Of a stretch of 58,084 nucleotides of DNA, positions 1 through 58,084 are shown in pieces; position 1 is the first letter of the stretch; each line of letters begins with the position of its first letter. The translations under genes and the position numbers were made by a program. Origin of the DNA: Atractiella rhizophila (lineage: Eukaryota); contig MU271253.1 in assembly GCA_021432655.1 (NCBI GenBank), positions 62,001 to 120,084 on the forward strand, in the 5' to 3' direction. The notes under the pieces are model-generated. The model saw only the letters and a program-made list of their open reading frames with translations, was not told the origin of the DNA and did no database searches.

Positions 1-2760
1 CGATTGACGAGCAACAAAAGAATATGTTCTCCTGCGACTACCAACGCATAGACCACAAGAACCAGCGGTACTGATACATGAGTTAGCCATGCCCAAGCTC
101 AGTGGACAAAGAACGCACTGAGCCAATTAGCATTCCACAGCTTGTATGGAATGAGGTCACTGCCATCCAACCTTAGGCGTTGATTTCCAATACTGAAAAG
201 CGCAAAAAGGAGCATTATGACCCCGACAGAAGTGACGATGCCTATTGATACCCATCCCCACACGTCACTAGGTAGTCGAGCGTTCAACCGCAACGCAGCA
301 ACACAAACCAAGAACCCGCCGGCAACAGGGAGTAGGAAAAGTGTCGGCTTGGCACTTTCGGTTAGTACGTCTAAGAGAAATTCTTGAACAATATCTGTCT
401 CGGTAGCAACCATCAGGCTTGGGCTCAGGAATGAGATAAAATGTAGGCTTGCCAGTAGTCAAAGTAGGAATGTTGTTAAGGATGCTTCGCTGTTCGAAAA
501 GTAGTTCGTCGTCCAAGTTAACCTTGAAGGATTCGAACGCTGGGACAATAATTGCAAGCAGAAACTTGAAAATTTCGCTTTCAAGTGCGGTGGCGGCCAC
601 CGTTGCATCTCCAGTGGTGGCAAGCGTGTCGTAAAACGTTGCATTCCAGGAATCCAACTAAAATGGGTCAGAAGTCCTGTGTTCTGTACAACCGGTGAAA
701 CTTACGGACGCTTTCCTGTGGGATCAACATTAGCAAGAAGGCATTGTAATATTTGACAAACCAATGTACCAACTGAACTTGTAATCCGCGAGTTGTTGAA
801 TGATATCTTGATTATCCCCACTGCCCAAATCGAAGGATTGTGGATCCGTAATAAAGATGTTTCCTTGTTCCCCAATTTTTGTGAACAAGTCATCAAGGAG
901 ACGTGCAACGTTCTATTCCTTAGCGTTACACAGCAAGGACAGTCGAAGTGAAATAGAACGTACAACTGCATTGAGCGAGCTCTGTATGGCTCTGAAACTG
1001 AATTACTTATCAGGTCGGGAAATTGCGTGAAAATAACTGACTAACAGGAAGACAATCGATATCTGTACGAAAAAATGCGCATATACCCACCAGATGGTTC
1101 GCAAGCGACCAGTCTGGATTTTCCGACCAAAGCCATCAAAGTAAATTGCCCTAACTCAGCATCTCACTTTCCCTGGAAGTAGTGCTTAGACATAGACGCA
1201 CCATACGCAGTACACGATGAGAAAAGAGCAAAGAAGCTGTTTTCCTGATATGGCTCCAAGCGATGGAAAATATCAATCGTTACTCACCTGGATGAAAGAT
1301 GAGGCGTCATAAGCTCCGCCACTCACGAGCAACTGAGCGACGCCAACGAGAGAGATCACAGATTCACCTGGGTCCGCAGATGAATCCCACCTTTACATAT
1401 TTTATGTGTAAGGGTGCTCCTCACCGAGAACAATTAGGGTAAAAAGGCCAATTCGCTCTCCTAGCCCTGTGTGCCGAAACCGAATATAGCCTCTGATCTG
1501 TGTTGCTATTACCTCAAATGCCATCTCAATGCCAATTCCGCCGAACCAGAGCGCTAATCGCCAGACCGCAAAGCTTTTGCTTCTTGGCTCCTTCGTCAGG
1601 AGAATGTATCCCGCAATCCAGCAACAGAGGGAGATTGTAGATGAAATAGCTGGGAGGAATGCTGCTTTCTGGATGTGCGGTGCGGCTCTGTGGACGTAAA
1701 ACTGCACTGGAAGTAGAGGTCGGTAAGAAAGATTACCAGCAGAATCTCGGAATCATACGACGCAGGTATTGTAAGATGAGCACGACGCGGGAGATAATAT
1801 AGACCACAGCCAGTGCCTGAAGTGCTCTTTTGGCATCAGCATAGTTTCCAGCGACTTCTGCTTGAGCTTCTTGCAAGCTTTCCCATCCAGAGGCTGAGAT
1901 CTCTTCCGGGGTTACACCCTGTATTGCCGTCAACAGACAGCACTAAGATAAGATAGGGCAACCGACTGAGAAGAAGGGGAATGTCAAGTCGATATTACCT
2001 GCATATGATCCTAAGGTCGCGAATAAGATGAGCTGGCAATCGCATGAGAAGTAGCTCGACAGGGAACAAAATCCAGAACCTGATAAATCTTGATGATGCG
2101 GCAGATAATATCAGACGTTTGGTACTTGATGTCATAAAGGATTTGTGAATTCCAGATCCACCAAATTGTGAGGAAGTAGCCTGCATACTTTATGAATTTG
2201 GATCGTGTGGAAGAAACATTCTCTCGCCTGCATAGTTCCCAATCTCTCTTTTCTTTGAGATTAAATGCCCATCATTGAAAGTGGCTAGGGAAGCCACCTA
2301 TGATTTCACATCAGTACCTCTGCGCGCGAGGTGTGAGGAAAGCTCACGAAGAAAAGATCTGTCAGGGCATCTGCACTGGACATGAGCGATCTTGGCGAAT
2401 TTCTGAAGTAAGAGTTACCAAGCCACGGTTCATCAGTGTAGATATCTTCCTCTTCGATGGTTTGTGATTCTTTCGTAACCAGTTGGCTGCCAGAACCATC
2501 TCCAACAAGATAGAAACCCTTAAAATGATTGTCTTTTTTTGCTCCCCTACCAAGATGTCAAAAGTCTGCAGGTTGAGCTCAGTGATATTGGAAGACGGAC
2601 TTAAAATCCGATAGAACTTCTTCCTTTCCGTCTGCTTCAAACGGGCTCTTCGAGAACTTCAAGGCTCGCTCGGCTCGCTCTCTTCGGAGCCCCTCGCTGT
2701 GATTATATCAGCACTCGTACTTTGGAACCCAGAGACTTCTTACTCAGTTCTCCACCACAT
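1..2760 (-). CDS. LtrA (low temperature requirement A)-like multi-pass membrane protein, copy 1; multi-exon, 3' end runs off the window
   Basis: Exons contain the LtrA-type motif 'LGERIGLFTLIVLGE' and many hydrophobic segments. Colinear exon by exon with 5804-8652. Predicted first exon is ATG TGG TGG AGA ACT GA|gtaag (MWWRTE), with TATATAAA about 50 nt upstream. Confidence 0.75.
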
Positions 2761-2808
2761 CGTAAACAAAGATGAAAAGATCCTGCTCGCAACCCCGTCT
2801 TGTCTCCC

Positions 2809-2816
2809 TTTATATA
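2809..2816 (-). promoter_or_regulatory. putative TATA box of LtrA-like copy 1
   Basis: TATATAAA on the minus strand about 50 nt upstream of the predicted ATG. The paralogue has a CATAAAA about 75 nt upstream of its ATG. Confidence 0.4.
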
Positions 2817-3719
2817 CGCGACCACCGCGCTGTCACGCCTGGGAGCAGCGGACTGACTGTTCATCGCACCATGGGAGATATCATCTCCAGGTATTCCCAG
2901 ACTGAATAATAACGCAAAGCAGCCTATAGTGACACACAAAGTACAGGAAGCAGACATTGTTGAACAGGACGCCGGCTTGGCGAAAATTGCCTCAACAGTT
3001 TACATTTTGCTTGATTGAACAAAACTCGGATTCAATACCTGGAACCAAGACGAAGAATGATGACCAGTCAGGTAGAAACAAGTCTGCAGCATGGAAGTTT
3101 TCTCGCAGGCAGAACAACATCACGGCCATGACTGCGCTGGCCACAGAGCATAATACAAGTTCTGTCAGCTGGTGCCGCAAAGCATCACATGCTATCGTGT
3201 AATGCGCATTGGAAAGATAGGAAGCCTGAGACAATAGAGATAATCCACAGCAACTGGTTAACAAAAACAACCATGAATGACATAAAGTCCTTGCGCAATT
3301 GCACGGAGCTCCATACATGTGTGCCGCAAGCAGCAGGCTTTCGGTTCGTCGAACCTTTTAGTGGATTCCTTGCGTCTCCCTTGTAGCGTAGCTTCGCTTT
3401 TAGAGTTTTTGTGTTGTGCAGCGCTTAGCTTGACTTTGACTTTGGCGCACCAAGGCACGTGTAGCTGACCTCCGACCGCTCGGCTCGGCTCCACCAAACA
3501 TGGCAGAAGAGCAAAGGGCGGTTATGAAGTCAGAGTGAGCTGAAGAGCAGATTTGTTGGAGGGTCCAATACGATTCGGTAGCCATCCCTAGAATATATTC
3601 CACGTGTCTGCACACGGCCCAAAAGTCGAAGGCGTGGCGTCCATCGAACTTCCTCACTTCACGTGGGAAGTCTTCTTGATTGTGTTACTGTAGCAACTAC
3701 GAGGTCCCAAATTTCTCAA

Positions 3720-4938
3720 ATGCCTCAAAGTTTCCCATCTGAGATTATTTCTCGCATTCTTTCTGAGAACGAGCAACAAATCAATGTTTCCTGGTCACTC
3801 ATGTGTGATTCTCTCTGCATCTTGCCTGGGAACTAAGACTATATTGTAGTGCTCGAAGTTGGACCTACGAAGTTCGACAGGTTTTCTTTCGCAATGTGAC
3901 CCCTGCATACACAAAGCACAAGCAGTGCCTATCAGCCTTCCGTAAAGGCATTCAAGCGTGCATGCAAAACAGAAGCGTTCTGGTGTACAATCTTTCACAA
4001 TCATTTGTCGGCACCCTTTCCCGAACGAGCTGCACGGAACAATGTGGGAGCAGGTGATAAGAAATATTGTCAAGTATTGGAGTCAGACGACGTGCTGGGA
4101 CTTGATCTCTCTCGAGGACTATCCGAGGAAACTGTCCGCACTCAGAAACGTTTCTATTTTCCGTCACTCAAGGGCTTTATGTTGTACGACAGAGAACGTC
4201 CTCGCACCATTTCGGACGCTCGATTCTTTCGCCATCAGTGACGATACCTTCTTCCCTCTGTTTCCCGGATGCATCGCTGTCTTCAACAGCCTTACTTTGA
4301 AAAGCTTCAACGTTGCAATGCGCCGACGGTTCTTCTTCCAGGAATTGAAAGAAAAGCTAGAGCTTTCTTCATTGCAAACTCTCAGTTTCAATTACAATAC
4401 CAGCGGCTATGATCGGCACTTCCACTTTCCCAATGACTTCGAGAGCCTTTTAACCTGTACACCATCTATCCAAGAGTTGAAGGTTGGCTACTTTTCGGTC
4501 AGGACACTTCCGGTGCTCGATAATGTACCTGTCATTCTAAGCCTCAAGCTTCTCTCCCTTCGGAGCTTTATCTGTCCAGAAGAGGCCCTCAACGAGCTCA
4601 TTTCCTCTTGCAAAGTTTTGGAATCTCTCGCTTTGAACGAGGTGCAGTGGACCACAAGGCTGTTTTCTCACATGCCAGGTTCTTTACACTCTATCAGCTT
4701 GTCGATTCTAAATACTTCCTCTGTAACACCATCATAGATTCAATGTGCAATGCTTGATACGGTGGCAGGCACTTGGGCACATGTACCTCGCCTTGCGAAC
4801 TTCGAGTTTGAGGCGAATCTCGAAGTTATGTTACCACAGGCATTATGGGACGACGGAACATGTACAAATTTGGAAATGAACTTAAAGAATAGCAGGAAGG
4901 GGTGTAATATCAAGTTTCACCGCAAAACCTGGCGCTAG
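3720..4938 (+). CDS. F-box-like / LRR (RNI-like) domain protein, multi-exon
   Basis: N-terminus MPQSFPSEIISRIL resembles the F-box start (LP.EI...I). The 259-aa ORF has LRR-like repeats (LQTLSF, IQELKV, LKLLSL, LESLAL, LHSISL). Confidence 0.55.
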
Positions 4939-5803
4939 ACGTTCTCAACATTGGATCGTTATTCACCTCCTCCATACACTATCAACAGCATCCACAACTC
5001 AGTATTGACGAATCAAGTTCCACTCGAATGTTTTTACTAGTATCGAATGTTCTTGGAATGCATTTCAAAAGGCAAGGCATGTGTCCAGTATTACCCACAA
5101 TTGTGGTTCTCAAGCCTCTTGTTTGAGTCCTTCCCCAAGGATCAGCACAACCAACGTAATACTTAATCAATGCCTTTTTGTTCATGACGCATTGGAGAGT
5201 AAGCGATATCATCAGATTGTGTTCTAGACGAATCCTCCCTATCATCATTCCCGCCAGATATCAGGGTGATACCTAGTGGAAAAACCGGCTCAGTGGCGAC
5301 AACCCTGCAGCCGTAGCTGTCGACCAGGTCGTGCGAATTTGGGGACGCAGCAGCGAGATTGCATATCTTGTACCTCTTGGTCCGGGGATTGCACGGGCTG
5401 TGAAGAAGTGTCACACTAGGGATGATCGACGATCTAGAACAGAGTTGAAAGGGTCGTGGATTGCTCAAAGGTCTCAAATAACGTGAAGGTCAAGATGAAA
5501 GACAGTGGGAGGGTGAATTGAGAGGAGTGGCGCGATAGGAAAGATGGAAGAATGGAGAGGTGGAGGGTATTTCGATGAAGCAAGACTCTAATGGTTCTAA
5601 CGTGATGAGATAAAAAAGCGCCTTCGGATATTCGTCTTTGCAATTGTGACAGCGGAGCTCCAGGTCGTTTGGCAATAGAGAAGTCACAGATTCAACAAGT
5701 AAATTTATCCGTAATGTGGATCCAACGAATGGAGAGCAAAAAATCGAACGACTCCTAAGAAGGTATGGTAGCTGAGTTGCAGAACGAAGACTGACGTATT
5801 ATT

Positions 5804-8652
5804 TCAGGACAAATGGTATTCCCCTTGCGTCCCCATATCGTATTGGCTGTCATTCCGGCTACTGTCCATCATGGGTCGAACTTCTGAATCGGCTTTCCTG
5901 TATCGTTTCTTAGCAAAAAGTAGAATGATCTGCTCGCCGATAACGATCAAGGCGTAGACGATAAGGACGAGGGGGACTAGGACAGGTTTAATGAGATTCC
6001 AGCTTTGTTATACAGGGAAACTCACTAAGCCAATTAACCTCAAGAAGCTTATAGGGAACAAGCGTGTTTCCACCATCAATGTTAACTCGCTGCTGGCCGA
6101 TGTTGAAAAATGCAAACAACAGGAGGATCGTTCCAACGGAAAGCAAGATGCCCATTGAGATCCACGCCCACACATCGCTCGGTAATCGCGTGTTCAATCG
6201 CATCACAGCAACCGAAAGCAAGAACCCTCCAGCAACAGGAAGGAGAAAGAGAGTCGGTTTAAAACTTTCAGTGAACACATCAGCTATGAAATCAGTAGCT
6301 ATTTCTGTGCTCAATGAGGTCAGTACAGTGGCAAAAGATTCGATGGAGACTTACCTTCAGTCAAGTTAGCAACATTGTTAACAATACCTCTTTCCTTGTA
6401 AAGCAGCTCATCATCTAAATCGATTTTGAAAGACTCAAAAGCAGCCACGACGATACGAAGAAAAGTCCTGAAGATTTCACTTGTGAAAGCCGATGTGATA
6501 GTTTGTTCGTCTCCAGTGGCGGCAGAATCGTAGACGGTCGTATTCCATGAATCAAGCTAAGAACTTGTCAAGAGGTTTATCGCATTCCAGTGCTCCCTTA
6601 CCTCTCCAGTCCTGTCTACACGTTAGCGTGAAGTGATATGTACAAGAAATAACGCACCAACTGAACTTATAATCGCCAAGCTGTTGAGTGATCTCTTTGT
6701 TGTCCGCATTGTTCAGATCAAATGATTGCGGATCTGTGAGAAAGATAGTGCCTTGTTCAAGGATTTTCCCCAGAAGGTTCCCCAGGAGGGTTGTAACATT
6801 CTATAGTTCATGTTAAAGAGTAACTCTCCAGCGTGCTAGAGGGAACAAACTCACAACAGTGTTCAAGGAGCTACGTATGGCGCTAAAGCTGTACCAGAGT
6901 TATTATAAAATCTAGGCTCTGAGCAGGCTACTCACAGGAAAACAATCGAGATCTGGACAAAGTAGTGAACGTACACCCACCAGATGGTTCGCAGGCGGCC
7001 GGTTTGTATTTTGCGTCCGAATCCATCGAAATAAATTGCCCTGTATTGCCGTTATTATGCAGCTATAGTTATTAGTCGCATCAAGGAACTCACCAAACGC
7101 AATAAACAACGAGGAAAGAGCAGAGGAGCTTTTTCCAGTCAATATTTATGACGTTTAATGCTGCGTCCGCTCACCTGAATGAAAGATGAAGCTGTATAAC
7201 CTCCACTACCGACTACCAATTGAGCCACTCCAACGAGGGAAATTACCGACTCCCCTGGCTCAAAGATGACTTTCTGACCGCTTGCGCAAAAACGGACGAA
7301 CCGAGGATAATGAGGGTAAACAGTCCAATTCGCTCCCCCAGTCCCGTTCGTCCAAAGCGTACATAACCCCTGATTTGAGTGGCGACTACCTCGAACGCCA
7401 ATTCGATCCCGATGCCGCCAAACCAGAGGACTAGCCTTGCAATGGCGAGGCTCTTGTTAGCCGGAGACTTTGTCAACAGAACGTAGCCCACAACCCAGCA
7501 GACGAGAGATAGTATCGAGGAGATCACAGGAAGGAATGCGGCTTTCTGAATGTGCGGCGCAGCCTTGTACACATAAAATTGCACTAATTGTATTGAGTTT
7601 CTGCAAAATGAGGGAATGCAACGACTTACATCGCAAGTACTGAAGAACCAATACAACCCGCGAGATTATGTAGACGATGGCTAAAGCTTGCAGTGCATTC
7701 TTCGTATCCGCGTCCTTCGCGTCAACCTCCACCTGGGCTTCCTGTAACGTCTCCCACCCAGACGCTTCGATCTCTTGTGGAGTCACATCCTGTCTCTCAT
7801 GAGCTAACGTTGCGGCAAGTGAGAGAAGTAACAGACTGAGGAAAGGGGGAAGGTTAAGTCGACGTTTTCGGTATAGGATCCTAAAGTTGCGAAGAGAACA
7901 AGCTAGTAATGGCATACGTAAGCCGAACTTTGACCGGATGTGGAGGAATGCAAACCTGATAAATTTTGATAATACGGCAGAGTATGTCAGAAGTTTGGTA
8001 CTTGATATCGTATAGAATCTGGGAATTCCAAATCCACCAGATCACGAGAAAATAGCCTGTCGCCACCGATGTCATTCAGCCCCTTTCTAAACAGCAGAAA
8101 TATTCGCACCAGAATAGGACACCAACGATTTGGGACTTTCTAACTCATGGGATTCGTTATAAGTACTTAATGCGGAAACCTTTTCGTTGAATAAGCTGAT
8201 CAGCATCAGACACCTTGAAGAGGACAATACAAAGAAGAGATCGGTGAGAGCATCTGCCAGACCAATTTGAGTGAGCACTGCATGGATGAGGAAATGAGCT
8301 GTACCAAGCCAAGGCTCATCGGTATAAATGTCTTCCTCCTCAATCGTTTCTGATTCCCCACTCTTCGAAGTCGGCTGGCTATTGGTTCTGTTAAGAAAAC
8401 CCCTCGAGCGATCCTGCTTTTCTGCTCCCCTGTCACAGGGATCAGTTGTTTTATCGACACAACCATGAACGGTAGAAAGACACACTTGAAATCAGATAAA
8501 ATTTCCTCCTTCCCTTCTGTTTCGAAAGGACTCTTCGAGAATGTCAAGGCGCGCTCGAAACGCTCTCTTCGAAGACCATCGCTTAGGACATGTCGGCATT
8601 AGCCTTTGACTGGAAAAGATGTTTACAAGACTCACTCTGTTTTCCACCACAT
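5804..8652 (-). CDS. LtrA-like multi-pass membrane protein, copy 2
   Basis: Contains 'EPWL...TDLFFV' and 'LGERIGLFTLIILG' motifs and many TM segments. First exon is MWWKTE|gtgag. Last exon VPLVLIVYALIVIGEQIILLFAKKRY... ends with TGA at 5804. Paralogue of 1-2760. Confidence 0.8.
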
Positions 8653-9831
8653 ATCGAAATAGAAAATGCAAAAAAGTAAACACAATTCTCCAAGAGAACC
8701 TCGCTTATGCTTCCGTCCCCGTCCCCTTTTATGCAATAATAAGGGACTGCAGACGCTTGTCAGAAGGACCAATGCGAACTTGCAGCCGTACATAAACTCC
8801 AGGTATACCCAGAAAAATTCCAGCTCCAAGCTGGCACTAACATGTGCATCTTGACCCGAAATAAAGTAACAATACACCAAACTACGGAGTCAACTCGGAC
8901 AACGGGATTATCTGCATAACAGCCATCACAGCTTCCTCGCGAGCGTTTGCTTTCTATGTGCTGAAACAAATGGAGGACATCGGAAAACTCCGGAGTGCGA
9001 AAAAGGACTGCGTGCTATTGGGATCTGGTACACAACTTTCCCGCCTCAGGACCAAATCCTAGGGAGCTGTAAGGCGCTGTTAAAAGCACAATACATACAT
9101 GTGATATTTCAAGAACGCCTTCGGAAGCATCCAACTTGGGTGGTGAACAACAGAGCTCCTAAGGGTTGAGATACATGAAAATTTGTAGAATTAACGGCCG
9201 ATATGCCATTTGCGAGAGCTACTTATGTAAGAGCGACACGACGCACATTACAGCTGGCTTGGTCAAATAATAGCATAGACCTGGGTAATCATAAAGGTAC
9301 AGAGGATATTCAATCCCTTGCTGTGGACGAATATTGTATGAACGCTGGCAGCCATTGGACTTCAAGTAAGGTGGCAGTATGGTGATTTCTCATCACAGTG
9401 TAGCGCTGTTCCAAAGGCACTGCTTCTAAACAGTTGTGGATGTATGCGCCCGGGACCCAGCATGAGAGAGCACCCGCGCGAGAAGAAAGCTTAGTAAAAT
9501 GACACTCACATACTTAGCATGAGTTCAGTTGTTGCACCCTGCCCAGCATTTTACATGGCCAGTTGTCGGCCACATCTCATCCTATCCACCACACGCCGGA
9601 AAGAATAACAATTACAATATGAATCATGGGGAATAAATCCGCCCGCCAGTTGCGTGAGACGCATTTTGCTTTTGTTCCTGATCAATCTATCACTTTTGAG
9701 AATAAATTTACTTGATTTTCGAGCGTGTACAATCCTCACACGGTGTGATCTGATCGCAACTCAAGACATTGAACTGAAAATACACGCATAGTCATTCTGA
9801 AATGGTGCACAATGAGGGATGTCAATTCAAC

Positions 9832-12420
9832 CTAATCCGTTTTGATCTTCTCTCTCCTCCTCTCCCAGCTGAACCAAACAGCGCCAACTCCCGCAGCTGT
9901 GAAGAGATAGCACATAATTGGACCTCCTATGAAATAGCACGATGTCGCTACAATCGGACCTAAAGCCCGTCCAAGCTGGCCCGCAGATCGGAAACGGCCT
10001 AACCAAAGGCCCCTGGGTAGTTTGTCTTCTCCTTTGACAGATGTGTCATCCTCCTCGTCTGTCTGTACGCTCGCTAGACTGGTAAGACTGTTAACCACGG
10101 TTGCGCTTGTGAACGCTAGCCCGACCGCGGAGGAATACAGAAGGAGGGTAGCAACGGGATTGATAAACTGGCCGTGGAGCTGGTAGCGGTCCTCGTCGGC
10201 GATGGAGAAGTAGGGAAGGAGGGTGAGGAGCAGGAGTGAGAGGAAGCACGCGGTAATACCGTTTCGTGCCAGTGTAAAGGACGCTTCAGGATTGTTCTTA
10301 GTCACTCGGCGAACATATCCCCCTTGTAGTAAAGCGGAAAGCTTGTTTAAAAGGCAATTAGTGAGGTCAATCAGACGTTAAAAAACCCACAATGCCAATG
10401 AAGCCAAGTAACATGCCATTTTGGACGTTAGAATAGTTGAATATGTCGAAGGTAAGAAAGGTGAGCGTGTATTCCGCACCTACAGCTTTAATCAGCCAAG
10501 TCCTTGCCAGAAAAGTCTCAGCTGACCAGAGAAGAAAAAGAGGAATCCGGCGTGTTGACGCTCCAACACCTTGAGCCGAGCTCTCCGCTCGACAGCGGTC
10601 TTCCTATCGGTTCTCACCTCCTTCTTCTCATCTGCATCTTCCTTCTTCGTCTCCTTTTTCGTCCACCGCGTCTCCGGGAGCCAAAGTGCAATTCCTAAAG
10701 TTTCGACGACGAGGAGTACGAGAGTGATAAGGGCTGGTACGGCGTAAATGTTGAGAGAAAATCCTTTGTACTCCTGTCTTCCAGGTTCGGGCAGCCGCGG
10801 CATTCTCGTGGTCGCAAAATTGGGATTGAGATAGTAGTAACTTGGCTTATAGAAGTTCTTTTTCGAAAGCCAGGCTCCAAGCGAAGGTCCGATTGTGAAC
10901 GCAATGCTGAAAGCAAGCCCAATGAGTGCCAATGATCGCGCTCTCCGCGCTGGGGAGACGACATCGCTGATTATCGCTACGCTTAGTTGGACGTTTCCCT
11001 CACTCAAACCCCCTATTATCCTGCTGACTGACCTGCGTGTTAGCTTCATCGAGGGTGGGGACAGGCACTTACGAAGGTAAGTTTCAAAATTCGTGCTAAA
11101 GACCCAAACCACGGCAGACGCAATGTTTCCCAGCATTGTAGCCAGAAGGACCGGTTTACGGCCAAAGCGATCGGAGAGTCGTCCCAGGAATGGAGAAATA
11201 ATGAATTGGCAGAAAGAAAAGAGGGAGCCCATCAGACCTCCCAACAGGACGACATCTTGCGCATGCGCAGTCGTGAGAATGGGAGCGGATTGAGGAGTTG
11301 AGGGGGAGCGAAAGGAGAGTAATGTTGATCGGAAGGCGCCAACTTGATTGAGGAGGAAAACGAGAATTGTGTTGGGCTATAAGAAGCAACAATGAGTATT
11401 TTGCTCGGGATATAATCGCAACAAGGTGACGCTGGAAAGTACGGCATCGGAGGAGAGTTGAGGCATGCGGCAAAAATGATATCAGAAGAAGCATTATACT
11501 AATCAGATCATCCTGCTGTTCCACATGCGAAAGCACGAAGTCCAAACCCTCTCAATCACAGAGAGACCTTTCAAATCGAAAATTGTAATTACAGCATAAG
11601 CGAGACATGCACTGGTCATACGAGAGCAGAAGCTTGGTTTATCCTCTCCATCTGTACTTCATGCTCAGACCTGAAGAATCAAATTGAAAGGCACGCAGTT
11701 CTGCTATAGAAAATGCTGTTTGGTCAATGCAGAGCTTCTCAATATCACTCCTCAATCAAAAGACCTTAAGACGCTTTGAACCATACACAAAACGAGTGAG
11801 TAAGAAGCCGAAGCATTGATCACTCAATCGACAAAAAAGGCAGGCCGTTCTTCAGGTTTACGAGCAGAAGGTTTCTTGCAGGAGCGTGCATGAACCGAGC
11901 AGCCCATGTCCAACTGAAGAGGCAGCAAGTCCCACTGGTAGAAGCCAATACAAACTCTACACCATTTTGCTAATGAAGCAACTTTCATCCTGGTGCTCAG
12001 ACACCCGATATGCAAGGACGCAAGGGACAACGACCCAATCAACAGTTTCAAAGAGTACTACAAGCAATCAATAAACTAAAGGTGCATGAAAGCCTCGTCA
12101 ACGAGCCTCCAGTGTTGTTAATTTCGAAGCAGTATACAAGACTCTCAGAGAAAACGCTATGAAAGTGCACCCATTGGCTTCTGGACTACATTCGCCACCG
12201 TACTTCCAGTGTTGACTCCCCACCCCCTCTTCTATCCAATACTTCAAAAAACGCTCACCTGTGCCCCAACCTCGCGCTTGACACCTTTCTGTCTGCCTTT
12301 GCCATCTTTGATTTCCTGGAGAATGAAGCCCTCAATAAGCCTCGGAAAAAGCGGTAGCGGGATGGTGAAAGCAAGAAGATCAAGGAGGAGGGAGAGGAAA
12401 ACAAGTATGGGGACTTCCAT
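9832..12420 (-). CDS. MFS transporter, MFSD10/tetracycline-efflux-like
   Basis: Motifs 'LLLDLLAFTIPLPLFP', 'GGLMGSLFSFCQFIISPFLGRLSDRFGRK' (MFS motif A), 'GGLSEGNVQLSVAIISD' and 'GRFRSAGQLGRALGP'. First intron is about 880 nt. Confidence 0.9.
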
Positions 12421-12574
12421 CCTGACAAGGTCAATTTCTGAGAGTAACACGTCGTTGGAGAATGCTCTTCCAGATGCGAAGCACGTGATTTGAAAGGCGC
12501 GTCATTTACCACCACCAACGAATTGCTCCGACTCGCTCAGACTACGCTTTCAGCTATCCAACGATAAGGGGATC

Positions 12575-15500
12575 ATGGACCTCTCTTTCTTCCCAAACTC
12601 CTCAGAGATTATCTCTCTCCTAACCCCAGTTTGCCCATCTCCTTCAGCATCGCAGTCCCAGTCGCAACCAGGGCAACCACACGGAAAAGGGAGGGATGAA
12701 GAGGGTCGGCTCGGCGTTACAGTAGCAGCAATGAGAGCAGGGATAGTCAGGATAGAGACTGCTGAAAAGGGAGGACAGGTGATATTTGGGGAGGACGTGG
12801 AAGAGAAGGCAGTGCGCGCGTGGAATGAGGTTTGTTCTCGTTTTTGTGTTTGAAAAAAGGGACGAACGCGTGTTTTGAGCTGTGGTTTTTGTTTTAATTT
12901 GTAAATTTTTGTACTCTGGACCATTTTTGGGCCAGAGACACGAATTCTCTGCGGATATTGCCAATGGTTGCGGCGCAGACGCGTAGTTCTGCTTGTCGAA
13001 AGGCTTCAGGAGGAGACGGATCTGAAAGGAAGAGGAATGGGATAACAGAAAGGCAGACATTCGAGCCTTCCTCCCAGCTTACCTGTGCTAGCCTCATGAC
13101 ACGAAACATGTCCCATCAGACCCATGCTGTCTAACAATCTTTCGCAGCCTCACTTTTTCTTTATTAGCACTAATGTTCTTCACCCACCAGGCAACAAACC
13201 TTCACCGGCACTTCTTCCTACGACCCAACACCCTCTCTCTACCAAACGAGAAACAACTCAAGCTGGTTATCGCCGTTAGTACGTGTTCCTTCCTATGACC
13301 CTGGTCGCCTTCTCCTGCTCCACGACTGTCTCCACTTCTGCCACTTAACCCCATCAACTCGTTGCTAATAGTAAATGGATAGTGCGACATGCTTCCATCC
13401 TGCTGCTCTCAATCGTATACAGGGACGAACCACAAGAAGCGACGGCGCTCATTAGGCGATATACGAAGGCTTCTTCGACGCTTGTTTGTCAGTTCTCCTC
13501 CTCTTAATTGTCTTTCTTCTTAATAGCGGAGCATGATGTTATTTATTATGGTCTAGGGGCAGGCGAGCCGAAATCCTCCATCACGTTGCTCGAGCGTGCC
13601 GCATCCGTGCCTATTTCCTATTTATTTCTGCCCACTTTGAGATGGAACTGACGACAGTTTGCGGGTTTAGTTGGCAGAATCTGTAAAGGTAGACAATAAG
13701 GAGGCAGCTGGGGCTATGATTGCTTTTTATGGAATGAGAAGCGAAGTTGTTTGTATCCCTTCCCTTACTTTGAAACTTCCCTGTGAAAATGAATTCTCTA
13801 ATTCGCGGCTATGTTGGAAGGCCATAGATGCTTCGAATACCGCGTTGGCGAAGTTTATGTTGACTAAAGCGAGGTATGTTTCTGTTTATCGACCGACGTT
13901 CCCACTAAGCGATTTTGCTAGTGGTATGCTCTTCTCTTGATTCCAAGAATTCCGCTTTCTTATTTAGCCTGACTACGAGAATAGACGACTCGATTCTCAC
14001 CAACGCAAGACGAAGTGATGTTGAAATTCTCCTCACAAAAATTTATAATGCTTCCAGATCACTTATTGGCCCCTGTGTCGACGCTGCTATTGAGTGGTTC
14101 ACCATGGGGTTAGACGTTGTGGAACGCGTCGAGAAGATAGGAATGGCAAATTTAGATGGCAGATGGAAGATAGGGATGATGAAGGGTCTTTGTAAGTCAT
14201 TTTCTGCCTTTGTTTCCGCTGTAAGTATATATTGTTGATGCATCTACTTTAATGAGGATAGGTAAGGCGTACTCCTTGTCTGGAGAGCTCGGGGATGCCT
14301 CCCACGCAGTGCATGCAGAGAAGCTGCTTTCAGATCTACTCGTTCGTCCTCATCCCAACAAATATCCTAGACAATTGTCCTTACATTTCTGGACAGATCA
14401 TAAGTCCAGACGACGCTGCGTACAGGCAATACCTGAAACTTGTTCTTGCGAGAGGGGCCACGGATATCGATCTCCTTTTGGGTACGTTCTCACTTGTTAC
14501 TTCATGAAAGGGTATTAATGGTGGAATGGACAGCATTTGAAAAGACTGCTACTATGCTGACTCGTACAAAGGACGGATGGGCAAGTAAACTGGACCGGTA
14601 GATCCCCCCTTGCTCATATCCCAAATTTAATTAGACAATGATACTCTGGTGGATAGCTTGTTGAGAGATATCCTGCGACTAGGGACAGAGAGGAAAGAAG
14701 TGAAGATTCAGGCATTGGGCACTTTGCTTCGCGTGTTCTCAAAGGAAGTGATGAGAGGAAGGCAAGACGCAGAGGAGCGATGGTTGGTTAAGCCCTTCCA
14801 ACACCTCTTCTCGCTGGTAGATGCTCAAGAGCTGCATCGTATAATTCACGCCATTGAAATCATTCATCAACGTCAGTCTTTCTCCCTCCTTCTGTCGATG
14901 GTGACATATTTACGGACCCGATGGGACAGACGTACCAGACTTCTGCTTCTCCCCAACCTCCTCTTTTGTGCTCCAATCTTTCATCTGGAAAGTGGGAGAC
15001 AAGTGTTTCGCCAACAATTTGCTAGATGTTGCGACGGAATGGTACCTCTTGTCCACGAATGTTATATTCAATGAAGCTCCCAGGGAAAGCATGGCATCCA
15101 TCCGGTTCGTCCCTGTCCCTTCTTTTCTAACTCGAAGTGACTCAAAGCCCATGTCTTCATAGAAAAGCGCTGTTGTGTTGCATAGAAGGGAAAAACTGGG
15201 ACATGGCAAGGAAGGTGGAGGTTAAACTGAAAGAGAATAAAGAGGCATGGTGCGCTTTCCCTCTCTCTGCTAACTCCGCGATCCCCAATATCACTTCTGA
15301 AACAGCTCCTACTTTCTCAAATTCTTCTATGCTCTCTGCGAGGGAGACGAATCGCGAGGTCCGCCACTCCACTTTCCCATTACGTTTCTTTACACACTGA
15401 AAAGGGAAATACAGCCAGTCTCATGATTGAAGAGCTGCTTCTCTGCGATGATTTTGAAATCAACTACTTGTACTGGGCGGCTAAGCTAGCAAATGAGAAA

Positions 15501-17086
15501 GACTCCAAGACTATCCTCACTTCAGTCCTCGAACACCTCATCCATTTTGCTAAAACGGCGAACATGCTGCCTTCAGGACTTCATGCTATCGTCGCAATTA
15601 GGTTTGTCTACTTTTCACGTTCGTTAAGCAGTGTGGGCTCAACCAGAACAGATGCTCGTTGAACCTGCTTATCGGTAGCCTACGAAATTCCGAAACATTT
15701 GAGTATGAATTTTCGGATTCCTGGGGATGACGGCTCACTAGTAGGTTGGCGTAGGGCTGCAGCTCTTTTGGATATCTGTCAACATTTTGAAATCAGCAAG
15801 TCGTTGCTATCCTACTACTTCCTCTATATTGATAACTCTAAAGCATTGAAGAACCTGCAGGATCTTAATTCCTGTGCGAGCAGCCAAGAATCTGCTCATT
15901 GGTTCTTTGCCGAAGGTATTTATTTCATTTGAGACATTCAGTCCCACCAACCCCTGATCAGCCTATAACCTCTGTTGCGAGAGTGTCGAATCTATTCCGT
16001 CCGTCATCCTAGATCGACTGGCAGATGTGTCGATTGCACTGGGACAACTTTTACCGAGTGATGATCGGACTTCAGCAGCTCTTGCTTGGTTGCTGTTTTT
16101 CAGCACCATCATCAAACTCCACCTGGCAAGGGACAAGGAAGATGTAGGTTCTTTCCTCTATCGAACGGTTTGCGGCTGAAAGATGATGAATTAGGCGGAC
16201 TGGAATGGCGTGAAGCAACGAGCACAAGAGGCGATATACCACCAAAGTGATCCCATCATGAAGCAGTCCTTATTTTGCGCTGCTTGGGAGGCCACAGCCC
16301 GCCTTGGAGAGTGGGACGAGTGCTTTGCAGCGCTTGAGGTACTTCTCTCTGCCTCTCGAGGACCGTTACTTCCATCGCTTTCCCTCCTCCTTTGTAGAAT
16401 GAAGCGAACGATGCGAAAGTCGTTGAAATGCTTGGAGATGCACTCCTGAACATAGAGTCAGCGGGCAAAGAAGCTTTTTTACGCATGCTCGAGGTAGGGT
16501 GCCAGACTCTTAAATGGTATGGACGCTGAAATTATCGTCAGGCGCTTCTGTCGAAACAACTTGACAATGGTGCTGTCACTCAGTGAGCCCTAAACCACAA
16601 CTTTCGCCCCAGTTCATACCGCTACAGGGATCAACTTGCACGGTGGATCCGCATATTAATAATCGCTGCCCTCGATAATGGGGATAAGACAGAGATGCAA
16701 GGGTACATGCACAAAGCCATCGAATGCCTCGATCGCCATGGCTCTGGATCGTATCCTGTAGACGAGCTACAATGGTGAGGATTTCTTTCCAATGCATCGT
16801 ATCAGCTTAGTCATGCTTCTCTTGCAGGCTAGTCATAACCTCTTGGGAGGAAGGAGTCGAAGCTTTAGATCGCGGCGATAAATCTTGCGCTCTTCGATTC
16901 TTCGAGATTGCACTGCGACTTCGGTCAGAGGTCAATGGACCGTTGTGTGACCAGGTTGGCGGTTTCCTGATCCGTGGGTCATATTCTCACAGGCTTTTGG
17001 CGTGGCAGGTCCTTGAGATGTGGGATGCTGTGGCGAACAACTGCGGTTTGCAACATGTGCAGCTGTCCAGTCTAGAAGAGTATTGA
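12575..17086 (+). CDS. SPO22: meiosis-specific TPR protein SPO22/ZIP4 (TEX11-like), many exons
   Basis: Long helical TPR-like product with 'FIWKVGDKCFANNLLDVATEWYLLS', 'RKALLCCIE', and C-terminal 'RYPVDELQW...SWEEGVEAL', resembling the Spo22/Zip4 YP.EEL.WL...WN motif. Assignment is from recalled family motifs. Confidence 0.7.
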
Positions 17087-17776
17087 GGTCCTTATAGTAC
17101 AGGTGTTCGGTTCATCCCTTAATTGCCTCAATGTGTCAATACTCGGATTCTGACCGCAGTATTTTGGTGAATAGATACACGAGATTGTTTCAATAACACA
17201 ACCGTAGCCACTCCCAATGAAGCTCACAGTTGTACAAATGAACAATGGGCTCTGTTGAACCCGCTCGTTGATGCCTCCTTGTCTGACATGTCACTTTGCA
17301 CGCGTCGAGCTATCGGATTCCACGAAGACAGCTTTGGAATCGAGTGGTCGCTTTGATTTTACAGTTGCACCACTCTTTTCAGGGCTAGTGCAATGTTTGC
17401 GTTTGCGTGGCCTGCGTTTGAGCTCAATTGGAGCTTCATATTCCGGTCATCATTCATCGTTTAACGGAGAAATAATTGATGATTATCGATTATCCTCGGC
17501 ATTTCTCGATGATGTACCGAGTAGACATGCGTATCTTCACCTGGCTGTCCTTCTGGGAGATTATTGACACCTTACCGAGGACTCTGCGTCTGATCCTCCA
17601 AGTCCGACGACATGCCGATTCAAAGGCATGATATGGATGCTGCTCTTCGGGACTGCCTTCGGTGCGTCAAAGGGCGGCGGGTGGGAACGGTTAGTTCTAT
17701 GCGCAAAGATGGAGCATGCCAGAGAGGTACAAATGGAGGAGGTTTAGGACATTGTCAATTCAAACATTGTCACAAA

Positions 17777-18595
17777 ATGCCTGTTGCTCCAACCGCAAAG
17801 TTGAATCTTAGCCGTCCTAGGATCATCGCCGTCAATAAGAGAGGCGACTTTTTCTTCTGCAGACAAGGTCGGTATCGTACCTTTATTTACTCCTTACATA
17901 GCTTAAGCATTTGAGACAGAATTGTCGATTTTTTGCGAAATGTCGATGCAAGCCTTGTTCCCGATTCCAGCGTGTTACGTTCCGACACAAGTAACTCCAC
18001 CACGGATCTCAACGTGGATGGTGCGCTCGTTCATTCCACTACAATAAAAACCTGACACCAAAGCCGACTGTAGTCACATTTACTATATCGCACATCTATA
18101 CCGAACTCCTACGTCTTCTTCGCCATCCATCTCCTCCTGCGCCTTTCTCGATCACATCATGCGAAGCAAGGCGGCCCTCCTCCTCTTTTCCACCATCGAC
18201 TCCTCCTCTCCGCTCTTATCCTCTCAACAAGCTACCTGAAAGATAATTCTTTCTCTTCCCGTTCATGGCGCGAAGCTTCAATGTCGTTTTGGACCATTCC
18301 CCAAATCGACGGGATGCAACTGGAGCTGCTGCAAGCCCTCAATTGGCGCTTACGTTTGGAAGGTGAGGATCTGGGACGGTTATTGGAGAAGTATGAAGTG
18401 GAGTGGGAGTCGATAGAAGGACGCATAAAGACCGAGAAGGAGAAGGCTGTCGGGAAGGTGTCACCAAGTTTTGCGTCGTTCCGAACCATGGGGTTTGAGA
18501 GAGGCAAAGGTGCAAAGAGGGAGTGGACGATTGCCTTTCTGAAAGGCTGCGATAGCGACTCGGAGGAGTCAAAATACGGTTCGAAATCATGTTGA
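17777..18595 (+). CDS. Pho80/Pcl-type cyclin, copy 1 (3 exons)
   Basis: Spliced product MPVAPTAK...FCEMSMQALFPIP...YVFFAIHLLLRLS...HRLLLSALILSTSYLKDNSFSSRSW...IDGMQLELLQALNWRL forms a cyclin box. Confidence 0.75.
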
Positions 18596-19008
18596 TTTGT
18601 GAATGTGTATGCAAACTCGTCATTGTGTAAATTACGTCTTCATTCGGGACTAAAGTGAATGCAACTCAGATGTTGTACAACAGGAGTGGTATTTATTTCA
18701 CATTATCGATATACGGTGAGGATTTTGAGCAAGTAAGAACTCGTCAAGAGTGATACAAACAATTGCGAATGAATGAAGTGTCCATTGTGGCACAGAAGAG
18801 TCCATTGAATGTCCCAAGGAATGAAATGTGTATGCACCGGAAGGGTAATGATAATAAAAGGGTATTAGTCTGAATCCAGCGTACAAAGCGAAGCAGCAGA
18901 CTAGATGCGATGATGCGACGGAATCGATTTTGAAAACGAGTGACGACGAAAATTGCCCAAAATCCAAATGAATACCAATTCCAACAAGACTACAACCTAA
19001 AGGTTTCT

Positions 19009-19962
19009 TCACGATGTGACCCAGAGGCCGCGCCTCTCCAACGACTCAATCGGCCTCGTAGAAGCCTGGAGAATGCTCCCCGACCGCTTTCGCTTGAAGG
19101 AGGAAGGATGATTCGAATGCGAGTTAGGATTCGGATTCGAGTGATGCGAACGTGAGGGTAAGGAAGCGAGTTTGGCGGCTTGTCGATGAAGTGAATCTGC
19201 CTTGCGATCCCGCATCAGTTTCTCCTCCCACTCCGCAATGTAGCTTTCGACGATCTCTTTCAGATCAGGAGAGCCCTACATTCCCAAGGTTACTATCGGG
19301 GGGAAAGATGAACAAAAGTAGACATACCAGAGTCCAATCTAACGAGCTCATCATCTCCATCTCCATCTCGTTAACTTCACGTAGAGTGAAGAGAGACTTG
19401 GATGCGATAGCGAAGGATCGATTTGAGTAGCTGTCGTCCATGCTATACTTGGTGGCCAAGAGCAAGGCAGTGAAAATTAGCCGGTGATGAACCAATCGAG
19501 CTAGCGGCGCATCCATCTCTGCTGAGGAGAAGGAGTAAACAGCCGATAAACGGTTCACTAATCACCACGGAGAGGCAGTCAGCTCGATCTCATTTTCCAC
19601 ACCGCAAACGTACGAAGGTGAAGAGCGTGGAAGACGGTTGTTTGTGGGAGGGCGGTTCGATAGAAGAAGTAAGCCTTTCCAAGAAAGGTCAGCATCCAGC
19701 TTGATCACAACAACTGGAAACTTACAAGCCATTCTCCGATGGTTGGCGGCGAGTCACCGATGACGGAGGAAGATGTTGCACGAGCGATTTGCTTGGCTAC
19801 TTTCGCAGGGAGGGGGAACAAGCTATGGACGGTGTGTTCGCAGAGCAGGCAGATGTCTAATCCGTGCTCATTTGTAAGAACCTCAACCGATGAATAAAGT
19901 TGAATGAACGCACCTTTACGTCCGTAGTATTTTGCGTCGTTGTTGCTATTACTGATGGCCAT
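19009..19962 (-). CDS. Pho80/Pcl-type cyclin, copy 2
   Basis: 'HRLIFTALLLATKYSMDDSYSNRSFAIASKSLFTLREVNEMEMEMMSSLDWTL' is a canonical Pcl cyclin box. Start is MAISNSN. Confidence 0.85.
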
Positions 19963-22802
19963 GGCTCTGTATAGAAGGTGAAAGTGTCCTTTGTGGTTTG
20001 GCAATGTGGGTATGGAAGTACAGTGATGGTTGGATAGAAACTGGGGGAGGGACGAAAGAGAACGAGAACCTTTTATAAGAACGGGCCAAGTCAAGGCAAC
20101 GAACTCCGCGAAGCGTTCGCGCAACGGGCACCAGTTCTAAGCTCTTAGACGCACCTATTGAGAAATAAGCCGAAGTGTATCGCTCGGGAGATAAGAATGA
20201 AGTCGGAGCAGCGGCTTTGAGTCGTGCTGCATGCCACCAAGCGTAAAAACGTCTCCAGGCGCGGAGGTGACTCACTTCTATTGGCAGCTGTGTTTCGTAC
20301 ATTGACGAACAAATCCCAATCAAGCCTTGTCATGGAAAAGAACAGTGGACACATGCATCCACAACCTTGGGAACATGAAAGTTGCCTCAGCAATCGCACT
20401 CTGTACGAATGTACTTTGTCTCATACTTCGAGAGGATACGACACTCAGCGAATCGAGCTGGCGAATCGAGGAGAATTGAGGATCGGACTCGGAGGACTAC
20501 TACCAGCGGTACTCCCGTACACTCCTGATCTCGGTAGCATCTCCATGAGTTTGCCATGGAAATCAGGGAAATCTCTCGAAATGGACGCCCAATGAGGCGA
20601 TCCCTACTTTGTATGTTCTTCGGCCGTCTACCTCGCTCAGCGCTAGAACAGCAACACAACAGCCTTCACGGTCGCCGCTAGCATACCACGGCAAACGCCT
20701 CTAATCATCCTCTCACTTTAGATCCCCGTCGGAGACCTGGAGAGAAGCACACTACTGTTTTCGTGCTTTTCTTGGACGAGCTCGTGGAACGTCCGGGTAT
20801 GAGCCTCTGGTGATCTGATGGCTGGTGAAACGAGAGGTTTGTCATTAGCTCTCCCGGTCGCCGTACTTGGTAATCGATCAATCGATTAATTGTCTGTGGA
20901 CGGGGACGGTAAAAGTGTCAACAGGCTACATAGAGTCTCGTGCTACCGCCAAGCTGACTCCGTGATAGCTTCAGAAAAGCAACTCGTCTCAGCTCGTTTC
21001 GGAGAAAGGGAGTTGCGCGTGTCGACAATCAACGAGTTCAGCTGACAGATGAAAAGGCGAAGATACACGCGTCGTGCGATCAAGGACCGGCGGGGTATAT
21101 ACAGTAACATTGGAAGAGACAGAAATGAGCACGCTTTGCGCTTTGCGGTTGAGCACATTGAATTGATCGATGTCCCACAATGTACACAAAGTGACATGCA
21201 CTGGCAAGCTGTCCTCCTGTGTTGTTGAACAAGGGAGTCAGATCCTCAAAGCGAGCTCATAAGCGGTCACAAGCTGTCACGTTGCAATCCCAATCCCACA
21301 ATGCTGCCATTCCGTGTGTGTTCGAACGAATGCTCAAAGCAAGACTCGAGGGTATCTTTTCAACTTTCGAAAAACGCGGTCTTCGCACACTTTGCACGGC
21401 GTAACTGAAAGAAGACGCGAACTGGCGCGGTCGTCGCCAGCCTGGTCAACTGATTGCAGGAAGAAAGCCGCGGCTAAGGTAAGTATGTGCATAAGAAAGA
21501 TAAATCAGGAACAGTTGGTGTACCTGTACATCACGTTGCCCTAACAAGAACCGCGTACTAGTATTCAACATCTTCAACTTGTTTATCACGAGCTCACGAG
21601 CAGGAGCAAGCTCAGACTTCCCGGTCAAATTACTGTATGCAATGTAATGAGTTGAAACGATGACGAGCAGCTCCCCTAACGTTTTGAGTGCGGCGAGCGT
21701 TGCCAGATCACTCGCGCCAACGTAACTGTCGGCACATAGAGCCCGACACTTCTTCGGGGACGGTGAGCTGCAACTGACTTAACGTCCTCGATCGAGACAT
21801 GTAGAATTGGGAGCTTCCGCGAATGGATCTCGCGTTTTGATAGTGTAGCTGTCGCGAAGACGGAAGACCAAGGCTTGAATCTGTTCAGAGGGACGTACGC
21901 AGTAGCGCCAAAAACTTCCAGGAAGAGGCGTGTCCCTTCTGAAACCCAGCTATTATACTTCCTGCTATTCCGCGAACAAAATTGTGCGTCTCGTTGGCCG
22001 CACCTCAGCGTGCTCGGCATGAAACACTCATCCTTCTCTGGTGCATCAACGATGTCGATCAACAGCAGTCATGCAACAGCAGTCATGGAACTATGACGCA
22101 GAAAATAGAGGATCGCAACTTCAAGCTGAACCTGAAGGCGAGCGTGCATGATGCGTGATGTTTAGACTACTAGCCGGAAGTTTGGACACGAAATTGTCAT
22201 CGACATGATAGCGTACATAAACATGGATGAATTTTTGTTCAATCTCTATATGGTAAAGCGAATATGCATGGACAAGCAAGACATCGGGATGGCATGCTTT
22301 ATAAACATCCTACATGATGAAGTTGATTTGGAGCACGAAATAATGTCGAGGAGAGCCACTGGCACGTCAAGTAAAAGCGACTGGACCCCATTGATATTCG
22401 AGAGTTTTGCAACCATTGATGGGAGAGTCATTCGAGGGATAAGGCAAGAGTAGGTTCGAAGTCGAAAGAAAGAGGGAGTACCTGTACATACAAAATGTGT
22501 TTCGTGCATTGATTCGTCCCGGTGGTAGTGCATATATCGGAACGATAGGAGTGTTACAGATGACGCACAAAGACTGCAGACGAATTGGACTGCTTGCGTG
22601 TATGCGAGAAAGAGGACTACGAGAGGCATGAGGAAGTATTTGATCAGCCGATTTAGGTAGTCCCTGAGATGGCAGAGCGATGAAGACATCCATTCGATTT
22701 GGTAAGCGGTTTCGACGCGTCAAGGAGGTGACATCGAGGAATTGATTGTGTTGAGACAATCCACATCAAGCCTGGAATTTGCCGACAGAAACCGAGGACA
22801 GC

Positions 22803-24364
22803 TCAGTTCCAAAGCGCCTTTTGAACAGCCCCGGCCGAAGAGTAAGAACGGCTCCTTCTCCTCTCCCTCCTTCTCATCTTCAACGCCTCTCTCACAGCCA
22901 TGAAAGCATGCACAAATCTAACCCCATAGTCCAATCTCAGCTCGCTTCTTCACTGAGCATGGACGAGAAAAAGGGGAGCAGGGTAAGACGTACCCGATTA
23001 AAGCAGATACGGCTCCAGAGATCGAACGTGTGCTTTCAGAATAAAAAGAATAATCGAAGACGCCCCAAAAAGCGAAGATGCAATCGGCCGCATACTTCGC
23101 ATTCTCGACCCAAAGCCACCTCCTCCTCTTCACTCCACTCCTCAACCTCCTCCTCAACCCTCTGATCCGCTCCAAATCCAACTCATACCTCTCCCTCATC
23201 TCTCCCTCCCTCATCCTCTCCAGCTCCGCCAAACTCTCACGAGACACGGGTAACGACACTCTGGCACCTTCAGGTGAGGTCGAAGTGGAGGAGAAGACCG
23301 CGGCGTTATAATCGAAGATGGGTCTAGGTGCAGGCGTGTTGGGTTGCGAGAGTCCTTTCGGCAGAGGGCGATATTGTCCAGTGACCGGATCGACGAGTGC
23401 ATAACCTTCTATAGTCCGTATCCGCCTCTTCATTCGTCCCACGAACCAATCCAGCTCTTGGATTTCCATCAGGGTCAAGAAGAAACTACTGAACGCGCTC
23501 CCGCACAACATCGCATCCGCTAACTTCCCCGACAGTGCTAACGATCGCGGCTTGGGTGCCGGAGTGCCATTGACGAGGGTGGTAGGGAGGGAAGAGGTTA
23601 GGAGGAGAGCAAGGCGGAGGACGAGAGAGAGGTCTTCGATGATGGAGAGCAAGGAGGCGCTGCATCCTCCCATGGATTCGAGAGATGCTTTCAGCCTTAG
23701 TCTCTTCTGTAGACGCTCCGATTGTTGCGCGATCGACTCTAGACTCTGTGAACGGTTCCTTCCCGTGCCTGAGCTCGGGAAGTAGGCATCCGTGGTGACG
23801 GTGGTGGAAGGAGGTGTCTTTGGAGGCGGGGAAGATGGAGAGAAGAGGGAGAAGGAAAGGAATTTGCGGAGGGTGGAGAGGAGCGAGACGAGGAGGAGTA
23901 GTCGGAGCGTAGAGTGCCTTGTCACCGTCCCTTGAGATTGGGCGGAGGGAGAAGAAGAGAGAAGGACGAAGACGTAGAAACGTAGAGTGTACTGGATGAA
24001 TCGCTGGATCCATCACACTTTGGTCATCACCTTGCTCGACAGAAGCCTCGAAGGAAGAACCAACCAATAATGGCTCTCTTCCCACTGGAGAGGTGAGCAT
24101 GTACCGAAGCACCCTGAAGAAGGATGGATTCCTCTTTGGGGAGGAAGAGCGAATGAACTGTCGATGTTGATCATGATATCATCAACGAGAGGAGCAAAGC
24201 AGCAGATCGAGAGTACGTACCTTAGTCACAGGAGCCATGAGCCTATCGTTTTCTGGCAATCCCTTTCCAACCGGTGCGAGCGCGGGAGGAAAAGGGTCCT
24301 TGGAAGAAATTGAGGGAGTCGCAAAGTCGGTGGGAGGATCCGGGATGACGGACGGATGGGCCAT
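22803..24364 (-). CDS. PEX11: PEX11-family peroxisomal membrane protein
   Basis: Spliced N-terminal 'PVGREPLL(R)FIQYTLRFY' resembles Pex11 GRDK..R.lQY. Also 'LSTLRKFL' and C-terminal 'AKYAADCIFA...ISGAVSALIG'. Confidence 0.6.
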
Positions 24365-26206
24365 GTCTTTTGAGGCGCGAGAGAAAGAGAATGCGAGAGG
24401 TGATGATGGTTTGCTGTTTTCCGAGTCGAATGCGTCCTGGTTAGCGGATCTGGTTGACATATTCACGTCAACAATTTTCGTCCTTGTGGCTCTGTTTCGA
24501 CCTTGTCCCTCACAAATTGCGCGCAATTATGATGAGAAATCTCTGGCCCTTTGCGTGATGTACCTCCGACTGAACTTGTGCGCTTGATAGGCACAATTCA
24601 GTAATATTGAACGTGGTTGAGGAACGTTGAGTTGTCCAAAATCATGAATGTTGCCAGTTGAATCGAGCGGTCGAAAATCCCAACATTGGGATTGCGTTAG
24701 GGTTATCAGCCACTCGTTCTCAGGATAAAGGTAAGGTCTTCTTAACACAGACAAAGGGCAGGACGAAAGAGGAAGAGATGTTATATTTGTTCCAGATAGA
24801 CGGGAAGAAGCGGGAGTTGCCTCCGACAGGAGAAAGACTATCCTGTAGTCTTGCGGTAATCTCTGACTCAATCTGACCTTTCTCCCGAGAAGTCTCGCTT
24901 CGTCCATCTCGATCTGTCCAGCGATATATCTGGATATATCGACCTTGTTTCGAATCTATCTGAATCAATAGCCTTGGAATTTAGTCTGCTTATCCTTGCC
25001 CAGAACTCCCCTCGTAGTTTCCCTCCTCCTCCTATCATCCCCTATCAAGACAGTCGTCCACGTCTTCTGGGTGACTAGCTAGATCCTTCAAAGTAAAAAC
25101 AAGTTTGAATGATCGATTTCTCAAATTAGATTGATACGGCAATTAGGCTACTTTGGTGACTTCAGCACTCAACTCAACTAGTTCTGTTTGTTTTTGCACC
25201 GAAGCTGCAAACGATGCCTACCTCAAAATGATATCAAGTTGTGGTGCGACGAGGCGGGATTTCAAGTACATATAACGTGAGCTCCGTCCTCACATTCATT
25301 GAAATTTCTGGTGTTGAGTTGGAATGAAATGAGGATGAATGAAGGTAATGAAATACTAGTCAGAGCGCTACTAGCAGTAGGCGAGGGAAATCCACCTCGC
25401 CGGGCTCTAATGGCAAATGCCGAGTAGGGGAATGTCCGCCTCCCATGCCTTTTCAGCGACTCACGCCGTCTTTCGAGCGCGGATATAGTTCCTTCGCTGA
25501 CTCTCGCTTTCGTGAATGAATCAGAACCGCATATCCAACCTATGGACTGAGTTTACGCTCGAAGTTCTGGCGCTTTTCTGCATCAAGCCTTGGTCGCAGG
25601 TTGATCGAGATGCGATTGTTAGATCGGAGGTCTTGCTTCATACTGAACCATGCACAATAAAAGTTTGCAGTTGAATGTATGATCCGACATCTTCCTAAGA
25701 GACGATATTCTCTGTCGAAGGTGCGACAAATTTGCGACCGCTTATCGTCTTTAGATTCTTTATCGTCCTCACAGAAAACTCGACAGCCTCTGGAGCGATT
25801 GATTGTCGAATGTTGAGCTGCCATCAAAAAATCTGAGCTGGAATTATCGAGATGGCCAATGAGGCCACGTACTACTGTCAATGAACGGTAATGAACCTCT
25901 ACATGCGAGGCATTGTGCGCGCTCATGGAAAACAGACGGAGTCAAACTGTTCAATCCAAATGATATTCCATCTTAATGATAGATCCACGGAACTGCTCCG
26001 CGATATCCAGACGTGAAAGTCATGCAGGTCCTTGAGTATGCAAATTTTTCCGCGTAATAATCTCATAATCACAGTAATTACATTTACGGATAAAGAACAT
26101 TCTCTGTCTGACTAGCTAATTGCCTCCGTTCGCTAAATAGTATGCTGCTTGGAATTTCAATGTGATATTTGGGACTTTCATTCCTCTCCAAGCCTGACTT
26201 GACTGA

Positions 26207-27823
26207 ATGAGCCCGCTTACAGGCATTGTTGGAAGTCTACCTTCGCGGTGCCGACACCACTCTCGAACGCGTTTCAGCATTATTAGGCGGCTTGCGCACA
26301 ACGATAGAGGTTCAGGAATTAGGAGTGAGCTAGATATGAAGGGAGTCAAGGTCCAGTTTGAGAAAGCATTTGTGGAAGCGTAAGTTTTTCAAGTAACGCG
26401 AAGCTGAGCTAAAGTCTTGCAGGAAAGAAAGCATGGGTAGAAAACGGCGTGGACGTCCCCCAGGACCACGTCCGTCCTTCTGCTAGTTTAGGAGTCTCTC
26501 TGATGCACCCAACTTCTAGGTACAATCGATCATCGTAATGAGCTACGATATAGAGCGTACCAGGCAAAGAACCATCACATTCGTGAAAGACCTGAAAAAA
26601 TGACATATAAAGGAAAGTGCATTCGGCCGCGAATCCCCAGACTTTTTCCTGAAAGATTTTTTTCAGATGTGGGATTGGCCAGGTTTCCGGCGCGCCAGGG
26701 TAAGAACAACTTGCGTCCTACACAAGTTATTTAACTGAACTAGGACATACACGCCGAGTACAAACATTAGTTGAAGGACGAGCGGGGAAAGGGGAGGAAT
26801 ATCCTCATGGATGCCACCTTTGCCCTTTCCGTTCGAAACATCTAGGGAATTTGAGAAAGTAAGATTCTTATCATCAATATTCAGGCAGTAACACCGTTTC
26901 AGGCACATACGAATCACTCATGATGATGCTGTTTCACATCTCTGCTCAGCTTGTGGTCGCGGTTTGTGTAGGTATTGTCTTACTCGGCTCTTTCGCATAT
27001 TAACTCTGGAGCAACCATCTAGCAACGAAGGTAAATGCGCGAAAACATCAAACCCAACGCTTTACACCACTGGAATGTCGTAATAGCCGCATTGTCATTG
27101 CTCCAAAATACCAAATAAAGGCGAATTGGATTTGTTCTGCATGCGAAGTATCATTCGGTACGTCAACTTTGCGTCGATATTGAGCTAAGTTGCATTCGTT
27201 TATAGAGCTGGAAGATGAGTATGAGCAACATCGAAGCGAGAGCACCTCCTCTGCTTGTAAGACCGGACGATCCTGTCACATTCCTTCTTTAAAGGAAAGG
27301 TTTGCCGTGTCCTCAAAACTTAAGGAGCAACTGAAGGAGTACCCGACTTGCCCCATATGCTTGACTCCTTTTCTGAACACAGTAACATTATACAGGTGAG
27401 GTGCAAAATTGCAAACTCCAATGGAGCAGCTCACGGATGTTCACCTAGGCATCAGCGCACGCACCATCAAGGAGAGCGTACAATATGCACAGGTTGCAAA
27501 CAACTGTATGGTATACGCTCCACCATGCCCTGCTGGATTTTCCTCATTGTCAGCGCGAAGCTAGGGACTATTACGTTCAGCGGCATCAGACGGAGACAGA
27601 TGAATGCAACGGTGCGCCGTGGTTCTACGTCCCTCCTCCTGGACCGACCAGCCAGATTCTCTGTCTTTGTTGTGGTAAAATATGCGGTACGCCCTTTGCT
27701 ATGTTCAAGCCGTTTCCGGCTCATCGAAGCTGGTAAACAGATACTGGAAAGATTTTCAATTCTCATAAAAAAGTCTCAAACGCGTGTTCAAATGCTGAAG
27801 GTTATCTCATTGCTAAGCCATAA
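26207..27823 (+). CDS. multi-zinc-finger (C2H2/C2HC) protein with presequence-like N-terminus, copy A
   Basis: Manual splicing gives MSPLTGIVGSLPSRCRHHSRTRFSIIRRLAHN...RKRRGRPP...CHLC-x12-HIRITH, CSAC..H..C, CSACEVSFELEDEYEQHRSESTSSAC, CPICLTPFLNTVTLYRHQRTHH, CTGC..HQTETDEC, CLCCGKICDTGKIFNSHKKVSNAC. Intron positions are shared with three paralogues. Confidence 0.75.
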
Positions 27824-28709
27824 TGGGAAGTGTACGTTTTTGATTCGCATCTGGAAAAACATTGTGACTAATAGAGGCTCACAGAACGGCGAGTTGTTGC
27901 CTGACTGGCACGCTGCCCAACCGTCTGCTGAGCTTGTGGACAAGATTGAAGCAAGCTCATCTGCATTTCTGAATGTATTATTGATGAGGCGTGTTCCTAT
28001 AGTTGTGGTTCTTGCAACGCAGAAATCGACAAAGTCAATTGCATTCCATTCTGAAATCTTCCCTATCGCCAATGCAATATTTCGATCCTTCCGCCGCGTG
28101 GATGTATAGCTTTTCCGATTATTGTCGTGATGCTGATTAGTGGATGTTACCTCCCTGATACCGATGAAGACGTCTACATGTGGGCCATGTGCACGCTCCT
28201 GGAAAACAGAATGAGGTTGAATTTGCACGCCAGACAACCCAAGTTGGAGTCTGGATGACCGAGCCTCAGTGGGTAGTAGGGGTATCGTCATTCATTCTCC
28301 AATTCCAGTAGTTTGTCGATGACCTGAGGCTCTGGAACGCTGAAGCAAAGTTCTTCCACAATCCTCACTGCTCCTACCACAGTACCATGGAAATTCCAGA
28401 ACGGGTTCCTTTTCAGTCTCAACCGCTCCTCTCCACTCTCCCAATCCTTCCACTTCTGGGTCCCCTCCGCGGATGTCCGCTCCGCAAATGAATCTAAGGG
28501 ACGAAGTGGCGAAAATGGGAGCGAACGATTTGTCATGAGCGAGGAGACTAGCAGGTGTGACGCTTGGAAAGGGAGGGGGACTAGGGGCGAAGGTCTTGTA
28601 GGAGAAGAGGGAGGAAAGGGGATAAAGAGGAGGCGGAGAGGGTGTGTGGGGAGGGAGGGTAGAGCGATAGGTGGGATGAAGACATTCTACATAACCATGA
28701 ATGAGCAAT

Positions 28710-29630
28710 CTAGTGTGTGAGTTTCATCAAGGTAGACTGTACCTGAAATCGCGAATCAATCTCCGGAGTCCAGCCTTCACCCTTCTCGACATCCCACTCC
28801 AAGAAGAGAATCTCAACATCACACCAATTATCTCCGATCATCTGGCCGCCACTCAAAAAGGCGCCAAAGGTCTGGATCCCTCCCAAAACTTTCGCTCCCC
28901 ATCCATCCAGTCCGAATTGCGTCCTCGCAACCTGTGCCCAATCCCGATGCACATTCTGCCAGCCGACGTAAGAAGCAATGAAGCGAGAAGTCAATGTTAT
29001 GCCACAGAGATGGGGAAACATGACTATCGACTCCTCCTTACCATCCACTCCTGCTCTTGGTTCTGATCGCATCTTCGAGTCCAAATTAATCTCATCCGCC
29101 TTCGAATCAGGCTTCACTTTCATCAAAGATGGATGGATACAAAGCGCGAGGAGAAGCTTCTTCAGTTTATCCGCTCCTAGATGGATGGGAATGACGAAAT
29201 CGAGGGTGATATGTCTCACATTCCTCCGCAGCCTCTTGCGCACGTCCTTCTTCTCTAAAACCTCCTCCAAGTTCTGCATACTGCTAAAGATGATTGCTCT
29301 ATTTAAATGTGGCAGGTATAATAAAGACGCCAGACGAAATGCCTTGCAGGTCTGACTGAATGCGAGCAGAGGGTTCCGCGATGGTTCAAAATAGGCCATT
29401 GGGGATCGATAAACGGGGAAGGTAGAGGGCGTTTCTGTGGAGCCACTGGAGCTGGGGAGAAAGGAAGCAATGAGCTCAAGGAGCTCCATAGGTAGGTCTT
29501 TGACGCCTGTTGACTCCTTGCCCAGAGGTCGCAATGGAGGTGTACTCGGGCTGGGTGTCGCGACGCCTTGACGGCTTTTGGGAACATAGGGTTTGTAAGT
29601 AAAACCAGCAGGATGATATGGCTGGGACAT
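28710..29630 (-). CDS. F-box domain protein; may continue in a further exon to ~28290
   Basis: 306-aa ORF with 'KDLPMELLELIASFL...LLAFSQTCKAFRLAS' F-box signature. Confidence 0.75.
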   Translation of the reverse strand: MSQPYHPAGFTYKPYVPKSRQGVATPSPSTPPLRPLGKESTGVKDLPMELLELIASFLPSSSGSTETPSTFPVYRSPMAYFEPSRNPLLAFSQTCKAFRLASLLYLPHLNRAIIFSSMQNLEEVLEKKDVRKRLRRNVRHITLDFVIPIHLGADKLKKLLLALCIHPSLMKVKPDSKADEINLDSKMRSEPRAGVDGKEESIVMFPHLCGITLTSRFIASYVGWQNVHRDWAQVARTQFGLDGWGAKVLGGIQTFGAFLSGGQMIGDNWCDVEILFLEWDVEKGEGWTPEIDSRFQVQSTLMKLTH

Positions 29631-30323
29631 CTATACCAACATAGAGGAATCAGAACCTGTCTGTTGATGATGTTCAACATTGCTGTAGTTTCATCAAATG
29701 CTCGACTTTGGCCAAATTTGAATGCTACCATATCACACAGGACTTTGCAACTCGGTCGAACTCAGGGATAACTGGAGAGCAGCAAGATTCAAGCTTGGAA
29801 TGTGCCTGGGTATCTCTCTCGAGGGAGGAAAAGATGACGGATAAAGCAGAGACTAAACCATTGCCAGATGCGAGATGACACACCTTGGAATCTCAATACT
29901 ACAACGCAAAGAGTCCCTTCTTGCTATTCCAACTCCACTGAACCTTTGGATCTTCCTGTAGAAGGGATATAGATAGACACAATCACAAGGTGTCAATATG
30001 AATATTGACGCCACTGTCACCATTGACCGACCCACACGTGACTTTCAAAGCTTTTGGTCCGCTTCCAAGGAAGCATTGTTACAGCTACCAGTCAAGTGCC
30101 AGCGACTCGTGTTATGTATTTTGGCGATGCTGCATGCCTCACCCTGACATTATATACCAGCATCATGGAAGGACCGTGATCTACGTACAGACCACGTACC
30201 TCATCGCGTACCTCGCGTACTGTTGAAGTTCAGAACCATTGAAGAAGAGCTTAGTCTTAGTCTGCTTCCTTTCCACAACGACCAACCACTCATTTGACTT
30301 GACCAGACGCCAAGGGGTTGACC

Positions 30324-33300
30324 ATGAAATCGAAAGGAAGAAGGTGGAGGCGACCAGTTCCAGGGGTGAGGGTGATTAGGGCAGGTCCATCTCGCAGAAG
30401 ATCTCCATTGCATTCGCACAATCAGGATACGGAGGTCGCGCAGACCTCTTCAACAGCAGGGATGGCTATCTTGGAAGAGACGTTCATATTTTTTTGAGCA
30501 CGGTTAGTTTTATAAGGCTGACGGTACTGTTGTAGTACGGAAAATCCAACAACTGTGGTCTCCTTCAACCAGGCGCGACTGACGGAATACTTCATTCACC
30601 AAAATGACTTGTCTACGTATCTTCGCAAGCTACCCAAAGCATTCGACCAGCGAACCGAAGCAGATGACGATGAGAATACCTTAGGAAATGAGCAGCGTGA
30701 GAACAAGGCAAACTCGAAGAAGCGACGTCGACGCTCCTCCGATTCAGATTCTTCAGAAGATGACTCTCCTCCTCAAACCAAGAAGAAACAGAAGCTTTCA
30801 AAGGACACATCTGCACCTGCCCCGTGTTTACCAATTCTAGAGCCCATTCCCTCCTACTTCATCTGCGTCCTCGAGCACGATTTTTACCTGACTGACCCCA
30901 CGTTCCAGTCAAGCCACACCATATCCCAAACGGACCTTATTACGCTTGATACGAACGGTCCGTGGATCGATGTTAAGGCGGATCGGCGGGTCGATGCTTG
31001 GATTAAGCAGATCCCAGTCCCGACTGATTGGAATGCACGGGCAGACAGTGGTACTGAGTTGGCGTGGAAACGCAGCAGCGAATATGGGGCGTATCTCTTA
31101 CGGTTTCGAGTTGACAGTGGCTCCACGACTAAACACTCTGAAGACTCGAACACTGAGAAGTCAAGGGTTTATGAATTTTTCCACAACACCCTAAAGCTTC
31201 CCAAAGATCTAGCTCGCTTCAAATTCGGAATGGAAGTAAAAGACAACGTTTTCAGCATCTCTGTGACGGTATACCTCAATCCCGCATACTGGACACCCTA
31301 TGTCCCTCCATCCATGACGAAAACAAACATCCTTCGATTCCTCTTCACACAGCGTCCCTTAACTGTGATAGAGGAAGAAGAGCTTTCGACTGTCAATTTC
31401 TACAAGCACCTGCGCGGTGGAAGACGCGTTCGCCTATCACCCCCTGCTCAATCGGTTAAAGGCAAGGAAAGGGCGATTGAACCTAACGAAGATCCTCCCA
31501 TACTCGAACCGCCTGGCCTGAATGCTAGACTAATGCCCTTCCAATCAAGAACACTAAGATGGATGAAAGCGCGAGAGGGGGAGGAAGAGAGAAAACAGGA
31601 CGCGGAGTTATGGTGGGAGGAAACACAGCCGAACTTCAACTTTGACTCGGCGCCTGAAGGGAAGGTATGGATCAACTGGATGAGAGGTGTTGTCGAGTGG
31701 GGGGAGAAGCCAACGTTGGAGCCGTCAAAGGGCGGGGCAGGGCTGCTGGCAGAGGAAATGGGGCTGGGAAAGTGCGTCGTTGTCGGTTTGAATTGACCTC
31801 AAGATTCATGCTAATACTCTCGCAGGACGGTCATCAGTCTTGGCTTAATACTTGAAAGTAAGTCAGTTTTACGACGTCAAAGCATCAGCGCGCATAAAGG
31901 AAATAGATCAAGAGCCAGATAGAAATGACCAGGAAACGTATTGGGATGATGAGCTCAAAGCCGACATTCAACCTTCTGGTCTCACCCTCATTGTCTGTGT
32001 AAGCATTGTCTTGCTTTTCTAAGTGTTGATTGAGGAGTGACTGCTTGCATAGCCTGGGACTATCGTTTCACAGTGGGAGAACGAAATTAGGAAGCATGCT
32101 GACGGGCTCCGAGTTTATCGATACGAGGTAACCTCTAACCCAAATTGTGCCGTTCATCTTGAATGTTGTGTTAGGGAGTAAACAAGCTCAAAAAGTATCG
32201 GGGCACCTGGGATGCTCAGGCATTTGCGAACGAGTACGCTTTAAGCTATCCTCTCACAGCGCCTAAAAACACACACACAGCTACGACATTGTCCTCACCA
32301 CATTCGATCTCTTGAGGAAGGAGTAAGTCCTTTGTTCCTTGTCTGAGCATGTCCTAATGTGCGGTCTTCGCAGAGTCGATGTGGCTCGTCCCCCAGTGGA
32401 TCGCAATACCCGAAGTAGACAATGCGATAATCCAAGATATGAGCGCTCCCTGTTCATTCGACTTGATTTTCTTCGCGTTATTCTAGATGAAGCACAACTC
32501 CTTCAAAATCCCATGTCCCATGTGTCAGAGACCGTCAGTTGTATCCGACGCAAACACAGCTGGGCTGTGACATCCACCCCCATCAAGACTGCTCTTGAAG
32601 ACCTTGCTTCGACTCTCAAGTTCCTGAGGATTGGGTCACAAACGAGTGGTGTTCATTGGCCAAACCTGATACGGCCCTGCTGTCGTCCAACTTGGGGGAG
32701 GTTGTGGGATCGAGTTGCTGTGAGAACCACAAAGGCGATGGTAGACAATGAAATGACGCTGCCAACTCAGAAAAGGTTCGTTATCATTACCGCGACTTGC
32801 GTTGAGTGTAACGATATGCAGATACCTATGTCCCATTCGATTCTCCAAGGTCGAGAGGTATACCTACGACGAGTTGTATTCCGAAGCTTTAATGAGTCTG
32901 GGGCTAAGCAAGGATGGAGTCCCGGCAGAAGAAGATTGGGTGCCTAATAGAGCTGGTAGATTTCATTTCCCACCCATGTTGACTGATAATAATACATTTC
33001 AAGCACTGGCGTACCACCTTTCTGCTTTGCGCAAAGTATGCTGTCACCCACAAGTAGTGGACCAAAACAATTTAGGATCAAGTGTCCTCAAGACGATCGA
33101 CGAGATCCTTCATTTTATGAGGCACCAGAACCTTGCGTCTGTCTTTCAAGAATCAAGAGCCTTAGGAGCTGCAGAATGCAAAAGAGCACATCTTGTCATG
33201 TTCGATGCTGAGAATTGTACGAGATTTGAAGAAGCCCTCGAAATTCTCAAAACTGTAATTGCTCGGTAGGTTGTGCTTCCTTTTCTGCATCTATCTGACG

Positions 33301-36300
33301 GCAAACAGGTTGGATCCTCTCTTGGACGAGATTAAGGCGGAACTCGGTCCTATTAGCGACGAATTGCAAACAGCGAGGGCTGAGAAGTATATTGCCACTT
33401 TCGTCGTAACATATACTGACTAGAACTTAGGGCAAGCATCGAAGAATCGGGATCGGAGCCCTCGGATGAAGGACCTGCACAAAATGCAAAAGCCGCAAAG
33501 GAGATGGGACTAGAAACTTTAGATGAAAAGGTCGAAAGGCTAACTCAACGTCATACAAGCATGAAGCAACATTCGAGGGAGCTGCTTCTAGTCTTACACA
33601 GTACACACTTCCTCTCCGGCAACTGCTATTTTAGCCTTGGAAAATTTCCTACAGAAGAGCGAGACTCCTATACAGATGCGGAAAGGATCAGAGCTACTGT
33701 AAGTTTCGATGTCCACCGCTTGCAATTGACTTATAAGTTCGCAGCTGCTGTCTGGTGAAAGGGTGGCGGCGGATCAAGCTGGTCAGAGGCTAAGAGTAGA
33801 TTTGCAACGGCGCGACATGTCCAAGGATTCGCTTAGGTTTCAATTGAGCCAAGTCAAAGGCGGCCTTCTTACCAATATGAATATAAAGGAGACCAATGGT
33901 GGGCCAAATTTTACTCTGTATTAGATCAATCATTTCAAGCTTATCCTGTGTACAGAAACGATCAAAGACCTAAATTCGATGGGCAAAGTGATATGGAAAT
34001 GGAGAGAGGAGATAATCAAACTTCTCCAGGTTCCTGTTAGCGCTGATGACGGCCAAGACGCCTCAGGAGATGAATATCAGAAAGGGTGCGCCATTGTCCA
34101 TATTCCGCTTCTGTTGCATGACCCGATTTTTTGCAGAATCGAGGTCCAAGAGCGCTGTGATGTCTATCTCTCCGCCTACTCCGAGCTATTGCTGGATTGG
34201 AGGGAGCTTATCACAGGAGAGAAGGTGCTCTCGAAAGGCAAAAGGCCCCGGTACAAGAAGAAGGTCGTACCAACACTCGAAAAGGGTTACCCTGCGGCAG
34301 AGGTGTTGGCGTATGAACTGAACGAAGAGGTCTGTGGTTCTGCAGCTTGCTGGCCGTCCCTTACTCCCAGAATAGTGCTGCAGTGTCAAGCCGGAAGAAT
34401 TCATAAACCTTCGAGACAACTACACGAAGCTCAACCACATTGCTAACGGTTTAAATCTAAAGAAAGACCATCCTGAACAATCCATCATTAAAGCCCAGAA
34501 GGTGTTCCTCAAAGAGCAGCGCGACGAGGGTCAGAAGGTTATAGCGAAGTTGTTGAACGAAGCCAATGTCGAGTTTAGAAGGGTTTTTAACACGCGTGCC
34601 GAATATTTCAAAGCACTCCAGTCGCTCAGCGACGACGTTTCTGATCCTGTCCTAACGCACCGGTCGAAGCCTCTGCTGACGCAGATTGCCGATGCGGCAA
34701 GGGAATCTGGTTTGTGCACGCACCTGTGAAACTGCCTCTTTATTAACAATAGGAACAGCCAGAGGTTGTGGGATCGAGTTGCTGTGAGAACCACAAAGGC
34801 GATGGTAGACAATGAAATGACGCTGCCAACTCAGAAAAGGTTCGTTATCATTATCGTGACTTGCGTTGAGTGTAACGATATGCAGATATCTATGTCCCAT
34901 TCGATTCTCCAAGGTCGAGAGGTATACCTACGACGAGTTGTATTCCGAAGCTTTAATGAGTCTGGGGCTAAGCAAGGATGGAGTCCCGGCAGAAGAAGAT
35001 TGGGTGCCTAATAGAGCTGGTAGATTTCATTTCACACCCATGTTGACTGATAATAATACATTTCAAGCACTGGCGTACCACCTTTCTGCTTTGCGCAAAG
35101 TATGCTGTCACCCACAAGTAGTCGACCAAAACAAGTTAGGATCAAGTGTCCTCAAGACGATCGACGAGATCCTTCATTTTATGAGGCACCAGAACCTTGC
35201 GTCTGTCTTTCAAGAATCAAGAGCCTTAGGAGCTGCAGAATGCAAAAGAGCACATCTTGTCATGTTCGATGCTGAGAATTGTACGAGATTTGAAGAAGCC
35301 CTCGAAATTCTCAAAACTGTAATTGCTCGGTAGGTTGTGCTTCCTTTTCTGCATCTATCTGACGGCAAACAGGTTGGATCCTCTCTTGGACGAGATTAAG
35401 GCAGAACTTGGTCCTATTAGCGACGAATTGCAAACAGCGAGGGCTGAGAAGTATATTGCCACTTTCGTCGTAACATATACTGACTAGAACTTAGGGCAAG
35501 CATCGAAGAATCGGGATCGGAGCCCTCGGATGAAGGACCTGCACAAAATGCAAAAGCCGCAAAGGAGATGGGACTAGAAACTTTAGATGAAAAGGTCGAA
35601 AGGCTAACTCAACGTCATACAAGCATGAAGCAACATTCGAGGGAGCTGCTTCTAGTCTTACACAGTACACACTTCCTCTCCGGCAACTGCTATTTTAGCC
35701 TTGGAAAATTTCCTACAGAAGAGCGAGACTCCTATACAGATGCGGAAAGGATCAGAGCTACTGTAAGTTTCGATGTCCACCGCTTGCAATTGACTTATAA
35801 GTTCGCAGCTGCTGTCTGGTGAAAGGATGGTGGCGGACCAAGCTGGTCAGAGGCTAAGAGTAGATTTGCAGCGGCGCGACATTTCCAAGGATTCGCTTAG
35901 GTTTCAATTGAGCCAAGTCAAAGGAGGCCTTCTTACCAATATGAATATAAAGGAGACCAATGGTCGGCCAAATTTTACTCTGTATTAGATCAATCATTTC
36001 AAGCTTATCCTGTGTACAGAAACGATCAAAGACCTAAATTCGATGGGCAAAGTGATATGGAAATGGAGAGAGGAGATAATCAAACTTCTCCAAGTTCCTG
36101 TTAGCGCTGATGACGGCCAAGACGCCTCAGGAGATGAATATCAGAAAGGGTGCGCCATGGTCCATATTCCGCTTCTGTTGCATGACCCGATTTTTGCAGA
36201 ATCGAGGTCCAAGAGCGCTGTGATGTTTATCTCTCCGCCTACTCCGAGCTATTGCTGGATTGGAGGGAGCTTATCACAGGAGAGAAAGTCCTCTCGAAAG

Positions 36301-38486
36301 GCAAAAGGCCCCGGTACAAGAAGAAGGTCGTACCAACACTCGAAAAGGGTTACCCTGCGGCAGAGGTGTTGGCGTATGAACTGAACGAAGAGGTCTGTGG
36401 TTCTGCAGCTTGCTAGCCGTCCCTTACTCCCAGAATAGTGCTGCAGTGTCAAGCCGGAAGAATTCATAAACCTTCGAGACAACTACACGAAGCTCAACCA
36501 CATTGCTAACGGTTTAAATCTAAAGAAAGACCATCCTGAACAATCCATCATTAAAGCGCAGAAGGTGTTCCTCAAAGAGCAGCGCGACGAGGGTCAAAAG
36601 GTTATAGCGAAGTTGTTGAACGAAGCCAATGTCGAGTTTAGAAGGGTTTTTAACACGCGTGCCGAATATTTCAAAGCACTCCAGTCGCTTAGCGACGACG
36701 TTTCTGATCCTGTCCTAACGCACCGGTCGAAGCCTCTGCTGACGCAGATTGCCGATGCGGCAAGGGAATCTGGTTTGTGCACGCACCTGTGAAACTGCCT
36801 CTTTATTAACAATAGGAACAGCCCTATCACAAGAGAAGCTGCAGGAAAAAGTGAGCTTTCAACCCCCAAATCGTCCAAAATCGTGCTCAACTTTGTTCAG
36901 CTTTCCAAGAAGAGATACCTTGACTTTCTTCAAAAACAAAGTAAGGAGGTTACACAGGATGAACGCCAATGTGTCATCTGCGCTGGAACTTTTAAGCACG
37001 GCGTTATTACTAGTGCGTACTGCAACTTACCGCCGGACTTCTCTTCTCACCTGTGCATCTTGCTTGTCAACAGATTGCGGACATCTCTGCTGTCTGAAAT
37101 GCTTCGAAAACTGGCGACTACGATCCCGCAGATGCAGCATCTGTCAGTCCGAACTCCCGCCGGGTTCCTGGCAAGAGGTGGATTTTGTCGAGAAAGGGGG
37201 ACTGGAACATGTTCCGGAGAAATGGACCAAAGGAAGCGCGTTTGAGGCTCCAAGCAGTCTAAACATGGTCGATCCAGCGTTGATGAAGTCAATCTCCCTG
37301 TTTGACTTCTCAAAGGGTCCAGAGGAGTTGCAACTCAATCCGTACGCTACATTCTGTGCTATACTCAGCTGCTGAGAAAGGTACACCTTAGGTTCGGTCG
37401 CCAGACTCAGCGACAAGTTCTTAGTTCCAAGCTTGACCTGTAAGCATAAACAGCGAGTTGTCGGGAGGATGTCCTGATTGGGGTAATAGAATTTCGAAGC
37501 ATATCAGGTACTTGCGGCAGCGGGATCCGACCTCTAAAGCAGTAGTGTTCTCGTGCTGGAAAGAGTCTCTTGATGTTCGTCTTTCTTCCTTCATAACATG
37601 ATCTGATTCTCATCATATTATTCGCCAGCTACTGTGGGTTTTTCCCTCTAAACTATGTTTGTGCCGCTCATGATCTTGGTGAAACAATCAAGAATGTCTT
37701 CCTTTAACCGGAATGGCATCCGTTTCGTCCGTCTAGAAGGTACTACAGCAGCACAGAAGCAAGCCGCTGTGACCAAGTTCGCAGAAGACGACTCGATTGC
37801 AGTTTTCGTCCTTCATACGCGGAGCCAGAGCGCCGGTCTTACCTTGACGTGTGCCAATTACCTCTTTCTGTTGGAACCACTGCTGCATCCTTCATTTGAA
37901 CTGTAAGTCAGCTTGTTCCTCTTTCTCCATTTAGCTCGGGAGGCCGTGGAGCAAGCTGACAGAATGAATGCAGGCAAGCTTGCGCAAGGATACATAGGAT
38001 TGGCCAGACAAGGCAGACGACCGTGTTTCAGTACTTCGTTGAGGGAACTGTTGAAGGTATGACCTTGTCTTTTTCTTCTGGGACGTTCCATATAAAGATG
38101 TGTCTGAACTAGAACGCATCGTTCACCACGCTGCTAGAGCAAGGACTTCGCTCTTTCTCACTTCCGAGGCCGCTCCGCCTGCTGAAAAAGAGAGCGAGGA
38201 CGCATACGCTCCCACATCTCCTTCTCGGAGGACGAAGAAGGTTGTCGAAGAAGGTGATGAGATGAGCTCGTTGGAGCAATTGCAAGAGTGCCTCTTTGAC
38301 AAGAACGTCTTTTTGGGCCTTCAAAGATTTTTGCTCGGTGAGGAGGCGAATATCGTTGGGGGCATTAGTGCAGACGATGACAGCACGATGGTCGAGGCTG
38401 AAGGCGTCGATGCTGATGCTGGATCGGGCATGATGGTCGATGAGAGCAGCGACGATGAACTGAACAGGCTCGAATTAGAGATGTGA
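30324..38486 (+). CDS. SHPRH/IRC20-like SNF2 helicase-RING E3 ligase, interrupted by an internal tandem duplication
   Basis: LMPFQ, LLAEEMGLGK (Walker A), VILDEAQ, WAVTSTPI, LRKVCCHPQV, RING CVIC..CGHLCCLKC..CSIC, and HELICc GLTLTCANYLFLLEPLL..RIHRIGQ. The long SHPRH-type helical insert lies between the lobes. Confidence 0.85.
32698..36823 (+). repeat. direct tandem duplication, units 32698-34760 and 34762-36823 (~2.06 kb, ~99% identical)
   Basis: The sequence gaggttgtgggatcgagttgc...aataggaacagcc occurs twice at an offset of 2064. The ORF track shows duplicated ORFs. About 25 differences were seen by eye. Confidence 0.97.
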
Positions 38487-38753
38487 GCTCTTGGACGGGA
38501 GGACTTTCGCTTGATCAAATGCTTCTGAGTTATTAGACATTAGACTGTGTACTTGTCTTCTACCCGGAATGCAATTGGCTGTACATAATCCAGTTGCGAT
38601 CACAAGTCACATTTCAATAACTTGTTGCTGTGGTGCTCACTTCTTCGGCTCCCCCATCGGCTCCCCGCCGTTCCCTGCAAAGCCGTTAACCAGGACGAGC
38701 ATCAGCAACCAATATACGGTCGCGATTCAATTAGCCCAGTGTCCTATTCGCTA

Positions 38754-39573
38754 ATGGCGTCCTCCTCTTCACTTCCCATCCCTTTTTCATCTCCCATGGA
38801 GGTTCCCGATACGCCATCCACGCGTCTCGCGAACAAAGAGAGGTTTGAAACCGAACTCGAGGTTCGCAACTTTTCATACAGGCTTCACCAGAGAAACTGC
38901 GACAGAGATTGGACTCTGAGGCTAACACTTGCTTATGGGACAGTTCGTACAATGTCTTGCGAATCCAAACTATCTCGAATGTACCGTCGCTCCTTCCTTC
39001 TTCGTCTCCCTTTCCCTTCGACGCGCACAAGCGAGCTCATGAATGTAACGGACAGAAGCTCTCGCTCTAAAAGGATATTTCGACAACCCATCCTTCCTCT
39101 CGTTCGTTCCCCAGCCTTTCTCCCACCCAACACTCGCACTATCCCAGCTAACAACCGGCCAGATATCTGGACTACCTCCTCTACTGGACGACTCCAGATT
39201 TCAGCCAATACATCCAGTAATTCCTTCTCACCTCTCTTATTTCAATGCAAAATCGATATTGATCACCATCTCTCAATGTGTGTAAAGGTACCCGCTCTGT
39301 CTCCCCCTCCTCCGCCTCATCGCCCCCAAAACGACTCCAAACCCAGCATTCCGCCAAGCGTTAAAAGACCAAGAACGGGTCAGGTGCGTCCAACGACCAT
39401 CATCCTTCTCTACAGTCCCACAAATTGGAATGATGATTGGATTGGATGTGGGGTATAGGGAGCTGAGGGATAGGATATGGGCGGGGTGGGGAGCGGGAGG
39501 GGAGGTGGTGCATGTGCCTGCTGTATCCGCTGAGGATGGCGCGGCTGGGCCTGGAGGAGGAGAGAGGCAGTAA
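38754..39573 (+). CDS. MED31: Mediator subunit 31 (Soh1)
   Basis: Spliced 'RFETELEFVQCLANPNYL...GYFDNPSFL..YLDYLLYWTTPDFSQYIQYP'. Confidence 0.92.
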
Positions 39574-39909
39574 GAAGGTGGGGAAGATGGTACGTCATAT
39601 GTATTCTGAAGCTACGACTCATTCTTTCGTTCTCTTGAACCCCTCAGCTCAGCCAAACACTGCGCAGCCATCTGCAAGGATATACTACACACATCTCATC
39701 TCATTATAGAACGTGTACGGCTAATGCGAATGCTCAACTACAAAAGATTCAAAAGATTCAAAGAAGGAAAGAAAGAACGAGTCCATCTACACTAATAATA
39801 CAAGCATCCCAATGCCAACCTCCAATCCCCTCCTCCAATCCATCAACTCCAATCCATCAAAGCAAACCATCCAGACAAGATCCGAGAATGCAAACGCCAG
39901 TGCATCGCA

Positions 39910-41090
39910 TCAAGCCAGCCTTTTGAGTACGAGGGCGAGTATGGCGGTGAGACAGGCGACGATGAGTCTGTCGAGCCAGACCGGGGGTGCTTCTCCGTTC
40001 CTCCTCCGCGGTCCAACGGCCCTTTCGGCAACCACGCCTCCCGCAGCTTGTGTATCTTCTCCACTGCCAGCAAGTGGAAGAGGAAGGGGAGGTGGAGCGT
40101 CGATGGAGGTGTTGGTTGAGCCTGAGTCGCTGCGAGGGATGGGGACTGCTTGGGGTGTGTTGTTGTGGGACGAATGAGAGTGGGAATGGGAATTGGAGTG
40201 GGAGTGAGAGATGGTGGGTGATGGGGGTCTGACGTGGATTGGGAGTTGGGGTAGAGGACTGGAGGGTGTTACATCGAGGTTTCCAATGGGAGAAAGAGGT
40301 ATAGTCTGTGTCGGTTCGTTCGGCGGAGCAGATCTCAACACCAGTTCTTCTCTCTGTTCCGTTTCCAAGTGTGCCACCGGCGGAGGGGGTGGCGGGGGGA
40401 GCAATTCGATGCAACTCTTCGCGCAATTCTCGCACACCCACGTCCTGCTCGCCTTCGCCAGCCTCCTCCTCTCCTCCTCTCCCGTCTCCAAACTCCCTAT
40501 CGCTCCCTTCGGATCCGTCAAGAAGAAGGCGGACAACCCGACCAGCGCAGTGCGGATCCCCCACGCGGGTTGCCAGGCCTCTTCGTGGTAGCCGGTGATG
40601 GAGAGACAGATTTTGGTGTGTGTTTGGAAGCGGCCGGAGGGCGTGAGGAGGAGGATGGACGGTGGGCGGAAGGGATATTCTGTTGGAAGCTGGATGGTTC
40701 CCTTTGTTAGTCAGACATATAGCATAGAGTAACGACATACAATCAACCGCCCGTGATAGATCCCTCCTTCGTATACAGAGCCAGAGGGGCCCCTAAGTGT
40801 GAAATGCCACTCGTACAAGTTATCCTATCCATCACAATGCCAGCAGCGCATAACACATCGCACACCAACGATAACAACCCGGCCACAAGAAAGAAGACAG
40901 CAAAGCACATCAACACCACGCTCGCATCCGACGGGGGCCAGAGAGAGAACAAAGAACATACCTCCAGAGGAGCAGCGTCGAAAGCCAAGCCTCCAACTCC
41001 AGCGCTCGCACGATCTTTCGCCAGCTCCCGCGCTTCTTGGAGGATGCGCTTTGTGCCTGACGATGTGGACTTTGCTACGGCGGCAGACAT
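39910..41090 (-). CDS. UBC6: ER tail-anchored ubiquitin-conjugating enzyme (UBE2J/Ubc6 class)
   Basis: KRILQEARE, DNLYEWHFTLRGP..YEGGIYHG, TPSGRF...KICLSITGYHEEAWQPAWGIRTAL, and C-terminal TM WLDRLIVACLTAILALVLKR. Confidence 0.9.
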
Positions 41091-41404
41091 TTTGGTCGTT
41101 CTCGCCTTCCTGCTGGAGAAGTAAAGGCGTAAGATGGTCTTACTGTTTGGTAGTAGGTGGATTAGTAGTGGAGTGTTCTTGGTGTGGCACGTGGAAGTGA
41201 TGACGGTCGATGATGATGGTCGATGATGGTCATGCGATAGGCTGCCCAACAGAGAGCAAACCACGATATCGTAGCTGTTGTTGGCTTTGCGTATCCCCCG
41301 CCAATCCAAAGCTCAGCCACCAAGTCGCTAGCGCTTCTACTGTCGCAAGGTGAGTCTGTCGCTGTCCGCACGAAAGGGAAATTCAAATGTGCATTCTAGT
41401 CACG

Positions 41405-42248
<844 letters not shown>

Positions 42249-42568
42249 GCCTGTGTTGACGTCTTCGGTGGAGTGAGATGAGATGGTGGAGAGGAGAGAA
42301 GATTCGCGTGAAGCCTTTGACGTTGTATACTATCTTATTATAACGAAGTACCCTACTACGATGACTTTCTTGAACGATTGCGCTTTGTCTCACAGTACAG
42401 CTATCAATTTATTAAACAGCTTGATATGAAGGCGGCTTCATGGTATTACACGGCAAGATTCCACCAACCAATTCTCAACCGCTAAGCTGATGTTCGGGCT
42501 GGTACCGTGTGGGTAGCTTGATCCTCTCTTCGGAAGGACAAAATGTGATTCTCCTTTTGTTCCGTGCT

Positions 42569-44263
42569 TCAGGGGCTCGACGCGGCGTCGCTCTGCCATT
42601 TCTCTCAATTGCAATGTCCCTCTTGGTAAGCATACTCGACGTGACGTACATGTTCCTCTGCGCCTGGATTGGCGGCGACAAGGTAATGGTCTGCGTCTTG
42701 ACACCTTTCTGAAGGCCCTTTATGGGCTTCGAAAGCCGTCGTACTTTCTGTTTACCTTCCTATGAAGCAGCGAGAGACCACACGGAAAGAACTGACCGAA
42801 TAATTTGGCGCAGCACAGACAAAGAATCTGATCATGCCGCCCTGGAGGAGGAAGATGAAAGGTCGGTTTGCCCGCACATCCAGGCATTTTTTTCCAATGC
42901 ACTGCAGGAGAGCATTTCAAGGTTCCAGCTATGCGCTCAGGTTAAGGAGAGCCTATCAGAAATGGTCGACCACGTACAAAACACCTGTTTGCAACCTGTG
43001 CATATTCTACGCTCTCCTATATGGTGCTGACGCTCATGCCTGGCTAAATCGTTAGCCCTTATATTAGAGTCAGCTTTAGATTCACACGAGCAATGATGTC
43101 CTCTGCAGAAAAACAGCGGAGCATTCTGGGCAGGTCGTGTAGTCCTTCATTCGCTCCCGAAACTTTGCGTAGAGCGCAGACCTTTCCTTGAACGAAGGAA
43201 TGTGAAGGCATCGTCCATCCTTACAACCTGGAGACATGCTCTCTCTACGGTGCCGGTCATATTCATCTTCTAGATCTGCAAACGCGTGATTTATAGCTCA
43301 AGATCAACGTAGAGGTCAACCCACCGAAAGATACTTCGCAGGCGGAACAAATCCAATTGGCCTTTATTTGATCCTTCGGAGCGAAGACCAGACGACCAGT
43401 CTTGCACTCCGGCAGCGTGAACCGTTTATCCCGATGTTGTTTCGCATTTTTTGTTTTGGCTACATCAATTGAAAAGAGTGATTAACGAACGATCGGCGCT
43501 GAGGAAACTCACAGAAACCAAGACCGCAGCCTGTGCAAAGATATAAAACAGCATCATCGTGAATTATTCGTATGTGCCTGCATGAAAACTTTCTTTAGTA
43601 TTGCCGCAGGGGATCCCAATGAAAATTTACTCATTCAGCTGAGCTTTTGACTTCACGCGGAAGGAACAATGTGCACATTCGTAAGGATATTCCGCTGCTT
43701 TTCCAGCACGCTGTTCGTTCAATCCTTTTCTTAGACGCCTGAATACTGTTTCCATGTTAGCCTGTGCAGACCGGAAGATTGTTCCTACCCTCCCGCCGCT
43801 GAAACCTGGTCAAGTCGTAGTCTGAATACACCTTTCAGCAGAACCTTATAATGCAGTCAAAGATCACTTTCCTTTTGCCGTGAATTTGCTCTTCGGTTGA
43901 TATTTCCGCTCTGTCTGGAATGCTTGAGACAACAGCTCATTGCGACGTTGAATCGTTACTAGACGACAACGCCTCAGAACGATTGTCAGGAAGGATATCG
44001 CGAAAAGGCCTACATCCTCGGGAAGACTTGCGCGGTGATTCCTTGTCGTCCGCACTTGCATGCTTCCTATAAGGAGTTAGTGACTGGCTGGTATTTACAC
44101 TATTGAACGCCTACATTTCCTCAGTCAGCTTCTCGACCTCAATTTCCTTTACAGGCTGTTCAACGCCGATCTCAGAAGTGGTACGGTTTTGAGTCAGCCG
44201 TCTGATGCTCGTGCAGTGTGACGTGGAGAGGATTGGGACGCGAAAAGTCATGCTGCGAAACAT
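42569..44263 (-). CDS. multi-zinc-finger protein with presequence-like N-terminus, copy C
   Basis: Start MFRSMTFRVPILSTSHCTSIRRLTQN. Also TIQRRNEL, EYPYECAHC, KANWICSAC, DYTTCPEC..HERQHH, ICTGC and QILCLCCAKLF..AHKGPSERC. Same intron positions as copy A. Confidence 0.72.
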
Positions 44264-44884
44264 TCCTTCGACAACAAGTTTTCAGTTAGCACTGGTAAAT
44301 TTCAGGAGTGCGGAGGGCTCAAAATCGGACTACATTTAAAACTCTAATCCTTCTGCTACTTCGCGTGTTCATTCAACATAAAATCAACATAGGTCCAGTT
44401 GTAGATCCTTTAGAAAAGTGGCAGTTGTCAAGCTGTTTGCTAGTGCGAAAGTTATACACTAGTTTGGAGGGAGAAAAGGTCTGGCTATGCTAAAAGAAAG
44501 GGAACCGCTGGAAAAACAATGGAGCAGGCACATACTTGAAGTCAACATGTTCCCAGGTCCTGTCATCCAGATACCACCCTAAGTTTCTGTATATTACGAA
44601 AAGTGGCGGAAATGACCGTGCGCAGCGTGTTATGTCTACTAATGCGATTAAGAGGGAAGATGCGTATTATTTGGGAGGATATTCAAGAGGTGGGAAGATG
44701 GACGGAAGCATGCGGGGAGCCGAGGGGTGAGAGGGGAACCGAGGAGGTAGTCTGAATTTTAAACACCATGGATTAATGTCGATTAATCCCAATTAACATC
44801 AAATTAATATTCAGTTTTGGCACGTGTTTTGTCTGTCTGGAGGAGGAAGCTCTATTTTTTCAAGACGGAAATTCTCCCTCAATC

Positions 44885-45236
44885 ATGGTGGCCCCCTCCA
44901 TTCTCTCCCGAAGAACGGCGTCTCAGTGGGTACTTCTTTCAGCCTTGTTCAATGCTCTGAACTGGATACAGATGTAGTACCTCGCTACTCCTCTGTCGGC
45001 GTCTATCGTCGACAACATCCTCTCCCAAACCGCCATCGCGTCATCTCTCCCTGTACAGGGACATCATTCCTTCGATGGCGTTACCTCTTGGAGTTTGTCT
45101 CCTCACCTTCTACGGTTTACGTGTGTACCAACAGCGGTGGAGTTGGGAGGAGGAGCGCGCTCTTCTCGAGAAGGAAGTGGACGGTTTCAAAAGCGAAGTT
45201 GACGTTCTTTTGGACCGCCAAAAACGCAAGGTGTAG
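44885..45236 (+). CDS. small predicted mitochondrial single-TM/coiled-coil protein (Ina17-like), 2 exons
   Basis: Spliced MVAPSILSRRTASHTSLLLCRRLSSTTSSPKPPSRHLSLYRDIIPSMALPLGVCLLTFYGLRVYQQRWSWEEERALLEKEVDGFKSEVDVLLDRQKRKV*, i.e. presequence, TM, coiled coil. Confidence 0.6.
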
Positions 45237-45537
45237 CTGGTCATGGGGGTGAATTTTGTGGAAATGCTATCTTCGTATCTGGGAGGAGGAAGAGTCAAAC
45301 GTTGCATTGTGCAAGACCAACGCGTTGGCGCGGGTAGGATCTCAGAATGCAACCGCGGAAGAAGCTGAGACAGTCCAAACAAGCCTCTTCGATGGTGCAT
45401 TCAAAAATGCAAATGAGCTTTTCAATTTTGGGCACAAGCTCCTGCGCAAGCTCAGAAGGCAGTTGAGCTTGTCAGATACGCAAACGAGTCACCGTTCTGT
45501 GAGCCTCCATTAGACACAACGTCCACCCAGATGCATA

Positions 45538-47164
45538 TCATCCAAAAAACGCACCCTCCGTGGTACGACTAGCAATACCATAACCTTCGGCATTGAAACA
45601 CGCGTTTGAGACTCTTTTATGGGAATTAAATGCCTTCCTGGTATCTATTTACCATCTCTCCATGAGCTGGAAACGACATGACGATATCAAAAAGGGACAT
45701 ACCCCATATTTTACCGCAACATAGACAGAGAATCTGGCAGCCTGGTCTGGGAGCAGGGACATAAAACCACCCCGCACGGCTACATGTATCTGTATTCGTC
45801 TGATGCTGCCGAAGAGCACGGTCCGTAGCTTCGCGCTCATAATGATGAGAATCCATGAGGTTATGGTGGAACGCGTACCATACAGCTGTTTGCAACCAGT
45901 GCATATTACACGCTCTCCTTGGTGGTCCATGCGCTGGTGCCTATATCCATGAGCTACCTCGTTGGAGTTTGACCTTGCGGCTCACTTGTACAACGTTGCT
46001 TTGTTAAGAAAAGCAGTCGAGCATGTTGGGCAAGTCGGATACTTCTTCAGTTGCTCCACGAATTTTGAGGACGTAGCGGACCTTTCCTCTAAGGAAGGAA
46101 TGTGAAGGGATCGTCCGGTGTTACAAGCTGGCAAGGTGCTCTCGCTTCGATGTCGCTCATACTCATCTTTCGATTCTACAAGCAAGTCAAACGTAGCTCA
46201 CTATCGACTCACAGGTGACGCACCAAAAGATACTTCGCAAGCGGAACAGATCCAATTCGCCCCCGTTTGGTCTCTCGGAGCAACTATGAAACGACTATTG
46301 CGACACTCCAGCGGCGTAAAGCGCTGGATTTGATGTTTTCGAGCATTCGTCTTTGTTGCTGGAAGGTTCGTACGGAGAGTTACAGCTCAATGATGTCAGC
46401 AAAATTAACACAGAACGCACAAAAACCGCGACCACAAGCGGAGCAGAGATGCGACACTGCATCATCGTGATTGATTCGGATATGGCTGCATCAGAGGGAT
46501 CGGTTTTACTGCATGAACCTTGGTCATAAAAATTACCTTTTTAAATTCCCGGAAACTTTCGAACGGAAAGGGCAATGGGGGCATTCATGAGGATATTCCT
46601 CGACTTTCCCCGCCCGTCCTTCAACTAATCGCATTATTCGGCGCGTATGACCTGTTCCGGTTAAATAGACGTTGCAGGATGCAAGTTGTTCTTACCCTGC
46701 CGCCACTGAAACCGAGCCAATTCCACATCTGAACGAATTGTTCAGCAAAGACGTTTGCAATGCAGTCAAAATGTACTTTCCTTTGAATGCCGATTTCGCG
46801 AGCTTTTCACGTCTTTGATGGTTCTGAGCATTAGACAGTAGCTTATTCCGAAGTTCAATTGTTCCTGAAAGTGATGACAAATCAGAGAGATTCTCGAACT
46901 AGCACAGGACGGACGTGGTCCTAGGGCACGCCCACCCTTCCTTTTGCCTGCGTTTATTTTCCTACAAGAGTTTAATGTCAGCCAGGCCAGCGTTACAGGT
47001 AAAGCTTACACTTCCGAAAAAGGTTTCTCAAACTCGACCTCGGCTTCCTTCACATTCTCTTCCCCCTCAATTCCAGAGCCGCTCTCGTTGTGTGCAAACC
47101 GTCTAATGATGGTGAAACGCGCTCGAGAGTGGTGCAGGCCGCGAAAAGGCAGGCTACGAAGCAT
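45538..47164 (-). CDS. multi-zinc-finger protein with presequence-like N-terminus, copy B (closest to copy A)
   Basis: Start MLRSLPFRGLHHSRARFTIIRRFAHN. Also EYPHECPHC, ANWICSAC, KYPTCPTC, ICTGCKQLY and QILCLCCGK..NSHKRVSNAC. High nucleotide similarity to 26207-27823 in inverted orientation. Confidence 0.75.
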
Positions 47165-47819
47165 CCCTATATCGGGCTCATTCAGTCAAAGGCAGGTTTA
47201 GAGAACACGCAACAACACAAAGCTTCCAGTTTGACGTTTGGGGTCAACGTCCCAAAATTGCCATGGATAGGATGGTGACGGCGTCACAAAGCGAAATAAA
47301 CAGAAAATGGATATCCGCTTGCATATTTTCTGTGCCCTTCCAATGATTGGTTTGATAGATGAAAGGGAAAGCATAATCGGCCCAAGCTCACCCTCATGAG
47401 TCTAGCGACATCTTGGGTCCCAGGTTTAAACAGCAGTACACAGTCGCAACAGATCAAGAAGAGCTTGGTCTCAGGAAATTTGACTGAGGTCACACTTGAA
47501 AGCGAGAGTGATCCCAACATAAGTGAAGGAATTAAGAACTGAAGTTGGCTGAAACAAAGACGACACGTACCTATCGCCGACATGCCAGTTCAATCCAATA
47601 GCGGGTTCTGCGTATCCCAATATTAAATAATTCCCCAAAATGCGCTTGGCAAGCTGCTCTAAACGGTCCACTGACAAAGGAGAGAACTGGGAAGCGGACG
47701 GAAATTCAAAGCAAACTTTAAACGCAGTCAGCACAGGTAGCACGGGAGGTAGCAGTGTTTGAGGATTCTGAGGGCTCATGACAAAGTGGATACTGTCTGC
47801 ATGTGGTAGAGTCAGCGAT

Positions 47820-48350
47820 TCGTCCATACGCACTCTATTTCTACGTCGTCCTCCTTCTCTCCTCCTCCCTCGGCCCAATCCCAAGGAACTGGACCACGAC
47901 ATTTGACTATCCATAAGCTCCTCCTATGAGTCTTCTCTACCCTCCACCACCCTCCGCAAATTCTCTTGCAAAGACGCCTTCATGTCACAAACGGGCACCA
48001 CAAAAACCACTTCCCGTGCTCAGCGTGAGGGAGAAGACTGTTCAAAGAGCCTAAATTTGAACGCAGAACAAGCGGAGCATCGCAGAGGAGACTGAGGCTG
48101 AAAGCGGCTCTCGAAACTTAAGCGCACGCAGCACCTCCCTGCTCTCTATCGATGATTTCTCCCTGCTCCTCCGCCTCGCTCTCCTCCTAACCTCTTCGCT
48201 AACCACCCTTATCAATGGAACTCTGACGGTGAAACCACGATCGCTAAGGCTCTCGCGGAAGTTGGCGGATGCAGCGTTGTGTTCGGTGGTTCTTAACCTG
48301 ATGGCAGTCCAAGCTGGATCGGTTCGTGGGACGGATGAAGAGACGGATCA
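47820..48350 (+). pseudogene. degenerate fragment of the PEX11-family gene at 22803-24364
   Basis: Aligns by eye to the reverse complement of ~23420-24000 (e.g. tttctacgtc, ccaccctccgcaaattc, aggctgaaagc, ctcctcctaacctcttc, ggttcgtgggacg), with indels and stops. Confidence 0.85.
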
Positions 48351-49025
48351 GCAAAGTCTGTATTGTCCCACAAGCACTCCGACTTTTCATTTTCCAGCCC
48401 CGCCTCGACTTGCCTTGGCTTTACCCTCAAGGACTCTACAATCAAATAGTAGAAAACCTTCAAAGATGTCTGACGATACTTGATGTATGGTAGGCCATCT
48501 CGACGCCATTTACTCAATTTTATCATGGAGGATGCTCATACAACGTTGCACACCCTAATACGGTAACATACTCTCTGAGCGATCCTGAGTCGATGCATAT
48601 GCGCCATACCATATACAGTAGAGATTCGACGGAACTTCACCCATGTTACAGTTCCACTTTAACATGCGCGTTCCTTCACGTGCTCCGCCCAACAACCTCA
48701 GATGGACGTTTCCCGGCGTTTCCGTCCACTTGCTATATGCTGCGCACACTAAATAGTTTACAGTGATGACATGTTGATGTTAAGTGAGTATCTGCTCTCA
48801 GTTCATTTGTTTTGTTCCTTTGCTGTCAGTTGCAAGTGCGACATTGGTTATTCACGCCGCAACCTGACTGTGTTGGAGTTCACTTGAATGATATAATAGA
48901 AGAAAGAAGAAACGTTGCTACCAAGAAGAGTCTCAAAATGTTTATGATAATAATAGATATAGGCAGTCTCCTAATGTGTTTTATAGCGCTTTTGGTAGGG
49001 GAGAAGCTCACTCTCTACGCAGTTC

Positions 49026-50675
49026 ATGCAACCCATTCGCCATGTATTGAATCCTGCATGCTCTCGACACCTCACCAGTTCTAAACTGATCTATGGAGCA
49101 GGGAAGGTTCCCAGATTCCCTTTCCTTGGCGTGCTACACTCCCCGTCACACGTCACCATCGTCCGACGGCTTACACACAACGCTGCAAGTTCTGGAACTG
49201 AGAGTGAACAAAATGCAAAGGAATCGGAAACTGAGAAACCGTATGTCGAAGTTTAAGCTCATGTTCTCTCTGGGCTCTAAACCTCTACAGAAAGGTAAAT
49301 CGTAGCATCGAGAAACAACAGAAGAAGAAAGGCAGAGAACCACGTCTGTCCCGCAGCGACATTTGGGAAAATGTCTGATCCTCCATCACTTCTAGGAACA
49401 ATTCATCGTCGCAATGAACTACTATCTCGACCTCGCCGCGCAATGCGGAAAATCCAGGTTGCTGAGGAGTCTGAAATGAAGAGGAAATCAATAGATTATT
49501 TAATGGCAAGATTTCAAGTTCGAGAAGGTGAGGATAATTTTTGCATTCTGCACAAACCATTGATGTCAAAGCAGGCCGTAAACGACGAGCAGAGCAATTA
49601 ATCGAGGAACGTGCTGGAAAAGCGGCGGAATACCCGCACCAGTGCCCCCATTGCTCTGTCCGTGCAAAAAGACGTAGTCATTTGTCAACGTAAGATTCTT
49701 ATCAAGCTTCTCTGATAAAGAGCTGATCTCTGTGATAAAGACACATACGAATCGTCCATGACGATGCTATTTCACATCTTTGCTCGGGCTGTGGCCAAGG
49801 ATTTTGTAAGTTTCTTTTACTGCAGATCATTCACCTATTATTACTGAGGATCTGTCTAGCAATGGGGTCGACTGTGCGAAAACACCAAACCTGGCACACC
49901 GCGCCATTGGAGTGTAGGAGTGGTCGTCTTGTCGTTGCTCCGAAAGACCAAACAAAAGCAAATTGGATATGTTCTGGCTGCGACACATCATTTGGTGTGT
50001 GGACCTGAGCTGATATTATGCCATGAATGACCGTTTTATAGACTTGGAAGATGAATATAAGCATCATCGGGTCGAGAGCAGTTCTCCAGCTTGTCAAACT
50101 GGACGATGCTTTCACATTCCATCATTCGAGGAAAGGATGGCGCTGTACGCGAAGTTTCGCGAGCGAATGAAGGACTACCACACCTGCCCAAAATGCTCGG
50201 CTAATTTTAAAGAGAAAGGAACATTACTTCGGTGAGCCTGCAAGGCATAACTGGCAGGACCTGATCATGTGACCGTAGGCATTACCGCTGGATCCACCAA
50301 CGAGAACGTATGATATGCACAGGTTGTGAGACGGTGTACTGTACGCGCTCTACCATCTCTCATAAATCCCCTCATTCTTTGCATAAAAGCCTCTCTCATG
50401 TCTTACTGGACGCACATGAGGAAGTCAGACGATTGCAAGGGCACGCCGTGGTTCTATGTACCTGCTCCGGGACCAGAAGATCAGGTTCTCTGCCTATGCT
50501 GCGGCAGAATAAGCGGTCCGTCTTTCTCGTTCAATATTGTGAGGTCTTTTTCAGTTCATAATGGGAAACAGAAGGCGTAACGACTTTTAAGTCCCATAAA
50601 ACAGACTCAGATACTTGTTTGAATGCTCAAGGTTACCTTATTCCTGCACAAGGCAGCGCGTCTGTTCGTTCGTAA
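49026..50675 (+). CDS. multi-zinc-finger protein with presequence-like N-terminus, copy D (closest to copy C)
   Basis: MQPIRHVL...VTIVRRLTHN, TIHRRNEL, EYPHQCPHC..HIRIVH, KANWICSGC, DYHTCPKC..HYRWIH, ICTGC, QVLCLCCGRI..SHKTDSDTC. Confidence 0.72.
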
Positions 50676-52233
50676 CGGTATACCTAGTTTGGCTGTCTAA
50701 TAGAGTATCGTAGAGTGGTAACTAGCCGGGTCGCTGATACGCCGTCGTCCGGCTACTCATGGTGCTTTGTTCGCGACACCGCAGCAAGCTCATTTGCAAC
50801 TCTGAAACTGCTGTATGGGAAGAGTTGCCTCGCTCAGCGTAGAAAAGAAAAGACATTTGCATTTCTGCTTTTACCTAGCCACTTGGAACTGAAAGAAGAG
50901 ACTGGATTTCCATCCCCGTCCCCTCGCTTTCACTACCTTCCCCCTCCCCTCCTCGCACAGCCACCAGCCCATGCCGAGTCTTTCACCGTAACTCGGAAGA
51001 TGGAGGATGTGATGCTGGTAGCGGCGTCTGAGCCTCTGGGAGGACGCAGCCCTCCCTGCTCGCCACCATCAGACGACCTCTCCCTCTACGTGCTCTTCTC
51101 CTCGCTTGGTCCGTCCTCACAACTGTCCACGCGGCTCCCCAGTGCCCAGATCCATATTCCCCAGATCCAGATCCAGGACCTGCCTGGACAATTGCGGCCG
51201 CTATGACGGCGGTGAGACAGTCCAATTGCTTCTTCTTGATCCCGATGGATTCAAGGGTTTAGGAGTTTGGTTCAGTTCAGATTGAACTTTTGCATGCTTT
51301 CATGGCTCACATGGGGCTTTGGAGCTGAACTATGCTCAAAACCCTTCCATGGCTTGTCGACAGGTCGTAGACTGTATTAATAATGGAGTCAGAAGAGTGT
51401 CATTCCATAAAAGATTCTGTAACGTTGGACGATACGTGCTAGAAATCGAGCCACTAGAAGCTGAGGCATTGAATTCACTGAAGTCCACCCCACTAGAGAC
51501 GGCAAAATGAAGGTGACGGTGGTCTACTTTCTTCGGAGAATCAGCACGACTGGGTTCGAATGTCAATGTTAAGTCACGATATCCAGTGGGTTCAACCACA
51601 CAACTCCAACTAATTGCCGCCGACCCACTGGCTGAACTCAGTCACACCAGCTCAGACCTCGTTGCCGAAGGCGAATATCTCCTTGTTTTCGTTGCTGCCT
51701 GGACCTCCCTTGACGTACGTACATGGTTTGGTTTGGATGGACTTTTCGGTCCTGCGTTTTGACGCTCTCGATTTGAGCAGAGGCAGCACGGTTGGCGGTG
51801 CTTGCAAGCAATGAATTGGACAACACAACTTGATCTTGATATGAGATCGGTTGGTCGTCAAACATTCAAACATTCAACATTATTAATTCATCGGCCGCGT
51901 CTGCAGACACGGTTCCTGTTTGTGATGAATCGGCTCCAGAGCTCAGGCTGAGATCAAATAGATCCAGATGGAACAGCGTCGCCGCATTTTACGCGGAGAG
52001 TCTCCTCCTCTTTGGACAATGGAAGCTGGGGCAGTGAGTGGGTGAAGGAAAACATCGACACCTCCCATTCATTTCCCGCACAGAATGTATGCACTCCAAC
52101 TTTTAACTTGGCACAGCTATCTCTCCGTTCGTGGAATCACAGAGACCTTCAAAAGCCTGTTTGTATCAATATTCCCCCCTGAACCTGCCAGCAACGGCAC
52201 TCCATCAACTTTTGTGGATATTGATTTTTCGTC

Positions 52234-54472
52234 ATGAAGAACTTGTTCTACCTACTAGCAGGATTGGAGGTGGCTTCTGCGCTGAATACTATCTCATTGA
52301 CCAGCAGGCGTAAGAGTTCAGAAAGGATCTGGTCTGAGCAGCAGGGGAAGAGAGCATGGAAGAGAGCTTCGGGAACGGTGCCTGCGACCAATGGTATGTC
52401 AAAGATTGATGATGTTTTCATGCAAGCACAGCTTCTAATGATTGCAAACAGGCCCCCCACTGGACAGAATCTACGCTGGAACGGTGCAGCTTGGTACACC
52501 ACCCCAAAGCTTTCTTGTCCAGGTTTGAGTTCCTCCTGCATCAACTTCAAGCGGCACTGATGCGATGCCTCGCCTCCAGTTTGACAGTACGTCCCCTCTT
52601 CCGCGGTAAAAACGTACTCAAGTGCGGGAAGCTGTATCATCTGATCTGTGGGTTTGTGAGTTCAGTTTGGCCCATGGTTCTCTAAGGAGCTGATGAATTC
52701 CTAGATGACCCGACTGCTAACGTGCGTTTGCTTTTGCTCCTACGGCGGAGGACAAACAAGTTTGGCATACTGTGTAGACCACTGCCCATCATAAATTCCA
52801 ACCGTCAGCTTCTTCCACTTTTGTCGGTTCCCAAATCCCTTGGTTCGTCTGCTCAGCCTTCACCTTCATTCAGTCACCCTAATTCTTCTGCATTTAGGAA
52901 CATAAGCTATGGTGACGGTGTGTCCGCTGGATTTCCACCTTTCCCCTTTCTGATGAATTTCCTGAAACCTGAAAGGGTACACAACGGACGGATTCGTAGC
53001 CCAAGATACACTCACCATCGCGGGATTCACCATCCCTAATACCGGCTTCGGCCTTGCCAACCACACGACGATAAACTTTGAGCAGCAGGTGGGGGATGGG
53101 ATCATTGGGTTTGGGTTCGCGCAAGCACAGAGCAATCAAACTTCGTTCATGGAGAATCTCGTCGCTGGAAACGGAGGGACGCTCGATCACAACTACTTTT
53201 CGATCTTCTTCGCACGAGATTATACGATCCAGAACACAATCGCCAACACCGACTCGAGCGGTACCTTCGATGATAGCAATTCAGATGGTGGAGAAATCTG
53301 TATCGGTTGCAGTAACTTACAGCATTACAGAGGAAATTTGAAGTGGGTACCGGTGACGAGCGATTCGTACTGGGCTGTGGATACCTCTGGTTTGACCTAC
53401 AAGGGTCGAACGATTGACGGGACGAAGTGTAGGGCTCTCCTTGCCGCCGGATATGACCTGGCTCTCCCACCGTCCGTCCTCCAAGCCTACGCACAAGGGA
53501 TTGGGGCGCAGATTCAGACGATCGGAAGTGGGGGACCTGCATACCAGGTTACTACGACCTGTGCAAACATGGCTACGATGCGGCTGGGATTCGATATTTT
53601 CGGGCAAGTATACGGTGGGTTTTTTCCCCTTCCTATTGCTTCTTGTTTACACGGTTAAGTAGACATAGCTCCTCTCGATCTCTTCTACAAAAACAATAGC
53701 GACTCGTGTAGTTTTTTTGTTTACAGCACGGACGTATGTCTCCCGCTTTCGTTGTCCAGTTTATTCACTAATCCTTTTTGGTGCTGGGTGGTGACAGGCT
53801 CAAGACACCGATGGTACTCCCATGGCCATTCTTGGTGCCGGCTTCCTGAAGAACTGGTACACCGCCTACTCTTTTGACGCCAACAAAGCGCATTCCATTG
53901 GTTTCGCTCAAGCTATCCAACCCAACTCTGGCTCTCTGGCTGGTTCTGGCCTTCCTGGCACGGACGGAACGGCCGCCATCAGTGGGGGAAGCTACACCCC
54001 CACCGATGATCCTTGTCAAGGCACTTGCCACCACCATGGTAGCTCACACATCGGCTTAATCGTGGGATGCGCGGTTGGTGGGGCTGTGGCACTCATCCTC
54101 ATCCTCCTTCTCGCGTTCTGCCTACGCCGTCGCCACAAACGTGCTGGACCGCCACCGAGCGAACCGCCAAACAGAGAGTCCATCTCTTCTCCCATGGGCG
54201 TACCCATTAGCGACAGGTCATCGACACTTTATCAAACGTCGGATGTTTCGCATTCGTACGAAAAAGGGGATCAGGAGCAATTCTTCCAACCTTTCACGAT
54301 GGGACAAATGAACGCTTTGCAGGTCACCGATATGACCAACAGGCACCAGCTGAGTGTGACGCCAGCTTTCGGATACCAGCAATCCCGCGAGGGCTATGGG
54401 GGAAATCCGTACCCGTCCAGATATCCCGAGATTTATTCAGCCCCGCCGACAGCGAACCAGCAAGGACCATGA
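52234..54472 (+). CDS. type I membrane pepsin-family (A1) aspartic protease-like protein, probably catalytically inactive
   Basis: Signal peptide, IYAGTVQLGTPPQSFLVQFD, ISYGDG, DGIIGFG, DGGEICIG, SYWAV, AILGAGFLKNWYTAY..IGFA, TM IGLIVGCAVGGAVALILILLLAFCLRRR, and a cytosolic tail. Confidence 0.85.
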
Positions 54473-55051
54473 TTGTTGTGATTTGTGTTTCCTTTCAGCC
54501 CATTCCTCGACTAATGTAACGAACCGCCATGACTGCATGATTTCTCTAACTGGGTGTACTGATATCATGTAAAAGTCTCAGAAGTAGGAGTATTCTCACA
54601 ATGATGATTTTTTTTGCTGACAAATGTCCTCCTCCTCACCATCATGTTTAGCGCTTTCTCCTAGACCTCTGCTGTTTCCATCACCTCTGCGGTCCACTTT
54701 TTACCAGCCTTCACCTCTCTGAAGGAAGCTCAAGTTTGGCTGGATGAACGACAATCCCCATCAAAAACTTACTATGGAATTTTGAGTATAGCTTTGAAAC
54801 AACGTGAACGTGAATCTCAAGTGAGTGTGGTGACAACAGGGCACATGCCACTGACACACTCGTGTCGATTATTGCAAGTCTCCAGTCATGAAAAACCATG
54901 TGCGAAGAGAAAATAAATTACAACAGAGCGAATCTAAGAACACAACCACTTCACCATCTGTCTCGCCAATGCTTCTGCTGGAGGCTTCACCCATTCCTCA
55001 TTCCCCATCCTCAAACAAAGCTGAGTGAAAGCTGAGAGGGAGGTAGAAGAA

Positions 55052-56890
55052 TCACGACTGCGCATAGCTGCCCGTCCCAAAGAGGCGATCTCCGCTGTCG
55101 CCTAGTCCGGGGGAGATCATACCTTCCTTCGTAAGCTGCACCACCCAATCCAACATCAATAAAAGGTATTCTAGGGATGGAGCATGGAGGGAGAGATGGA
55201 AGGGTGAGGACGCACTTCTTGGTCGACGGCTGCGGTCCAGATCTCCAGTTCGGGAAAGGCGCGCATGACCTTTTGGAGGCCGGGGAAGGAGGCGACGAGG
55301 CAGAGGAGCTTGATGTTCTGTACGGGTATACCCCAATCTTGCTGTTTCGTATCGTATTGCATGCCAAGTCACCGCGTCATGATAAGGTATATAGTCTGCG
55401 ATGGGAAGATAACGCACAAGCATGTGGACGGCTGCGATTGCTGTGCCACCAGTAGCGACAATGGGATCTAGGATCTACATCTCACGTCATGTCAACACGA
55501 GATAGAGGGTACAGAAGCGAAAATGGAGGAGGGAGGTACAAAGACTTCATCTACGATCACCGTCTTTGGGAGTTTATTATAATATTCTACCGGATCAAGC
55601 GTATTCTCATTCCTGAACAGACCGAGATGGAGAACAGTGGCATTAGGAAAGAGGGAGAGGATGCCTGTCTCGTTACGGATCAAGGAGGGCAGAGAGAAAG
55701 GGCGATGAGGAGGACCAACCATCGGTCATGCCGATTCCTGCGCGCAGGATGGGATGCAGCCCGATCCGGCTTGCTACGCGTGCACCCGTGAATTTTGCAA
55801 CTGGGGATTGACACTGGAAATTGAAAGATATTATCAGTTTCAGTCCGTTGGCCTATTTTTGGATGTTTGTGTGGAAGGAGATCACAGCGCAAGAGGGGGA
55901 AACATAGGCGGGAGGTAATAGACAGCATAGCATCTCACAACACTGTAAGATTCCGCCCTCTCAAGGAAAAAGACAATTTGCCAATGTGATGACTCTCATA
56001 ACAAAGAGCAAGATAAGGGTTGGAAGCACGATATGGAAACGTTTCTCGTATGCTTGCCTACTGAAGGATTGATTATCAGACCAAGGCGTTGACTGTCGCG
56101 AAAGCGAACCATCGGCGGACAGAGAGATAGGCAACCCTTCACTGTGTGTGTACAGAAGGATGCTTATTCTTCCATCCACAAATTCATACGCTGCTGTCAG
56201 CATGCAATTGATGGTTTTAAGATTCCAACTGATGAAATACGCGAACGATGTCAACCATGAGGGATACTAGAATTGTTGCACCACATGAGCACGTTTTGTG
56301 CCGCACAAGTTACATTTATGCGCAATGTTTGTAGCCAACTTGGAGCCCGAACTGGCTGTGGCTGTAAAAGAGACTTGGAGGATTGGTTCGTTTTGTTTTG
56401 TGTGCGTGAATGATATCTTCTGCTGTCGGTCTGGACGCAATTATCTGCTTTATGAGACGACTGCAATACGTGACCTCTTTTAATCTATATGGTAGCAAAG
56501 CAACAACCATCTCCACAATGCAATACACATCATGATCGAACGGATACAGATCTCCCTTCAAGTCCTAAACCGGCAAAAGAAGAAAAAGACACACATCAGG
56601 CAGCTGTTGGACCTCCATCTCCCTCGCCGCTTCATACCCAATGATCTGCGCGACGTCCTTGACGAGCTGTCTAAACTCAGGCGCGCGCGTGCCCGCCGAC
56701 CGAATGAGCGTCATCTTTTCCTGGCACAGCGAAGCGCACGAAGCGCAGCGTGAATATCATGTTATGTTACAGCGGCGTAAGGAGCGGGAGGACTGACTTG
56801 GAGGATGGGGTGGGTGAGGATGTGCAGCTTGTCGAGGGAGGAGAGGGTGATTGTGCTTGGATCTGCGGTGGTTGTGGGAATGGACGCCAT
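55052..56890 (-). CDS. FUR1: uracil phosphoribosyltransferase
   Basis: [76 protein letters not shown]. Contains a ~780-nt intron. Confidence 0.92.
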
Positions 56891-57087
56891 GGTGATATAC
56901 TGTATTATCCAAAGATGCTGCCACAGATAGATTGGGTGATAATGAGATGGAGATGACTAAGTTGTTAATACTCCTTTAGTCTCGCTTTGACAATGTAGTG
57001 AGTGGCAAAACGACGAATTTCTCACTCCCGCTATCGAGATATTCCCTTTCCTCCTTTCCTCCCTCTATTGCACCTTTTCCAATAACC

Positions 57088-58084
57088 ATGGTACGCACTC
57101 TCTCCCATGCAGGCAATGGGTGACATTTACGTCGTGCTTCGCTCTCGCTGCTGCCGTGTGTCGTGCATAGTCGGCACCACGGATCATCACCCAGCTCGTC
57201 TGGGTCGGACTGACCATCGTCGGGAAGGCGTTTGCTGAGGCTGGGAAGCAGGCCGTTAGGAGTGCGTCTTTCTCCTTTCTTATTTCTTTCTCATTTCCTC
57301 ATTTCCTTCTCATTTCTCATTTCTTTCTCGTTTCTTATTTCTTTCTCGTTTCTTTGTGGTGGGTTGCTGTGGGTGGGGCGTGTGAGGGAAGGATGTAACC
57401 GCATTGCGAATTAGAGGAAGAGGGAGATTACGCTGTGGGCATATGGCAGCGAGTGGATGATAACCAAATACCCTCGCTCTTTGCTCATGGAGTATCATTC
57501 CTGTCGTAGAATCTCTGCGAGGAGTGGTTCATAGTCATAATCTGCTTGAAGAGGGCAAGGATGTCCATCTTTCGGATCGCCCATAGATGTGGAGGGACAG
57601 GATCACTTCTCCTGATGATCTGTGCATAACGGGAGTGGATTGCTTTTCCTTACAATACCAGATGATATCAGGCCTCAAAGTATAATGCTGACCTCGCAAA
57701 ATGATTCACAGACGCCTCAGCAGGCGGCGCTTCAACTTCCTCGACCTCCTTCTCCTCCGCCTCCCCTCTCACACGACACCACCTCATGACACTAGACGAA
57801 GCCTGCCAAATCCTGAACGTACGTTCGCAGATCATCTCGCGCGGTCTGGACAAGCAATTCCGGTCGACGGCGCCGGCGAACGCGATCGAGGAGTGGAATG
57901 TGGAGCTGGAGCGGATGGCGAAGAACTACGAGATGTATTTCGCGACGAATGCGCCGCCGCTGGAGAAGGCGGCCGCTGCGGTGGCTGGGAAGGGTGCGAA
58001 GGGGGCGAAGGGCGGACAGGGCAGCTTTTATTTGCAGTCGAAGGTGTGGAGGGCGAGGGAGAGGATCGAGGCGGAGGTGGATGT
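57088..58084 (+). CDS. PAM16: mitochondrial import motor subunit Pam16 (Tim16), 3' end runs off the window
   Basis: ATG-only first coding exon, then RIITQLVWVGLTIVGKAFAEAGKQA, MTLDEACQILNV and GSFYLQSKVWRARERIEAE. Confidence 0.93.
57270..57356 (+). repeat. pyrimidine-rich low-complexity repeat (atttct/ttctc units) in a PAM16 intron
   Basis: atttctttctcatttcctcatttccttctcatttctcatttctttctcgtttc... Confidence 0.7.

Follow-up and report, generated by a model that had tools for sequence, protein, structure and literature searches.

The question raised by this locus is whether a cluster of zinc-finger genes from Atractiella rhizophila encodes nuclear DNA-binding proteins or proteins that could also act in mitochondria. 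The window (the whole 58,084-nt stretch of DNA analysed) contains four such genes, A–D, which were modelled by threading four annotated proteins letter for letter onto the window, extending them to the ATGs proposed in a first-pass annotation and adding the joints seen in RNA:

Gene A, 26207..27823, + strand: 11 exons, 373 aa; the annotated protein P0004 (330 aa) begins at an internal Met at 26336.
Gene B, 45489..47164, − strand: 12 exons, 369 aa; the annotated protein P0003 (257 aa) begins only in exon 5.
Gene C, 42569..44263, − strand: 12 exons, 380 aa; the annotated protein P0001 (376 aa) begins at the second ATG, at 44251.
Gene D, 49026..50725, + strand: 11 exons, 398 aa, provided that translation starts at an ATG further upstream and exon 1 uses an alternative donor; the annotated protein P0002 (293 aa) begins in exon 3.

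The ends of A and C agree with the first-pass annotation, whereas B ends at 45489 (not 45538) and D at 50725 (not 50675), in each case because of one further small 3′ intron. Ten introns are common to A, B and C in both place and phase, D keeps nine of the ten, and the phases repeat as 2,1,1,2,1,1. Nucleotide identities among the paralogues (blastn of the four regions, each with 300 nt on either side) are 66–76%:

A and B: 74.2% over 1857 nt.
A and D: 67.1% over 1098 nt.
A and C: 69.3% over 632 nt.
C and D: 75.8% over 302 nt.
B and D: 66.0% over 1066 nt.
B and C: 69.4% over 467 nt.

These identities, together with the common intron positions and phases, bear out the earlier description of A–D as four paralogues with a shared gene structure. 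Self-comparison of the window by blastn reveals only the clustered paralogues and duplicates of flanking genes, with no repeats bracketing A–D, and the copies arose by segmental duplication. A match to a transposon protein, which had been named as counting against the proposed family, was not found by Pfam in the four proteins scanned (no transposase, integrase or THAP/BED-type domain at E ≤ 1), and the 10–11 conserved introns argue for a host gene rather than a transposon-derived protein.

The spliced reading frames of A–D are uninterrupted, as had been claimed, but in A, B and C the intron that separates exon 3 from exon 4 is not of the GT-AG type. It is a rare GA-AG intron, present in RNA contigs of C and B and missing from D:

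GA-AG intron of A, 26613..26666, + strand: 54 nt, GAAAGT...TTCAG; the annotated protein is reproduced by this boundary only.
GA-AG intron of B, 46729..46780, − strand: 52 nt; joint 46728/46781 (CT..TC at its ends when read on the + strand) in contig sets X4, X2 and X1.
GA-AG intron of C, 43822..43871, − strand: 50 nt; joint 43821/43872, with ends CT..TC, in X4, and the threaded protein.

GT-AG versions of this intron (from GTGCAT, GTACAT or GTGATC to TTCAG) would leave all three genes one nucleotide out of frame. Dynamic programming over splice sites disrupted A–D around exon 3 when held strictly to GT-AG, and extended the 3′ ends too far under loose rules. The truncated automatic annotation of B is attributable to the GA-AG intron.

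RNA-derived contig sets (X1–X4) contain spliced contigs of B, C and D, and support all introns of C, several of B and at least two joints of D. All 11 introns of C are present as joints in X4 contigs, with the exon 1–exon 2 joint (44065/44114) in both X4 and X1. In B the joints listed are 45828/45879, 46649/46694, 46728/46781 and 46484/46537, two loose contig ends, 46864 and 45497, are compatible with introns 2 and 11, and an X4 contig of 1212 nt extends to 47276, 112 nt upstream of the ATG. The leader exon is joined to exon 2 in RNA contigs of both B and C. The first-pass annotation had named transcripts starting downstream of this exon as evidence against its reading; in B and C the exon lies in the mRNA, and A and D are less secure. 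The joints listed for D are 49525/49574 (X4) and 50663/50717 (X3). Depth over bins of D exon 1 is 2.5–3.7, versus 30–46 over the gene body, and the main X4 contig stops near exon 2; since contig depth is flat and cannot rank parts of one gene, the low exon-1 cover is only a weak hint. RNA cover is nearly nil across 47466–48613.

A–D match hypothetical proteins under the A. rhizophila name (the annotated products listed above). Relatives were sought among 1.84 billion proteins, and the family has at least seven members with the full architecture, including P0005, P0007 and P0017, all seven from A. rhizophila. Among the best 150 of 24382 representative-library matches, four cover the greater part of the 292-position profile with a single unbroken alignment; these four are from A. 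rhizophila, and the remainder are poly-finger proteins aligning in multiple stretches. Pattern matching with the exon-8 profile gave 83 metagenomic matches, only two of which held up in tblastn, with 47% identity over 19 residues in each case, and these are not relatives. ESM Atlas searches with the whole protein (four common finger families excluded) and with residues 150–256 gave generic C2H2 look-alikes only. Within the searched proteins the family is thus lineage-specific, as proposed, and nothing beyond generic C2H2 was found that would give it a name. Literature naming A. rhizophila concerns, in its available parts, ecology or taxonomy, with no proteomic or localisation data found there.

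Each protein contains six fingers arranged as 2 × (CCHH-CCHC-CCHC), in these regions:

Six-finger region of A (exons 5–11), 26744..27823, + strand: invariant Cys/His columns, with an AF2 model.
Six-finger region of B, 45489–46651, − strand: matches the region of A.
Six-finger region of C, 42569–43745, − strand: matches the region of A.
Six-finger region of D, 49575–50725, + strand: matches the region of A.

None of the 24 Cys/His ligand columns varies among the members covering them. Fingers 1 and 4 have the classical C2H2 spacing (C-x2-C-x12-H-x4-H in all covering members), and fingers 2, 3, 5 and 6 are without a conserved second His and carry an invariant Cys 6–10 residues past the His, which is the likely fourth ligand of a CCHC variant. 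Linkers between fingers 1–2 and 4–5 have the canonical length of seven residues, and long conserved segments between fingers are specific to the family (ECRxGRxVxAP..QxKANWIC and PWFYVPPPG). The two halves of the array align colinearly (22% over 114 aa in B, E 1.5e-7; E 0.002 in A and C), which, together with the repeating intron phases, speaks for an internal duplication of a three-finger module. Three of the four proteins scanned pass the 25.2-bit gathering cut-off of Pfam zf-C2H2 (P0001, 28.5; P0002, 51.4; P0005, 31.5 bits; P0004 scores 22.5), and zf-C2H2_4 is also matched; none of four single exons has a Pfam match, because introns split the fingers. In the four proteins scanned there is no Pfam domain upstream of the fingers and no BTB, KRAB, SET or other partner domain.

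In the AF2 model every finger consists of paired strands and then a helix, mostly with pLDDT of 70–90, and two helices span residues 66–117. The top matches, both by Foldseek and by sequence against the PDB, are the DNA-bound arrays CTCF, ZFP568, PRDM9 and Aart (Foldseek probability 0.84–1.00, E 7e-7 to 1e-3; sequence E 1e-22 to 1e-16), although TM-scores on the query of 0.12–0.15 indicate that only single fingers or pairs superpose. This likeness in fold and sequence backs the earlier prediction of nucleic-acid binding, and the closeness to nuclear DNA-binding arrays also speaks for the proteins being nuclear factors. Whether the proteins could instead bind RNA, either in mitochondria or in the cytosol (e.g. 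in the splicing or stabilisation of organellar transcripts), and not double-stranded DNA, is raised by the four non-classical CCHC fingers of the six, whose 6–10 residues between His and Cys could make RNA or protein contacts, by weak, below-cut-off Pfam matches to zf-C2H2_jaz and zf-met, and by the ESM Atlas look-alikes of residues 150–256, which often carry zf-C2H2_jaz, a dsRNA-binding finger (a lead only). However, the top structural and sequence matches are bound to DNA, the seven-residue linkers are typical of DNA-wrapping arrays, and variability follows the DNA-recognition pattern of helix positions −1, 2, 3 and 6; RNA binding is a rather improbable alternative.

It is on these four helix positions that variability centres. 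Pairwise identity at base-contacting positions is 0.18, versus 0.39 in other finger columns (none of 10000 permutations is as low), and omega is 0.52–1.60, versus 0.17–0.32. The proposed diversification of the family therefore applies to these positions and not to whole regions, where dN/dS is 0.23–0.75; outside the base-contacting positions there is purifying selection. Divergence being fastest at base contacts, the paralogues probably differ from one another in the target that they read. Such recognition-helix diversification is typical of nuclear zinc-finger expansions, with KRAB-ZNFs as the comparison, and to that extent favours nuclear factors.

A family of recent, pseudogene-like duplicates, transcribed and decaying with no selected role, could account for the altered start regions of A and D, for the lack of relatives beyond one species within the searched sets and for the excess of nonsynonymous changes among listed strain variants of B (seven, versus three synonymous). 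It is hard to reconcile with reading frames intact over 11–12 exons in A–D, with the invariance of every ligand column, with finger-region dN/dS of 0.25–0.37 at dS of 0.5–1.5, with spliced RNA contigs for three of the genes, or with the strain variants of C (six synonymous, four nonsynonymous), and is highly improbable.

The first-pass annotation described an N-terminal leader that ends in RR[LF][AT][HQ]N; after it come acidic residues, then a basic patch, then the fingers. This order is seen in the spliced proteins of A–D, and the leader sequences quoted for B and C are exact:

Leader of A, 26207..26302, + strand: 32 codons; the start ATG is homologous to a small upstream ORF of B.
Leader of B, 47087..47164, − strand: 26 codons, MLRS...RRFAHN; within an X4 contig piece, 47009–47276.
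Leader of C, 44186..44263, − strand: 26 codons, MFRS...RRLTQN; exon 1–2 joint in RNA.
Putative leader of D, 49026..49181, + strand: 52 codons; AAG in place of the ancestral ATG.

Five of the six members with a known N-terminus have 20–60 Arg-rich, acid-poor N-terminal residues and share M[FL]R..FR...S[HR].T.[IV]R[RP][LF][TA][HQ][ND]; the exception is P0017, with a net charge of +1. The first Asp or Glu is at residue 33 in A, 27 in B, 31 in C, 59 in D and 26 in P0007, and the first 30 residues of these five have a net charge of +5 or +6. The same five members keep an RR[LF][AT] or RPF-T motif, which would be R-2/R-3-like if a real cleavage site lies there. Presequences, according to the available part of PMC7723863, comprise 20–60 N-terminal residues that are Arg-rich and acid-poor, form an amphiphilic helix and place Arg at −2, −3 or −10 from the cut; the composition and motif of the leader fit such a presequence as far as sequence can tell. 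The maximum hydrophobic moment (Eisenberg scale) is 0.36–0.44 over 18 residues in the five conserved leaders and 0.33 in P0017, versus a control median of 0.35, and 0.40–0.71 over 11 residues, versus 0.51. Two other assignments were rejected: a secretion signal, since leaders read by eye have no hydrophobic run of at least seven residues, and an AT-hook as a family feature, since the canonical RGRP core is in A only.

Ordinary nuclear transcription factors could have the same layout, with the six fingers on promoters in the nucleus, the acidic stretch as an activation domain, the basic patches as nuclear localisation signals and a disordered or regulatory Arg-rich tail that resembles a presequence by chance. 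KRK, RKRR and KKK patches and an acidic stretch do precede the fingers, and the model shows residues 1–64 as disordered (pLDDT below 30). The ancestral ATG, common to B, C and P0007, is ATT in A and AAG in D, such that both genes rely on upstream in-frame ATGs, and the ancestral exon-1 donor GT of D is now TT; the leaders of A and D are less secure than those of B and C. Finger arrays also have intrinsic nuclear localisation, and engineered mitochondrial zinc-finger nucleases need a nuclear export signal besides the mitochondrial targeting signal, according to the available part of PMC5783712. Chance resemblance sits less easily with a leader that lies at the exact N-terminus, is free of acidic residues for at least 25 positions and switches abruptly to acidic residues after RR[LF][AT] in five of six members, with the rarity of an acid-free start combined with high net charge in unrelated finger proteins (2 of 152 in a crude control), or with purifying selection on the leader in most pairs (dN/dS 0.23–0.40 in five of six; 0.75 for C–D, on 26 codons). 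Purely nuclear factors stand as a serious possibility, somewhat under an even chance.

Mitochondrial or dual import, for which the evidence consists of leader composition and motif, is given a likelihood a little short of even. Several points count against this step: the ATG loss in A and D and the donor loss in D, the hydrophobic moment close to that of controls, the N-terminus of P0017, the nuclear-activator-like basic and acidic layout, the annotated starts of A, B and D downstream of the leader, the low cover of D exon 1 and the C–D leader dN/dS. The prior is also low, since to our knowledge there is no natural fungal mitochondrial C2H2 array. Literature searches for fungal C2H2 proteins with a mitochondrial targeting sequence acting on mitochondrial DNA found none, and those for C2H2 proteins and the mitochondrial nucleoid found no such family in the available parts of the sources.

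The reading put forward, held tentatively and at slightly less than an even chance as a whole, is of a sequence-specific nucleic-acid-binding six-finger family with a putative cleavable mitochondrial presequence. The observed part of it comprises the paralogy, the splicing and expression of the genes, the arrangement of the fingers and the way in which the copies diverge; translation of the leader and import are the inferred part. In B and C the ~26-residue N-terminal stretch would be translated and would act as a presequence, cut by MPP at an R-2 site or by MPP and Icp55 at an R-3 site. At least B, C and P0007 would then enter the mitochondrial matrix, either as their only destination or with part of the protein in the nucleus, where in the matrix their sequence-specific fingers would contact mtDNA or mtRNA, and the import signal of A and D may be changing or decaying. 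A bolder and unlikely extension is that Atractiella has evolved its own equivalent of the mitochondrial zinc-finger reagents made by engineering, in which diversifying matrix proteins each have their own mtDNA or mtRNA target and A and D are drifting to leaderless nuclear forms; such readers might, for example, control transcription in mitochondria, the activity of introns or plasmids there, or conflict between mitochondria and nucleus.

Polydactyl C2H2 proteins are archetypal nuclear DNA readers, and few sequence-specific regulators of fungal mtDNA are known. If the mitochondrial reading is right, the family would couple a cleavable presequence with programmable fingers, making it an organellar regulator of a new class and a model from nature for tools that target mitochondrial genomes. 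Should the proteins be nuclear instead, they still offer a compact basidiomycete case of recognition-helix diversification in an unusual 2 × (CCHH-CCHC-CCHC) layout, with an RNA-supported GA-AG intron retained in three paralogues.

The family resembles CTCF, ZFP568, PRDM9, TFIIIA and Aart in its tandem beta-beta-alpha fingers, C-x2-C-x12-H spacing and seven-residue linkers (fingers 1–2 and 4–5), and departs from CTCF-type arrays in its predominance of CCHC fingers (four of six), its own inter-finger segments and its lack of a BTB, KRAB or SET partner. Like the tetrapod KRAB-ZNF clusters it consists of clustered segmental duplicates with a conserved scaffold and fastest divergence at base contacts; unlike them it is tiny (at least seven genes), fungal, fixed at six fingers and without KRAB, has a presequence-like leader and carries introns inside the fingers, all of which lie in one exon in KRAB-ZNF genes. 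Kinetoplastid editosome KREPA C2H2 proteins and plant OZ RanBP2-type editing factors are zinc-finger proteins on organellar nucleic acids, but belong to other lineages, with other finger types and architectures and no sequence relation to the family in any search. The leader is like those of MPP/Icp55-processed precursors in its 20–60 Arg-rich, acid-free residues and Arg two or three residues before a plausible cut, RR[LF]/[AT] (available part of PMC7723863), but its amphiphilicity is not clearly above that of controls and its passenger is a nucleus-prone finger array. Engineered mitochondrial zinc-finger nucleases are artificial, include a FokI nuclease and depend on a nuclear export signal that has been added to them, and the family proteins have no nuclease domain by Pfam; if the import reading is right, both would share an N-terminal mitochondrial targeting signal followed by a multi-finger array (available parts of PMC5783712 and PMC5027515).

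Four paralogous genes encoding proteins with six zinc fingers are located within the window:

26207-27823, forward strand: gene A, 11 exons, 373 aa
47164-45489, reverse strand: gene B, 12 exons, 369 aa
44263-42569, reverse strand: gene C, 12 exons, 380 aa
49026-50725, forward strand: gene D, 11 exons, 398 aa

Pairwise comparison of the four gene regions gives nucleotide identities of 74.2% over 1857 nt (A-B), 67.1% over 1098 nt (A-D), 69.3% over 632 nt (A-C), 75.8% over 302 nt (C-D), 66.0% over 1066 nt (B-D), and 69.4% over 467 nt (B-C), and this range (66.0–75.8%) bears out the proposal in the first-pass annotation that the regions are paralogues. The four-gene family it described is confirmed, and its description is sharpened. 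The annotated proteins match the genes letter for letter when threaded (P0004, P0003, P0001, and P0002 for A, B, C, and D respectively). Only the annotated model of C retains the leader, a presequence-like, Arg-rich, acid-free N-terminal stretch of ~26 residues (in B and C) ending RR[LF][AT][HQ]N; it is missing from the annotated models of A, which starts at an internal Met (26336), of B (starting in exon 5), and of D (exon 3). The models listed here were lengthened to the ATGs first proposed, using homologous splice sites and RNA joints, and contain no internal stops. Ten intron positions are common to A, B, and C in both place and phase, with nine of the ten present in D, and B, C, and D each have one extra small intron close to the stop codon at a site that differs between genes. 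The 3′ ends first assigned to B and D are slightly off because of these extra introns.

In A, B, and C, exons 3 and 4 are separated by an intron of the GA-AG type, as seen in part by RNA joints in public sequencing runs (X1—X4, analyzed as contigs):

26613-26666, forward strand: GA-AG intron of gene A, needed by the annotated protein
46729-46780, reverse strand: GA-AG intron of gene B, RNA joint 46728/46781 in X4, X2, and X1
43822-43871, reverse strand: GA-AG intron of gene C, RNA joint 43821/43872 in X4 and needed by the annotated protein

The joints omit 52 nt in B and 50 nt in C, with intron ends that read CT..TC on the forward strand, i.e. GA..AG in the sense of the gene. All three genes have the donor GAAAGT; D precisely lacks the intron. 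No GT-AG pair at this position in A, B, or C is removable in frame. GA-AG introns are a known but rare non-canonical class (PMC7072748), and this intron probably explains the missing 5′ exons in the annotated model of B.

The family is expressed. The four runs were compared with 42300–50900, which contains C, B, and D (A is outside this range), and X4 resembles spliced RNA from a closely related strain. All 11 introns of C are present as joints, several also in X1, X2, and X3, and at least six introns of B (2, 3, 4, 5, 9, and 11) are backed among the joints and loose ends listed. In C, X4 and X1 show exon 1 joined to exon 2 (44065/44114), and in B a 1212-nt contig spans exon 8 to 47276, passing the ATG (47164) by 112 nt on its upstream side, which places the leader exon in the mature mRNAs of both genes; with regard to transcripts starting downstream of the leader, the mitochondrial reading therefore survives in B and C. 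The main X4 contig of D (1020 nt) stops ~24 nt into exon 2, as counted from exon lengths, and bins have depths of 2.5–3.7 in exon 1 versus 30–46 across the gene body. Because contigs give a flat depth, this hints only weakly that the leader exon of D is rarely included in mRNA.

None of the 24 Cys/His ligand columns varies among the members covering them. Fingers 1 and 4 follow the classical pattern C-x2-C-x12-H-x4-H, and fingers 2, 3, 5, and 6 have C-x2-C-x12-H followed by an invariant Cys 6–10 residues later, such that the order CCHH-CCHC-CCHC occurs twice. Intron phases in this region also repeat (2,1,1,2,1,1) and one half aligns colinearly with the other, at E 1.5e-7 in B (22% over 114 aa) and at E 0.002 in A and C, so the ancestral gene underwent an internal duplication of a three-finger module. 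Pfam searches reveal generic C2H2 families only, exceeding the cut-off in three of the four proteins scanned. An AF2 model of P0001 (mean pLDDT 68, pTM 0.40) has fingers mostly at pLDDT 70–90, two helices over residues 66–117, and values below 30 for residues 1–64. Exon 2 of A (26423–26469, forward strand) encodes KRRGRPPGPR, which contains RGRP, the core of a canonical AT-hook; in the other paralogues this position holds just a basic patch.

Values of dN/dS among the four genes are 0.25–0.37 for the whole finger region and 0.30–0.54 for the linker; for the leader, of only 26 codons, they are 0.23–0.40 in five pairs and 0.75 for C-D. Helix positions -1, 2, 3, and 6 have a mean pairwise identity of 0.18 versus 0.39 in other non-ligand finger columns (none of 10000 permutations as low), with omega of 0.52–1.60 versus 0.17–0.32 elsewhere, noisy estimates from 23 codons. 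The helix positions diverge while purifying selection holds elsewhere (dN/dS 0.23–0.75 for whole regions), so the family was rightly called diversifying for its recognition surface only. The 27 strain variants listed (8 more exist) comprise 3 non-coding, 11 synonymous, and 13 nonsynonymous changes, with synonymous and nonsynonymous counts of 6 and 4 in C, 3 and 7 in B, and 2 and 2 in D.

A profile of the longest exon (A1) is matched at E ≤ 0.001 by five of 480 candidate proteins, each bearing the name of a hypothetical protein from Atractiella rhizophila, and one 120-kb contig encodes four of the five. A profile of five members (A2; 292 positions) searched against 1.84 billion representative proteins (E ≤ 0.001) gives 24382 matches, nearly all poly-finger proteins with 5–35 separate matching stretches. 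Among the best 150, only four have a single matching stretch that takes in most of the 292 positions: P0001, P0003, P0007 (365 aa, E 3e-66), and P0017 (396 aa, E 3e-40), the last two being A. rhizophila proteins encoded on other contigs. P0005, also encoded elsewhere, brings the family to seven members or more, all in one species. A metagenome scan found no relative, and weaker orthologues could lie below the best 150 of the 24382 matches. Few relatives of A. rhizophila are sequenced, so the restricted range of this architecturally distinctive family holds within what was searched.

The window DNA is fungal, and ORFs near the family genes match MFS transporter, SNF2/RING, F-box/LRR, aspartyl protease, and UPRTase families. 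Local gene duplicates seem abundant. Part of the head-to-head gene upstream of A (23420–24017) is found again, inverted, upstream of B (47802–48348; 69% identity), indicating that the A/B duplication took the neighbor along; RNA contig cover of the copy near B is almost nil. A 2063-bp head-to-tail repeat (32698–34760 and 34762–36823; 98.8% identity) within a SNF2/RING-type gene region reflects very recent tandem duplication or else an artefact of assembly, and diverged paralogous segments (237–2183 and 6147–8059; 64% over ~2 kb) adjoin an F-box/LRR-like ORF. Between C and B is a small gene (44797–45252, forward strand) with a GT-AG intron (joint 44925/44972), high RNA contig depth, and no Pfam match.

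The leaders of B and C begin with M[LF]RS and are acid-free up to RRFAHN (B) or RRLTQN (C) at residues 21–26; that of P0007 opens MFRKVAFR and closes VRPFTHD. A and D have the same block placed behind upstream in-frame ATGs. The first acidic residue is at position 33 in A, 27 in B, 31 in C, 59 in D, and 26 in P0007, and the first 30 residues of these proteins have a net charge of +5 or +6, a combination found in only two of 152 unrelated finger proteins, a crude control that is mostly animal. The N-terminus of P0017 is different (net charge +1). The hydrophobic moment of the leaders does not rise clearly above that of controls. Judged by composition and motif, mitochondrial or dual import would have slightly less than an even chance.

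Nuclear-only action is also plausible, at somewhat short of even, and other readings share what is left. The case for mitochondrial import is weakened by several features. The ancestral ATG is gone in A and D, and in D the ancestral exon-1 donor (49237–49246, forward strand) has changed from GT to TT, with a GTATGT 9 nt upstream usable in frame instead, suggesting that this 5′ end is under remodelling. The 5′ UTR of B contains a 4-codon upstream ORF (47167–47181, reverse strand) whose ATG is homologous to that opening the ORF of A, and is out of frame by a 1-nt difference. The acidic stretch and basic patches would also fit the layout of a nuclear activator. A literature search (supplements lying outside it) for natural mitochondrial C2H2 arrays and for work on A. 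rhizophila returned nothing relevant.

The family very probably binds nucleic acids sequence-specifically. DNA-bound arrays, among them CTCF, ZFP568, PRDM9, Aart, and TFIIIA, are retrieved by Foldseek and by sequence searches of the PDB; TM-scores are low, and the likeness is generic, not membership of a named subfamily. The acid-free, positively charged leader, with Arg 2–3 residues ahead of a putative cut, would fit presequences and the R-2/R-3 motifs as described in PMC7723863. Counting against import, finger arrays self-localize to the nucleus, and engineered mtZFNs require an export signal besides the MTS (PMC5783712).
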